Source of the DNA: Octopus vulgaris
Taxonomy: Eukaryota
Direction of reading: 5' to 3'
DNA: 64,000 bases
NCBI GenBank assembly: GCA_951406725.2
Contig: OX597814.1
Location: forward strand, 216,008,001-216,072,000
Made by a program: the position numbers and the translations under genes
Shown here: positions 1 through 64,000 of the stretch, one piece after another
How the letters are laid out: each line of letters starts with the position of its first letter
Numbering within the stretch: the first letter of the stretch is position 1
The notes under the pieces: model-generated
What the model saw: the letters and a program-made list of their open reading frames with translations, nothing else
Databases searched by the model: none
Told to the model about the DNA's origin: nothing

Positions 1-1122
1 TACCATATTGGACCGATTTCAGGGTTAGTTCATAAGAACCCTCCCTACGTCAGTGATTTATCCAACTTCGGCATATTTGGCATTAGAAATTTTTCGTTTG
101 CCCTTATTTATAAGTTGTTGATATGTATATATATATGTATGTATGTATGTATGTACGTACGAACGTACAGCAATCGATAACAATAACAATAGAGATTTTA
201 GATGTCCAAACAGGGTTATTTCTCCCCATTTATGTACCCAGCAATGTCAACAGAAACTTCCAGAATGAGTTCCATGTCAGTTGACAGATGTGTGTCATTG
301 AAACTCTGCAAGCATTTAATAGTTCCAAACACTTTGTTAGAAAAGATCTATTAAAAGCCTGACCCTTGCCAATATTTACCATTGAACTTGTTTGGGTGGC
401 ATTTTGTGGAACCCCACTCTTCTACTCACCCCATATCCATATTCACCATACACATCAAAATCTAATTCCAAAAGATGATAAAATAGTTAGTGAGAGAAGA
501 TCGTTTGAGATATCTAAATGGAGTGACCTCTGTGATGGTACCACTGCTGGTTTATCAGATTTCTATACAGTTATTAAATGTCCCTTAACCAATTTCTAGG
601 CCGTAGCAGACATTGAATATTTCAATGAGAGTTAACAACACTGTATTGATTATCTCAGTATATCTATAATTGACACACTCAGAATGGTGATTGCTAGGCC
701 TGGTGTTCGCTTGTTGATATTTCTGTCCAGTCCTGCCGACCTACCACTACACCTAGTCCTTCTTCCCCAAAACATTACCCCTCTGGAATTCTGCCCCTTC
801 TCTTATCTTTCCTGCAATATTTTCATTTACAAAGGTTCAAGAGGAACATTAATGGATGGGGACAGACCCTTCCTCCCAATCCAAATAAAAGTGTTGGTTC
901 CACAATAATAAAATACACCTGGTTTACTCTAGAGCAGAAGATGTTAGGAAGGGGACCTGGCAGTAGAAACGATGCCAAACATGGAATGTGTGGGCAACAT
1001 GGCATCCTCTCTGTGTGAGAAAGGATTCTAAACAGCAATCAATGTGGAGAGTGACTGCCCAGCTCAGGACAATAGGAAGGGCGGGTAGATGATGATGATG
1101 ATGTTGATTATAATATACTTAC

Positions 1123-1300
1123 CATTTTTACCACAATAGCTACGGTTGAATCCTGATTTATTTATTCCATCAACAGATCTTTCAGCAGTACCATGCCAAA
1201 GGCCATCAACTTCATTTGTAATGTTTGGATTTTCTACCTCAAACTTTCTTTTCAATGCTTGGTATCCATGGTATAATGTTTTATTTTGAATTCTCTCAAT
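1123..1300 (-). CDS. ART catalytic exon ([10 protein letters not shown]...LWHGT...[14 protein letters not shown])
   Basis: ctacag / gtaagt, 178 nt; NAD-binding HG motif and GFNRSY signature. Confidence 0.94.
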
Positions 1301-4103
1301 CTGTAGAAAAGAAAATTCACTTCTTTGACAAGGAAATAACGTTTGTGGTGAAAAACCCCAACCCTATCTGCTTTTTTTTTTCTTTTTTATTTGATACCAA
1401 TTTTGATTCAACTGTAAATTTTGGTAAGGCACAATAGTTTAGCTGCAAAATGGTGTTGCATGTACAATTCAATGCAAGAAGTTAAAGCAGAGGTATTTTT
1501 GTTGAGCAAAGATTTCTTGTGAATATCCAAAAACACTTAGAACAATCCCAAAATAAGTTCATACATCTTCATCATCATTGTTTAATATCCACCTTCTATG
1601 CTGGCATGGGTGGGATGGTTTGACAGGATCTGGCCAGCCAGAGGCCTGCACCAGACTTCTGTGTCTGTTTTGGCAGGCTTTATACAGCTGGATGCCCTTC
1701 CAAATGCCAACCACTTTACAGTGTGGAGTGGATGCTTTTTAAATGGCACCAGCACAGACAGGGTCACCAAGTAACTTGCAAGACAAGGATCCTTTGAGAA
1801 GGGAGGGGGCATTGGAGGAGGGGATCTTGTGTCAGATGTTGAAACCTTTCATATAATCTTTCATAGTGAGAAAGAAATAGGGGTCTTGTTGTAAGGAGGT
1901 ACAAGGTTACCTGGCTGATGCGGGGACAGATATAGATAAATCAGGAACGAGGTTAGAAACAACCGTGCTGTCGCAAAGGACATACAATGAAATTTAAATT
2001 TTTTATACAAACAAAATGTCTCTTAAAATTTTCTTAACAGCATGCCATCCAATATTGTTTATAAATAAAAGTAAAAATACTAACTTTGATTATACGACAG
2101 GAAGGCAACTTCCGACGGAAAGTGGCTTGGATGTTATCATATTCTGGTCCATTTGTTACTGGAACGATTTTAATTAATTCCTTGTCACCCATTGGTGACC
2201 ATGTATCAGGGGTCACTTCTAGAGTTCAAACAGAAATCAAATATTTCAGAATTAAAATAAAATTATGAACCCTTTTTCTGTTGAAAGTTTAGAAAAGAAA
2301 ACAAGAATATTTTGATTAATAGACAAGAAATACTGAAACACAGCACTGTAGTTTTGTAGTAGTAGTAGTAGTAGTAGTTGTAGCAGCAGCAGCAGCAGTA
2401 GTAGTAGTGGTGGTAGTAGTAGTAGCAGCAGCAGCAGCAAATGATGGCTGTCCACTTGTGACCGAGGAAGACCATTGCTGACCTTCAGTAACATTGTGTG
2501 CTCTAGGACTAACGTATATTTTGCATTTGCAGCCCCAGTGGTGGCTAATGAGCCCTGCTCTTGACAAGCATACACGACTGCAAACATTGCAAACCTAGCT
2601 TTACCCATTCACTTCACCAGCTGTGCGCTTTTGAGCAGCACACTCAAGTTCTTCATGCAGAACACGTGCTCTCTCAAAGGTGTTGACCCCACATCCTTAA
2701 CCTGCTTTGTCCTTCTGTGGCAATGACAGGTATTGCTCTCCTAGTCAGTCTCCTGCATATCACAGGTCTTTAATGAGGGCTTGACACAGTCCTTAAATTG
2801 CAGCTTTGGTTTCTGCCAGGGTCTCTTTCCATCCACAAGTTCTCCCCCCCCCCATATAGCATCTGTTTAGGGATCCTGCTATCCTTCATTCTAATAAGGA
2901 GTCCAGTCCAACGTAACCGGTGCTTGTGCACCATCACCTCAATACTCAAGATATCAGCTGTCCTTAGGACCTGTATGTCTGGAGTTTTTAAGGTCCTGCC
3001 AACATTCAGAACGTCTCTTAGACATCTCTGATGGAAGCATTCAAGGACTTTTACATGACGTTTGTAAAGGGTCCATGTCTCACATAAGTAAAGGAGTGAT
3101 GTCAGTACACATGCACGGTACACAGCAATTTTTGTTTTCCTTGTGATGCCATGCTGGGACCAGACACGAGGCTGAAGAGACCGGAAGGAATCAGTTGCTC
3201 TCTGCAGCCTGGAAGATATTTCCTCATCCAGGGAGCAAGAACGGCTGGGTATGCTGCCTAGGTAGACAAACTTGTCTACCACATTCAGTATTGTTCCTTC
3301 AACCAAGATAGCTGATACCACATATAGGTTTCCTGGTGCAGGCTGGAACATTACAAAAGTCTTGTCCAGGCTAATGCTGAGTCCACATGCCTTGCAAGAA
3401 GCAGAAATACGATTCATGAGTATTTGCATGTCATCCACTGTATGAGTGAGTAAGTCACAGTCATCTGCATAAAGGAGGTCATGATTAAGAGACCGGAAAA
3501 GTTCTGAATTGGCAGAAAATCTTGTGTCTGGACATTCTTTCTTTGCTCTGTATTGTTGTCTCACTCTTATAACAGACACAAACACTTGTTGCACGCACTG
3601 TTGTTAGTAGTTAAAACAGACACACAGACACTCTTGTCACACACGCTGAGACAAACACTCTGCTAGCACTCACACACACTCTTATTGTACACTTCTGTAA
3701 ACAAAAGTCTTTCTTTTCTCAAACAGTAGAACGGTTGTGTTTTTCTCCTTATTCTTTACTGGCACTCTTCATTCCTTCATTCCATTTATTTTGACTTATT
3801 CTTTTGTGGGACAACCATGCGGCTTTTAAAAGGAGACATTTCTGTCACCATCTCCTTTACATAGGGTCGTTCACTACAAACTCATAAAGCAAAATAAGCC
3901 GAATATGCTCATTTGTCACTTTCATTACAGCTTCGAAAAAATAATTGTTAAAATTGAACTGCACTCCTCAAAATTTGCACTAAGAATAAGGGCATGATAA
4001 AATTACTATCTGCCTTTATAGCAAGTTGATGCAGGTAGTTCATCTCGACTCTATCTGATTTTAGTTTAGGCAATTGAGAAAACCATATTATTTATGGGAT
4101 GAC

Positions 4104-4198
<95 letters not shown>

Positions 4199-7100
4199 TC
4201 ATTGTCGTCATCCTTTAACGTCCATTTTCATTGCTGGCATGGGTCAGACGATTTGTCTGATGGGTGGAAAGTCAGAAGGCTGCACCAGGCTCCAATTATA
4301 TCTGACAGAGTTTCTGCAGCTGGATGCCCTTCCTAACACCAACCACTACACGAGTGTAGTGGGTGCTTTTTACATTCCAGTGGCACAAGTGCCAATTAGG
4401 CGGTACTTGAGTGGTGCTTTTTATGTGCCACTAGCAGAGGAACCAGTCAAGCGGCACTAGCATTGACCATACTCAAATGGTGCTTTTTACATGCCACCAG
4501 CATGGGTGGCAGTCAGGCGGTACTGGCATTGGCCACAACAATGATTTCATTTAACTCAACAGGTCTTCTCAAGCACAGTTTATTGACCGATGATTGACAG
4601 GTAATCTTAAATGGGCTGGTTATGCTACACTGGCCACGGTTATGGTCTCACCTGGCTTACCAAGTCTTCTAAAGCACAGCATATCCCCAAAAATCTTGGT
4701 CACTTGTTATCGTCCCTGTGAGGCCAAACATTCAAAGGTCATGCTTCACCTCCTTATCTCAGGTCTTACTGGGTCTACCTTTTCCAAAGGTCCCTCTAAT
4801 GCTAGGGTGTGACTCCTTTTCACACAGCTGTCCTCATCTATATGTAACCCATGACCATACCAACACAATCATCTCTCTTGCACACCATATCTGATGCTTC
4901 TTATGTTAAACTTTTCTCTCAGGGCTCTCACACTCTGACATGTATGCACACTGACATTACATATCCAGTGGAGCATACTAGCTTCATTTCTTGCAAGCTT
5001 ACACATGTTTTCAGCAGTCACAGCCCATGTTTCACTGCCATGTAGCATAGCTGTTCACATACATGCATCATACAGTCTACCTTTTACTCTGAGTGAGAGG
5101 CATTTTGTCACCAGCAGAGGTAGGAGCTCTCTGAATTTTGCCAGGCTATTCTTATTTTAGCAGCTACACTCCAGGAGCATCCACCCCACCCCGCCACTAA
5201 CTTGGTCACCTAGGTAATAGAAGCTATCAGCTACTTCTAGTTTTTCTCCCTGGCATGTGACAGAAGCTGTTTTCTGTGCATTTGCTACACACAAAAACTA
5301 TCTTCTCAGTTAGCCTTCCTTTGATATTGCTGCACCTCTTATGTGTCTAAAGCTTGCACCGTGTACATCTTATGGACTTTCAACCTATACTTTTTCTACA
5401 GACCAAGCAGGGTCATCTACCTGAAGGGATTTGTGATTTGTCTGCCTTCCTACTTATTAGGACTTTGGTTTTAGCTAGGTTGACTCTAAGGCTCTTTGAT
5501 TCTAGACCTTGCTTCCACATCTGAAACTCCTCCTGTTGTTCTGATAGTGACTCAGCAATTAGTGCAAGGTCATCAGTATAGAGGAGCTCCCAGAGGCATC
5601 CTGTCTTGAATTCCTCCATTATTTCCTGGAGGACTATGATAAATAGGAGGGGGCTGAGGACTGAACCTTGGTGGACCCCTACCTCTACCCTGAATTCTTC
5701 ACTACACTCATTGCCAATCTTCACCTTAATGATAGTATCCATGTAGATAGCTCGTACAGCTCTCACTAACCATATCTATCCTGAGTTTCCACATTGACCA
5801 CCAGATAAGGGATCGGGGGACTAGCTTTAAAAGTTGAACTCCTAGCAGACTTTTCAGCTCACTCATGAAGAGGGCTCATTGGGCATGTCGTCCAAAACTA
5901 AAGGGAGCTAAATAGCATGATTATGATACATCTATAATGAGTATACGCCCTAGTAGCTTTTGATCAGAAGTTAAGGATGAATGAAAATTAATTCTAAGGT
6001 GAGGGTTGGCAACGAGTATAGTGAAGAATTCAAGATAGAAGTAGGGGTTCACCAAGGATCAGTCTTCAGTCTCCTCATTCATTATAGTCCTCCAGACAAT
6101 AACAGAGGAATTCAAGACAGGCTACCCCTGGAAGCTCCACTATGCTCATGACCTTGCTCTAATAGCCGAGAACTAGAGACAAAGTTTCGGGTGTGGAAGC
6201 AAGGTCTAGAATGGAAGGGCCTCTGGGTATACCTAGCAAAAACCAAAGTCTTAGTAAGTATGATGCATGTGTGCAAACTGCCATGCTACACGGCAGTAAA
6301 ACATGGGCCATGACTGCTGAGGACGTGTAAGCTTACAAGAAATGAAGCTCGTATGCTCCACTGGATGTGTAATGTCAGTGTGCATACACAACAGAGTGTA
6401 AGTGACCTGAGAGAAAAGTTGGACCATAAGAAGCATCAAATGTGGTGGGCAAGAGAGACGACTGTGCTGGTATGGTCATGTGTTATGTATGGATGAGGAC
6501 AGCTGTGTGGGGAAGTGCCACTCCCTAACTGTGTAAGGAACCTGTGGAAGCGGTAGACCCAGGAAGACCTGAGATGTGGCAATGACGGGAAAACAAGACC
6601 TTTGGAGATATGATGTGATTGAGAAGACCCTGCAACTAAAGTGGGATCACAGCCATGGCCAATGCCAGTGTTGCATGTCTGGCCCATTTAAGAGTACCTT
6701 TGATGTGTCGGGCAATATGATATGATGAGAAATCCTGTTGAGTGAAGTAAAACCAAAATCGTAGCTGTGGCCAGTGCCCCCTCACTCACTCCTGTTCCAG
6801 TGGTTTGTAAAATGCATCATCCAAATGTGGTCGATGCCAGGTCCACCTAACTGGCTCCCATGCTAGTGGCATGTAAAAGGCACCCACTGCACTCTCGGAG
6901 TGGTTGGCATTAGGAAGGACATCCAGCTGTAGAAGCATGCTGGCTCTCCAAACCTGTTAAACCGTCCAACCCATGCCAGTATGGAAAACAGACGTTAAAA
7001 CGATGATGATCATCATCATTATGAATCATTCTATTGTTCCAGTCCCAAGCTGAATTCCAACTGTTGGCCAATTTCTCCCAAAGTTCTTATCTCAATGTAA

Positions 7101-10100
7101 AATTAACAAAGTGAATGTCATCTATCTCCCCTCTGGATTTCTGACGTCAACTGACAAATGCCATCCAGGATGGTGTGAATCAGCCAAGCTTTACCTGCTA
7201 GAAATAACAACCTAAATGCTTTTAAAGCAGATCCCAATGCTGGATGTTCGAGAACCAAATAAATGACAGATTTTCAATCCTGAGATCATTCTAATTCCAA
7301 AAAGGTATATTTTTGAGCAATTGTAGACTGAAATACAGACAGACAGAATTTCACTTTTATTATAATAGATAAAAAAAAATCAACAAAAAATAAATGAGAA
7401 TGTCTTTATAGTAAAAATATGCACGTACCATCTTTTAGGTTTTGTTGTCTCTTCATTTTATATTTCCTCCCTCTGAGTTGAAAACTCATTTTCTTAATAT
7501 CAAATTTTATGTTTTCCCAATCAAGGGTTTTTTTCTTCTGTGAGTATGCTTTCTCAAGCTTGGCATTTACTTTGTCTTTAAACATTTGTAGGTTTGCTGG
7601 AAAATTTTCATCAAAGTAAGACCATTGTACCATTGTTTTAAGAAGAGTTTCCTCGTCAGTTTCTTTGAATCCCATTAATAATGATTGGACAGAGAGTTTG
7701 GCATCTTTTACAAGAGAACATCTGCCATAAATTGTAATTTTGTTACTGATAGAAATCTGGACTTCATGTGTTCTACTAATATCCCTTAAACTCAGCTTCT
7801 GAAAATAAAATCAACAAAATATTTCAAGGAAGAGAGAGAGAGAACACCACCACTGCCACTAATACCTGTTACCAAGAATCACTATAAATGTTCCTAACAA
7901 TCCTAAATTGACCACCATGTAGAAATACATTTTCCACAGTGGGTTGCTCTTCATTTGTTAATTTTGTTTTTGAAGACTTAATGTGAAAAATAATTTAACG
8001 TACACACTCAACTCTGAGTAAGTCTATGTGCAAATAAATATATATACATATATACTAACTTGTATTCACATTTACTAATGCTACGGTGCTTACATCATAC
8101 ACATTTATGCACATAAATCTAACTGAACAACTAGGAAGGAATTCAATATGAATGGAGGACTCCTGCCTGTGGGAGGGTTTTTGACATCTGAAGTTACTTG
8201 TTCTAGCCTGATGTAAGGAATTCTTCTTTTCCAATAGTTTAATCTGTTGTGTGCATAGGAAATAACAATAATGATACCCAACAAAACAAGGGCAATCTCA
8301 GTTATTGAATCCCTCCTTATTAACAAATTGAAACCATCCATTAACAACTGGAAGGAACTACACAAAGCACTTTGAGATTTCGCATTTGACTGGATAATAT
8401 GATGTGGATGATCAGATCGGTGGTGGAGGTAAATGTGGACTTGCAAAATAACTCTGTCACTATTCTCCCTAAAGACAACTTAACTTTGGTGTCCAAAAAT
8501 TCAACGCTTGTTTTTGAAAAACTGGACGTAAGTTTTCTGTTGGACCTAAAGCCATAGCTTTTAGCATAATTCACACAAATGCAAGAAGTCACTTAAACTA
8601 TCCCGTGATCCTTCTCAGACAAAAAAGCTGTCATCAATTAACTGTAACCAGAGTATTGGTTCATGACTATATAGGGATTTGAATGTGTTCATTAACTATG
8701 TCTTGAATTTTGTCATGAAGACATTTGTGAAATTAACTGCCATGGGTGCCCCCATGGTGCAGCCCCTTGTCTGGTGGTAAAATTTTGTCCAAATTTCATT
8801 GTGTTACTTCGTAACACAAACACCAATAACCTACAAAAAAACTATGATGGAATGCTTTTGTTTGACCGCTTTTCAAAGGCATTCATGCATGCTTCTACCC
8901 CTTCATCATGGTCAATATTCGGATATAAGGAAGAAACGTCCATGGTTATCAAAAACCACTTTTTTGACATGGATTTGGGGCCTTAAAATGATTTGTACTG
9001 ACAGAGGTGATAACTGGAAACATACAAATGCTTCTGTTCATCATTATGTCAAATGCAGTTACAGTGAATCATGATAAAAGGAAATAGCAAATGACATAGC
9101 TAAGCCGGGTCATAGTGCTAGTGCATGCATATACAGCTGCGTGCGTGTGCACATACACGCGAGTACTGTCCAAATCTCTGACCAATCACATACAGCTAGC
9201 TGGCATTCAATTGGCATATCAAGTTTCGGGCATTTTGATTGGGTTTTGGATAGAAAATTCACAAAGAAGTCACTTCTATTGATTTTTGAATGGCTTTGCA
9301 GGGTGACTGAGGAAATGTAAAGATGTGCATGACCACCTTTGGATGGTTTTCAATGACCATAGAAAGTGCAAGCTCTCTAACTGAAAAATGTTGCCGTTTA
9401 TGTTTATAAGAGATTAGCAAACAAAGTCAAACACAATACAATATGTGAGAGAAATTCTTTAGTGATTAACTAGCACTGAAATTTCTCTGGCATTTCAAAA
9501 GTGTTGCCTGAAAGATACCAGCATGTGGCAGAAAAATATCCCTGTTTCAAACAGAAATTTCCTCAGCCACCCATTCTAGCCGTTAGATAGTGTAGAAATA
9601 TAAGAGAATTATTGACCTTTATTTCTGACTCCAAGGAAACTAACATTGGAGTATCTGCATGCTGTGCCTTGAAAACCAGTCGTAAAAAAAAGGTAAGCCC
9701 TGTTCATTGTGCAACAACATGAGTCAAGGGAATTCCATCAGGAATCATAACAGAAATGTTATGATTTATACAGAAGGTGGGACATGTAGAGATTCCCATT
9801 TGGTGTATGCAGCAGGATGCATGAAACACAACTTGGTTTATGTTGGTTGTACATCAGAACAATTAAACAAAAGACTTAATGGGCACAGATATGATGTCAG
9901 GCACATTAATATTAGAGTAGCTCGACAGAACTTGCTGAACATTTCGCTTCAAGCGGCTGCAATTATGAAGAAGACTTGAAAGTGCATATTCTCAGAAAAT
10001 ATTCTGAATCTGCTTCACTTTCACTTCTCAAAATGCATGAGGAGAAATATGTTTGCGGGTTATTAACATCACGCCCTGGAGGAATGAATAAAATGACAGG

Positions 10101-10426
10101 AGAATATCATCAAATTCATACAAAACTGTTTGATTAGATAGTCTTCTTCTTTTTCCTTTTAATTTTTCATTCCTCTATTTTTCTGTCTTTTTCATTTTGT
10201 CTGTTATAAAATTGAAACTTAAAGACCGATGATGTCATTCCATCAACGTTTGGACACTGGTTGCTCTCATTCATACTTTGGATTTAGATTTCTATAATTT
10301 TGAATTTTTATCACTTTGCATTTTGAACTCAACAAAGACAGGCTTACTGTTGAAATATCCTTCAACCAATAAAAATAGCTATTGCAATTGCATCGCGCTA
10401 TTTGTCTTATCTGTTTACCTTTTAAA

Positions 10427-10465
<39 letters not shown>

Positions 10466-10490
10466 TATTAATAATAATAATGATAATGAT

Positions 10491-10552
<62 letters not shown>

Positions 10553-10557
10553 TATTG

Positions 10558-10590
<33 letters not shown>

Positions 10591-13500
10591 GAAAGTTTTG
10601 ATGGGAAGATTTTAGTTTATATACAAACAAACCTAGTTTTTCATTTTATTTATCCCAAAGGGATGAAAGGTAATGAAGACCACCACAGGGTTTGAACTCA
10701 GCATGCAAAAAGCCAAAATCCTGCAATACTGCAAGGCATTTTTACCAATGTTCTTAGAATTCTACTGGTCTGCCACCTCAAAATAATAATGATGATAATG
10801 ATGGTGGTGCTGGTGGTGATGATGATTTCTTTATTAGCCACTAGGTTCAAAGAAAGACAAAGACAATAAGAAAATGATAAACATGGTAAGGGTTTACAAA
10901 TAACAATAGAATTTGCCAAAAGGAAGGCTAACTGCTTCAAAGGCAAAGTAGGAAACTCCACTAAAACTCAATGGTCCTGACCAGCAAGGGCAAGCGCTTT
11001 CTCTCATCTATTGTTTCTCAAACAACAGGGCCATGCTCAGAGCAGGGCTGTTCACTGCATGACATTATCAACAAGAGCACTACGAGAGCACAAATTTCCA
11101 CCAAGTTAACACCAATGTCCTCTCAATGATTAACCAGAGATGGTTTTTAAAATGAGAATATCTAAAAATGAATCCAATGGCTCTCAAAAATTAAGCAAAA
11201 AAAAAAAAACCCAAAAAATAATCCAGAATCCTTGTCCGGTACCTGATCGATCCCAATGGTAGTCATGGAACGTGAAGGTGGCAGTAGAAAATTTAGTAAC
11301 AGTAAAAAATAGTATATCCTTATCTAATACAAGCCAAAGTCAACAATTTCACCATTCAAAATAGTTTCAAAGATAGGGTTAATAAAGTTCTACTCAGGAA
11401 TTTTTAAACGAATAGCATGAGACCTTTTCGTTTTCTCTTCTCTTAAATTACAGCCTACCTTTGATATTCCTGTTGTTTTAGATCGATGCATAGATGTGTG
11501 TATATATGTAAGTATACTGTAAAGCGTTAATATGTATGTATAATATATAATATATGTGAGAGAAAGTTGAGTTCTCTTTCATCCTTTATTTTGGTTGGTT
11601 CCAAAGGTCGGTTTCTTATAAAGATTCTTCATATTTCATTGGTCGCTTACTGTTGTAAGAATAGTGAATATGAAAATGCTACAAGTATAAGGTGTGTTAT
11701 GAGAAACAGCTAAGACTCTACTCCCTGGAGAGAAGATGGGAGAGGCATGCAGTAATATATATCTGGAAGATCCTGGAAGGAATTGTGCCAAATTTTGGCA
11801 CTGACAGCTACAGCAATGCCAGAACGGGACGACGCTGCATAGTGCCAAAGATCCCAGCAATGCCATCACGCTTCAGGACCAGTTACTGCAACAGCCTGGG
11901 TTTCAAGGGCCCACAGCTTTTCAATATTCTCTCAAAGAGTCTGAAGAACTTGCACAAAGTAGATGTAGCAGTTTTTAAATCAAAGCTGGACATCTTCCTG
12001 TCGAGAGTCCCAGATGAACCTACCTCACAGCAAGAGGTGCAAATGAGAGTAGCTATATCAAACTCCATTCTTCACCAAGTGCCACATATTAGAGGAGGCT
12101 CTTAGTAATAACAGTGTAGCACAAAACAGCGGTGCATCAGCATGGCCGCAGCTCTGAGCTGAAACTAAAAAAAGAAAAAAAAAAGAGTTTATAGAACAAA
12201 TATCCTATACTGTTAAAGATGGAGAAAAGAAGATGTTAAAAGTTTGAAAAGAATTTAATCCATGCATGCGATTGTTTCAAACAGAAGCATAAACATGTCA
12301 ATAACATAATAGGAAAATTAGAAATCAATGTAATTATAATTTTCTTATATTCACGTTCACATTACCTTATATTAGTTAGAAAATTACTTATAAAATATTA
12401 CTATAGATTTTTCACCTCCTTTATGCCAAACTAGATTCTCGACTCATATTGAAATTTTTAATATTTATACAAAGACATAGTCAACCTACAAAATATAGAA
12501 ACGTACAATTTTTTAAAATAACACTTTTACGACTTGGTCTCAGCCGTATTTCCCATACATTGTTATTTTTTCTCAACCTCTCAAAAACACTTGATTATCA
12601 TCGAACGGTTTTTTCAATATTCTTAACCACAGCAAGTAATTTCTTTCTTTATTCTGTAATATTAACAACTATTCTTCTATCTTTATCTTATATTTATTTC
12701 ACACAAACAAATATTAGTTTTTTCACTAAAAAAACTTTCCCTATTGTATTAGCTATTGATTGTGGAGGCACGTGGCTTAGTGATTAGGGTGTCAGCATCA
12801 TGATTGTAAGATTGTGGTTTCGATTCCTGGACCGGGCGACGCATTGTGTTCTTGAGCAAAACACTTCATTTCACGTTGTTCCAGTCCACTCAGCTGGCAA
12901 AAATGAGTAACGCTATGATGGACTGGCGTCCCATCCAGCTGGGGAACACATATGCCATAGAAACCAGGAAACCGGGCCCATGAACCTGGTTAGGCTTTAA
13001 AAAGGGCACATGTATTTTATTAGCTATTAATTACTCTGTCGCAACTCCGTATATATTTTTTGTTTATAATTCAAGTAGCTTAAATAAAACTGTATTAACT
13101 ATTTCCTATTTCTTATTCTCAAACAAGAATTTTTAAAAAAATAATTTCTTTAAATATACACCATACTTAATATTTCTTACCACTTATAACTGTCAAATCA
13201 GATATTAATTTAAATACAGCTATGCTGTCCCATTTGATGCTTATATATATATATATATTACTTCTTATGATAAATGCCTTATATTTATATCGAGTGTATA
13301 TCACTTAATTACTTATTATTATATAGAGAAAATGTTTCTTAAACATCTTACACTTGTATTTTAAAGTAACCATTAGCTGCATCAGTTTTAGTTCATACAC
13401 AACTATGACTCAATAACACTATCTTAGCATATATAATAAGTATATCCGAATATGTTATGTGCTATTCACTCCATCAAGTCTTCTGTGACAATAATAAAAT

Positions 13501-16500
13501 TATTTTTTTGATGTATTCTTTTTTTTGCACAGAGGAGAAGAGTAATATGTAATTAATTTAATTATAATTAAATTGATTTCTAATTTTTCTACCATGTTAT
13601 TTTCATGTTAATATTCGAAACGATTGTATGCATGGATTAAATTCTTTTCAAACTCTTAACATCTTCTTTTCTCCATCTTTAACAGTTTGTTCAGTTTCTG
13701 AAGGATATTTGTTCTATAAATTCTCATAACACACCTTATACTTTTAATATATGATATATACATTATAAAAATATGTTAGTGTTATTTAATTTCTGAATGG
13801 TTTTACTGCTGTTTGTTAATGTAGTTTGATTTGTTTATCCATCAGTTTCTATTAAGATAAAGGTGCAAGTAAAATTAATGATAGAGAAATGAAAATAAAA
13901 CTTTGGAAACAACCTAAAGGGAGATAATTGAGAAAGACTTGAAAGTCAACATAAGATCATAATCATGTAAAGTAAAGATAACAAATAATCCAGACTCCTT
14001 GTCCGGTATCGGATAGATCCCAAAATTTAATCCATTCATGCTAGCGGTTCTTGAGATATCTTGTCCATAGACAAACAAACAAACAAGACTGAAAACAATA
14101 CCTCCGCCTTCACTAAGGTGGAAGTAATACTAATAATAATAAGAGGACTGATAATAATAAGGGAACTAATATTGGTAAAAGACTGCATGGAGCTAGAGTC
14201 AATATAGACTCCTATGTAGGTAATAGTGAAGCCAGTTCATTAAGAGATGTTAAAGTCACAGCAATACATAGGGAAACCCCAAAAAGAAAGTAAGTGAAAA
14301 AACCAGAAAAAGAACAAAAGTTATCTGATTGGCAGGAGAAGGCTTTGCATGGTAGATTCTCAAAAATATTTGCAGCAAATAATAGTCATAAAATATGGTT
14401 GTGGTTGAAGAAAGGAAAGCTGAATGGGAAACAGAAAGCTAGGTAGTAGCAGCACAAGATCAAGTGCTAATGACTAATTGGATAAAAGCCAAGATAGACA
14501 AAAACCAAGTAGATTCCCAATGTGAGTTATGCAAATGAAAAAGGGAAAGTGTTATTATAGAAAGTGAATGTAGCATGCTGGCACAGAAAGAATACAAGAA
14601 AAGATAACCTAGAGAGAGCAATCCACTGGAAGGTCTGTAGAAAGCCAGGATTTGACCATACTGATAAATGATATTAGCATGAACCTAGTAAATTATTAGA
14701 AAGTAAGAAATATAAGATGTTGTGGGACTTTAACATTCAGACTGACAGAATAATAGAAGCTAGAAGGCCTGATTTGGTGGTGGTGGTGGTGGTAGTATTA
14801 GTAGTAGTAGTAGATAAAGACAATAGAAAGTGTGCCAGATAATTGACTTTACAGTCCCAAATGATGAAAAAAATCAATATGAAAGGTATACAAAAAATTG
14901 TAAAGTATCAGGACCTAGCCATTGAATTACATAGATTATGGAAAGGGTAGGTAAAATGTATCCCTGTAGTTATAGGGGCATTAGGAACTGTCCCTAAATA
15001 TTTGAGTAGGTAGAGGAAATAGGCATAAAACCTAGTTTAGTACAGCTCCAGCAAATGGTGTTATTAGGGACTGCCAGGATACTCAAGAGGGTTCTAGGCA
15101 TCTAAGGTTACTTGTTGTAGCACGATGTTAGGATTATTTTCATTTCCAATGGTGTAATCTGTTGTGTGCATATGAAAATAATAATAATAACAACAACAAT
15201 AATAATAATAATAATAATCAGCCACCTTTTATATATGGATGACCTAAAACTATTATGCTACAAATGACAAACAGCTGGAAACACTACTAAAGACAGTTCA
15301 TGGATTCACCAAAGAAATAGATATGAAATTTGGATTAGAAATATGTGCCAAACTAACCATGAAAAGAGGAGAACTAGTTAAGAGTAACAACATCACACTA
15401 GATAAAACCAATGAAATAAAAGAATTAGACCAAAGCCAAACTTACAAATACTTAGGAATCCATGAACTAGATAAGACACAATACACACAAATGAAAAAGA
15501 AAATAAAGAAAGAATACTATAGATGAGTTAGATCAATACTAAAAACAGAACTCAATGCTAAAAACAAGATAATAGGTATTAACACTTTAACCGTCCCAGT
15601 TATAAGTTACAGCTACAATATCCTTAACTGGATGCTAAATGAACTAACCAAAATAATAGGAAAACAAGAAAAATAATGACAGGATCTAGGATGCATCACC
15701 CAAAATCTGACATAGAAAGGCTATATATACAACGTATAGAAGGTGGTAGAAGCCTTATAAAGCTGGAAAACTACTATAAAATAACCACCATAGCACTGCA
15801 AAAATATCTACTTCAGAAGGAAGGAAAACTTATACAAATAGTGGCAAATCACAAGAAAAATAGAAAATTGTTCTCAGTATTTAAGGAAGCTGACAAATAC
15901 AAACAAGAAATCATACCACCTAACAAATATGAAGAAGAAAACATAATAAAAGCTATAAAACAAATGAAATCAAAACTAAAGCTAGAACAGCAACGGACCA
16001 TGATAAAACGATGGCAAGAAAAGCCCCTTCATGGCAAGTACTGGATTAAACTAAATGCAAAAGAAATAGACAAAGAAAAATCCCAGCAGTGGTTGAGAAG
16101 TTCAGAACTCAAAGCAGAGACAGAGGGATTTTAAATTGCAGCACAAGACCAAAGCCTCCTCGCCAGAAATTACCAAAAACATGTAATGAAAAGAAACATA
16201 ACAAATAACTGCAGAATATGTGGAGATGGACAAGAAACAATAAATCATATTATCTCTGGCTGCCCAGTCCTGGCTAAGAAGGAATGTATTCACAGACATG
16301 ACAGAGTTGGAACCTACATACACTGGAAGCTATGCCAACATTATGGAATAACAACAGAAAAAAGATATAGGCACACACCAGAAAAGGTCACAGAAAACGA
16401 GAAAGCAACCATACTCTGGGATATGCCAATACACACAGATAGAGAAATTAAGGCCAATAGACCAGATATAGATGTCAGAGATCATGAAGAAAAAAAGCTT

Positions 16501-19500
16501 TCTAATTGATGTATCAATACCAGCAGATGACGTGTCTCTAAAAGAAATGGAGAAACTTTCAAAATACAAAGACCTGGAAACAGAGGTAACTAGAATGTGG
16601 AATCTAAAAACAGAAACAATTCCTATCATAGTAGATGCATTAGGCATGATAAAAAAATATTCAGACAAATGCATAACTAAAACACCAAGACTTACGAACA
16701 CATATAACATACAGAAAATTGCACTACTAGGCACTGCACACATCCTACGCAGAACACTTTTAATACAGTAACCATCAGAGCATCACAACAAACCACAGCA
16801 CATACCCAAGGCACACAGAGCTGCGCTCGGTAGTGAAGTGAAAGCACGTTATAAAAATAAAACTACTGAATGATAAACGCATACCCTCCATCAGACACCT
16901 ACCATATTCTGAGCGCCTTGTTTCCCTGGGCATGGATTCACTGAAGCTCCAGCGTCTGGCGACGGACTTGGTAAACACCCTCAAAGTTATCAACCACCTC
17001 ACCAACAACAACACTGAACACCTTTTTGATCTCCATGTGTCTAACACACGTGGACATGCCTACAAAGTCAGAAAACAACACAGCTCCCATGACTTTTGGA
17101 AACATTTTTTCACGCTCAGAGTTGCTGAAGCATGGAATAAAGTGCCTGCGTCAGTTGTTGACTGCCATGACACTGCATCCTTTAAGGCCCTCATGCTTTC
17201 CGAAATCCGCCGAAACTACACCTGATTATACATACACTTTAGATGAGTTGTAGTGCACCTGAGCACTGTACACAATTATTATTATTATTATTATAATAAT
17301 TATTATTATAATAATAATAATAATAATATAAAGAGATGCTCATTGAAATTGGAAAATGTGGTATATCAATGTGATTATGAAGCCAGTGATTGTAAGAAGA
17401 TTTGGACTGATCAGAAAAGAAACTGAAAATTATGTTACGTACTGAGTAGAAAATTGTTGATGTGAGAACGATAACCACCATCACCACCATCATCATCATC
17501 ATCATCATTTAACATCTGCTTTCTATGCTGGCATGAGTTGAATGCTTTGACAGAAAACTTGGTAAGCTGGGTGAGATGGTGGGGGGAGGCACACCGGGCT
17601 CCAGTCTGATCTGGCTTGGTTCCTACAGCTGGATGCCCTTCCTAACATTAACCACTTCAAGAGTGTTGCGAGTGCTTTTTACGTGCCACTGGCATGGATG
17701 CCATTGACCTCACACCAGCATCAGCCATGACTACCGTCTCACTTGGCTTGACAAATCAGCACAAGTATGGTACATCGCCAAGGGTCTTGGTTACCTGTCA
17801 CTGCCTCCACGAGGCCAAACACTCGAACAGTACTTTTGACATGCCGTCAGGATGGGTGCCAGTCAGACAGCACTAGCATCGGCCATGACATTACTCGTTT
17901 CAACAGGTCTTCATGAGTACAGCATATCATCCAAAGATTGAAGGGTGCTTTTAATGGGCCACTTTATGCGACACAGGCATCTTGGTCGCTTGTCATTGCC
18001 TCTGTGGGGCCCAACATTCAAAGAGCGTACTTCACCACCTCATTCTATGTCTTCCTAGGTCTAACCTTCCACCACTAGATTGTAACACTTGTTCACACAT
18101 CTGTCCTCATCCATACGCATCACACGGCCATACAAGCACAGTCGTGTCTCTTGCGCACCACATCTGATGCTTCTTATATCCAACTTTTCTCTCAGGATGC
18201 TGACACTTTGTCATACATGCACACTAACATTACACATCCAGTGAAGCATACTAGCTTCATTTCTTTCAAGCCTATGCAAGTCCTCAGCACTCACAGTCCA
18301 TGTTTCACTGCCGTGTACTATAGCTGTTTGTATACAGGCATCATACAGTCTGCCTTTCACTCTGAGTGAGAGGACCTTTGTTACCAGTAAAGGAAGGAGC
18401 ACTCTGAACTTTGCCCAGCCTATTCGTATTCTAGCAGCTATCGTCTCAGAGCATCCAGCTCTGCAACTGACTTGATCACCTAGGCAATGGAAGCTATTGA
18501 CTACTTCCAGTTTTCTCCACTGGCATGTGATGGAATCTATTTCCTGTTCATGTTTAGTGCTTACACTGCCAGATATTTTAAGTATCTCAAGAATTATTCC
18601 TGATGGGCAGGGGGCTTTCCCTGTCTTCAGATCCTTAATTGCTTTATCTACCAAGGTACTGTCAATTTGGATAGCTGATCCTTCAGTCTGGTCGACATTT
18701 GGCAGACTCTCTTTCTCCCATTCATTCTCTTCTTTTAGCAACCTTTCATAGTGGTATCTTTTTCTTTGCAGAATCATTAAAAGCATGTGCACCATCACCC
18801 ATGCAGACACATTTCTCTCCTATGACATCATGATTCTCTCTCACACACTATCTTGCAATTCAAAACACTTCAAGTCTCTGATCCTCCAAATGCAGAATGT
18901 TTGTAAATCTATTCTTTTCTACTTCCCCTCTGGCTATGTAAACTTGTCTCCAAGCTTCCCTTCTGGCAATCTGATACAATTCCCTGCTACCACTACAATT
19001 CCAATCCTTCCAGACCTGTAAATTACATTGTTCCATTACTATGTTACCTTAGGTCAACTTGGGACTTTGTACCAACCACAGATCTGGTCAGTAACCCTCA
19101 ACAGGTTATCCTGTAGGAACCTCCAGTTGTCTTCCACGTTATGTGATGCTATAATCTCCTCTATTTCATCTGTCTACTTACAGAATCCTTAAGCTCCAGA
19201 CCATTCCTTGCCATCTTCTGGGCAGCCATTTAGCCCTGATCCTGAACACACTAACCACTAACCTATTTTGTGGGGTGATTTTCTTCACCTGGGAAAATTT
19301 TGGCATTTATGAGCAGCCATCTTTCCTGTTTCCTAGAGAGAATGTTGTCAATCTGACTAGTGTGCCCACCAGTCTGATAGGTGAACAGGGGACTGGCAGG
19401 TTTCCTGAAGTTTGAATTACAAATTTTGCTTTCTACAAAAATTCATTTGATTTTGTAAATGAACAAGCTGGTGTCATCATCATCATCATCATCATCATCA

Positions 19501-22500
19501 TTGTCATTTAACATCTGCTTTCCATGATGGCATGGGTTGGATGGTTTGAATGAGGACTGGTGAGCTAGAGGCTGCACCAGGCTCAATCTGGTCTGGCAAA
19601 GTTTCTATAGCTGGATGCCCTTCCTAATGCCAACCACTCCGAGAGTATAGTTGGTGGTTTTTTATGTGCCACCGGCACGAAGGTCAGTTAGGTGGTTCTG
19701 GCAACGACCATGCTCATGCTCAAAAGGTGTTTTTATGTGCTACCTGCATGGGAACCAGTCCAGCAGCACTGAGAATGGCCACGCTCAAATGTTGGTTTTC
19801 ATGTGCTACCAGCACATGTGCCGTTAAGGCGATACTGGCAATGATCATGCTTGAATGGTGCTTTTTACTGGCATGGGAGCCAATCCGTGGCCCTGGCAAC
19901 GATCACGCTCAGATGTGCTTTCAATGTTCCACTGGCACCAGTGCCAATCAGTCGGTACTGTCCTCAACCACGTCAGTGATTTTGATTTGTTTTCATTTAC
20001 CTCAATAGGTCTTCACAAGCAAAGTTCATTGTCCAAGGAATGAGGGGTACTCATGAGTGGCCCAGTTACATCCCACATTCGGATGTGCTTTTAACATTCC
20101 ACTGGCATGAGTGCCAATTAGGTGGTACTGTCGTTGGACATGTCAGCAATTTTGATTTTGATTTCACTCACCTTTGTAGGTCTTCACAAGCAAGGTTTAT
20201 TGTCCAATGAATGAGGGGTATTCATAAATGGGCTGGTTACACCCACTGGCATAGGCCATGGGGTATGGTATGGTCTCACTTGGCTTGCCGGATCTTCTCA
20301 AGAACAGTATGTCTCCAAAGGTCACGGTCACTAGTCATTGCCTCAGTAAGGCCCAATGTTCGAAGGTTGTGCCTCACCAGCTCATCCCAGGATTTCCTGA
20401 GTCTACTTCTTCCACAGGTTCCCTCAGCTGCTAGGGTGTAACACTTTTTCACACAGCTGTCCTCATTCATTTGCAACACATGACCATACCAGCACAGTCG
20501 TCTCTCTTGCTCACCACATCTGGTGCTTCTTAAATCCATCTTTTCTCCCAGGGCGCTTACACTCTGTTGTGTATGCACACTGACATTACACATCCAGTGG
20601 AACATACTGGTTTCGTTCCTTGCAAGTTTACTCATGTCCTCTTGCTTATCTATGTACGCAGTGAGTTTTTTGCTCTAGGTGTCATGAAGACACCTAACAA
20701 GAAGTAGAAACAAACTTGAAAGAAAAACAAAAAATAATAATAAATAATAGGCAGTAACTTTCATGGCTTGTGGTCTTAACTGAATGAAGTGTTATCCTGT
20801 GCATGTTTTGTCTTGATATAAAAGATGGGCAACAGCAAATATTCTGCTCACTATCACAGATTTGCTTGTAAATTGTTTGACCTTAACCAGTTGAGCATGT
20901 CCTTTAGTGGGTGACGATATGTACATCTCTGATCACGAGCAGAAGTAGTGGGGCAGCATCATGGCCATGTGTTGAGAGGAATTCTTTGGGGTTTGAATAA
21001 TTCACTTTTGGAAACATGGGTGTTTCATTCAACACCCTTAAACAACCCTTATTCAGGGACCTTTTGAGCCGGATGGGCTACTCGATCTGAAGAAAATTCT
21101 AACTGGGCCCCACCTGCAAGTCATGTGCTGTTTATCTTGATATAAGGTCACCATGTTATGCACATACAGTTGTGATGCATGTGCCTGTTGTACTCTTATC
21201 AGATGGGCAGTCATGATGGGTATACTGGGCTTCATATATTTTACCCCAGTATCACTTTGATGGCATGCACTGCTCTTTCACTTAATAATAGTAATAATAA
21301 TAATAATACATTCATACTGAAAAACGAGATCAAGCAAGCTTTTACTCTTTTGCTCAACATGTGGTTTCTGTCCATGCTGGGAAACCAACAATCTATGGGA
21401 CCCAAAACACTGTGTTGGCATCAACTGCCCACATTCTCAGTTTTTTCCCTCCATTATGTAACTTAGGTCTCTAGTTGAAACCTGGTCGGAAATTGAAAAT
21501 AAAATGCAATTCAATCAGAAAATGATGACAATAATAAATAAACAAGCGAATAAATAAAAACTCTGTAATATTGTGGATAACTTACTCGAGATTCTGTTAA
21601 ATTTGTATCAAATGGTATTTCCTCAGTGGTCAACAGAGAAAGGTATTCTTTTTTAACAGTTTCTATAGCATTGTCAAGATTTTGGTATTTAGCAAAGAAT
21701 TTCAAGGTGACACCATCATCGTGTTGACCAGTAGAGACATTATCTTCTATTTCTTCATCTTCGTCATCTTCATCATCTGAAATAAAAGAAATATTCATTT
21801 TGTCAAAGAAAAATAACCAAGCAATCAGCAGAAGACTTCTTGTGTTGACACTTCAAGATTCAATATTAATTCTAGTGTTCTTTGCTTTTCTGTTTAGTGA
21901 AGAGGTGTCAATTCCTGAGATAATGAAGTTAACCTGAAAAAGACTATCATCTTATCTCTGTGGGGAGTGATATCAACTGCTCTTTAATTATTGCTATACA
22001 TCACCATCTAGTACATATGTACATATTTACAATATGACTATTTCAGACCACTGCTACCATCCTGGGACTCTGCATAGTGAATGATATCGAGTGTTGTTAA
22101 AATTATTTCTTCTTTGTTTGTATTCAAATTTCAAATCTCTCTAATTCATCATCATCATCATCATCATCGTTGTTGTCATCGTCATCGTTGTCATCATCGT
22201 TGTCATCATCATCATAGTTGTCATCATCATCATCGTCATCATCATCGTCATTACCATCGTCATCCTTATCATCATCATTGTCATTTAAAGTCCATTGTCC
22301 ATGCTTGTATAGATTGGATAGCTTGACCAGGGCAGATAAGCTGAGGGGCTGTACCAGAGTCCATTCTGATTTTTCTATAGCTGGCTGCCCTTCCTAACGC
22401 CAACCACTCTGGGAGTGTAATGGGTGCTTTTACATACCACTAGCATGGGTGCCATTTGCGTGACACCAGTATCTGCCATGACTATGATTTCACTCAGCAT

Positions 22501-24483
22501 GATGGGTCTTCTCAAGTATGGCATATGGTCAAGGGCCTCAGTCATTTGTCATTGCTGCATTGAGGCCCAACACTCAGAACGTGTTTTTTACATGCTGACA
22601 GTAAAGGTCATGCCCTTGTCTCCTGTCTTCTTGGGTCTACCTCTACCACAAGAGCCATGACTGCTGAAAACATGTGTAGGCTTGAAAGAGACGGGGTTAG
22701 TATGATCCGCTGGATGTATAATGTCAGTGTCCATACACAACAGAGTGTGAGCACCCTGAGAGAAAAGAAGCATCAAATGTAGTGTGCAAGAGAGGTGTCT
22801 ATGTTGGCACAGTCATGTGTTACGTATGGATGAGGACAACTGCATGAGGAAGTGCCACACCCTAACTGTGTAAGGAACCTGTAGAAGAGGTAGACCCAGG
22901 AGGGTATGAGATGAGGTGGTGAAGCATGACCTTCAAACATTGGGCCTCACAGAGGCAATGACAGGAAACCGAGACCTTTGGAGATATGCTGTGATTGAGA
23001 AGACCTGACAACTAAAGTGAGATCACAGCCATGGCCAATGCCAATGTTGCATGCCTGGCCCATTTAAGAGTACCTTTGATGTGTCGGGCGATATGATATG
23101 CTCGAGAAAGCCTGTTGAGTCAAGTAAAACCAAAATCATAGCTGTGGCCAGTGCCCCTTAACTGGCTCCCGTTCTGGTGGCATGTAAAATGCATCATTGG
23201 GTTTCAGTTGCACAAGTTCTCCTTGATTGTGTTGAGAACGATGAAAACTTTTTGAAAACAGTCATAACAAGTGATAACTCGTGAGTTTATGGCTATGACC
23301 TTGAAACAAAGGCTCTGTCTTTGCAGAAGAAGACCCCCAACCTCTCTGAGACCAAAGAAAGCATGACTTGAAGCTATGTGAAGACACTGTTGGCTGTTTC
23401 CTTTGACTACAAGGCGATTTGTTCATCATGAGTATGCTCCATCTGGTCAGACAGTAAACAAGGAGTACGACTGTGACATTTTGTAGCATTTGCCAGATGC
23501 TATTCATTGGAAAAGGCCACAGTTGGATGCATCTGGTGAGTGGTAATTGCACCATGACAATGCACTTGCCCATTCAGTGCAGTTTGTGCAACAGTTTTTG
23601 GCTAGGCACAGGATTCCCCAGGTCTGGCAGCCACGGTATTCCCCAGATCTCGCCCCTTCTGACTTTTTCCTCTTACCAAAAATCATTTGAAAGGAAGGTT
23701 TCAGGATGTCAAAGAAATCAAAATGAATGCAAGAAGGCTGTTACTGATTATCCCAGAAAACGAGTTCCAGGAATGCATCCATCACTGGAAACAGTGCTGG
23801 ATTAAGTGTGTGACTTCTGAAGGGGATTATTTTGAAGAAGATTAAATGCCAAATTGGTATGTATTGCAGTTTTGTTTTTATAGCCCCAGTCCGGATACTT
23901 ATTGATCAGAACTCGTACAATCGTATTGTATAATACCTAACATGCATTTTAGTTCAGACATGTACAAATAATTCATTATGCACTGAAATTATAAATACAC
24001 CCCAAAAGGTTGACAAGTAATTAAATATATATTCACTTCTCATGCCTTCTGAGTTTTTATGGTTTATATATATGTATATATACTGTTGTGTCTGGGTATG
24101 TGCCTTATAATCCGAAAGCGAAATCCAAAAGCGAAATATATATATATATATATGTATATATATGTATGTATGTATCCCCATGGTGGCATGTAAAAAGCAC
24201 CATCTAAACGTGGCCGATGCTAGTGCCACCTTGACTGGCTCCCATGCCGGTGACACATAAAAAGCACCATCTGATCGTGGTCAATGCCAGCTCCTCAGGC
24301 CCCTGTGGTGGTGGCATGTAAAAAGCACTTACTACACTCTCGGAGTGGTTGGTGTTAGGAAGGGCATCGAGCTGAAGAAACACTGCCAGATCAGATTGAG
24401 GCCTGGTGCTGCCTCCTGGCTTGCCAGAACCCAGTCGAACCGTCCAACCCATGCTAGCATGGAAAACGGACGTTAAACGATGA

Positions 24484-24523
<40 letters not shown>

Positions 24524-27500
24524 GATCATCCCATAAATAATGTGATTTCTTTCATTCGCATGAACCAAAACTTAGAGGGGTATGGGATAAACTACCTGCA
24601 TCAACTTGCTATCAAAGCAGGTAGTAATTTTACCTTTTACTTATTCTTAGTGCAAGTTTTGAAGAGTGCAGTTCGATTTTAACAGTTATTTTTTCAAAGC
24701 TATAATGACAGAGGCAAAGGAGCATATTCGCCATATTTTGCTTTATGAGTTCAATAAAGGCAACAACACAATGGAAAGTGCAAGAAATATTGATGCAGTG
24801 GAAAATAATGTCAGAAGTGATGCTGTTGAGAATGATGAATGGATGTCAAATGAAGTGGTTTCAAGAGAAGGATAACTGGTAGCACTAAGCAGGTATAAAA
24901 TATGTGCAGACTTTTGTTACCAACAGAAGTAGAAGGTCTCTGAACATTCTCATGCTGGTTCTTTTTCTAGCAACTATACTTTCAGTACATCCACCTCCAC
25001 TGCTAATTAATCTACCTAAAGAGCAGAAGCAATCTGCTACCTCTAGGTACACTGTATGGAATTTCTACATACACCTTTTCTATATATTGAAGCGACTACA
25101 GTCCTGTCTGTTTGCCTACTTTGGTCTTTGCTAAGTTGACTCAGAGGCCCTTTCACATTATGCAACAAACACAATAACAATTCAACATAAACAAGGAATA
25201 ATATATAAACATATATGAAACACAATAATTTAAGCAAAATATAATTTAATTCAAAGACCTGGAAAGCATTTAAGGAAAGCAACCCATGTGGAGGGAGAAA
25301 TCAACTTAGCTAAGTCGAACCAGAATATCCCAACAATATTGACTTTCTGCCACTCATTCAAACTACTATATTCAAAGGTGCAACTGGACAAATTTACTAT
25401 TATCCCAAGGATGAAATATTCCACATCCTCTACAAAATTGCACATTAGTGGTTCATGGATAGCTCATGTGATTCTTTTGCTAGTGTTCTCTTGTATGGGT
25501 GTTGCACAAAATCAGAGCAGAGTCCATCTCCTCTTCATTCAACTTGCGGATGCTTAATTTTGTCTTCTTTTGGTGCACATGATGGTTCCATCAGTTCTTC
25601 TTTTGTTTCACAAAGAACTGTGAACTTCAATTGAGTGAATCTGGGGTGTGAGGGTGGTGGTGGTGGTGGTGGTGGATTCTCCTTATATGTTTCTCTTGTC
25701 TGTACTGTGTCTCCTTGTCACATCTCTTCTGGAAACTTGGTGCATCCAAAGGCACCCACAAGTATTTCTAAGGTTGTATGTGACATGTCGTACCCCACAT
25801 CATTTGGGTAATTAGTTTTAAGTTGTCACAGTTAATTATTGGAGTCTTTACGGTTAAGCGTGACATGAGGCTCAGCCTTCCAGCAGTAGAATTATTGCTT
25901 TGTGTTCTGAATTCATCATGGGTCATGGCCTTAGAATGGACTTGATGTTTTCATGGCCCATTAGGATTTATAAATTTATACTGACCCTTCCTGAGTAAGG
26001 TTACCTTTGCACTCTCTACTAACCCTATAAAGGTGACAACAGACGAGGGATCAAGGTCACTGTTGATGCTGTCATTGCTGTCGCTTTTGTGTCCCATTTG
26101 ACAATGCAATGCATTAAGGGCCCATGAGTGAATGTTTTTTTGCCCTCTTTCTACCTGCTCTCATGTCTCACCATTGGTCTTGAAGGTCAGGCAAATGGCA
26201 GCATAAGCTTTCTTCTGGTCAATGAATAAAATGTTGTTTCATACATTGGCTAATGCCTCTTTTAGTCATTGTTTTAAGGGCATGCAGAAAGCCCTTTCCT
26301 TTTTGTAAGGTAGAGGTACACTAGCTTCTACCTTGCCCACCACTCCTGAATAAGTTTTTCTCATAAGGAAACAAAATCACTTGTGACACAATTTTTCCCA
26401 TTCTCGGACCAAAACTTGTCCGTATTTAGAAGTTGTTGTTATTCTCACTATTAGCATTTTAATTGAGACCCTTTCTGTGTCCTGACACAACCTATGCCAG
26501 ATGTTAAACGATGCTGATGATTTTTTTGATTTCTTCTCAAAAATCTTTTTTTTTAACTTTATTTGCCTATTTTTTAAATATAATTTTAGAGGTGTTGTTC
26601 TTTGGATTTGTTGTTATTGTTGAGTACAAAACATGTCAAATTCAAAATGTTTAAAAACATACGAGGGTGAATCAAAAACTAATACCATTTATTGGGCTTC
26701 ATATATTTGTACCCCAATGTCAATTTGATGGCATGTGCTCCTCTCTAACTCAATAATAATGATGATGATGATGCTGATGGTGATGAGAAAAACTCTCCCT
26801 AGTTTCTTCCTAAATGATATTTAATATAAGAAAAAAAAAACAATTTACCTGATGTTACAGCTGAGCCATCTGCTGACATTTGTTGGAAATATTCTTTAAA
26901 TTTCTGTCAAAAGTAAGCAAATAATTCATTACAACTTAATGAAAAAATAATTAATTTCTGTTAATTACAATGCAATGTTTTAATTCATTGCTTCTATCAA
27001 AAATATTGTTTTAAATTAATATTTCCATTTATTGTATCATAGAATAACTTCCTATGATGAACAGGCTTTTGAATATTCTGTAGTTTGGGGAGGAATTTTT
27101 ACTTACAGAATAAAAGGAAATGAAATTTGCTTGTTTAAGTGACTAAAAAATTATTCATGGAATTGAAACTGGTATCAAGATTCCATGTTATGCCCAAACA
27201 CCAGCTTAATAATGACAAAGCTAATTTACTTTATTCTTCGTTATTTTCAAAACTAATTAAAACAAAAGAAGAATATTTGTGTTGAAATACTTTGGCTTGA
27301 TGTAAATTTGTAATCCTGAAATAGAAGCTGGAGATTTTGAAGCAGTTGTTCAAAATTGTAGTGATCCGACAACGGCGCGCGCTCGCGCACCCTCCATTTG
27401 TATTTCGCGCGTGTTGGTGCCTTTACCAAGGCACAGAAAGGAAGGGCCCTCTCGCGCATGCGCGAACCACCGGTAGCACGACCCTATTGCCTACGTAGCA

Positions 27501-30500
27501 GTTAGCGAGGCAAGGGGGTCGTAGAACGTTTAACCGCTAGCAGCAGCAGCCGAGGACTTGGGACCAACATCGTCTGGATTATTAAAGCAACGGCTAGTGA
27601 GTGATTGCTTTGTGCACCCCAAAAGTGCACTAGGATATTCACACACACAAGTGCGTTACAAAATTATCTTCTTTTTCTTGTAGCGTGACCAAATAACATT
27701 TAAAGTGAAAGGTTTTGGAGTGACATCTGGAGCAAAGACAAGGAGCGCAAGAAGGATGCTGAATGGCTGCAAGAACTGAAACAAACAGTAGTCTGTCCAA
27801 AATAGGCAGAACTAGTCATTTCAGTTAGGGAAATGAAAGAAATCAGCAAAAAAATTAGCAACTGGAAAGCACCGGAACCAGATGAAGTTTAAATCTACTG
27901 GAACAAAAGTTTTGGTGAATGTCATGCCCGAATAGTTGCGCAACTCAACACTTGGTCAAATGCTGACAAAGTAATACCAGAGTGGTTGACATTTGGTAGG
28001 ACAGTGCTGTGCCTGAAAAACATTGAAAAAGGCAATACAGTAGACAATTACAGGCTGATATCCTGTTTGCCACTTATGTGGGAATTATTGACTGGAATAC
28101 TCGCAGAGTCAATGTATGAACATCTGGCAAAAAATGGAGTCCTGCCACATGAGCAGAAGGGTTGCAAGCGTAAGTGCAGAGGTACCAAGGATCAACTCCT
28201 GATAGATAAAACTGTGCTCAGAGACTGCAAGAGGAGGAAAAGTAACTTAGCCATGTCATAAGGCATACGATATGATCCCACATTCTTGGATTATGGAGTG
28301 TATGAACCTATTTGGTATTGCATCGAATGTTGAGCGATTGTTTGGAGAAAGTATGGCGAATTGGAGGATGGACCTGACAGCATACAGAAGTTTAGAAATT
28401 AGGAGGGGCATCTTCCAAGGGGACTGCTTGTCCCCACTGATATTTGTACTGTGCTTGATACCACTAACACTGATTCTGAGGACAGCAAAGGCTGGGTATG
28501 TATTCAAAAGCCGCCATTTGTTATTCATGGATGACCTCAAATTTTATGGTAAAGATGAAGCCAAAGTCAGTTCCCTTGTTGATAGGGTGTATAATTTCAG
28601 TGCTGATATCAGAATGGAGTTCAGATTGAGAAAGTGTGGTGTGTTAGTCTTGAGGTGAGGCAAAATCAAATGTATGGACGAGCTATCGATACCATCAGGG
28701 GATGTTATGAAGCAGATAGAAGAGACAGGCTATAAGTTCTTGGGTATTTTGGAAATGGATAAATTGATGGAAAAAGAAATGACAGAAAAATTTAGGGAGG
28801 AGTACTTACACAGACTGAGTCTGATCCTTAAGTCGAAATTAAATGGACAGAATAAGATTGCAGCTATCAACACCTGGGCAGTTTCACTCCTTAGATATGG
28901 AGCAGGAGTAATCGCATGGACAGTAGACGAACTAAACAGCTTAGACAGAGAGACAAGGAAGTTGCTAACTAGATATGGGGCACTCCATGCAAAAAAGTGA
29001 CACAGACAGACTGTATGTAGCAAGAAAAAGAGGGGGAAGAGGACTTATTGGATGCGAGCACAGCATTAGAGCAGAAGAAAACAACATAGCATGGTATGTA
29101 AACAATGCTATGGAACTGCTATTATTAGAAGTAAGAAGGTCAGGCTTGTGTAGGATGAAAGATTGCAAAGATAAAGCACTATACAAGAAATTGAAAATGA
29201 ATGAAACTGAAAATAGGTGGGTTAAAAAATAAAATGCATGGTCAATTTCATAGGGATGTTGAAGATAAGACAGACAGAGAAAAATGATGGCTGTGGATGA
29301 CTAAAAGTGATTTAAAACCAAAAACGGAGACACTAATCTGTGCTGCCCAAGAGCAAGCACTAAGAACAAACTACATAAAATACAGAATAGACAACACAGC
29401 AAAAAGTGATAAGTGCAGAATCTGTGGACAAACGGTGAAACCATATGGCATATTACCAGCCAATGTACACCACTAGCCCAGAAGAAATATATGAGACACC
29501 ATGACAATATAGCCAGGCTTGTCCATTGGACACTTTGCAACAAGTATGGATTTCGTAGTAAAGATTGTTTGCCAATATAACATGGCAGTCCTGGTTTAGG
29601 ACTAATGTTACTGTAATTTAGTGCCAGGAGATATTGTCTCCAGCTGGCTATAACGACACAATCTGATGAGATACAGTTTGGATTTGTGTCAGGCAAGAGC
29701 ACAACTGATGCTATATTCATAGTTAGGCAATTTAGGAGAAATAGAAAGCCAAAGATAAACCCCTGTATCTGGCTTTTGTTGACATGGAGAAAGCCTTTGA
29801 CAGGGTCCCCTACTCCTTTATCTGGTGGTTAATGCAGAATCTAAAGATAGATGAGTGGTTGGTGAGTGCTGTACAAGACATGTACATGGATGCTATAGGT
29901 AAGGTGAAGGTTAGAAACAAGTATAGCCAAGAATTCAGCGTAAAAGTAGGGGTTCACTAATGATCAGTCCTCAGCTCCCTCTTGTTCATCATAGTCCTCC
30001 AGGTAATAACAGAGGAATTTAAAATGGGCTGCCCCTGGGAGTTTCTCTATACCAATGACATTCTTCATATAGCTGAATCACTACCTGAACTAGAGAAGAA
30101 ATTTTAAGTGTGGGAGCAAAGTCTTGAATCAAAGGCCTTAGAGGATTTTAGCAAGAACCCAAGTCTTAGCATGTAGAAGAGCAGACAAATCACAAACCCC
30201 TTCAGGTTCTGCTCAATCTATAGAAACGGTGTAGGTAAAAACTCCATAAAATGTACCCAATGCACGTTGTGGGGCACATAAGAGGTGCAGCAATATCAGA
30301 GGAAGTTTAACAGGAAAATCAGTTTTTGTGTCTGGCAGAATCACAGGTAGAGTTAATACTAAAATTGTACAGAAAATAGACTCCATCAAATTTCAGCGGG
30401 GTAGACTAGAAGTAGCTGATAACATCCATTACTTAGGTGACCAGGTCGGTAGTGGGAGTGGAAGCTCTGAGAGCATAGCCGTGAGAATACGAATAGGCTG

Positions 30501-32056
30501 GGCTAAGTTCAGAGAGCCCCTACCTCTGCTAGCAACAAAGGGCCTCTCTCAGTGAAAGGCAGATTTATGAAGCCTGTGTGTGAACAGCCATGCTACATGG
30601 CCGTGAAACATGGGCTATAACAGCCAAGGACATGTGTAGGCTTGAGAGAAATGAAGCCAGTATGCTTCGCTGGATGTGCAATGTCAGTGTGCATGTTCGA
30701 CAGAGTGTAAACATCTTGAGAAAAAACTTAACCATAAGAAGCATCAGATGTGGTGTGCAAGAGATACGACTGTGCTGGTATGGTCATGGGATACACATGG
30801 ACAAGGACAGCTGTGTGAAGAAGTGCCACACACTCTAACAGTGGAGGGAACCTGTGAAAGAGACAGACCCAGGAAGACATGGGATGAGGTGGTGAAGTAT
30901 GACCTTAGAACATTGAGCCTCACAGAGGTAACCAAGACCTTTGGCGATATGCTGTGTTTGAAATGCCTCATCAAGCCAAGTGAAATCATAGTTAGGCCTC
31001 ACAGAGACAGTGACAAGTGACTGAGAGCTTTGGTAATATAGCATGTTTAAGAAGACCTGTCAAACCAAGTGCGCTCATAGATGTGGTTGATGCCAGTATT
31101 GTGTAACAAGCACCCATGCCAGTGGCACGTAAAAAGCACTACTACACACTTGAAGGGGTTGGTGTTAGGAAGGGAATCCAGCCATAGAAACCATGCCAAA
31201 TCAGATTGGAATCTGGTGCAGCTCCCCAGTAAATGATGATGACGATGGTGGTGGGTGGTGGTGGTGATGATGGTGATAATGATGATGATGATGGTGATGA
31301 TGATGATGGAGGAGGAGGAAGAGGAGGAACATGATACAATGCACAACAAATACGTCAACCAACCTTTACTATTTCTGTGTCTTTAGGGAAAACAACAAAG
31401 TAAACATCTTTGATATTAGCGGAATTTGGAGCTGACTCTTTGACTGCTTCATACATAGTTCCAGGTAGTTTTTCAATGGGATAATTCAATACTCCAGCTC
31501 CTAATATAGGAAATGCAAGGCTTTCTGCCCCGAGACATGAAGCATTTGCTAGACAAGAGTATACCATGCGAGTCAAGTTTTGCAATATCTGAAAAAATAA
31601 TTGTTTAGTAATTGATAATTAACATTTTATTAAATTATTTTCTTATTACAGGAAGAAATCATTAAGTTGTAATGAAAATATTCTTTCAGTTCTATATTTA
31701 AGAGAGGAGGAATTATGTACATTATTAACATTTGACAGATATTTGTCCTCATCTTGTTTGTTGTTAACAATGTTTCGGCTGATATACCCTCCAGCCTTCA
31801 TCAGGTGTCTTGGGGAAATTTCAAACCTGGGTTCTCATTCCTAAAGTATTTTTCGTTATTGTTGTTATTATTACTATTATAATTATTATTGTTGTTGTTG
31901 TTGGTGTTGTCATCGTTGTTGTTGTTGTTCAGGTCACTGCTTGGAATCGAACTGAGAATTTTGGTGTTAATAGCCTGCACTCTTAACCACTATGCCATAT
32001 GCCCGTGGACTACTAACCCTAAGATTCCGAGTTTGATTCCAAGCAGTGACCTGAAC

Positions 32057-32090
<34 letters not shown>

Positions 32091-35000
32091 TTAACATTGA
32101 AAAATACCTTAGGAATAAGAACGCAGGTTCAAAATTTCCCCAAGACATGATGAAGGCTGGAAGGTATATCAGCCGAAACGTTGTGTTAACAATAAACAAG
32201 ATGAGGACAAAAATCCATCAAATGTAAATAATGAATATATTCTTTGATCAACACATTGCACATGGAATTTGTTGTTTCAACCAGAAATGTTTTACAGATT
32301 CAAATAACATTAAACAACTTCTAGTGATTATTGGATTAACAGATCATGTGGTCATTGGATTAACACATCATTTGACAGAAGGATCAACACAGATCATGTG
32401 ATAGCAGGAAGTCTGGTCTGAGTGAAGATATGGATGCTGTGAATGGAAAGAGAAATGTTCCAAGATTTGGCGGTTGCACAGTGTAATTCAGGTGGAATTT
32501 TGTAATTAACAAAAACAATAATAGGGAAGAGGAGAGATTAATTATTATTTACAAGAGGGAAATCTGGGTGAGAACATACTGCAAGAAGCAACAAAACCAC
32601 CCACAAGGCAGGGTGCCACAGGCACAAAAGACTCTACACTGCACACAAGAGACTATGGTTGAGTCGAAATGTTCAGGGAATATCTACAATAGAGTCTACA
32701 TCAATTTCAAACAACCAGAATTCATGCTTTGGAAATTGTACAGAATACCACAACACCAGACTGTCACACTGTAGCCCATACTGTACGTCACTGGACATCA
32801 AAGTACATGCTTCTGTCTTGAAGCAGACGGAAGTGTTGTATGACTGGAAAAACACATCTGTGGATTGTGCATAGTTTTATGGACAATTCCGTTCATGCCA
32901 CAGGGATGCTGGATCAATGATAACCTAGGGTTGTACAACAACTCTTTCAATAAATCAATATAATATGATTGATACTTACTGAATCAGAGGAATTTTCATC
33001 CCAGGAAGGTAATGCCAGATGAAATACATTCTTACATTTGAGGTTATATCCTTTAGTGATGGCTATTTTAGATGTAGAAATACCTTGAGGATAATTCTGG
33101 TTACATTCAACTTGTATCTCTGGACCAGCAGCATTGAGAATAAATTTGGAGATAGAACCATCATTAAGCTGGAGGTGTTCATTGGTGCTGTTAACGATGA
33201 CATCAACCTACAAAAGTAATTAATGGTAAACAACTAAGGAACATTCCATGGAGAGAAGAGAGATACATTGTTGCAGTTGATATTGTTGTTAAGAAAGGCT
33301 CTACAGAATGGCTGTAGTAAGTTTGAGGTTGTTAAAGTTAGCAAAAGATTTACTCAAGATATCAGATGTGAAGGAAATGAAATGTTTGAGTTAGATTGAG
33401 AAAATGTTTTAATTAACTGTAATGATTCCTCATTTGGAAATGAAATAACAATTAAATATAAATATGTTAAGTGAATCTATTTACTCACAGATACATTAGA
33501 AATTGAACCAATCATTAAGTTTATTTTAATGCCAGCATTTTCTCCGGATGCCACATTAGTTCTGGGTATGATAGAGACTGTTTTCAGTTGTGGACCAGGA
33601 AAGGATGGGCTTGATAATTTAGTTTCTGGAAATAAACAAATATCAGTGTGTCATCATTATGACCATCATCATCGTTCAACATCTACCTTCCATGCTGGCA
33701 TGGGTTGGATCATTTGACAGGAACTTGCCAGGTAGAAGATGGCACCAGACCTCTATGTCTGTTTTGGCATGTACAGAAGTCTGGTGCAGTTTTCCACCTG
33801 GCCACACACCTACTGATGCAAGTTGAACAAAATGACATATAAAGACACATCCATCATAGCAAAAGTGAGGTCCTAAATGCATTGTGCTTATTCCTGTCCA
33901 TATTGGGCCCTACACTGACATTTGCCCATGTCAACCATACCCTTCACCACATCTCATTTTCCTAACACCCATCCCTCCATTACACTTCTAACTATGGCCC
34001 TACTTTGTTGCTGTAAGCATTTGAGAGCAGAATCTGCACAACACTTCTCACCCCTTTTCATTAATACCAGTTGCCTCTCTTTCATCATCATCATCATCTC
34101 CGTTCGTACAACCTTCCATTGATCATCCCTTTTTGCCCCTTCCCTAATCTTTCCCTTCCCACTCCTAGCTACATCTTAGTTTGCCATTCTTGATGTTTAA
34201 CACTTCTATATGCATTTATTCCCAACGCCCTCTCACATCCGTTATCAATACTCCCTCCAATTTTGTCTCCCCACTCACTATAGCCATCCTCATGTATCTC
34301 TAACTCCCATCTCTGTCCCAGTTGATCATCATCATCAACCCATCCCTTCCACTGTCACATCCTGTGCATCATCTCTGTACTTCCTTGTCTATGAATTTAT
34401 GATTCTGCTGCTCTCCTCTGCTACTCCTACGTTGCTACTTGTCACTCCCTCCTACCCAAACCTCATCTAACTCTCACTTGCCCCACTCCATACAGATATT
34501 TGCCATCAACTCCACCCCAAACCATTGTTCCTCACTCACTACATCCACCTCTAGCCCCATCACTAACCATCTGCCACGCCTCTCATCCCATATTCTTATG
34601 AAATTACCCTCTCTTTCTTACCTTCCTCATCCACATTCTATATTCTCTCCCCATACACACATCCTTGCAAACTGAGAGTATGCACTTGCACCCTATGACC
34701 ACCATCTTTCTCCCTTCCAGCTACTTTCATTCACTTTTGTAAAAAATATAAGCAAGTCGTGAATTTCCCCCATATCAAGACACCCCTACTTGACCCTCTA
34801 TCAAATCTCTCCTACCCCGGATATAAAGCCACCTACCCGTCTCCCAAATTCACTCCCACCCACTTTCACAGGGCTCTTTCCATTCTTCACTTTCTATTAC
34901 AAGTTACTTGGTGACCTCACTAGCACTGGGGTCATGGAAAAAGCAGCTTCCGGTCCACACTGTAAAGTGCTTGGTATTAAGAAGGGCAGCCAGCCATGGA

Positions 35001-38000
35001 AATCATGCCTAATGCATCTCACCAGATCCTGTCAAACTGCTTAACCCAAGCCAAAATGGAAGATGGACATTAAATGATGAGCAAGGCATATAAATTGTCT
35101 AAGACTCCATAAGAGAAATACCAGGCACTTGTACATTTGTCAACAGAGAAGTTGCGTTAATCATAAAGTTTACAATATCTTAAGTAACACATCTGGTTGT
35201 GGTTGCTGTAGGAGACAGCTAGTGAAGGGACTCCATCAAAGGTTATGTCCCTGGCCCCAAATCCCTGAGTGAGAAATAACTGCCAGTAAAGTGGAGTTTG
35301 AGTGTGGGCAGTATGGAGTTGGTGCAGGAAGCAGGGACTTGGAAAGAGGACATGGGAAGGCACCCAAGCCTTTAAACTCATGCGGATGCATATCTATGTG
35401 TTTATGTGCATATGGTTCGGTGTAGTCAGTATTGGACTCTTAGGTTGTGGTGTTGGAAAGACTGCTGGTGGAAATCGTAATGTTATGGTAGAGTTTGTAG
35501 ATAACTGATCACATACTATTTTTCATGCAGGCATATAATAATAATAATAATGAAATTATTGTATACAGTGCTCAGGTGCACCACAACTTGTCAAAAGTGC
35601 ATATAAAGTATATGCAGTAATGTACAAATGTCTGGGAAGCGAACAGTGTATGAATCAGATACATGCTTGTGTGCGTATGGAGGGGAGAAAATCAGGTGTA
35701 GTGTTGGCGAATCTCAGGAAGCATGGAAGTTTTGAAGGATGCAGTGCTCCGACAACTAACAACTGATACCGGCAGTTTGTTCCATGCTTCAGCAACTCTT
35801 AGCATGAAAAAATGTTTCCGAAAGTCATGGGAGTTGTGCTGTTTTCTGACTTTGTAAACATGTCCACGGGTGTTAGACAGATGAAGTTTGAAAAGGTGCT
35901 CAGAGTTGTTGTTTGTAAGATGGTTAATAATTTTATGGGTGTCTGCCAGGTCAGCTGCCAGACGTTGGAGTTACAATGTATCCATGCCCAGAGAAGTAAA
36001 ACTCACCCTTGCAGTTCAAGCTTTAGTTAAGTGTCTGAATGAAGAGAGTTCTTGAATATTGTTCTTTTCTAAGCAAGGTTTAACCTTCCCCGTCTGCTAC
36101 TATTGAAGTAACGGTTGCACCTCCCTATCACTCTCTACTTGATGTTATAATCCATGGCATTTTTCTTCAATAACCATATGTGTCTAGCCAGGGTTGTGGC
36201 ATTATGTCTCTCCTGGACATTAATGGAAATTTTTAGGATTGTTAAATATGGTTCTGAAAGGACCTTTTGTCATACCCACATATTTCCACATATTCTTCTG
36301 CTTGCTAAAGTAATAGTCAAGTGATACTGAATGGAAATAAGTACAAGTTTTCACTGTATAATATGCTGAATAGTAATACAAAGACAGTTCATAATTACTG
36401 AGAAAAAAATTAATAGAAACAATGAAAATGTCTTCTCACAAAACTGACTGACACAGCTTTGAGAAGCACCTTAGGTTGTTCTAAGCAGAAAAAGAAAAGT
36501 GAGAACATCTGTGAAGTATCAGAGCTCATTCTGTCTAGAAATGCAAAATAACAATTTGAAGCTGGAAACACAAAGCACAATCATTGAGTCAAAAGAGAAT
36601 TGGAGTTGGAGAAATGTAAGATTTTATGGGACTTTCCTATTCAAATGGAGAAAAAGTTAGAAAACAAAAGACTAGATATTACAGTCATAGATAAGGAAAA
36701 GAGAAGCTGCTTACTTATCGACCCATTATGTCTGTTTGATTCCAGGATCGTAAAGAAGAAGAAAAACAAAGTAAATACAATCCCTTAAAATTTGAAATAG
36801 GAAGAATTTGGAGCATGCAAACAGTAAAGGTGGTGCCTATAATAATTGGTGTGTTGGGAACAGGAGGCCAAAATATAGACAAATGGCTGAAGGATATTGA
36901 AATAGAATACCCGGTAGAGCTTCTACAGAAAGTTTGTCTTTTAGGTACAGCAAGGATTATCAGGAGGGTTGTAAGCACTTGAAAGACTGCTAAAAACTTG
37001 TGGCTACCTGAGGCTGCAGGTAGTAACTTGCTATCAACATAATTCCTTGCAGAAATAAAACCAAAATAGTAATTATCAGTAATGTTTAACATAGAATGAC
37101 GTGACAAGACACCGTAATATTCAATATTAACAAACAAATGTTTTACCTCTGTTTCGGAGATATTCATCAAATTCCTGTTAAAACAAAAAAAAATCACTTT
37201 ATATTTTTATTTTCCCATTTTTGCAAAGAGAAGAGATTTAATTTAACAAAAACAAAATATTAGAAATATTTAATGATTTATTTCTACTCTGTAATAAGGA
37301 AATGAGGAAAATTACTTTGTCACTCAGATCAAAGATATTCTATCCATGGCCTTCCTGCCTTTTGGGAGACATGAGACCTGTGTCAATATGGTAATACAGT
37401 GAATAGAGCAGAAAAACCTCCCATGCTTTACATGGCCACCAACATGGTGTTAGTGAAGTTAAACATGTGGTAATGGTGTCTTCATGTAGCTGAAGTTCTA
37501 CTGTTTTTTTTTCTATCCAGTTACCATCATGGTTAGAACCGTTGAACCTTGTGTTTGCAGTCAAAATGTCTATCAAGAATGTTGAATTTGAGGCGTTTTT
37601 GTTACATCCTGTTTGTCCAAAGCTATTTCAGGAACAAACAGGAGTACAAGGTAATTATTTTTACATTGTAAGGAAGAATGAGAGGAAACCTGACAATTCA
37701 GACCGTGGTCCTTCATAACAAAGAAAAAAGAAAAGATTCAAAGAGAAAAAGGTTCTCAAACAATTCTACAGTGGACAGAAATTTCCTCCATCTTTTTGTT
37801 ACAGTGGAAAGGCATAAATATTATATTTTGGTATTAATACTGCTTCTATCGTTATTATTTTTAATAGACCTTCTGGCTATTAATTATCTTTAATAAGCCT
37901 TCTGGCGATTAATTACTATCTGATGTACCCAGTAATTCCCAGGAAAGCAGGGCTTATCCCTTGGTTCCATTCTCATAATAGTTTCACTAATCCAGTGACA

Positions 38001-38549
38001 ACAATACAATGTATGTAGCCCTTAAAACGGTTTTTGTGTATTTACACAGGATCTTGTTTTTAAGAATTCCTAATAAGTTATGAATACCTAAATTGTGAAG
38101 TCAGTTATATAATAACATGAAATTAATTACCCAATAGTAAGAATTCAAATAAAGTAGCCCCGAAAAGGGCTTTAATATGTTCCCAGAGTTTATAGAACTT
38201 AGGAGGAAATACTAATAAGTTATGTATACTAAAATTGTGAAGCATGTTATGTAATAACAGGCTACTCAGATATGAGATAATAACACTTCAAAGTAAATAA
38301 CTCTGAAAAATGCTTTTGTGCATTCACAGGAACTATTACCCTCAGTGGTGCTAGTGTTGTTAAATTCATGAATAACTCACTAACCGAAATAGGTGGATCT
38401 ATTGTTTAGGTAAATACTATTTACTTGTTTAAGCGTTGTACTGGATAAACTGTGAAAATAACTCAAATAGTTCAATTACTAAGAAATAAGCATACTCAAT
38501 TTGATTTATACCAAATAACTTATGAACATGAATGGGTTATTTCCCTTGG

Positions 38550-38612
<63 letters not shown>

Positions 38613-38772
38613 TAAATAAATGGAGTTTAACTCAGGTGTAATCAAATATTTTTACTTTCGACACATGTTTCGAAAATTCCACTGATACTATTCAAAAGAA
38701 TAAATGGTAAAACAATGCAATCTTCTCCTTATTTTTTCCGTGTTAATTGTTAGCAAGGTAAAAATTACACTC

Positions 38773-38812
<40 letters not shown>

Positions 38813-41800
38813 ATCCCTTTCAGGAGCGAATGGGTTATTTCCCTTGGATGTTTAAAAATAATATATTAGTTACATGTAGTACTTATAAGAATCCATTCCA
38901 AGGGCCCTATTATAGATTTTTTCAACAATCTAAGTATGTCACTAGTTTTCTAGACATAAATTCTACTCACGTGTCAAGTTTCATCAAAATCGATAAAACG
39001 ATGTAGGAGGAGTTAGATAACAACTCCACAAACAAACACACCCACAGATTTCCACATATGTAGTAGATTTTTTTCTTAATAAATTTGCTGGCTATTAATT
39101 ATCTTTATTAAGCCTTCTTGTTATTAAATATTTTTAATAAACCTTCTGGCTATTAATTATTTTTAATAAACCTTGCGGCTGTTAACTATTTTTAATAAAC
39201 CTGCTGGTTAGTAATTATTTTTAATAGGCCTGGCTATTATTTTTAATAAACTTGCTGACTATTAATTATTTTTAATAAATTTGCTGGGTATTAATTATTT
39301 TAAACACACCTTCTGGCCATTAGTTACCTTTAATAAGCCTTGTGGTTATTAATTATTTTTGATAAACTTTCTGGCTATTAATTACCTTTAATAAGCTTGT
39401 GGTTATTAATTATTTTTAATAAACCTTCTGGCTGTTAATTACCCTTAATAAGCCTTGTGGTTGGGCCTGGTGCAGCCTCCTGGCTTCCCAGACCTCGATC
39501 GAACCGTCCAACCCATGCTAGCATGGAAAGTGGACGTTAAACGATGATGATGATGATGATAATGATAATGATAAAATCTTCTGGCTATTAATTATCTTTG
39601 TGACTACTGAGGACATGCACAAGCTTGCAAAGAATGAAGCTGGTATGATCCACTGGATGTGTAATGTCAGTGTGCATACTCGACAGAGTGTTACTGCCTT
39701 GAGAGAAAAGTTGGATTTAAGAAGCATCAGATGTGGTGTGCAAGAGAGACGACTGTGCTGGTATGGTCATATGTTGCGTTTGGATGTGGACAGCTATGTG
39801 AAAAAGAGTCACACCCTATCAAGAGAGGGAACCTGTGAAAGAAGTAGACCCAGGAAGACCTGGGATGAAGTGGTGAAGCACGACTTTCAAATGTGACCGA
39901 GACATTTGGAGATATGCTGTGCTTGAGAAGACCCGGCAATGCAAGTGAGACCATAAACATGATCTATGCCAGTGCAGTATTACCAGCCCATTTAAGAGTA
40001 ACTTTCAATCATTGGGCAATAAACTGCACTTACGAAGACCTGTTGAGGCAAGTGAAATCCTGCTCATGGCTGATAACAGGACCACCTGATTGGCACCTGT
40101 GCCAGTGGTGTATAAAAGGCACCATTTGAGCGTGATCATTGCCACTGCCGCCTGACTGGCACTCGTGCTGGTAGCATGTAAAAGAGCACCATTCAAGCAT
40201 GGTTGATGCCAGTACCACCTGACTGGCTCATGTGCTGGTGGCATGTAAAAAGTACCCACTACACTCTCAGAGTGGTTGGCATTAGGAAGGGCATCCAGCT
40301 GTAGAAATTTTGCAAATTAGATTGGAGCCTGGTGCAGCCTTCTGGCTTCCCAAACCTCAGTCAAACTGTCCAACCCATGACAGCGTGGAAACCGGATGTT
40401 AAACGACGATGATGATGATGAAACCTTCTGTTTATTAATTACCTTTAATAAACCTTCTGACAATTAATTATCTTTAATACGCCTTATGGCTATTAATTAT
40501 TTTTAACTAGGAAACGCACCCATCCTTTGGACAGTTTAAGTTGCTTTGGTGTTATTTTTTCCCCAGTTACTTGAACTACCGAGAAGGTTTATGAGTAGCA
40601 CAGCAATCTATGTTTCTGATTAATCTAGGAACAGAAAATCAAATTGAAGGCTGGTTATTGTGGAGGTCGTTGCACTTTAATGATCATAGAACATATGAGT
40701 TTGCAAGTGATGCAAAATAGAGCTACTGAAGTGTTTTGGGAGTAGATTACGGATAATGACTACAAAATATAGTTGTTTTTTAAGTATATTTTGTTCACTC
40801 TTATTTTCATGTATATCATATAAACATCTACATCTTTTGGAACATTGTCATTTTATAAGACTTTACTGGCAAATTTTTAAGTCAACATTTATTTATATGA
40901 AAGAAAACTATTGGTAACATAACACGAATTGGGCAGAGTTAAAGAATACACACACCATCCGTCTTCCATGTAATCCTAACCCTAAACCCTAACCCTAGCC
41001 CTAACCCTAGCCCTAAACACTGGGTGTGCATATTATTTACCTTCACCCACATGTTGTTCTAAAAATAACAGTTAAATAAGATTTTTTTGATAAATCTTTT
41101 AAACTAACATAAACTTTTATTTATATAAAAACTAACATTTCATTTTCTGAGCCGAGAATCGAAACTGAATCTAAGGATTCTCGCTGACCTGATCCACCAC
41201 TGGCCGAACAGGTGTGACAGAAATTTCTTTATCCTGTCAAAATGTGATGGATGGATTTCTAACCTGAGCTGTGTCACTGAAGGTTCAACTGGACAGCAGG
41301 TGACCTAGATAAGTAGTAAGGACTCCAATGGTATGTCTGTTCTTCTTGCTAGGATGACCATTATAAATAGTTACCTTAGATACAGGACAGATAAGCAGGC
41401 AGCTTGCAACAGGTAAGCAACCAACAGAGAGCCACATAGTCAGCATGAGTGAATTATGATAGCCAATGACACAGCACAGTAACAGGACACAAAAAGATAG
41501 GACAGAAAAACAACACAACTCAACCAAATGTTCAATGCACACACAGACACAAAATATGCCATGCAGTCTCTCATCAAATCAACATTCTACTTCTCCTGTT
41601 GTTATTTTTACTTTGCCACCTCAAAGCTGTTGGTAACTTCATGTAGCAGCCTTCATTGATATTGTAAATTAAACTTTGAGTATCCAACACGTAGATGCAA
41701 GTGTGGATCAAATAAATTATTTAAACTACATTCCTCATTGTTTTACTTTGATGTCGTCCTATCTCCATCGGCGACACCCGACAACATACATTGAACCATC

Positions 41801-44800
41801 AACATCACATTTCGCTGCCCATACTGCTACAATTTACATGAAAGAAAATTGCCATAAGAGGTAAGATGGAGAGAAGCTTCAGCTAGTGTCCTCACAGGCA
41901 AGGCACATAGGTATAAAAATCTTCTGGGAAGGTAACATCGATGGAGTAGGGGTATGTGATAGAGTGCTTAAGCTCAGGCTAGTCTTGCAGAATAGTATAG
42001 CTACAATTATCTCTGCCTATGCCCCCGCAAGTGGCCCTATCAAATCCTCCGAAGGACCATTTTTATGATACTCTCCTACAGGCTACCTCAAGGACGAGTG
42101 GCAATGACCTCATCTTTGCAGCTGGAGATTTTAATAGGTATGTTGGGTGGGAATCCGGTATCTTCACTGGTGTACAGGGGGGGGGCATGCTATTGGTTCC
42201 TGAAAAGAAGATGGAACCAGGCTACTGGAGTTTTGTGATGCATTTAACCTTTTAATCTGCAACACTAACTTCAGGAAACCAGATAGCCACCTGATAACCT
42301 ATCAATCAGGTGACTCTGCTAGCCAGATTGATTTCATCCTCACCAGACAGCGGGACGCAGGGTTGCTCTTAAATACAAAGACCCTCTCAGGTATGGAATG
42401 TACCCCCAGCATAGACTAGTCATTAGGGACTTTAGACTCGAGGCCAGAAGGATGCCAAGAAGCAGACCAATCCAGAAAAGAAGGATTTGGAAGCTAAAGA
42501 ACCCTTCACATGGTCTGAGATTTAGGGATATCCTCATCAAGAAATTTGATGAGAGCGAGGAGGAGCTACAGTCTTCGGACATAGAAGGTAGCTGGAAATT
42601 CCTACGAGACAGCTTACTGAGTGCCACAGACCAAGTCCATGGATGGAGCAAAGTCCCTTCCAGACCTAGAGTTATGTGGTGGTGGAATTATACAGTAGAC
42701 AGAGCCATCAGGACAAAGAAACAGGCCTGGAAGGGTTGGGGTAGCAGGGAACAGTACCAGATAGCCAGAAAGGAGGCTAGGAGACAGGCATACATAGCCA
42801 AGGGCGAAGCAGAAAAGAAGTTTGCCAATGTCCAGCAACATAAAGACCAAAGAAATGAAGTATTTCGGATTGCAGTGTGTGAGAGAAAATTGTGATGTCA
42901 CAGGAGAGAAATGTGTCCGCATGGATGATGGTGCACTTGCTTTTAATGATTCCGAAATGAAAGAGGTTTGGAGAAGCCATTATGAAAGACTGCTGAACGT
43001 GGAAAATGAGTTGGAGGAGGAGAGCCAGCCAAATGTTGCCACAGTAGAGGGACCAGCTATCCGAATAAACAGCACCATTGTAGATAAAGCAATTAAGGTT
43101 ATGAAGCCAGGAAAAGCCCCTGGCCATCAGGAATCACTGCTTAGATGCTTAAAACATCTGGTGGTGTGGGCTATGGCCTAGTCACCTGCATTGTGAACCA
43201 GGTAGTTCATGATGGAGTCATACTGCTAGTTTTATTATATTCTTCACCAATTTCATGAACTAAAGTCCCTCTTTAAAGACATCACAAGATGGCAATGTCC
43301 TTCTGTGAAAGACGCTGTTCAAAAATACTAATATGCATTTTCATGTCTCAGATGTTTCTTTTATTTCAATGTTGGTTTACATTATTTTACTCAATTCTTC
43401 TTCCTTGAATATACACCAATTATGTCAATGCTGCAGCAGCAGCAAGTGAAGGCGCAATGGCCCAGTGGTTAGGGTAGTGGACTCGCGCGGTTTTGATTCC
43501 CAGGCCGTGCGTTGTGTGTGTTTATTGAGCGAAAACACCTAAAGTTCCACGAGGCTCCGGCAGGGGGTGGTGGCGACCCCTGTTGTACTCTTTCACCCCC
43601 AACTTTCTCTCATTCTTTCTTCCTGTTTCTTGTCCCCGACTTGCTACGCAACCACTGAGCCTGGATGCGCATTCATCCATCCGTCGAAGCTCTCAGTATT
43701 GGGGGTTGACCTGCTTTCTCTTCTGCGGGTCTTACGAATAGCAAAGGACCACGTTTCCGACTTCTCCTACTATAGAGGCGCGATCTTGCGAGCTCTGGGA
43801 CGAAGACTGCTTCACTCAACAAACAAACAAACAAAAGCAGCAGCAGCAGACCACCACCACCACCGCCACCACCAACCTTATATGGAACAGCATGAAATGT
43901 TGGAGAATGCAGTTGACAGCTGGTGCATCAAGTATTAGGAGAGGTGAAAATCAAGAGAGGAATCTTCCAGGGGGGACAGCGTGTTCCCACTGATATTCAT
44001 GCTGGGAATGATCCCCTTGAGAGAAATACTACAGGAAACAAAGTTCTGGTATTACAGTTTTATATTTAAGAGATGAGGAATTAAGTACATTATTTACATT
44101 ATTTATATTTGATGGATTTTTGTCCTCATCTTGTTTGTTGTTAAAACAACGTTTCGACTGATATACCCTCCAGCTTTTCATCAGGCGTTTTGAGGAAATT
44201 TTGAACCTGGGTTCTCATACCTAAGGATGTTGTTGTTGTTGTTCAGGTCACTGCTTGGAATCAAACTCGGAATCTTGGGGTTAGTAACCTAAAGCTATTC
44301 ACTAAGACTGAGAAAGAAATTGAGAGCTTGATGGCAACTGTGCAGATGATTAGCAAAGATATTGGCATGGAAGTTGAGATCAAGAAATGTGGTGTAATGA
44401 TTCTCAAAAGGGGGAGAAATCAGTAAAAGCCATGGGATCAAGCTGGAAAGTGATGAAACTATAAGGGAATTCAGAGAGGAAGAATATAGGTACCTGGGTA
44501 TCATTGAAAGAGATAAGATGAATAAACACGAGATCAAAGAAAAGTTAAGGAAGGAGTATTTGAAGGAAATTTGGCTTGTGCTCCAATTGAAGCTAAATGG
44601 CTGCAATAAGATTAGAACAATTAACACATGGGCTGTTGCTTTGATGAGATATGGGGCAGGAATAGTATCTTGATAGAAGCATGAATTACAAGAGATAGAC
44701 CAGAGAACATGTAAATTAATGACAATGAACAAGAAATTAGAACCCCAAGAGTGATGTGTCAAGGTTGTATGTAAAGGAGGAGGGAAGGACGACAGGGATT

Positions 44801-47800
44801 GGTATGTTGTGAATGGTGTGTCAAGGAAAAGGAGAATAGCCTGGCTTGGTATGTCAAGGGGAATAAAGAAGAAAGGATTGAAGCAGTGAAAATGCAGGGA
44901 ACCTTAAAAGTGAACGCAGCCGTAGATCCAACACGATTTAAGGAAGGCTAGAGAAATCAGATGAAGGAAATTTATTAGGACAAGAACATGCACAGTCAGT
45001 TCTTGAAGAATAAAGATGAGATTAATTGGAATAGAACCTGGCAATGGCTGCAGAAAGGAGACTTAAAAGGGCCTATTGGAGGCATTAGTGTGCAACGCTC
45101 AAGAACAAGCTCTCAGAACAAACTCCTCTAAATATCACATTGATAAAAGCACTGACTTGCCACAGTGTAGGATGTGCTCTGAGAAGAGAGAAAGTATAAG
45201 AGAAAGCTGGTGCCACGTAAAAAGCACCCAGTACACTCTGTAAATTGGTTGATGTTAGGAAGGGTATCTCAACTGCAGAATCCATACCAAAACAAAGAAT
45301 GGAACCAGGTTTGGCTCTTTGCCTAGCCAGTTCCTGTCAAACTGTCCAACCCATGCCAGCATGGAAAACAGGTGATAAATAACGAGCATGATTCTAAGTT
45401 TTATTTTCATTTCGATTTCCTTTGTTTATTGCAGAATATTTTCTTTGTTTTGGTGAATTCCAAGAATATCAACATAAAACAACAAACAACAAATACATCA
45501 ACCAACCTTTACTATTTCTGTGTCTTGAGGATAAACCACAAAGTTTACAACTTTGATCTGGCTTGAATTTTGGTTTGAGTAGTTTTTCACTGCTTCATAC
45601 ATAGTTCTGGGTAGGTTTTCAATGGGGTACTTCAATGTTCCAGCTCCTAATATAGGAAATGCAAGGCTTTTTGCTCCTCTTCTCTCAGCTTTTCCCAGAC
45701 AAATGGTTATTATTTGAGTCAAGTTTGCCAGAGTCTAAAAAAAATAATTGTTTAGTAATTGATAATGAACATTTTATTAAATTATTTTCTTATTACAGGA
45801 AGAAACCATTAAGTTGTAATAAATATATCCTCCTCTCACAACTCCTCTCACTCCTGCCACTGCTAAACACAACTGTCATTCCTATCACTCTTTAGTCCTG
45901 CAAGGGACAAGGCAACCTCACTCATGCTGCTGCTACAATAAAACAGACCCAATCCACCGTGTAAAATGGTTGGTGAATGAAGAGAGGGAATGCAGACCCA
46001 AGAGGAGTCTTTGGTGTTGTTGAGGACATGACAACCTCTCTAGTGCTCGTGCCATGACAGAGAAATACATACCAATACAGACAGTAAAACAGAGAAATAT
46101 GTTTTAATATAGTCTTATTTATCAGTCACATAACTGTTGTTAGGCCATGAGGCTTTTTTCCCTTCTATTTATATATAAAAGTGTCCTGTTCATCGATATC
46201 TTCTGCTTCCTTCCAATGATAACTTGGAAGAACAAATATTAAACAGGATGCTGACATTTGCTTTATGATTCTCACACAACATGCATAAGGTTCTCTTCAA
46301 ACATTAACTGTTTCAATAAATCAAATACATATGAATAATACTTACTAAATGTGAGGAGTTTACACCCCAGGGAGGTAATGCCAGATGAAATACATTCTTA
46401 CAGTTGAGGTTATATCCTTTAGTGATGGCTACTTCAGAAGTAGAAATACCTTGAGGATATTTCTGGCTACATTCAGCTTGTATCTGTGGACCAGCAGCAT
46501 TGAGAATAAATTTGGAGATAGAACCATCATTAAGCTGGAGGTGTTTATTGGTGCTGTTAACGATGACATCAACCTACAATAGTAATTAATGGTAAACAGC
46601 TAAGGAACATTCCGTGGAGAGAAGAGAGATAAATTGTTGCAGTTGATATTGTTGTTAAGTAAGGTTCTACAGAATGGCTGTAGCAAGTTTGAGGTTGTTA
46701 AAGTTAGCAAAAGATATACTCAAGATATCAGATGTGAAGGAAATGAAATGTTTGAGTTAGATTGAGAAAATGTTTTAATTAACTGTAATGATTCCTTATT
46801 TGGAAATGAAATAACAATTAAATATAAATATGTTACGTGAATCTATTTACTCACAGATACATTAGAAATTGAACCAATCATTAAGTTTATTTTAATGCCA
46901 GCATTTTCTCCGGATGTCATATAAGGTCTGGGTATGATAGAGACTGTTTTCTGTTGTGGACCAGGAAAGGATGGGCTTGATAATTTAGTTTCTGGAAATA
47001 AACAAATATCAGTGTGTCATCATCATGACCATCGTCATCGTTCAACATCTACCTTCCATGCTGGCATGGGTTGGATCATTTGACAGGAACTTGCCAGGTA
47101 GAAGATGGCACCAGACCTCTATGTCTGTTTTGGCATGTACAGAAGTCTGGTGCAGTTTTCCACCTGGCCACACACCTACTGATGCAAGTTGAGCAAAATG
47201 ACATATAAAGACACATCCATCATAGCAAAAGTGAGGTCCTAAATGCATTATGCTTATTCCTGTCCATGTTGGGCCCTACACCGACATTTGCCCATGTCAA
47301 CCATACCCTTCACCACATCTCATTTTCCTAACACCCATCCCTCCATTACTCTTCTAACTATGGCCCTACTTTGTTGCTGTAAGCATTTGAGAGCAGAATC
47401 TGCACAACACTTCTCACCCCTTTTCATTAATACTAGTTGCCTCTCTTTCATCATCATCATCATCTCCGTTCGTACAACCTTCCATCGATCATCCCTTTTT
47501 GCCCCTTCCCTAATCTTTCCCTTCCCACTCTTAGCTACATCTTAGTTTGCCATTCTTGATGTTTAACACTTCTCCTATATGCATTTATTCTCAACGCCCT
47601 CTCACATCCATTATCAATACTCCCTCCAATTTTGTCTCCCCACTCACTATAGCCATCCTCATGTATCTCTAACTCCCATCTCTGTCCCAGTTGATCATCA
47701 TCATCAACCCATCCCTTCCACTGTCACATCCTGTGCATCATCTCTGTACTTCCTTGTCTATGAATTTATGATTCTGCTGCTCTCCTCTGCTACTCCTATG

Positions 47801-50800
47801 TTGCTACTTGTCACCCCCTCCTACCCAAACCTCATCTAACTCTCACTTGCCCCACTCCATACAGATATTTGCCATCAACTCCACCCCAAACCATTGTTCC
47901 TCACTCACTACATCCACCTCTAGCCCTATCACTAACCATCTGCCACTCCTCTCATCCCATATTCTTATGAAATTACCCTCTCTTTCTTACCTTCCTCATC
48001 CACATTCTATATTCTCTCCCCATACACACATCCTTGCAAACTGAGTGTATGCACTTGCACCCTATGACCACCATCTTTCTCCCTTCCAGCTACTTTCATT
48101 CACTTTTGTAAAAAATATAAGCAAGTCGTGAATTTCCCCCATATCAAGACACCCCTACTTGACCCTCTATCAAACCTCTCCTACCCCGGATATAAAGCCA
48201 CCTACCCGTCTCCCAAATTCTCCCTATCACTCTCTACTTGATGTTATAATCCATGGCATTTTTCTTCAATAACCATATGTGTCTAGCCAGGGTTGTGGCA
48301 TTATGTCTCTCCTGGACATTAATGGAAATTTTTAGGATTGTTAAATATGGTTCTGAAAGGACCTTTTGTCATACCCACATATTTCCACATATTCTTCTGC
48401 TTGCTAAAGTAATAGTCAAGTGATACTGAATGGAAATAAGTACAAGTTTTCACTGTATAATATGCTGAATAGTAATACAAAGACAGTTCATAATTACTGA
48501 GAAAAAAATTAATAGAAACAATGAAAATGTCTTCTCACAAAACTGACTGACACAGCTTTGAGAAGCACCGTAGGTTGTTCTAAGCAGAAAAAGAAAAGTG
48601 AGAACATCTGTGAAGTATCAGGCTCATTCTGTCTAGAAATGCAAAATAAGAATTTTTATAATGCCCAGCAGGGTTTTCCAAAAAACGTTTGACCAGACTA
48701 TTTGGTGGGAAAATTCCATTGCCCTTGGTTGTACATCAGCTGATCTGATTGGCCAAGCCATGTTCACAGAGGTGTTAGCGCCTTTCATAGTGGCATGATT
48801 TATTTTCCATAACTGGTTTTCCTTTGCTGACAATATGGTTCCATGCTGAAGAACCTGAGTGTGATGGTTCAAAACTCAGTAGGAGCCTAGCTATAAACTT
48901 TCAATTAATGAGGTAATGAATCAGCTCATTAAGTATGATAATAACTATTAATTAATTTAATATTTACAATCAGATTACATTTATGGTTCTTTTTCCTAAA
49001 GTAATAATTGGATGTAACTTATGTTGTATCATCACACATGAGATGGTCATGGAAGACTACATTGATGAGTTAACTCCCCTCTCATAAGACATTGAAGAGT
49101 TAACTCCCCTCTCAAAAGACGTTATTTTGGTTTATTGCAAGATGGTATTTTAGAATAATTTCTTCATCACAAAGTCCAAAGCTCTTCTCTTCAATTAGAA
49201 ATTATAATGTTCAAGATAGTCTTTTAATAAGAATTACAACCAATTAGAATCAATATCAAGTTTATATTTTTTGGTTAGATTTTATGAGGCTTGGTTCAAT
49301 TCTAAATCTAATATTTTTATTCAGTTTACATACTTTAACCCTCTTAAAGTCTTGTATTATAGATATCTGAACCTATTAGCAAATCCTAATCCAAATGGTA
49401 CTGTAGTTCCCAGAATGCTGTTGCTTGGGAGTGCAAAACTGGAAGCAAGCAATCTTCTGTGCAAGAAACAAAGTTTAGTCTTATTTCTGAAAGAACTTTC
49501 TGTGAAATGAATAAAAAAAAAGAGGATCAAGCATGTAATAGGAGAGAAGGACAAGGATGAAATGCAAAGATATCATGTCAGACAGATTGAAGAGGAACGT
49601 CTGCATGGCCAATTCTGGAGAGTCACTAAAGACATATTGTGGAACAAAATCCTGGGCTTGGTTAAAAAGGGGCCAATTAAAAAAAGAAACAGAGAGCCTA
49701 ATTGTAACAGTCCAAGATCAAGCGATAAAAACAAACAACTTGAGTAAAAATATATATGGAGAGAATGTGTCAGAAAAATGTAGAGCCTGTGGAACTTGGA
49801 ATGAGTCAGTGGCACACATCGTGGAAGAATGCCCCAAGTTGGCACAGGAAGAATATAAGAAACGGAGGCACGACCAGGTTGTAAAAGTTTTACACTGGAA
49901 ACTGTGCCAGAAATGGGGATTTGAAGCTGGAAACACAAAGCACAATCATTGAGTCAAAAGAGAATTGGAGTTGGAGAAATGTAAGATTTTATGGGACTTT
50001 CCTATTCAAATGGAGAAAAAGTTAGAAAACAATAGACTAGATATTACAGTCATAGATAAGGAAAAGAGAAGCTGCTTACTTATCGACCCATCATGTCTGT
50101 TTGATTCCAGGATCGTAAAGAGGAAGAAAAAGAAAGTAAATACAATCCCTTAAAATTTGAAATAGGAAGAATTTGGAGCATGCAAACAGTAAAGGTGGTG
50201 CCTATAATAATTGGTGTGTTGGGAACAGGAGGCCAAAATATAGACAAATGGCTGAAGGATATTGAAATAGAATACCCGGTAGAGCTTCTACAGAAAGTTT
50301 GTCTTTTAGGTACAGCAAGGATTATCAGGAGGGTTGTAAGCACTTGAAAGACTGCTAAAAACTTGTGGCTACCTGAGGCTGCAGGTAGTAACTTGCTATC
50401 AACATAATTCCTTGCAGAAATAAAACCAAAATAGTAATTATCAGTAATGTTTAACATAGAATGACATGACAAGACACCGTAATATTCAATATTAACAAAC
50501 AAGTTTTTTACCTCTGTTTCGGAGATATTCATCAAATTCCTGTAAAAACAAAAAAGAATCAATTTATATTTTTATTTTCCCATTTTTGCAAAGAGAAGAG
50601 ATTTAATTTAACAAAAACAAAATATTAGAAATATTTAATGATTTATTTCTACTCTGTAATAAGGAAATGAGGAAAATTACTTTGTCACTCAGATCAAAGA
50701 TATTCTATCCATGGCCTTCCTGCCTTTTGGGAGACATGAGACCTGTGTCAATATGGTAATACAGTGAATAGAGCAGAAAAACCTCCCATGCTTTACATGG

Positions 50801-53800
50801 CCACCAACATGGTGTTAGTGAAGTTAAACATGTGGTAATGGTGTCTTCATGTAGCTGAAGTTCTACTGTTTTTTTCTATCCAGTTACCATCATGGTTAGA
50901 ACCGTTGAACCTTGTGTTTGCAGTCAAAATGTCTATCAAGAATGTTGAATTTGAGGCGTTTTTGTTACATCCTGTTTGTCCAAAGCTATTTCAGGAACAA
51001 ACAGGAGTACAAGGTAATTATTTTTACATTGTAAGGAAGAATGAGAGGAAACCTGACAATTCAGACCGTGGTCCTTCATAACAAAGAAAAGAGAAAAGAT
51101 TCAAAGAGAAAAAGGTTCTCAAACAATTCTACAGTGGACAGAAATTTCCTTCATTTTTTTGTTACAGTGGAAAGGCATAAATATTATATTTTGGTATTAA
51201 TACTGCTATTATATTATTATTTTTAATAGACCTTCTGGCTATTAATTATCTTTAATAGACCTTCTGGCTATTAATTACTATCTGATGTACCCAGTAATTC
51301 CCAGGAAAGCAGGGCTTATTCCTTGGTTTCATTCTCATAATTGTTTCACTAATCCAGTAACAACAATACAATGTATGTAGCCCTTAAAACGGTTTTTGTG
51401 TATTTACACAGGATCTTGTTTTTAAGAATTCCTAATAAGTTATGAATACCCAAATTGTGAAGTCAGTTATATAATAACATGAAATTAATTACCCAATAGT
51501 AAGAATTCAAATAAAGTAGCCCTGAACAGGGCTTTAACCCCTTACCCGGCAGAAACGAATATATGCGTTTTGACCGAAATCGTTTTTTTCTATCTCTGGC
51601 GAGTTAACTCGTCAAAAGATAGACTCGCCAAAATCAACAGCAAACGAGTTCCTTTGTCTATTATAAACTCTCATTTGACATATACGAGTATATTCGCTCA
51701 CTTTATACGACTGGCAGTGATGATTTCTGCCACCTTTCGCTTGAGTAAGGCATTGAAGACCGAGTATGATTTAGTCACCTGGAGACAGTCGAAGGGTTGG
51801 AAGGCACATTTTATGAATAGAAGTATTCACTTTGTTTTTACGTTGTTTTTTTTTATACCTTTATATTATAACCCCACCATGTCGAGCTCTGATGATGATA
51901 ATTCATTATTTTGTCTCTCTTTTTTGTCATTACTAACAGTTTTGAAGTAATAAAATCAACAGAAGTAAACAATCATGTTTTGATCATTCATTCTAAATTT
52001 GGAAAATAAGATAACCAAATAAAATAACATGATTTTTTGTAAAAGTAATATGATTTATGAAAAAAACAGGTTAACTCGTTTCTGCCCAAAGCGGTAATTT
52101 AAAATCAATATTATTGAATTAAAATTCATAATAAATAAGGTTTGAAATATACCTTGAAATCACCATTCAAAACATAGTAAAATAAAACAATTAAAAAATA
52201 TGTCTGAAAAAATACATTCATTTTCAAAATAATTGTTGGGTAAGGGGTTAATATGTTCCCAGAGTTTATAGAACTTATTAGGAAATACTAATAAGTTATG
52301 TATACTAAAATTGTGAAGCATGTTATGTAATAACAGGCTAATCAGATATGAGATAATAACACTTCAAAGTGAATAACTCTGAAAAAAGCATTTGTGCATT
52401 TACAGAGAATATTACCCTCAGTGGCGCTAGTGTTGTTAAATTCATGAATAAGTCACTAACTGAAATAGGTGGATCTATTGTTTAGGTAAATACTATTTAC
52501 TTGTTTAAGCATTGTACTGGATAAATTGTGAAAATAACTCAAATAGTTCAAATACTAAGAAATAAGCATACTCAATTTGATTTATACCAAATAACTTATG
52601 AACATGAATGGGTTATTTCCCTTGGCTATATTTATATATAAGGATCCCTTTCAGGAGCGAATGGGTTATTTCCCTTGGATGTTTAAAACTAATATATTAG
52701 TTATATGTAGTACTTATAAGAATCCCTTCCAAGGGCCCTATTATCGATTTTTCCAACAATCTAAGTATGTCACTAGTTTTCTAGACATAAATTTTACTCA
52801 CGTGTCAAGTTTCATCAAAATCGATAAAACGATGTAGGAGGAGTTAGATAACAACTCCACAAACAAACACACCCACAGATTTCCACATATGTAGTAGATT
52901 TTTTCTTAATAAATTTGCTGGCTATTAATTATCTTTATTAAGCCTTCTTGTTATTAAATATTTTTAATAAACCTTCTGGCTATTAATTATCTTTAATAAG
53001 TCTTCTGGCTATTAATTATTTTTTATAAGCCTTCTGGCAATTAATTATTTTTGATAAACCTTCTGGCTATTAATTATCTTTAATAAGCCTTCTGGCTATT
53101 AATTATCTTTACTAAGCCTTCTGGCTATTAATTATTTTTAATAAACCTTGTGGCTGTTAACTATTTTTAATAAACCTGCTGGTTAGTAATTATTCTTAAT
53201 AGACCTGGCTATTAATTATTTTTAGTAAACTTGCTGACTATTATTTATTTTTAATAAATTTGCTGGGTATTAATTATTTTAAATAAACCTTCTGGCTATT
53301 AGTTACCTTTAATATGCCTTGTGGTTATTAATTATTTTTGATAAACTTTCTGGCTATTAATTACCTTTAATAAGCCTTGTGGTTGGGCCTGGTGCAGCCT
53401 CCTGGCTTCCCAGACCTCGGTCGAACCATCCAACCCATGCTAGCATGGAAAGCAGAGGTTAAACGATGATGATGATGATGATGATGATGATAATGATAAA
53501 ATCTTCTGGCTTTTAATTATCTTTGTGACTACTGAGGACATGCACAAGCTTGCAAGGAATGAAGATGGTATGATCCGCTGGATGTGTAATGTCAGTGTGC
53601 ATGCACGACAGAGTGTTACTGCCTTGAGAGAAAAGTTGGACCTAAGAAGCATCAGATGTGGTGTGCAAGAGAGACGACTGCGCTGGTATGGTCATATGTT
53701 GCGTTTGGATGTGGACAGCTATGTGAAAAAGAGTCACACCCTAGCAAGAGAGGGAACCTGTGAAAGAAGTAGACCCAGGAAGACCTGGGATGAAGTGGTG

Positions 53801-56800
53801 AAGCACGACTTTCAAATGTGACTGAGACATTTGGAGATATGCTGTGCTTAAGAAGACCCGGCAATGCAAGTGAGACCATAAACATGATCTATGCCAGTGC
53901 AGTATTACCAGCCCATTTAAGAGTAACTTTCAATCATTGGGCAATAAACTGCACTTAGTAAGACCTGTTGAGGCAAGTGAAATCCTTGTCATGGCTGATA
54001 ACAGGACCACCTGATTGGCACCTGTGCCAGTGGTGTATAACAGGCATCATTTGAGCGTGATCATTGCCACTGCCACCTGACTGGCACTCGTGCTGGTAGC
54101 ATTCAAGCGTGGTTGATGCCAGTACCACCTGACTGGCTCCTGTGCTGGTGGCATGTAAAAAGCACCCACTACACTCTCGGAGTGGTTGGCGTTAGGAAGG
54201 GCATCCAGCTGTAGAAATTTTGCCAGATTAGATTGGAGCCTGGTGCAGCCTTCTGGCTTCCCAAACCTCAGTCAAACTGTCCAACCCATGACAGCGTGGA
54301 AAACGGATGTTAAACGACGATGATGATGATGAAACCTGTTTATTAATTAGCTTTAATAAACCTTCTGACAATTAATTATCTTTAATACGCCTTATGGCTA
54401 TTAATTATTTTTAAACTAGGAAACGCACCCATCCTTTGGACAGTTTAAGTTGCTTTGGTGTTATTTTTTCCCCAGTTACTTGAACTACCGAGAAGGTTTA
54501 TGAGTAGCACAGCAATCTATGTTTCCGATTAATCTAGGAACAGAAAATCAAATTGAAGGCTGGTTATTGTGGAGGTCGTTGCACTTTAATGATCATAGAA
54601 CATATGAGTTTGCAAGTGATGCAAAATAGAGCTACTGAAGTGTTTTGGGAGTAGATTACGGATAATGACTACAAAATATAGTTGTTTTTTAAGTATATTT
54701 TGTTCACTCTTATTTTCATGTATATCATATAAACATCTACATCTTTTGGAACATTGTCATTTTATAAGACTTTACTGGCAAATTTTTAAGTCAAAATTTA
54801 TTTATATGAAAGAAAACTATTGGTAACATAACACGAATTGGGCAGAGTTAAAGAATACACACACCATCCGTCTTCCATGTAATCCTAACCCTAAACCCTA
54901 AACCTAGCCCTAAACACTGGGTGTGCATATTATTTACCTTCACCCACATGTTGTTCTAAAAATTACAGTTAAATAAGATTTTTTGGATAAATCTTTTAAA
55001 CTAACATAAACTTTTATTTATGTAAAAACTAACATTTCATTTTCTGAGCTGAGATTCGAAACTGAATCTAAGGATTCTCGCTGACCTGATCCACCACTGG
55101 CCGAACAGGTGTGACAGAAATTTCTTTATCCTGTCAAAATGTGATGGATGGATTTCTAACCTGAGCTGTGTCACTGAAGGTTCAACTGGACAGCAGGTGA
55201 CCTAGATAAGTAGTAAGGACTCCAATTGTATGTCTGTTCTTCTTGCTAGGATGACCATTATAAATAGTTACCTTAGATACAGGACAGATAAGCAGGCAGC
55301 TTGCAACAGGTAAGCAGCCAACAGAGAGCCACATAGTCAGCATGAGCGAATTATGATAGCCAATGACACAGCACAGTAGCAGGACACAAAAAGATAGGAC
55401 AGAAAAACAACACAACTCAACCAAATGTCCAACGCACACACAGACACAAAATATGCCATGCACTCTTTCATCAAATCAACATTCTACTTCTCCTGTTGTT
55501 ATTTTTACTTTGCCACCCCAAAGCTGTTGGTAACTTCATGTAGCAGCCTTCATTGATATTGTAAATTAAACTTTGAGTATCCAACACGTAGATGCAAGTG
55601 TGGATCAAATAAATTATTTAAACTACATTCCTCATTGTTTTACTTTGATGTCGTCCTATCTCCATCGGCGACACCCGACAACATACATTGAACCATCAAC
55701 ATCACATTTCGCTGCCCATACTGCTACAATTTACATGAAAGAAAATTGCCATAAGAGGTAAGATGGAGAGAAGCTTCAGCTAGTGTCCTCACAGGCAAGG
55801 CACATAGATATAAAAATCTTCTGGGAAGGTAACATCGATGGAGTAGGGGTATGTGATAGAGTGCTTAAGCTCAGGCTAGTCTTGCAGAATAGTATAGCTA
55901 CAATTATCTCTGCCTATGCCCCCGCAAGTGGCCCTACCAAATGCTCTGAAGGACCATTTTTATGATACTCTCCTACAGGCTGCCTCAAAGACGAGTGGCA
56001 ATGACCTCATCTTTGCAGCTGGAGATTTTAATAGGTATGTTGGGTGGGAATCCGGTATCTTCACTGGTGTACAGGGGGGGGCATGCTATTGGTTCCTGAA
56101 AAGAAGATGGAACCAGGCTACTGGAGTTTTGTGATGCATGTAACCTTTTAATCTGCAACACTAACTTCAGGAAACCAGATAGCCACCTGATAACCTATCA
56201 ATCAGGTGACTCTGCTAGCCAGATTGATTTCATCCTCACCAGACAGCGGGACACAGGGTTGCTCTTAAATACAAAGACCCTCTCAGGTATGGAATGTACC
56301 CCCAGCATAGACTAGTCATTAGGGACTTTAGACTCGAGGCCAGAAGGATGCCAAGAAGCAGACCAATCCAGAAAAGAAGGATTTGGAAGCTAAAGAACCC
56401 TTCACATGGTCTGAGATTTAGGGATATCCTCATCAAGAAATTTGATGAGAGGGAGGAGGAGCTACAGTCTTCGGACATAGAAGGTAGCTGGAAATTCCTA
56501 CGAGACAGCTTACTGAGTGCCACAGACCAAGTCCACGGATGGAGCAAAGTCCCTTCCAGACCTAGAGTTATGTGGTGGTGGAATTATACAGTAGACAGAG
56601 CCATCAGGACAAAGAAACAGGCCTGGAAGGGTTGGGGTAGCAGGGAACAGTACCAAATAGCCAGAAAGGAGGCTAGGAGACAGGTATATATAGCCAAGGG
56701 TGAAGCAGAAGAGAAGAAGTTGCCAATGTCCAGCAACATAAAGACCAAAGAAATGAAGTATTTCGGATTGCAGCGTGTGAGAGAAAATTGTGATGTCACA

Positions 56801-59800
56801 GGAGAGAAATGTGTCCGCATGGATGATGGTGCACTTGCTTTTAATGATTCCGAAATGAAAGAGGTTTGGAGAAGCCATTATGAAAGACTGCTGAACGTGG
56901 AAAATGAATTGGAGGAGGAGAGCCAGCCAAATGTTGCCACAGTAGAGGGACCAGCTATCCGAATAGACAGCACCCTTGTAGATAAAGCAATTAAGGTTAT
57001 GAAGCCAGGAAAAGCCCCTGGCCCATCAGGAATCACTGCTGAGATGCTTAAAACATCTGGTGGTGTGGGCTATGGCCTAGTCACCTGCATTGTGAACCAG
57101 GTAGTTCATGATGGAGTCATACTGCTAGTTTTATTATATTCTTCACCAATTTCATGAACTAAAGTCCCTCTTTAAAGACATCACAAGATGGCAATGTCCT
57201 TCTGTGAAAGACGCTGTTCAAAAATACTAATATGCATTTTCATGTCTCAGATGTTTCTTTTATTTCAATGTTGGTTTACATTATTTTACTCAATTCTTCT
57301 TCCTTGAATATACACCAATTATGTCAATGCTGCAGCAGCAGCAAGTGAAGGCGCAATGGCCCAGTGGTTAGGGTAGTGGACTCGCGGTTTTGATTCCAAG
57401 GCCGTGCGTTGTGTGTGTTTATTGAGCGAAAACTCCTAAAGTTCCATGAGGCTCCGGCAGGGGTTGTGGCGACCCCTGTTGTACTCTTTCACCCCCAACT
57501 TTCTTTCAGTCTCTCTTCCTGTTTCTTGTCCCCGACTTGCTACGCAACCGCTGAGCCTGGATGCGCATTCATCCATCCATCGATGCTCTCGGTATTGGGG
57601 GTTGACCTGCTTTCTCTTCTGCGGGTCTTACGAATAGCAAAGGACCACGTTTCGGACTTCTCCCACTACAGAGGCGCGATCTTGCGAGCTCTGGGACAAA
57701 GACTGCTTCGCTCAACAAACAAACAAACAAAAGCAGCAGCAGCAGGCCACCACCACCAACCTTATATGGAATAGCATGAAATGTTGGAGAATGCAGTTGA
57801 CAGCTGGTGCATCAAGTATTAGGAGAGGTGAAAATCAAGAGAGGAATCTTCCAGGGGGGACAGCGTGTTCCCACTGATATTCATGCTGGGAATGATCCCC
57901 TTGAGAGAAATACTACAGGAAACAAAGTTCTGGTATTACAGTTCTATATTTAAGAGATGAGGAATTAAGTACATTATTTACATTATTTATATTTGATGGA
58001 TTTTTGTCCTCATCTTGTTTGTTGTTAAAACGTTTCGACTGATATACCCTCTAGCTTTTCATCAGGCATTTTGAGGAAATTTTGAACCTGGGTTCTCATA
58101 CCTAAGGTAGTTGTTGTTGTTATTGTTGTTCAGGTCACTGCTTGGAATCAAACTCGGAATCTTGGGGTTAGTAACCTAAAGCTATTCACTAAGACTGAGA
58201 AAGAAATTGAGAGCTTGATGGCAACTGTGCAGATGATTAGCAAAGATATTGGCATGGAAGTTGAGATCAAGAAATGTGGTGTAATGATTCTCAAAAGGGG
58301 GAGAAATCAGTAAAAGCCATGGGATCAAGCTGGAAAGTGATGAAACTATAAGGGAATTCAGAGAGGAAGAATATAGGTACCTGGGTATCATTGAAAGAGA
58401 TAAGATGAATAAACACGAGATCAAAGAAAAGTTAAGGAAAGAGTATTTGAAGGAAATTTGGCTTGTGCTCCAATTGAAGCTAAATGGCTGCAATAAGATT
58501 AGAGCAATTAACACATGGGCTGTTGCTTTGATGAGATATGGGGCAGGAATAGTATCTTGATAGAAGCATGAATTACAAGAGATAGACCGGAGAACATGTA
58601 AATTAATGACAATGAACAAGAAATTAGAACCCCAAGAGTGATGTGTCAAGGTTGTATGTAAAGGAGGAGGGAAGGACGACAGGGATTGGTATGTTGTGAA
58701 TGGTGTGTCAAGGAAGAGGAGAATAGCCTGGCTTGGTATGTCAAGGGGAATAAAGAAGAAAGGATTGAAGCAGTGAAAATGCAGGGAACCTTAAAAGTGA
58801 ACGCAGCCGTAGATCCAACACGATTTAAGGAAGACTAGAGAAATCAGATGAAGGAAATTTACTAGGACAAGAAAACGCACAGTCAGTTCTTGAAGAATAA
58901 GGATGAGATTAATTGGAATAGAACCTGGCAATGGCTGCAGAAAGGAGACTTAAAAGGGCCTACTGGAGGCATTAGTGTGCAACGCTCAAGAACAAGCTCT
59001 CAGAACAAACTCCTCTAAATATCACATTGATAAAAGCACTGACTTGCCACAGTGTAGGATGTGCTCTGAGAAGAGAGAAAGTATAAGAGAAAGCTGGTGC
59101 CACGTAAAAAGCACCCAGTACACTCTGTAAATTGGTTGGTGTTAGGAAGGGTATCTCAACTGCAGAATCCATACCAAAACAAAGAATGGAACCAGGTTTG
59201 GCTCCTTGCCTTGCCAGTTCCTGTCAAACTGTCCAACCCATGCCAGCATGGAAAACAGGTGATAAATAATGAGCATGATTCTAAGTTTTATTTTCATTTC
59301 TATTTCCTTTGTCTATTGCAGAATATTTTCTTTGTTTTGGTGAATTCCAAGAATATCAACATCAAACAACAAACAACAAATACATCAACCAACCTTTACT
59401 ATTTCTGTGTCTTTAGGATAAACCACAAAGTAAACATCTTTGATCTGGCTTGAATTTTGCTTTGAGTAGTTTTTCACTGCTTCATACATAGTTCTGGGTA
59501 GGTTTTCAATGGGGTACCTCAATTTTCCAGCCCCTAATATAGGAAATGCAAGGCTTTTTGCTCCTCTTCTCTCAGCTTTTCCCAGACAAATGGTTATTAT
59601 TTGAGTCAAGTTTGCCAGAGTCTAAAAAAAATAATTGTTTAGTAATTGATAATGAACATTTTATTAAATTATTTTCTTATTACAGGAAGAAACCATTAAG
59701 TTGTAATAAATATATCCTCCTCTCACAACTCCTCTCACTCCTGCCACTGCTAAACACAACTGTCATTCCTATCACTCTTTAGTCCTGCAAGGGACAAGGC

Positions 59801-60875
59801 AACCTCACTCATGATGCTGCTACAATAAAACAGACCCAATCCACCGTGTAAAATGGTTGGTGAATGAAGAGAGACAATGCAGACCCAAGAGGAGTCTTTA
59901 GTGTTGTTGAGGACATGACAACCTCTCTAGTGCTCGTGCCATGACAGAAAAACTCACCAATACAGACAGTAAAACACAGAAATATGTTTTAATATAGTCT
60001 TATTTATCAGTCACATAACTGTTGTTAGGCCATGAGGCTTTTTTCCTTCTATTTATATATAAAAGTGTCCTGTTCATCGATATCTTCTGCTTCCTTCCAA
60101 TGATAACTTGGAAGAACAAATATTAAACAGGATGCTGACATTTGCTTTATGATTCTCACACAACATGCATAAGGTTCTCTTCAAACATTAACTGTTTCAA
60201 TAAATCAAATACATATGAATAATACTTACTAAATGTGAGGAGTTTACACCCCAGGGAGGTAATGCCAGATGAAATACTTTCTTACAGTTGAGGTTATATC
60301 CTTTAGTTATGGCTACTTCAGACGTAGAAATACCTTGAGGATGTTTCTGGCTACATTCAGCTTGTATCTCTGGACCAGCAGCATTGAGAATAAATTTGGA
60401 GATAGAACCATCATTAAGCTGGAGGTGTTTATTGGTGCTGTTAACGATGACATCAACCTACAAAAGTAATTAATGGTAAACAGCTAAGGAACATTCCGTG
60501 GAGAGAAGAGAGATACATTGTTGCAGTTGATATTGTTGTTAAGTAAGGCTCTACAGAATGGCTGTAGTAAGTTTGCGGTTGTTAAAGTTAGCAAAAGATA
60601 TACTCAAGATATCAGATGTGAAGGAAATAAAATGTTTGAGTTTGATTGAGAAAATGTTTTAATTAACTGTAATGATTCCTCATTTGCAAATGAAATAACA
60701 ATTAAATATAAATATGTTAAGTGAATCTATTTACTCACAGATGCATTAGAAATTGAACCAATCATTAGTTGTATTTTGATGCCAGCATTTTCTCCGGATG
60801 CCACATTAGTTCTGGGTGTCATAGGGGGTGCTTTCTGTTGTGGACCAAGAAGGGATGAGTTTGATGATGTGGTTC
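1123..60875 (-). CDS. PARP14: PARP14-like macro-PARP, partial; 16 exons: 3x Macro, acidic linker, KH-like, WWE, ART N-terminal half
   Basis: Hand-spliced exons all have GT/AG ends and compatible phases, giving 2760 nt with no stop. The Macro-WWE-ART order and the motifs [19 protein letters not shown] and LWHGT...[10 protein letters not shown] match the PARP14 family. Exact orthology is not established. Confidence 0.9.
1567..1800 (-). mobile_element. 3' end of the abundant RTE-type LINE/SINE family with (ATG)n tail
   Basis: Shared terminus catcatcat..catgctggcatgggttgga..ctggatgcccttcc recurs many times in the window. Confidence 0.7.
2085..2218 (-). CDS. Start of ART domain (VTPDTWSPM...[22 protein letters not shown])
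   Basis: ctctag / gttagt, 134 nt, phase 1-0; P..W..M and EY...F pattern of mono-ART PARPs. Confidence 0.88.
2356..2440. repeat. Compound (GTA/GCA/GTG)n microsatellite, tail of the adjacent RTE LINE
   Basis: Visible triplet runs at the 3' end of the minus-strand element. Confidence 0.9.
2441..3560 (-). mobile_element. RTE-clade LINE, 5'-truncated (RT C-terminus + C2H2-like tail)
   Basis: ORF 2770..3594 has [21 protein letters not shown]...RIPKQMLYG; downstream frame reads [17 protein letters not shown]. Confidence 0.9.
3895..4108 (-). mobile_element. Mariner-family end fragment
   Basis: Reverse complement of 24520-24740 (terminus ttgg.tcatcccataaataat), abutting a (TA)n run. Confidence 0.7.
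4107..4195. repeat. (TA)n microsatellite
   Basis: Direct observation. Confidence 0.97.
4196..5820 (-). mobile_element. RTE-type LINE, degenerate RT + 3' UTR
   Basis: ORF 5413..5766 [13 protein letters not shown]...ELLYTDDL; family 3' terminus at about 4196. Confidence 0.88.
5900..7020 (+). mobile_element. Same RTE-type LINE family, opposite orientation, internally deleted
   Basis: gtaggggttcaccaaggatcagtc RT segment is the reverse complement of about 5660-5700; ends with a gatgatgat tail. Confidence 0.85.
7429..7798 (-). CDS. KH-like region + WWE domain (..[23 protein letters not shown]..)
   Basis: tttcag / gtacgt, 370 nt, phase 0-1; W...N..LE.AY pattern as in PARP14 WWE; ORF 7406..7675. 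Confidence 0.88.
8345..8985 (-). mobile_element. Penelope-like element, reverse-transcriptase relic
   Basis: Minus-strand translation: [58 protein letters not shown]; contains stops. Confidence 0.85.
9430..10260 (+). mobile_element. Penelope-like element, GIY-YIG endonuclease relic
   Basis: ORF 9707..9979 [26 protein letters not shown]; downstream PGGMN motif. Confidence 0.8.
10428..10590. repeat. (AAT)n microsatellite
   Basis: Direct observation; source of the poly-N/I/L ORFs. Confidence 0.97.
11705..12184 (+). mobile_element. CR1/L2-type LINE 3' fragment with poly(A)
   Basis: ORF 11692..12105 [32 protein letters not shown]; A-rich tail at about 12167-12184. Confidence 0.8.
12764..13015 (+). 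mobile_element. tRNA-derived SINE
   Basis: A-box tggcttagtga, B-box-like gtttcgattcc, then a CORE-like ttgtgttcttgagcaaaacactt segment; flanked by similar tattagctatt sequence. Confidence 0.75.
14150..15200 (+). mobile_element. RLE-type (R4/Dong-like) LINE, degenerate 3' part
   Basis: Translates to [42 protein letters not shown]; (AAT)n tail. Confidence 0.78.
15219..16872 (+). mobile_element. RLE-type (R4/Dong-like) LINE: RT C-terminus, CCHC finger, restriction-like endonuclease
   Basis: HLLYMDDLK; ORFs 15323, 15676, 16186 ([29 protein letters not shown]) and 16472 (KYKDL). Confidence 0.88.
16875..17328 (+). mobile_element. CR1-type LINE 3' fragment with (ATT/AAT)n tail
   Basis: ORF 16932..17225 [21 protein letters not shown]; second copy on the minus strand at about 35540-36020. 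Confidence 0.85.
17490..19420 (-). mobile_element. RTE-type LINE, internally deleted
   Basis: ORF 18211..18810 ([27 protein letters not shown]) plus the family 3' UTR. Confidence 0.85.
19475..20640 (-). mobile_element. RTE-type LINE 3' end with tandemly repeated 3' UTR units
   Basis: ORF 20276..20635 [17 protein letters not shown]; repeated gtg.ttttt(a)tgtgc.acc units. Confidence 0.85.
21586..21776 (-). CDS. Acidic linker + start of KH-like region ([12 protein letters not shown]...[21 protein letters not shown]...TESR)
   Basis: tttcag / gtaagt, 191 nt, phase 1-0; ORF 21511..21798. Confidence 0.85.
22146..22285. repeat. (CAT/CGT)n microsatellite, expanded LINE tail
   Basis: Direct observation. 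Confidence 0.92.
22286..23195. mobile_element. Two RTE-type 3' fragments in opposite orientation
   Basis: Minus-strand copy to about 22650 (tgggtctacctctacca), plus-strand copy after it (agaggtagacccagg). Confidence 0.75.
23205..23916 (+). mobile_element. Mariner transposase relic with 3' end
   Basis: Translates to [45 protein letters not shown]; ends ...gatcagaactcgTA. Confidence 0.88.
24170..24487 (+). mobile_element. RTE-family 3' UTR / SINE-like copy
   Basis: ggcatgtaaaaagcac units and the cggacgttaaacgatgatgat terminus. Confidence 0.75.
24520..24870 (+). mobile_element. Mariner 5' end with transposase N-terminus
   Basis: ORF 24666..24875 [23 protein letters not shown] (mariner HTH); terminus adjoins (TA)n. 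Confidence 0.8.
26849..26903 (-). CDS. Macro module 3, exon D ([18 protein letters not shown])
   Basis: tgacag / gtaaat, 55 nt, phase 0-1; resembles EFDEYL of the micro-exons and bridges phase to the next exon. Confidence 0.82.
27357..27660 (+). mobile_element. Solo LTR, 304 bp, probably Ty3/Gypsy
   Basis: TGTA...TACA ends, 4-bp target duplication AAAT (27353-56 and 27661-64), ATTAAA at about 27581, CpG-rich. Confidence 0.8.
27690..29550 (+). mobile_element. RLE-type (R4/Dong-like) LINE: RT + CCHC region
   Basis: ORFs 27986 ([16 protein letters not shown]), 28272 ([19 protein letters not shown]), 28674 and 28975. Confidence 0.9.
29655..31230 (+). mobile_element. RTE-type LINE, RT to 3' end
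   Basis: [31 protein letters not shown]; ORFs 30328 and 30590; (GAT/GGT)n tail. Confidence 0.87.
31364..31588 (-). CDS. Macro module 3, exon C (..[31 protein letters not shown])
   Basis: tttcag / gttggt, 225 nt; ORF 31355..31585. Confidence 0.92.
31764..31810 (-). ncRNA. Minimal type I hammerhead-ribozyme-like motif
   Basis: Minus strand reads AGACAC-CTGATGA-A-GGCTG-gagggtatat-CAGCC-GAAAC; stem III and cleavage side are degenerate in this copy. Confidence 0.6.
32143..32187 (+). ncRNA. Hammerhead-like motif, second copy
   Basis: agaca-TGATGA-A-GGCTG-gaaggtatat-CAGCC-GAAACGTT-GTGTT; lacks 2 nt at the stem I/C3 junction. Confidence 0.55.
32980..33207 (-). CDS. Macro module 3, exon B ([14 protein letters not shown]...[11 protein letters not shown])
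   Basis: ttgtag / gtaagt, 228 nt, open frame. Confidence 0.92.
33489..33625 (-). CDS. Macro module 3, exon A (..[28 protein letters not shown])
   Basis: ttccag / gtgagt, 137 nt, phase 1-0. Confidence 0.88.
35540..36020 (-). mobile_element. CR1-type LINE 3' fragment
   Basis: Reverse complement of about 16920-17290. Confidence 0.8.
36555..37060 (+). mobile_element. RLE-type LINE 3' end
   Basis: ORF 36600 [20 protein letters not shown]; a longer paralogue lies at 49520-50430. Confidence 0.8.
37147..37174 (-). CDS. Macro module 2, micro-exon D (EFDEYLRNR)
   Basis: taacag / gtaaaa, 28 nt, identical to 50512-50539. Confidence 0.82.
39075..39460. repeat. AT-rich ~30-bp minisatellite (aataaaccttctggctattaattatttt)
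   Basis: About a dozen degenerate units; further units at about 37860-37920 and 40420-40505. Confidence 0.85.
39600..40420 (+). mobile_element. RTE-type LINE 3' fragment
   Basis: ORF 39600..39896; duplicate at 53525-54330. Confidence 0.85.
41865..43222 (+). mobile_element. RTE-type LINE, APE endonuclease + linker
   Basis: [32 protein letters not shown]; duplicate at 55765-57120 (ORF 56294..57157). Confidence 0.88.
43449..43835 (+). mobile_element. tRNA-derived SINE with (CAAA)n tail
   Basis: tggcccagtggttaggg A-box and degenerate B-box; duplicate at about 57347-57732. Confidence 0.75.
43890..45200 (+). mobile_element. RLE-type LINE relic interrupted by a hammerhead-bearing repeat (44055-44290, minus)
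   Basis: KRGIFQG, YRYLGI, INTWAV; the insert matches 31686-31970; duplicate at about 57770-59085. Confidence 0.8.
45507..45734 (-). CDS. Macro module 2, exon C (..[30 protein letters not shown])
   Basis: ttttag / gttggt, 228 nt; ORF 45498..45722. Confidence 0.92.
46346..46573 (-). CDS. Macro module 2, exon B
   Basis: ttgtag / gtaagt, 228 nt, open frame [10 protein letters not shown]...WGVNSSHL. Confidence 0.92.
46855..46991 (-). CDS. Macro module 2, exon A (..[28 protein letters not shown])
   Basis: ttccag / gtgagt, 137 nt, phase 1-0. Confidence 0.88.
49520..50430 (+). mobile_element. RLE-type LINE: CCHC finger + endonuclease
   Basis: ORF 49557 [21 protein letters not shown]; ORF 49965. 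Confidence 0.85.
50512..50539 (-). CDS. Macro module 1, micro-exon D (EFDEYLRNR)
   Basis: Polypyrimidine tract + tacag acceptor, gtaaaa donor, 28 nt, phase 0-1; supplies the C-terminal helix and restores phase for exon A. Confidence 0.82.
51538..52247 (+). mobile_element. Non-autonomous piggyBac-like element, 710 bp
   Basis: TTAA duplicated at 51534-37 and 52248-51; TIR CCCCTTACCC / GGGTAAGGGG; empty site gggctttaatatg at about 38167-38179 in the other duplication unit. Confidence 0.92.
52905..53385. repeat. AT-rich ~30-bp minisatellite, longer paralogue of 39075-39460
   Basis: Same unit, different copy number. Confidence 0.85.
59394..59621 (-). CDS. Macro module 1, exon C (..[31 protein letters not shown])
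   Basis: ttttag acceptor, gttggt donor, 228 nt; SLAFP.LGAG diphosphate-binding loop; overlaps ORF 59385..59609. Confidence 0.92.
60230..60457 (-). CDS. Macro module 1, exon B ([35 protein letters not shown]...[11 protein letters not shown])
   Basis: ttgtag acceptor, gtaagt donor, 228 nt, phase 0-0; macrodomain core. The ORF track shows only the antisense ORF here. Confidence 0.92.
60739..60875 (-). CDS. Macro module 1, exon A (linker + first strand: ..[27 protein letters not shown])
   Basis: tttcag acceptor, gtgagt donor, 137 nt, phase 1-0; paralogous to 46855-46991 and 33489-33625. Confidence 0.88.
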
Positions 60876-61782
60876 CTGAAAATAAACAATTAAACATTCT
60901 TCTCTCTCTCTTAAAAGAACTACTTTATTCCATATAAATAGTAATGATATTCCTTTCTGAAAATAGGATTTAGCAAGAGAATACATGCTAACTTGTAGTC
61001 ACCCCCACCTCCACACACCTTTTATATAGCGACAAGGCTTTATAACGTTATTTCCATCTATTTCTTCTACCAAATGGACTAAAAATACATTGAAGAACAT
61101 ACTTGAAACTTTCAAAGTCTGAAAACAGTGAAACTGGTTAGTAAAATGTGATCTTCCACCTCTTATGAAACGTTTTTGCTTAAAACATTTATTAAAACAG
61201 GCTTCAGATGGTGTAGATTCCACTAAGTTGGGAATTTGGTGAGAAAAAAATGTTTTTGAGGGAGTGAAGAGAGGAGTTTCAGAAAATTCACACAAACCCA
61301 AATTTGTTTCCTCATAACTTTTGGGAAAATGGTTATTTTTAAATGAAAATTTCCACAAATATCTTTCAAGGTGTGTATATTAGGATAATAATGGAATTTG
61401 ATGCAAAAATATAAATTGCTGGGATAGCATACATAAATATTGATACACATCAGATATTTGTTTTTGAGGGGGGGGGGGGGAGTTGTTGTTTTTTACAACA
61501 TATTCCAATAGAATTGGAATTTATACCATCTGAAGCATATTTATAGAAAATTTCATTAAAAAATTATGTTTTTCTTGAAATTATAGGGAAAGAAATCTGT
61601 TGGGACATACATGTATGGGTATGGTACAGGTAATACTCAGACCAGTTGCTGTATATTATTGCATATGTGTGACCAGAAGTCCAAAATAAACATATAATCT
61701 TTAAACTTTAATCAAGGATATATATATATATATACACACACATATATATATACATATATATATGTATATATATATATATATA

Positions 61783-62410
61783 TCATCATCATCATCATCA
61801 TCGTTTAACGTCCGTTCTCCATGCTAGCATAGGTTGGACGTTTCGACCGGGGATCTGGGAAGCCAGAAGGCTGCACCAGGCCCCAGTCTTATCTGGCAAT
61901 GTTTCTACAGCTGGATGCCCTTCCTAACGCCAACCACTCCGTGAGTGTAGTGGGTGCTTTTTACGTGCCACCTGCACAGGTGCCAGGCGAGGCTGGCAAC
62001 GGCCACGGTCGGATTGGTGTATTTTATGTGCCACCGGCACGGAAGCCAGTCGAGGCGGTGCTGGCATCGGCCACGAGTCGGATAGTGCTTTTTACGTACC
62101 ACCAGACCAGGGATCCTGGCTGGTTTAATTCGATTTCGATTTCGCTTGCCCCAACATGTCTTCACAAGCAAAGGGGTTGGCATGGGTGCCTGTCGTACGG
62201 TCGGATTGGTGTATTTTACGTGCCACCGGCACGGAATATATATATATATATATATATGTATGTATATATGGTACATTTTAAAACCTTTCTTGTAATTTTT
62301 CTTTCACCAGATCAGACTGGAGCCTGGTGCAGCCCCTGGCTTCCCAGACCCCGGTCGAACTGTCCAACCCGTGCTAGCGCGGAAAACGGACGTTAAACGA
62401 TGATGATGTA
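61783..62410. mobile_element. Two RTE-family 3' ends in inverted orientation
   Basis: catcgtttaacgtccg (about 61800) versus cggacgttaaacgatg (about 62390); CpG-rich, so probably young. Confidence 0.8.
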
Positions 62411-62702
62411 TATCTCACTCATATGGCAGTGTTGTCTGCTTCACACAATTTACCTGCTTACCACATCACATGACTCAGGCTGATGGTCATGTGAGAAGTA
62501 ATTTCTAACAGGGTAACCTGTTCAAGGAAAGAAACTTGGTTATTCAGTTGAAGAAGGCTTCCAGAGCTAAATGGCCTCTTGTAAATACTTCAGAGTCAGC
62601 CAACGCTATAACTGATGGCTCAACATTATTGGACGTAAGAAAATAAAACTTATTTCAAGAAATTTATCTCTTAAAGAATGATTAGTAGAAAATGTAAATA
62701 AC

Positions 62703-64000
62703 CATCATCATCATCATTGTCATTTAACATCCACTTTCCATGCTGGCATGGGTTGGACGGTTTGACTGAAGCTGATAGGCTGGAGAGCTCTACCAGGTTC
62801 CAGTCAGATTTGGCATGGTTCTTACAGCTGATGTCTTTCCAAATGTCAATCACACTGAGAGTGTAATGGGTGCTTCTACATGCCACCGGCATGGGTGTCA
62901 TTTTGTGCAACACCAGTATCTTCCACGACTGCAATTTTGCTCGGCATGATGGGTCATATTCTCAAACACAACATAATGCCAAAGGTCTCAGTCATTGCCT
63001 CTGTGGGCCCAACACTCGAAAGTAACTCAGCCACTTTGCCTCCATGAGGCTGAATACTAAAGTGGAACTCAGCCACTTTGTTTCTGTGAAGCTCAATGCT
63101 TGAAAGGAACTCAGCTAATTTGCCTCTGTGAGGCCCAAAGTTCAAAAGACGTTCTTTATGTTCCACTGGCATGGGTGCACATAGCTTGAAGGGGTCCTCT
63201 CAAGCACAGCACATCACTAAAGGTCTCGGTCACCAATCATTGCCTCTGTGAGGCTCAAAGTTTGAAGATCGTGCTTCACCACCTTGTCCCATGTCTTCCT
63301 GGGTCTACTTCTATCACAGGTTCCCTCCACAGTTAGAGATTGGCACCTCTTTACACACCTGTCCATATGCATCACATGACCATACCAGCACACCTCATCT
63401 GATTCCTCTTATGCCTAACTTTTCTCTCAAGATGCTTACACTCTGTCGAACATGCATACTGACATTGCACATCCAGTGAAGCATACTGGCTTCATTTCTC
63501 TCAAGCCTACACATGTCCTTGGCTGTCATAGCCCATGTTTCACTGCCATGTAGCATAGCTGTTCACTCACAGGCTTCATACAATCTGCCTTTCACTCTGA
63601 GGGAGAGGTCCTTTGTTACCAACAGAAGCAGGGGCTCTCTGAACTTTGCCCAGCCTAATCTTATTCTCACAGCTATACTCTCAGAACATCCACCTCCACT
63701 ACTAACTTGGTCACCTAGGTAACCGAATCTATCTACTACCTCTAACCTGCAGTTGATGGAGTCTATTTTCTGTGCATTTTCAGTGTTTATTGTACCTGTG
63801 CACCTTCCACATACAAAAGTTAATTTCTCTGTTAACCTTCCTTTGTGTCCAAAGATTACAATGGGTGCAGCTTATGGAGTTTCTACCTACACCTTTTCTA
63901 CAGACTGAGCAGGGCCATCTACCTGAGAGGATTTGTGATCTGTCTGCCTTCCTACTTACTATGACTTTGGTTTTTGCTAGGTTAACTCTAAGGCCTTTTG
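62703..64000 (-). mobile_element. RTE-type LINE running off the window end
   Basis: Collinear with 4200-5490. Confidence 0.85.

Follow-up and report, generated by a model that had tools for sequence, protein, structure and literature searches.

A variable array of Macro2 domains in a PARP14-like gene family of Octopus vulgaris, with probable crossing-over and selection beside the ADP-ribose pocket

The PARP14-like gene described here, located on the minus strand of the window (the whole stretch of 64,000 nucleotides of Octopus vulgaris DNA that was analyzed), follows the order RRM–KH–Macro1–(Macro2)×3–KH/WWE-like–ART and belongs to a family in which the number of Macro2 domains differs among paralogs. 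Starting from the anatomy of the gene, the Macro2 class of its repeated domains, their copy numbers, the mosaicism of their sequences and an excess of amino-acid change, we consider it probable that this is a writer-eraser gene with a variable Macro2 array, whose number of readers would change by crossing-over and whose pocket would diversify, likely in the course of host-pathogen conflict.

All 12 of the 12 cassette exons lie on the minus strand with AG/GT ends and, in cassettes 1/2/3, measure 137 nt (A), 228 nt (B), 228/228/225 nt (C) and 28/28/55 nt (D), with phases 1-0, 0-0, 0-0 and 0-1, respectively; spliced to exons E-H they read through 919 codons free of stops, thereby confirming the sizes, phases, threefold occurrence and open frames that the preliminary description had attributed to the cassette. 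With the addition of three upstream exons and the last exon, which are found beyond the window, the frame extends to 1663 aa with a single terminal stop. The exons within the window are the following:

60739..60875, minus strand: cassette 1 exon A, linker and first Macro2 strands (137 nt, phase 1-0)
60230..60457, minus strand: cassette 1 exon B, N-terminal half of Macro2, loop 1 with the G1044-equivalent Gly (228 nt)
59394..59621, minus strand: cassette 1 exon C, C-terminal half of Macro2, loop 2 (228 nt)
50512..50539, minus strand: cassette 1 exon D, last helix and linker (28 nt, phase 0-1)
46855..46991, minus strand: cassette 2 exon A (96.4% to A3, 83.2% to A1)
46346..46573, minus strand: cassette 2 exon B (97.8% to B1)
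45507..45734, minus strand: cassette 2 exon C (96.5% to C1)
37147..37174, minus strand: cassette 2 exon D (identical to D1)
33489..33625, minus strand: cassette 3 exon A
32980..33207, minus strand: cassette 3 exon B
31364..31588, minus strand: cassette 3 exon C, older terminal type (225 nt, 76-77% to C1/C2)
26849..26903, minus strand: cassette 3 exon D (55 nt)
21586..21776, minus strand: exon E, acidic linker and start of the KH-like region
7429..7798, minus strand: exon F, KH-like region and WWE-like domain
2085..2218, minus strand: exon G, start of the ART domain
1123..1300, minus strand: exon H, ART domain with the catalytic His

The last ART exon is situated 1.9-2.2 kb past the window's start. 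The motifs DGSISKFIL and SLAFP.LGAG.L.YP are indeed present in 3/3 copies, although copy 3 reads FVVFP where FVVYP had been quoted; likewise, the count of three macrodomains holds for the cassettes in the window but omits a fourth, Macro1, upstream of it, the complete gene having four in the series 1-2-2-2 by type profiles. Among the introns, the one between F and G contains a 277-codon open frame (window 2773-3603, minus strand) that resembles a fragment of a LINE reverse transcriptase, and an intronic telomere-type hexamer is repeated 7.5 times at window 40971-41016.

The assignment of all three copies to the Macro2 type is borne out by trees, type profiles and PDB matches by sequence and by fold. 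In an IQ-TREE analysis of 90 domains, the octopus cassette domains (11/11) form one clade (100/100) inside the Macro2 group (98/84), apart from Macro1 (100/100) and outside a Macro3 group (99/94) that holds mollusc, lancelet and vertebrate members; FastTree on 267 domains, of which those 90 are a subset, places 73/73 octopus cassette domains likewise. The domains do not split among Macro1, Macro2 and Macro3, and this placement rejects the idea that the three copies correspond to the three types, just as the mollusc Macro3 clade rejects Macro3 as a vertebrate invention. Type profiles score the three cassettes at 175-193 bits as Macro2 versus 109-120 as Macro3, and when the window is scanned in six frames with Macro1/2/3 profiles, the six B/C exons are the sole matches, all scoring highest as Macro2, with no Macro3 remnant. 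The best solved (PDB) match by sequence is human PARP14 Macro2, and PARP14 Macro2 is also the best match by fold for a low-confidence AlphaFold model (pLDDT 58) of the proxy protein P0032, which served for the fold search alone. An equivalent of G1044, a residue of human PARP14 Macro2 described in the accessible part of PMC10499325 and located here via orangutan PARP14, is invariant in 49/49 distinct B exons, and the G-x-G of loop 2 is kept in all three cassettes of the window gene.

The window gene departs from the canonical Macro1-Macro2-Macro3 series. Its C-terminus aligns to positions 7-421 of the 422-position post-Macro3 profile, and because it fills that profile there is no Macro3 between cassette 3 and KH/WWE/ART, as the preliminary description had proposed and as the window profiles also indicate. 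Queried with a chiton Macro3, the genome gave no matches beyond the cassettes, the Macro1 exons and a single, unrelated macro exon on C14. On these sequence comparisons, Macro3 is ancestral in molluscs and has been lost from the window gene. A lone macrodomain exon at G000:C14:57,559,542-57,559,880 (L087) shares ~30-34% identity with PARP14 macrodomains, and no further PARP14 exon was found in the 80 kb analyzed around it.

Macro1 is located 2-22 kb upstream of the window, where the three upstream exons comprise a 1536-nt KH-region exon and two Macro1 exons; three RRM-region exons sit still further upstream, and those of the O. sinensis ortholog P0201 map to 91-98 kb in window numbering at 94-98% identity. 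RRM_PARP14_1 and RRM_PARP14_3 exceed the Pfam cut-off on P0201, while the KH repeats, below that cut-off, are placed by colinearity. Compared with the O. sinensis ortholog, RRM exon 2 (L013, ~91,370 in window numbering, upstream) is shifted in frame by 1 nt within an A-run, which is either an assembly error or a real loss-of-function lesion. The Macro1 of the window gene groups with the Macro1 clade at a support of 100/100 (IQ-TREE) and retains the loop-1 Asn/Gly and loop-2 Ile-Phe hydrolase motifs; the loop-2 aromatic is absent from the cassettes. The accessible part of PMC10221186 defines the hydrolase residues and describes an ancestral PARP14 with three macrodomains; judged by these residues, the predicted function is that of an eraser of ADP-ribose for Macro1 and that of a non-catalytic reader for each cassette. 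At the C-terminus, the post-Macro3 profile recognizes a PARP-type ART (E=3e-101 across residues 1268-1661), PF00644 is matched on P0201, and the alignment gives the triad His-Tyr-Ile, the domain being a predicted mono-ADP-ribosyl writer. The WWE-like region in exon F (Pfam WWE E=0.0055, 17.5 bits versus a cut-off of 21.1) is colinear in the family profile.

From the genome search, 51 of 60 B candidates, 51 of 55 C candidates, 17 of 18 ART candidates and 19 of 56 Macro1 candidates were accepted as exons of the family, located within four clusters, of which C1 has three and C29 one; these counts are lower bounds, and a PF00644 search, which missed the family, is not their basis. Of the runs, ordered by strand and position and with gene boundaries inferred, 17 are ART-linked and comprise 45 cassettes (a single cassette in one run, 2 in ten runs, 3 in three, 4 in two and 7 in one), and another three, in which no ART was detected, carry 6; the number of paralogs is put at about 17-20. 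Exons A, B and C are all open in 45/51 cassettes and exon B in 50/51; six of the 51, including the last of the seven-cassette run, are broken or have no detected exon A. The repeated cassettes are 80-98% identical, the runs of 3, 4 and 7 have mutually distinct exons, and the cassette exons of one paralog translate identically, as compared by eye, to the NCBI O. vulgaris model P0011. In the seven-cassette run, the exons for RRM, KH, Macro1 and ART are arranged in order, and the last A exon contains an extra base. In 15/49 C exons, e.g. L027-L044 (G000:C1:206.63-206.72 Mb), loop 2 has lost one residue and reads Gly-Ala-Glu-Met in place of Gly-x-Gly-x-Leu, a variant that may abolish ADP-ribose binding.

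Some further traits of these loci deserve mention. A degenerate exon A copy with a stop codon recurs in five units of the seven-cassette gene (G000:C1:206,649,895; 206,668,774; 206,683,189; 206,702,042; 206,717,144). Near-identical two-cassette genes ~0.97 Mb apart (L055/L056 and L061/L062; G000:C1:7.56-7.60 and 8.53-8.57 Mb) represent either a recent segmental duplication or redundant assembly. At G000:C1:216.28-216.33, 216.50-216.61 and 206.08 Mb, Macro1 exons occur three times ahead of one cassette run, and four Macro1 exons have no nearby cassette; the KH-Macro1 block, two of which are present in model P0022, may also expand.

Copy number is not invariant, in agreement with the variation that had been anticipated: it differs among paralogs and with respect to O. 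sinensis, whose models are automatic and may be alleles, paralogs or collapsed assemblies. The chromosomal model P0201 (XP_036356136) has two cassettes and matches the window gene at 95.9% in KH, 97.7% in Macro1 and 100% in D3-E, and P0199 and P0023, from small contigs, share that Macro1 and those terminal exons and contain a single cassette each; in O. bimaculoides model P0206, Macro1 is joined straight to exon E. Isoform models of one O. sinensis gene also vary in macrodomain number (P0002, P0004-P0007 and P0208, 6 versus 5; P0014 and P0026, 3 versus 2), hinting at cassette skipping or read mis-mapping. The claim that the amplification is lineage-specific does not hold in that form, extra Macro2 copies being present in sea star, snail and Argonauta database models as well. 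Of 250 non-octopus proteins, a set biased by the query toward Macro2-rich proteins, 153 read 1-2-3 and the remainder vary, with at most five Macro2 per protein in all those examined. The sea star Patiria miniata (XP_038071238) has a Macro1-2-2-2 plan like that of the octopus gene with copies 81-86% identical, and Babylonia P0108, Littorina P0102, Argonauta GAB1599116 and Glandiceps repeat Macro2, often without Macro3, as the octopus does. All of these, Patiria included, are automatic annotations; for Patiria, Argonauta and Glandiceps the domain types come from profiles alone, whereas the snail and bivalve Macro2 copies in the trees fall outside the octopus clade. Among the matches listed (120/1052; 20/150 looked up), none was named as coming from squid, cuttlefish or nautilus.

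The recent history of the window gene can be read from two long repeats that align colinearly:

46350..60740, no strand: tandem duplication unit 1 (intron A-B, B, C, D and the next A), mostly 95-99.8% to unit 2 in 400-bp windows
32980..46855, no strand: tandem duplication unit 2

Each spans ~13.9 kb; their identity is reported overall as 98–99%, and their introns diverge at 258/11456 sites (2.3%), bearing out that the amplification is recent. Since A2 resembles A3 whereas B2, C2 and D2 resemble B1, C1 and D1, the unit that was duplicated is B-C-D-A; the A-B-C-D cassette of the preliminary description consists of real exons but is not the DNA segment that was recently copied. The third copy thus likely arose from one recent ~13.9-kb tandem duplication, the overlap at 46350-46855 (intron A-B and exon B) being the likely crossover zone, and the B-C-D-A pattern is what a misaligned crossover at or close to exon B would be expected to leave in a gene with two cassettes. 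The symmetric phase, which had been proposed to keep changes of copy number in frame, is not needed once tandem copies exist, because crossover between them shifts a whole period and preserves the frame whatever the intron phases; 1-1 symmetry would matter instead for the first duplication, total loss and exon skipping. Cassette introns also contain AT-rich 29-bp satellite arrays whose copy number differs between units (window 37854-37915, 39076-39462, 40421-40506, 51205-51283, 52898-53382, 54342-54414), and insertions private to one unit (window 48655-49919, 51537-52248, 34851-36121) are possible markers for both units on one molecule.

It is unlikely, in our estimation, that the third cassette is an assembly mis-join of two two-cassette haplotypes over the shared intron A-B and exon B, in which case the family expansion would still be real. 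The 2.3% divergence of the unit introns is near the ~1% between the window and contigs of other runs (6/573, 5/394), A2-type and A3-type exons both precede the terminal C type in O. sinensis P0036 and P0010, and single-base indels in the gene family suggest assembly errors; however, the window contains no N, the shared stretch measures just ~0.5-0.7 kb, the same genome has the mutually distinct runs of 3, 4 and 7 cassettes, and O. sinensis P0001, P0002 and P0096 carry 5-6 macrodomains each.

Exchange and divergence were analyzed in the 49 of 51 cassettes with every segment recovered. Trees of adjacent exons share just 6-8/46 splits, their distances are nearly uncorrelated, and site incompatibility climbs from 0.13 to 0.58 with distance (permutation p=0.0005), which is the pattern expected from conversion. 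The p-distance among copies is 10.5% in exon B and 4.0% in intron A-B; in the first 250 nt of intron B-C the median is 3.2% and the mean 21.6%, because some copies differ wholesale. Within the seven-cassette run the corresponding values are 9.2% for exon B, 3.7% for intron A-B and 1.4% for the 5' part of intron B-C. Exon B differs by 11.3% at codon positions 1+2 and by 5.6% at four-fold sites. For exons G, H and Macro1, used as controls, flanks are as divergent as the exons themselves or more so, and low intron divergence as a general trait of these genes is thereby rejected.

Codon models (custom code rather than PAML, with fixed quick trees and NEB site calls) gave, for M2a versus M1a on 49 distinct B exons, an LRT of 143.5 with omega 5.1 on 29% of codons, compared to a maximum LRT of 15.8 in 12 neutral simulations, 8 of them on mosaic trees. 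Flagged codons 10, 11, 13, 15 and 16 form loop 1 just ahead of the invariant glycine, codons 22, 25, 29, 30, 33 and 41 fall on helices outside loop 1, and many B codons are invariant in 49/49 distinct sequences. Exons C, Macro1, G, H and A have LRTs of 10.7-27.3, values that the neutral simulations reach or nearly reach, and we therefore claim selection firmly for exon B only, where codon substitution argues for diversifying selection on the sequence encoding the ADP-ribose pocket loop; for exon I, an LRT of 36.7 on 10 sequences is suggestive. Pooled dN/dS of ~1 in most exons, and of ~1-1.6 in Macro1, ART and linker exons, indicates fast change across the gene, partly fitting relaxed constraint and counting against an account limited to the readers.

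The latter values, together with the upstream exon 2 frameshift and several broken cassettes, would also suit neutral birth-and-death in a repeat-rich region, with extra cassettes as tolerated passengers and the window copy maybe as a young pseudogene, an account that we find improbable given that 50/51 B exons remain open despite ~10% divergence, that so many B codons are fixed, that exon B diverges ~3× faster than its flanking introns and that 1663 open codons follow the exon 2 lesion. Even more doubtful is a role of the diversified surface in direct binding of proteins or nucleic acids from pathogens, or as a decoy, with ADP-ribose reading secondary or lost in part of the array, for although helix codons outside loop 1 are selected, the loop-2 Glu-Met variant occurs in 15/49 cassettes and direct viral antagonism has been proposed as a driver (accessible part of PMC4038475), the G1044-equivalent glycine never changes and the window gene's cassettes retain the loop-2 G-x-G.

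In contigs of runs guessed to be RNA, A-B joints have splice-site ends, B-C and C-D joins are of the paralog type, and a paralog linker is spliced to exon A. Four such runs yielded no D-to-A joint of the window gene and no cover of exon D, neither of which is informative on splicing, and no transcript carrying all three cassettes was seen in them. A PARP14-like protein was detected in the O. vulgaris skin mucus proteome (accessible part of PMC11431876). We found no infection or binding data for the octopus gene.

Taken together, a writer-eraser gene with a variable reader array could operate as follows, the crossover mechanism, binding, catalysis and immune role being what we infer. Reader number would likely change through unequal crossing-over between cassettes, the newest event likely being a misaligned exchange, at or next to exon B, between two chromosomes with two cassettes each; conversion across paralogs likely keeps the introns flanking exon B near-identical, and these introns would act as homology arms through which cassettes are gained, lost or swapped. 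The residues around the ADP-ribose pocket likely diverge under diversifying selection, with the fold and the key glycines kept constant. The protein would most likely write mono-ADP-ribose (ART), erase it (Macro1) and bind it via the Macro2 array, which would raise the avidity for ADP-ribosylated targets and vary the peptides preferred, host-pathogen conflict being the most likely setting. By analogy, the array is likely a variable immune sensor, a role suggested by vertebrate PARP14 biology (accessible parts of PMC4038475 and PMC13224862) and by the selection signal. A more ambitious version, which we advance tentatively as a possibility, is that of a germline-diversified repertoire of intracellular receptors, in which ~50 Macro2 cassettes swap a hypervariable pocket exon via conserved intron arms, vary in number between haplotypes and are mixed by cassette skipping, each paralog reading its own modified host or pathogen targets. 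For the writer-eraser reading with its variable array, the ~50 natural variants of one reader domain make it testable whether readers distinguish the protein that bears the ADP-ribose, and the genes constitute a candidate expanded defence family in cephalopods.

An exon that outpaces its flanking introns under conversion and diversifying selection is known from MHC peptide-binding exons, snake PLA2 and conotoxins; the octopus case differs in that an intracellular domain is repeated within an enzyme, and the likeness is an analogy only. PARP14 (ARTD8/BAL2) shares the RRM-KH-macrodomains-KH-WWE-ART order (with a WWE-like region in octopus) and a Macro1 with hydrolase motifs next to a Macro2 without them (accessible parts of PMC4038475, PMC10221186, PMC13224862 and PMC4245714), as well as the His-Tyr-hydrophobic ART triad and gene duplication with positive selection, both already known for PARP14 (PMC4038475 and PMC4245714, in part). 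The octopus gene differs from it by the absence of Macro3 and by Macro2 present 1-7 times as 80-98% identical cassettes, and the genome by at least 17 paralogs versus four in lancelet and six in sponge (PMC4245714, in part). Exon-scale exchange of cassettes is a probable octopus feature of which the accessible parts of PMC4038475, PMC10221186, PMC13224862 and PMC4245714 make no mention. PARP9 (Macro1+Macro2) and PARP15 (Macro2+Macro3) each carry part of the ancestral set of three macrodomains and are partial duplicates of vertebrates whose number of macrodomains is fixed at two (PMC10221186, in part); PARP9 lacks Macro3, like the octopus genes, which unlike both retain the RRM/KH N-terminus, a WWE-like region and the ART triad. 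At the level of listings, the literature searched gave no account of a PARP14 expansion in octopus, although octopus sequences may figure in the macroPARP list that supplements PMC10221186, and the accessible part of the preprint 10.64898/2026.04.23.720386 does not mention molluscs. While selection has been studied in vertebrates, with three macrodomains as the ancestral state (PMC4038475 and PMC10221186, in part), the octopus genome illustrates a second route, namely loss of Macro3, a Macro2 array of 1-7 and change concentrated beside the ADP-ribose pocket. Within a family that is itself known, what stands out here is the scale of the array, the youth of the events and the divergence of exon over intron.

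Follow-up and report, generated by a model that had tools for sequence, protein, structure and literature searches.

A tRNA-headed, SINE-like repeat of Octopus vulgaris with a minimal hammerhead motif and Penelope-style insertion marks

Two head-to-head copies of one repeat were found at 31670..32245 of the window, which is the whole 64-kb stretch of Octopus vulgaris DNA that was analysed. The repeat joins tRNA-type boxes, an AAY spacer and a 3' end that appears, from its motif and insertion layout, to be of the Penelope-like element (PLE) type. On balance we favour a non-autonomous, SINE-like element that is made by Pol III and inserted by the reverse transcriptase (RT) and GIY-YIG nuclease of a PLE. 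The insertion comprises the following parts (strand in brackets).

31670..31686 (+): left copy of a 17-bp target-site duplication; it belongs to an older repeat at 31328-31684
31687..32008 (-): left arm, the longest of the copies; it has a complete head, followed by spacer, 3' module and tail
31687..31719 (-): 3' tail of 33 nt, which the left arm shares with the copies at 44 and 58 kb and which the right arm lacks
31853..31930 (-): spacer of the left arm, a degenerate (AAC/AAT)n
32007..32009 (no strand): head-to-head junction with a putative 3-nt GGG microhomology; 32009 is mutated in this copy
32007..32233 (+): right arm, inverted, 5'-truncated (no A box) and tail-less, with an (AAT)12 spacer at 32057-32094
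32229..32245 (+): right copy of the target-site duplication, whose first 5 nt are also the tail-less end of the right arm

Comparison of the window with itself revealed inverted arm pairs at 31806-31899/32054-32147 (84%), 31767-31806/32145-32184 (93%) and 31714-31769/32184-32239 (88%). The 3' modules of the two arms were 89.6% identical over 134 columns and the common head part 82% over 45, which bears out the palindromic arrangement described in an earlier, sequence-only reading of this DNA. The (AAT)n spacer of that reading is present, but its composition is mixed; the target-site duplication and the one-sided tail had been missed. The two copies of the duplication are identical at 16 of 17 positions, and none of 20,000 random 55-base windows gave as good a match. 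Because this one target duplication surrounds both arms, they are one single insertion, and two separate insertions were rejected on the same ground. The older repeat to which the left copy belongs has homologues at 45471-45831 and 59358-59718.

In the contigs of sequencing run X1, G accounted for 20,391 of the summed depth of 24,796 at position 32009, and the summed depth at the junction was about 3% of that at 31993 in the head. At least five contigs had other head-to-head junctions, which lay at 31762-32031, 31766-32004, 31804-32010 and 31814-32035 in run X1 and at 31768-32007 in run X19. Since these junctions fall at different points, the palindromic arrangement is recurrent in the family but not fixed. 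A MITE, with fixed terminal inverted repeats and a constant centre, was rejected because the junction varies, because its depth is so low relative to the head and because solo copies exist. The wider explanation of which this is a part, namely an ordinary LINE-mobilised SINE or a MITE-like palindrome in which the hammerhead is a passenger or a chance match and the arms are separate insertions, can point to the 11.6% of the O. vulgaris genome made up of SINEs and to the lack of an Rfam hammerhead here. It is nevertheless highly improbable in view of the single duplication around both arms, of junction points that differ between loci, and of a one-sided 33-nt tail and a complete minimal-hammerhead consensus that fit PLEs.

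Marks of PLE-style insertion were found: the copy at the 5' end is inverted and 5'-truncated, and a tail is present on the left arm only. For PLEs, section 6 of PMC8557442 describes such a layout, in which the 5' end has a 5'-truncated copy in inverse orientation and one end alone has a tail of 30-40 bp. The main 3' end of the family was located at 31687, where 284 loose ends with diverse flanks were counted in run X1, against 151 at 31712 and 128 at 31718, so that tailed and tail-less 3' ends are both recurrent. The 3' end of the family matched no LINE fragment of the window. A tblastn search of the window with seven translated frames from PLE-like loci gave no PLE protein match (best E 0.36), and no reading frame for RT and GIY-YIG was found in or beside the copies in the window.

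Two further copies of the family are present in the window.

44052..44290 (-): independent solo insertion of the same family, with truncated head, short (AAC)n, hammerhead motif and tail
57936..58177 (-): the 44 kb insertion as carried along by a segmental duplication; not a separate event

The second of these sits in a 95% duplication (38796-47008 / 52627-60892), and its module is 98.5% identical to that of the 44 kb copy. No clear target duplication of the 44 kb insertion was found, either by eye or in alignment to a related LINE fragment. The link between head and ribozyme module, expected from the earlier reading to recur in other copies, was confirmed in the independent 44 kb insertion and in at least seven same-strand contig joints, in which the alignment skips the spacer and does not bridge it base by base. 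The repeat, about 250-320 bases long, is abundant, as 28,821 contigs were aligned in one sequencing run; summed depth was 1.5-8.1 million for the module and 0.1-1.1 million for the head against 30-90 for single contigs, values that serve neither as a copy number nor as a ranking of parts. A search of GTDB gave no further copies (0 matches), and viral contigs gave 0 matches to the hammerhead motif and 5 chance matches of 17-21 nt to a 3' stretch. The family may already be listed, labelled as SINE, Penelope or unknown, in Dfam, Repbase or the Zenodo library of PMC13282606; Table 1 of PMC13282606 gives 30 recently active Penelope families for O. vulgaris.

The head of the element was defined by its internal boxes.

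31931..32008 (-): head resembling a tRNA, including a short 5' leader; A box at 31997-31987, B box at 31953-31943

The combined A and B box pattern had a single match in the 64-kb window (31997-31944, minus strand) and none in 100 shuffles. SINE-type spacing, with boxes 30-35 nt apart near the 5' end, was found in the left arm only, where the A box begins about 12 nt from the start of the arm; both values agree with the SINE promoter consensus quoted in PMC8969392. The right arm lacks the A box and has T at the CpG of its B box, so that the tRNA-like head with both boxes that had been read earlier stands for the left arm and not for the right. ARAGORN found no tRNA gene in the window, and a lowered threshold gave malformed models only, from which no parent tRNA was identified. 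With Rfam, neither a tRNA nor a hammerhead was matched, whether the search took in the entire window (E up to 1) or was confined to 31660-32260 (E up to 10). Because neither program calls a tRNA, the head is termed tRNA-like by its boxes only. Its folding was no better than that of shuffles (z +1.8). The sense strand of both arms is free of T4 runs, which is compatible, as a weak indication, with Pol III transcription.

It is possible, though less probable, that the head is an internal piece. The copies would then be the 5'-truncated 3' ends of a longer PLE, autonomous or deleted, whose 3' UTR or pseudo-LTR had captured a tRNA-derived segment, and any use of Pol III would be secondary. Truncation at the 5' end is typical of PLE insertions, which give rise to numerous solo minimal hammerheads (PMC4209133; PMC8969392), and two of the three independent arms indeed end inside the head. 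Upstream of the tRNA-like start lies a conserved leader of 5 nt, and the one row of loose ends upstream of the head (X18, 32008, 10 contigs) was only moderately diverse, with an agreement of 0.59 compared with 0.41-0.57 for diverse flanks and 0.63-0.81 for conserved continuations. Octopus copies may also share further sequence upstream, which would point the same way. Against an internal head, the A and B boxes are intact and as far from the beginning of the longest arm as in a SINE, and none of the copies in the window follows a remnant of PLE coding sequence. Moreover, the long arm of the second palindrome (run X19) begins at 32007, so that the long arms of two independent palindromes, at this locus and at the X19 joint, start within 2 nt of each other (32007-32009). 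Protein searches with the antisense translation of the head, aimed at upstream sequence in other copies, gave 0 matches.

Downstream of the spacer each arm carries a minimal type I hammerhead motif.

31764..31809 (-): motif of the left arm, damaged in this copy, with the predicted cut after 31769
31809-31805, 31804-31798 and 31797 (-): 5' strand of stem I, CUGAUGA and the extra A of the left arm
31796-31792 with 31781-31777, and 31776-31773 (-): stem II and GAAA of the left arm
32144..32187 (+): motif of the right arm, with C2.1 and C3 deleted and the predicted cut between 32182 and 32183

All copies in the window are damaged, in accordance with the earlier statement that only the consensus is complete. 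In the left arm G16.2 is changed and 2 nt are missing from stem I; the 44 and 58 kb motifs have an extra A and changes in stems I and II, while the core of the 44 kb copy is intact. The complete consensus was restored by the sequencing-run contigs, and the previously proposed GACAC-CUGAUGA-A-GGCUG(loop)CAGCC-[sequence]-GUGUU matches it. With the left arm as reference, 837k of a summed depth of 1,137k in run X1 had the core base at site 31771. An insertion of 2 nt restored the 3' strand of stem I, and no other majority change occurred in the 5' strand of stem I, the core or stem II. The conserved core CUGANGA / GAAA / NUH is thus complete in the multi-copy consensus and broken in both arms. Comparison of sequence and consensus with PMC4209133 revealed the additional base that separates 9 from 10.1, the G10.1-C11.1 pair and a helix I of 4-5 bp; by these features the motif is the known PLE minimal hammerhead. 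The palindromic ACGU at 15.2-16.2, found in the right arm, the 44 and 58 kb copies and the consensus, would allow an intermolecular stem III. The AACGUU said to replace stem III is indeed a palindrome, but only its central ACGU can pair because A14 and U17 are core positions; likewise the 5-bp stem II exists but can be extended to 6 bp by a G-U pair. The motif has no monomeric stem III and the copies are damaged, so that the silence of Rfam in the suggested check with hammerhead models is unsurprising, and the complete core was recovered from the contig consensus instead.

The variation among contigs may point to constraint on the motif. Non-CpG variants at 5% or more inside the motif numbered three in run X1, all at N7 or in loop II, which make up about 12 of 48 positions (p about 0.013-0.017). 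As to the stem covariation asked for earlier, no compensatory stem changes within the family reached 5% in the sequencing-run contigs. A metagenome scan recovered the same core and stem II at 48 loci, none similar to the octopus element outside the motif. Across 18 distinct contexts stem I was paired in 54 of 72 cells against 32.2 +/- 3.8 in shuffles, in a comparison that drops 15 of the 48 loci (no GUH at the offsets tested), leaves relatedness uncontrolled and has stem II fixed by the search pattern. Among eight ORFs picked from the metagenome loci, four matched GIY-YIG (E 1e-4 to 3e-3; one above the Pfam cut-off), each lying 100-180 nt upstream of the hammerhead motif on the same strand.

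Whether cleavage belongs to the life cycle was assessed from the ends of the copies. Sequence on both sides of the predicted cut is retained in each of the three tailed copies and in the right arm. Because the arms are head-to-head, each strand carries only one of the two motifs, and no hammerhead dimer can come from the palindrome; the idea of the palindrome as a device pairing two ribozymes was rejected for this reason and because its transcript folds as a hairpin with 79% of the bases paired. Junctions within 2 nt of the predicted cut (31768-32007 in X19; 31769-31728 in X1) were likewise rejected as evidence of cleavage, since the left arm's own 2-nt deletion breaks alignments there. As the copies span the cut and the palindrome provides no dimer, the label "ribozyme-processed" is doubtful; of the Pol III-driven, ribozyme-processed, Penelope-mobilised hybrid first proposed, the tRNA-type head linked to a PLE-type hammerhead and the PLE-style insertion stand and the processing is weakened. 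The hammerhead would probably cut only as a dimer through the ACGU palindrome, and cleavage is probably not required for dispersed copies.

A true retrozyme resembling Sm-alpha, in which tandem loci give multimeric Pol III RNA that is cut by hammerhead dimers, ligated into circles and copied by a PLE enzyme, is improbable, though several observations suit it. Variation avoids catalytic positions; the three-arm majority dimerises through the palindrome in cofolding (-21.9 versus 2 x -8.9 kcal/mol), in a geometry that is not the active one; re-ligated circles would also retain both sides of the cut; the inverted arm requires a second template copy; and non-LTR retrozymes have been proposed as PLE derivatives (bioRxiv 10.64898/2026.07.22.740005). 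However, the class is defined by tandem units, and no tandem (head-to-tail) copies were found in the 64-kb window, nor any junction of head start to tail among the 15 of 48 joints and 12 of 29 joint-letter rows listed. In addition, published minimal PLE hammerheads have no activity as monomers and low activity as dimers in vitro (PMC4209133).

For the SINE-like element that we favour, the following route is proposed. Pol III would transcribe the element, and a PLE reverse transcriptase with its GIY-YIG nuclease would insert the RNA copy at a staggered cut 17 bp apart, which would leave two 3' ends. The first would prime at the 3' end of the RNA, and copying from tail to head would give the left arm. 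The second would pair by 5 bases to an AU-rich repeat 33 nt inside the RNA and start a second, shorter cDNA, the right arm; because of this internal priming the tail would be at one end only. The two cDNA ends would join through GGG/CCC. Twin priming is a model for L1, and a route of this kind would require two template copies. The palindrome would then be a by-product of integration, its read-through transcript is predicted to form a long hairpin burying the motif, and the hammerhead would most likely travel within the 3' structure that the Penelope enzyme recognises.

The octopus SINEs OK, OR1 and OR2, reportedly described by Ohshima and Okada in 1994, were compared by description only; they share the tRNA-derived head, the octopus host and high copy number, but OR1 or OR2 is listed as a CORE-SINE (sources disagree which), whereas in the present repeat head and hammerhead are separated only by a microsatellite and some 50 nt. 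The Schistosoma repeats Sm-alpha and Sj-alpha are said to go back to Ferbeyre 1998 and Laha 2000. According to PMC2770079, PMC6765202 and PMC8490949, they are high-copy, tRNA-derived SINE-like repeats, presumably transcribed by Pol III, that contain a type I hammerhead, but Sm-alpha is described as having canonical hammerheads in tandem units cut from multimers, whereas the octopus hammerhead is minimal and the element dispersed, with an inverted truncated arm and a one-sided tail as PLE insertion marks. The minimal hammerheads of PLE pseudo-LTRs in metazoans (PMC4209133, Cervera and de la Pena 2014) resemble the octopus motif in the extra base 9/10.1, G10.1-C11.1, a 5-bp helix I, the palindromic 15.2-16.2 without loop III, many dispersed solo copies and opposite-strand pairs 100-700 bp apart; they differ in that the octopus motif follows a tRNA-type head within about 130-200 nt instead of a reading frame, and in helix II (5-6 bp versus 7-8 bp published). 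Animal non-LTR retrozymes, in the portions searched of PMC7229834 (Cervera and de la Pena 2020) and Li, Clavereau and Pollet 2026, are also short, non-coding, AT-rich, type I hammerhead-bearing and proposed as non-autonomous PLE partners, but they are defined by head-to-tail tandem units and circular RNA, neither of which was seen here, and those portions do not mention a tRNA head. Canonical EN+ PLEs and the MRC1-type non-autonomous Chlamys elements (Craig et al. 2021, PMC8557442, as far as the parts seen extend) share 5' truncation, an inverted truncated 5' copy and a 30-40 bp tail at one end; the octopus repeat lacks the RT and GIY-YIG frames of the former, and the latter are not described there with a tRNA head. 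A tRNA-SINE with a hammerhead (Sm-alpha) and PLE-derived retrozymes are thus already known and, together with opposite-strand pairs of minimal PLE hammerheads, make the concept less novel than first rated. The literature searched contained no dispersed, tRNA-headed element that bears the marks of PLE insertion.

SINEs are described as dependent on LINE machinery. We tentatively suggest, as quite possible, a bona fide tRNA SINE whose partner is a PLE and not a LINE, with a Pol III head, a PLE 3' end, a still-constrained dimer hammerhead and tens of thousands of octopus copies, and with palindromic inserts as a candidate major dsRNA source behind hyper-editing. Should the head turn out to be a piece inside a longer PLE, nothing more than a common PLE remnant that contains an odd tRNA-like insert would be left. 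If the suggestion is true, PLEs would join the partners of SINEs, and Sm-alpha, retrozymes and PLE ends would be tied into one series. A very-high-copy element of about 300 bases would also be a compact system for open PLE questions, such as which RNA the enzyme recognises, what causes the tail at one end and whether minimal hammerheads need to cut. Because the PLE enzyme would often insert the element as a palindrome, each such insertion would be a ready-made long RNA hairpin. A palindromic repeat feeds A-to-I editing in a frog (PMC5625713), and the palindromic copies described here may feed the high A-to-I editing of octopus.

The palindromic repeat consists of two head-to-head arms, in which three inverted-repeat blocks (84-93%) link 31714-31899 to 32054-32239. 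Its parts and the further copies in the window are listed below, the head being the tRNA-like part with A and B boxes, the module the 3' part with the hammerhead motif and the tail the final 33 nt.

Copies of the element and their parts
32008 to 31687, minus strand: left arm, with short leader, A box, B box, spacer, a module some 135 nt long and the 33-nt tail
31997-31987, minus strand: A box of the left arm
31953-31943, minus strand: B box of the left arm
32007-32233, plus strand: right arm, beginning within the head, without A box, its 3' end 33 nt short
44052-44290: further insertion, with truncated head, short spacer, module and tail
57936-58177: segmental duplicate of the 44 kb insertion

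A 17-base stretch preceding the left arm (31670-31686) is repeated with one mismatch after the right arm (32229-32245); such a match occurred in 0 of 20,000 random 55-base windows. At the mismatched site most sequencing-run contigs have the matching base. The right arm overlaps the right copy of this duplication by 5 bases, which end the arm and begin the copy. The arms share GG at the centre, and in the coded run X1 G makes up 20,391 of the 24,796 summed depth at 32009, so that the central overlap comprises 3 bases. Because the target duplication encloses both arms and the arms overlap centrally, the palindrome is a single insertion event. It lies at the end of an AT-rich older repeat of about 360 bp (31328-31684, 45471-45831 and 59358-59718, 81% alike).

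The link between head and module was present in three independent arms, whose modules are 88-91% alike. In the right arm (32007-32010) and the 44 kb insertion (44288-44290) the head is cut at nearly the same point; there the two are 95.5% alike, whereas either is 82-84% alike to the left arm, and they have in common a non-CpG module change not listed at 5% in X1. These shared features possibly mark a sub-lineage or a point at which truncation is frequent; a sub-lineage would mean that the left and right arms of the palindrome derive from separate templates.

Contigs of four coded runs, bearing three organism labels, were placed on 31600-32056 at 80% likeness (28,821, 7,153, 3,566 and 731 records per run). 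With tens of thousands of distinct contigs the family is probably very abundant, although depth is not copy number. Among the positions listed for X1, loose ends with unrelated flanks clustered at 31687 (284), 31712 (151) and 31718 (128), which indicates that 3' ends with and without the tail are both common. The junction base had about 3% of the depth of the head, and head-to-head junctions at other points occurred in at least 5 contigs; inversion therefore recurs, at no fixed site. The module was joined to the head on one strand in at least 7 contigs; as the spacer was passed over in placing the contigs, these joints are not base-by-base bridges. The run X19 had an excess of plus-strand A>G at 31728, 31766, 31784, 31803 (19.5% vs 2.1% in X1) and 31818 (21% vs 0.25%), as well as T>C at 31810 and A>C at 31770; no such A>G excess was seen in X18. 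The A>G changes could represent A-to-I editing of hairpin transcripts, but X19 has a different organism label and, like X18, a guessed RNA status.

The motif comprises the core with one extra A, a stem II of 5-6 bp, ACGU replacing stem III, a GUU triplet and a stem I of 5 bp. These features agree with those in the accessible text on the minimal hammerheads of Penelope-like elements (PLEs), which also occur as opposite-strand pairs 100-700 bp apart and are inactive as monomers, with low activity as dimers (PMC4209133). The sequence-only reading had found a complete hammerhead in the consensus alone, and this was borne out: the majority letters of the contigs gave back the same consensus, and the motif is damaged in all four window copies. 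Within the family contigs no compensatory stem change reached 5%. The non-CpG motif variants of at least 5% in X1 (31784, 31788, 31800) all lie in loop II or N7, about 12 of 48 positions (p ~0.013-0.017 in a small, after-the-fact test), and this placement may be a sign that the source copies are under constraint.

When metagenomes were scanned with the core plus stem II, 48 loci were retrieved that resemble the octopus element over the motif only; this exact word recurs in numerous repeat families, unrelated to one another, in metagenomes rich in eukaryotes. Fifteen loci lacked GUH at the offsets tested and were left out; the remaining 33 collapsed to 18 contexts. Stem I was paired in 54 of 72 cells (shuffled, 32.2 +/- 3.8; 0/20,000) and, in the 7 ACGU contexts, in 22 of 28 (shuffled, 13.0 +/- 2.4), both statistics ignoring relatedness. 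Loop III was palindromic in 7 of the 11 contexts having a 2-nt loop III. Four of eight reading frames picked by eye from the 48 loci matched GIY-YIG, the PLE nuclease, three of them belonging to one family; one match exceeds the Pfam cut-off, and all four lie just upstream of the motif on the same strand.

The A and B box pattern had one match in the window and none in 100 shuffles. The box spacing and the position of the A box, about 12 nt from the arm start, agree with the consensus for SINE promoters that PMC8969392 cites, and the left-arm spacer is a mixed (AAC/AAT)n. Of the earlier description as tRNA-headed the boxes stand, but neither ARAGORN nor Rfam called a tRNA (or a hammerhead), and the head folded no better than shuffles. 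The boxes suggest a Pol III origin, to which the absence of a T4 run from the sense strand of either arm may add slight support. In the main rival reading, possible though on the doubtful side, the head is an internal segment of a longer PLE, within its 3' region, and the copies are truncated ends of that element. The one listed position with sequence upstream of the head (X18, 32008, 10 contigs) had a flank agreement of 0.59; protein searches with the antisense head translation, and the GTDB and viral-contig scans, gave no match.

The locus matches the PLE layout, in which a 5'-truncated copy lies inverted at the 5' end and one end often has a 30-40 bp tail, as far as the accessible text of PMC8557442 describes it; no reading frame was found near it. 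In the simplest route, both 3' ends of a staggered cut would prime reverse transcription. One would prime at the RNA 3' end, giving the left arm with tail, and the other after pairing through 5 bases within the AU-rich repeat, giving the right arm without it; the cDNA ends would then be joined at GGG/CCC. Two template copies would be needed because the arms overlap in sequence. Such two-ended priming is borrowed from the L1 twin-priming model.

That the element is ribozyme-processed, as had been proposed, is doubtful for the window copies, since both sides of the predicted cut are kept, no head-to-tail unit junction occurs among the joints listed, and any transcript of the head-to-head palindrome has only one sense motif, which folding predicts to be enclosed in a hairpin (-283.6 kcal/mol, 79% of bases paired). 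Re-ligated circles from tandem source loci may have played a part. A strict Sm-alpha-type retrozyme fits worse and is improbable; a LINE-SINE or MITE also fits worse and is more improbable still.

The window is repeat-rich. A PARP14-like exon at about 7406-7810 (minus strand), encoding a mono-ADP-ribosyltransferase, is 98% identical to an Octopus sinensis protein; all 11 matches were to Octopus, with many paralogues. Nested segmental duplications of 95-98% identity occupy much of the right half (38796-47008/52627-60892, 95% identical; 32940-34851/46306-48220; 36554-38175/49919-51537). Tandem arrays of about 29-base period lie at 39070-39462 and 52900-53385, with dispersed monomers at 37854, 40421, 51212 and 54341. 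Many other abundant repeat fragments (4129-5821, 17979-18563, 29805-30990, 61782-64000 and others) include reverse-transcriptase pieces, which by eye resemble RTE-type LINEs, and, at the ends of these pieces, a family of short repeats.

The octopus repeat is a real, well-defined feature, of which the separate parts are known, and the pairing of tRNA and hammerhead has precedent: according to the accessible texts, the SINE-like repeats Sm-alpha and Sj-alpha derive from tRNA and carry hammerheads (PMC2770079, PMC6765202, PMC8490949), and animal retrozymes are tandem, proposed non-autonomous PLE derivatives (10.64898/2026.07.22.740005; PMC7229834), viewable as a new SINE type (PMC8969392). The available part of PMC13282606 gives O. 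vulgaris 11.6% SINEs, the young families mostly unclassified, and 30 recently active Penelope families; the octopus SINEs named in the accessible parts of PMC4758252 and PMC4824008 are OK, OR1 and OR2. Neither an octopus hammerhead repeat nor a dispersed element that has both a tRNA-type head and PLE insertion marks was found described in the literature searched, which lay outside subscription journals, Dfam, Repbase and the Zenodo library. Within that literature, a high-copy element combining a putative Pol III head, the minimal hammerhead end of PLEs and PLE insertion marks appears to be undescribed.

Follow-up and report, generated by a model that had tools for sequence, protein, structure and literature searches.

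Mosaic parentage of the middle macrodomain module in a PARP14-like gene of Octopus vulgaris, with a switch in its first intron

The locus examined here carries three macrodomain modules in tandem and raises the question of how the middle one was made, as its first exon resembles one neighbor and its remaining exons the other. The window (the whole 64,000-nt stretch of O. vulgaris DNA that was analyzed; G+C 38.5%, 0 N) was found to hold part of a PARP14-like gene on the minus strand, with both gene ends outside. Pfam matches to Macro and PARP fell on one strand and in order, with at least two macrodomains upstream of the PARP domain; together with homologue matches, these gave a gene order of (i) three macrodomain modules; (ii) an acidic linker exon; (iii) a WWE-like exon; and (iv) the start of the PARP domain, where the joining of the modules to the downstream exons was inferred from homologues. 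The modules are named in transcription order as H (60.9-50.5 kb), M (47.0-37.1 kb), and L (33.6-26.8 kb), corresponding to modules 1, 2, and 3 of a first-pass annotation of this DNA. Each is composed of four exons, A (137 nt), B (228 nt), C (228 or 225 nt), and D (28 or 55 nt), and all twelve exons are bounded by AG/GT and, when spliced together, give 1,887 nt in frame with 0 stops (Table 1). Skipping of the 281-nt intron between exons A and B was detected in two contigs of sequencing run X10, which we guess to be RNA, and this supports the exon model without being specific to one module. The best named matches of exon B were PARP14-like proteins of Octopus sinensis and O. vulgaris, with 39 of the 95 hits Octopus-type at about 72-86% identity within an overall range of 65-86%, and the downstream exons were 94-98% identical to O. 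sinensis P0033. The WWE-like region before the catalytic domain scored 18.1 bits against a Pfam cut-off of 21.1. The exon that follows the HGT-motif exon was not found in the window, the rest of the PARP catalytic domain being beyond its edge. At the other end, no exon for an N-terminal RRM/KH domain or for macrodomain 1 was found in the 60.9-64 kb part of the window. Exon A of module H resembles exons located just after macrodomain 1 in P0021 and P0023, and macrodomain 1 is probably located upstream of module H.

Table 1. Coordinates, strand, and supporting evidence of the features of the PARP14-like locus (window positions).
Feature	Position	Strand	Basis
H exon A, 137 nt, linker and macrodomain start	60739..60875	-	AG/GT; 98% to O. 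vulgaris P0021 module 1 exon A
H exon B, 228 nt	60230..60457	-	Pfam Macro E 4.7e-13; AG/GT
H exon C, 228 nt	59394..59621	-	Pfam Macro E 3e-4, alone below curated cut-off; AG/GT
H exon D, encoding the last helix, 28 nt	50512..50539	-	Exact match to P0010/P0036 linker peptide; AG/GT
M exon A, L-type	46855..46991	-	Same protein sequence as exon A of P0036 from O. sinensis (identity 1.0)
M A-B intron, 281 nt, phase 0, contains switch	46574..46854	-	Three-way site comparison
M exon B, H-type	46346..46573	-	Pfam Macro E 2.4e-12
M exon C, H-type	45507..45734	-	Differs from H at 8/228 nt, with 6 amino acids changed
M exon D, same sequence as that of H	37147..37174	-	Sequence comparison
L exon A	33489..33625	-	Same protein sequence as exon A in module 2 of P0010 from O. 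sinensis
L exon B	32980..33207	-	Sequence comparison
L exon C, 225 nt, divergent type	31364..31588	-	93% identity with exon C of P0036 and about 66% with that of M
L exon D, 55 nt	26849..26903	-	Sequence comparison
Homology common to all three modules, about 700 bp	46306..47008	.	Alignment
Repeat unit P, B-C-D-A cassette with introns, 13,366 bp	33350..46716	.	Self-alignment
Repeat unit Q, second B-C-D-A cassette, 13,884 bp	46717..60600	.	Self-alignment
Acidic-linker exon, downstream	21514..21810 (limits approximate)	-	tblastn to P0023, 89%
Exon with WWE-like region	7430..7801 (limits approximate)	-	97.6% to P0033; Pfam WWE E 0.0035
Exon leading into PARP catalytic domain	2082..2219 (limits approximate)	-	95.7% to P0033
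PARP catalytic-domain exon with HGT motif	1121..1309	-	Pfam PARP E 8.3e-5; 93.7% to P0033

The parentage of module M was determined by a three-way comparison of the 703 homologous positions at 46306-47008, of which 66 were variable and 54 informative. Up to 46716, M matched H at 25 of 29 informative sites, and from 46745 it matched L at 24 of 25, such that 49 of the 54 were concordant with a single, clear switch in parentage. The maximum chi-square of 36.3 was reached in 0 of 100,000 shuffles (permutation p 1e-5). At the level of whole exons, exon A of M differed from L at 5 of 135 nt and from H at 22 of 135 nt, while its exon B differed from H at 5 of 228 nt and from L at 16 of 228 nt. The seven marker sites on which the first-pass annotation had based a chimeric middle macrodomain were all found as quoted, with M equal to H at 46599, 46614, 46660, and 46716 and equal to L at 46745, 46759, and 46803. 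The same annotation had reported 46692 as the one discordant site; this site was indeed present, but it proved to be one of five (46394, 46424, 46459, 46692, and 46952). M was unlike both neighbors at 11 sites, six of them in the A-B intron, and all three modules differed at one more. The switch itself, earlier placed at about 46690-46745, does fall within the A-B intron, but over a wider interval of 46661-46744: a break after 46660 or after 46716 left 5 discordant sites either way, and the segments 46661-46691 and 46717-46744 fitted equally. Firm limits set by the divergent flanks were broader still (46477-46883), and within them 10 sites backed the switch modestly (exact p 0.04).

These limits enclose a core of 407 bp in which L and H were 97.5% identical (10 sites, or 2.5%, differed), compared with differences of 14% and 17% in the flanks. 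L and H are older paralogues: their C exons were about 81% identical in DNA, and exon A-intron-exon B was the only long stretch that could be aligned between the two module types. Their other introns do not align. The core is the only good misalignment substrate between the types, and it may have been homogenized by earlier exchange. We also considered whether the A-B intron alone was homogenized family-wide and dropped this candidate, as the H-type B-C intron also had deep, near-identical contigs; the A-B intron is unique as a homogenized stretch only between the L and H types. Within this intron M differed from H at 10 of 281 positions and from L at 10 of 281, while H and L differed at 8 of 281. 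Thus, because M differs from each more than they differ from one another, its A-B intron is not a pure hybrid of the present flanking copies, and the excess of M-private sites there was slightly above the background prediction (p 0.046). One M-specific change, at 46580, lies in the pyrimidine tract just before the exon B acceptor and could weaken cassette inclusion. Overall, the switch interval was located inside the L/H homology with identity to one neighbor continuing on both sides, as at a junction of nonallelic homologous recombination (NAHR).

The modules are embedded in two long repeat units, P and Q, whose ends coincide with the 700-bp homology. Alignment of 32940-47008 with 46306-60892 gave 12,497 columns with 328 mismatches and with indels of 1,270, 1,267, 714, and 245 bp. 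With the macrodomain homology and a 29-bp satellite set aside, P and Q differed at 190 of 10,419 positions (1.8%), comprising 118 transitions and 72 transversions; these differences look biological, with an excess of transitions and a TTAA-flanked element present in one unit. The duplication proposed earlier was put at about 13.4 kb; the two units measure 13,366 and 13,884 bp, and a deletion between tandem paralogous genes would give the same layout. The TTAA-flanked element is a 714-bp segment found only in Q (51535-52248) that is bounded by TTAA on either side, with short inverted repeats at its termini, and which we take from these features to be a piggyBac-like nonautonomous element. The largest indels, at 34852-36121 (1,270 bp, only in P) and 48653-49919 (1,267 bp, only in Q), have no end duplications and look like deletions in the other unit; they are nearly equal in size, and a retroelement frame (49542-49949) crosses one edge of the latter. 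The 29-bp satellite, at 39076-39462 (13.6 copies) and 52898-53382 (16.8 copies), was the most divergent part of the comparison, and short relatives of it were detected at 40421-40506 and 51205-51283. In module L, the B-C intron carries a 525-bp palindromic element with a microsatellite center (31714-32239), and related pieces were found at 44091-44286 and 57975-58173.

The differences between the duplicated exons were then related to the variation of the gene family. A total of 14 nonsynonymous and 4 synonymous codon differences were identified, which is near the neutral ratio. At 12 of the 14 amino-acid differences, both residues were found in the corresponding column of 36 family modules, compared with 287 of 1,286 (22%) for random single-base changes. 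Counted by cluster, the figure was 7 of 9 (p 6e-4), a test that is somewhat inflated by tolerant columns. Tight amino-acid-changing clusters were located at 46917-46926, 45527-45550, and 45631-45645; their alternatives occur in other Octopus modules, and the clusters are possible short conversion tracts. New mutation was rejected as the source of the changes in M exon A, as its protein is the variant found in O. sinensis P0036; a contig of run X1 also showed 0 differences from 46850-47023. The differences between duplicated exons thus appear to derive largely from the family pool, through standing variation or conversion, and therefore cannot date the event. In addition, P and Q were probably already different versions when joined, since exon A of M equals that of P0036 and exon A of L equals that of P0010, both of O. 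sinensis.

The consequence for the protein was examined with the macrodomain boundary set by sequence alignment to solved structures. P0036, the closest relative, which shares exon A with M, had its best matches in human PARP14 macrodomain 2 (3q71, E-value 1.8e-21) and in the human PARP14 catalytic domain (6e-43), and matched macrodomain 3 with 7.6e-10; its alignment to macrodomain 2 started at residue 85, which equals module residue 30. Part of the stretch before residue 30 aligned to the human first strand region and hence may be linker or first strand. Exon A donates 17 codon-level changes, 15 of which were seen in the translated module, 13 before residue 30 and 2 after. Between H and M, 26 of 206 residues differed: 13-15 of these precede residue 30, another 2 are in the remainder of exon A, and 9 are in exons B and C (3 in B and 6 in C). 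The two pocket loops, whose positions are those of the macrodomain literature located through the alignment, are in exons B and C. The hybrid domain of the first-pass annotation is accordingly hybrid in part: its exon A is L-type, but both pocket loops reside in H-type exons B and C and most of the exon A changes are in the linker or first strand. On these alignments, M would be described as an H-type reader with an L-type linker. Ahead of the first strand-loop, at a position presumed to act in the pocket, the usual Asp is replaced by Ser, and this was considered as a sign of a dead pocket; the candidate was dropped, as human macrodomain 2 is also without the Asp. For macrodomains 2 and 3, binding without catalysis is described (PMC13224862, PMC10221186). 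M is predicted to be one more catalytically inactive, macrodomain-2-like ADP-ribose reader, located between a probable macrodomain 1 and the transferase domain, and the predicted effect is on dosage or avidity and not on specificity. The junction probably changes little in the protein beyond the number of readers.

Module structure was next compared across relatives by using 47 complete modules (39 distinct; incomplete modules were dropped) from 39 proteins and the window. In seven pairs of the 39 distinct modules, exons B and C were at least 90% identical but exon A was below 90%, while in 0 pairs were A and B at least 90% identical and C below 90%. The seven pairs reduce to about five cases (the window, P0001 modules 4/5, P0010/P0023, P0016/P0025, and the P0011/P0014/P0026 group), which derive from automatic gene models, some on short contigs and with isoforms among them. 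For example, P0026 is an isoform that joins exon A of one module to exon B of the next, and splicing can give the same swap. At the protein level, P0010 has a two-module form and P0023 a one-module reciprocal form with H-type A on L-type B-C-D; these forms come from another record and could reflect exon skipping or model error. Exon A is also the most variable exon (mean identity 0.62), which favors the asymmetry between A and B-C. The rank correlation of identity between neighboring exons was 0.12 for A-B and -0.01 for B-C, such that the identity of one exon says little about that of its neighbor. When exon halves were compared, the A|B boundary was not singled out (0.06, versus 0.02-0.12 elsewhere and 0.45 within exon C), and this test does not show a hotspot at A|B.

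The number of modules per protein ranged from 1 to 5, with 0 in O. bimaculoides P0097, in which macrodomain 1 is joined directly to the acidic linker, an arrangement that may be genuine or may reflect a gap in the assembly. The three-module arrangement of this subfamily was absent from the 39 Octopus-type proteins, nor among them did exon B of H or M have a match above 88%. When 96 domains were classified against one bird PARP14, 77 were best matched to macrodomain 2, 19 to macrodomain 1, and 0 to macrodomain 3, a classing that is coarse, as the third domain of oyster also scored as macrodomain 2 and a Ciona domain as macrodomain 3. H, M, and L were all best matched to macrodomain 2 (95-120 bits, versus 53-63 bits for macrodomain 3), so the three are not the distinct macrodomains 1, 2, and 3 of the canonical architecture. 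The scores of the 96 domains suggest that macrodomain 3 was lost. Among the individual models, that of P0036 starts in sequence found in introns of the window (37606-37716 and 50969-51079). It also contains the beginning of the WWE exon twice, and seems to be two neighboring genes fused. P0101 of Pomacea canaliculata has two macrodomain-1-like domains that are 66% identical, possibly an independent duplication in the snail.

The simplest reading of these results is the one proposed in the first-pass annotation, a crossover in the A-B intron between older paralogous modules by which the frame was kept, but a deletion and fusion gives the same layout. We lean, with moderate confidence, toward an unequal crossover in the A-B intron that added one cassette to a two-module PARP14-like gene, of which two versions were by then already distinct. 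The two versions would misalign, crossing-over in the 281-bp intron would result in the gain of one B-C-D-A cassette, and M would thereby have its exon A from the L type and its exons B-D from the H type, with the frame kept. Of this explanation, the mosaic, the repeat, and the intact splice sites and frame were observed directly. The crossover would presumably be meiotic, between homologous chromosomes, and if so the 1.8% difference between P and Q would partly be older allelic difference and not age; gene conversion from many paralogues, later or earlier, may have supplied most of the amino-acid differences. Pre-existing differences between P and Q fit meiotic crossover, a deletion between tandem paralogues, and a misassembly of two haplotypes alike. 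The second of these, which we regard as rather unlikely, would start from a tandem pair of paralogous genes that both carry one H-type and one L-type module, and would join the L intron of the first to the H intron of the second, with the sequence between deleted and a fused three-module gene left. It is in agreement with the presence in the records of one species, O. sinensis, of both versions of exon A (that of M in P0036 and that of L in P0010), and with four O. sinensis models having L-type exon C in three versions (P0036; P0010/P0023; P0033), which is more than two alleles; the four indels of 245-1,270 bp and the 1.8% divergence also suit paralogues. Nonetheless, three of the four models are on contigs of 80-109 kb that could be alternative haplotypes or fragments, and complete paralogues of the family are usually far more different (mean 62-79% identity per exon) than P and Q. 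More improbable by far is an older duplication overwritten by several gene-conversion tracts, with the switch as the end of one tract: the conversion-like clusters at 46917-46926, 45527-45550, and 45631-45645 and the six private intron sites of M would be accounted for, but identity to one neighbor runs 13 kb on each side through unrelated introns, and a tract of such length equals a crossover.

Whether M exists on any molecule was addressed with public read data. Among the 24 runs listed, none of them recorded as RNA, the best share of junction-region words was 0.58, with 322 of the 721 words (0.45) common to L or H anyway. No junction-spanning contig was found in four of these public runs, in which contigs were short (longest listed piece 258 bp), and a missing span in such contigs was not counted as evidence. 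The M alleles at 46580, 46632, and 46665 and the M/H-shared allele at 46660 were absent from the contigs of all four runs. The A-B and B-C introns were covered by contigs at a depth far above that of the exon variants (for instance, 1,173 versus 25-43 in X3); this is a hint of many copies and is not a measure of copy number. An assembly artefact, in which both haplotypes of one two-module gene were placed in tandem with a switch in the 700-bp repeat, would account for the low share of junction words relative to that expected from L and H alone, for the missing M intron alleles, and for a divergence and indel pattern of allelic size. The heterozygosity of O. vulgaris is given as 1.22% (10.1101/2023.05.16.540928). 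The 1.8% divergence of the units is close to this value. Against such an artefact stand the lack of any gap at the junction (0 N), the size of the repeat, which at 700 bp is far shorter than long reads, and the recurrence of the same A|B swap in independent Octopus records; moreover, the runs come from other animals or collapse rare variants, as the M/H-shared allele at 46660 was missing too. We consider the artefact unlikely and the junction itself very probably real.

Unequal crossover is a known mechanism, and a single junction is an ordinary example of it. The value of this one is as a mapped entry point to near-identical, mosaic, macrodomain-2-like modules of variable number across the Octopus PARP14-like genes. 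A broader model, which we put forward tentatively as possible and short of probable, is that of an accordion: (i) one macrodomain-2-like reader would have replaced the ancient pair of macrodomains 2 and 3; (ii) its copies would vary from 0 to 5 through recurrent crossover in a single short homogenized intron, conversion across paralogues, and in-frame skipping of B-C-D-A; and (iii) each animal would thereby hold combinatorial ADP-ribose readers against viruses, with the window as one step of expansion. If true, this would offer a testable example of copy number varying at the level of domains, within a gene family of invertebrates that has antiviral members in mammals. An accordion of octopus macrodomain modules was not found in the literature searched, which did not cover subscription journals; a supplement of metazoan macroPARPs (PMC10221186) may include octopus proteins.

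When compared with known systems, the gene of the window is like PARP14 (ARTD8)/macroPARP in its order of macrodomains, WWE-like region, and PARP domain, and it belongs to the same subfamily as the octopus PARP14-like proteins P0010, P0023, P0033, P0036, and P0001 (94-98% over the downstream exons and exon A). Clusters of duplicated PARP14 genes are reported for vertebrates, lancelet, and sponges (PMC4038475, PMC13224862). The ancestral PARP14 form, as given in PMC10221186, had three ancient and distinct macrodomains, whereas the three modules of the window appear as recent copies of one macrodomain-2-like unit. PARP15 and PARP9, according to PMC4038475 and PMC10221186, arose when PARP14 was partly duplicated with a change in the number of macrodomains; these are new genes made from whole domains, in contrast to the octopus unit, which is an intragenic four-exon cassette cut in the first intron of the domain. 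In the immune gene arrays of invertebrates, NAHR by misalignment of shared repeats results in gain on one haplotype and loss on the other, as described in PMC12314368. The substrate in the octopus gene differs in that it is not a transposon but an exon-intron-exon block, coding and conserved, with a length of about 700 bp, and because the crossover substrate is such a block, the octopus product stays in frame.
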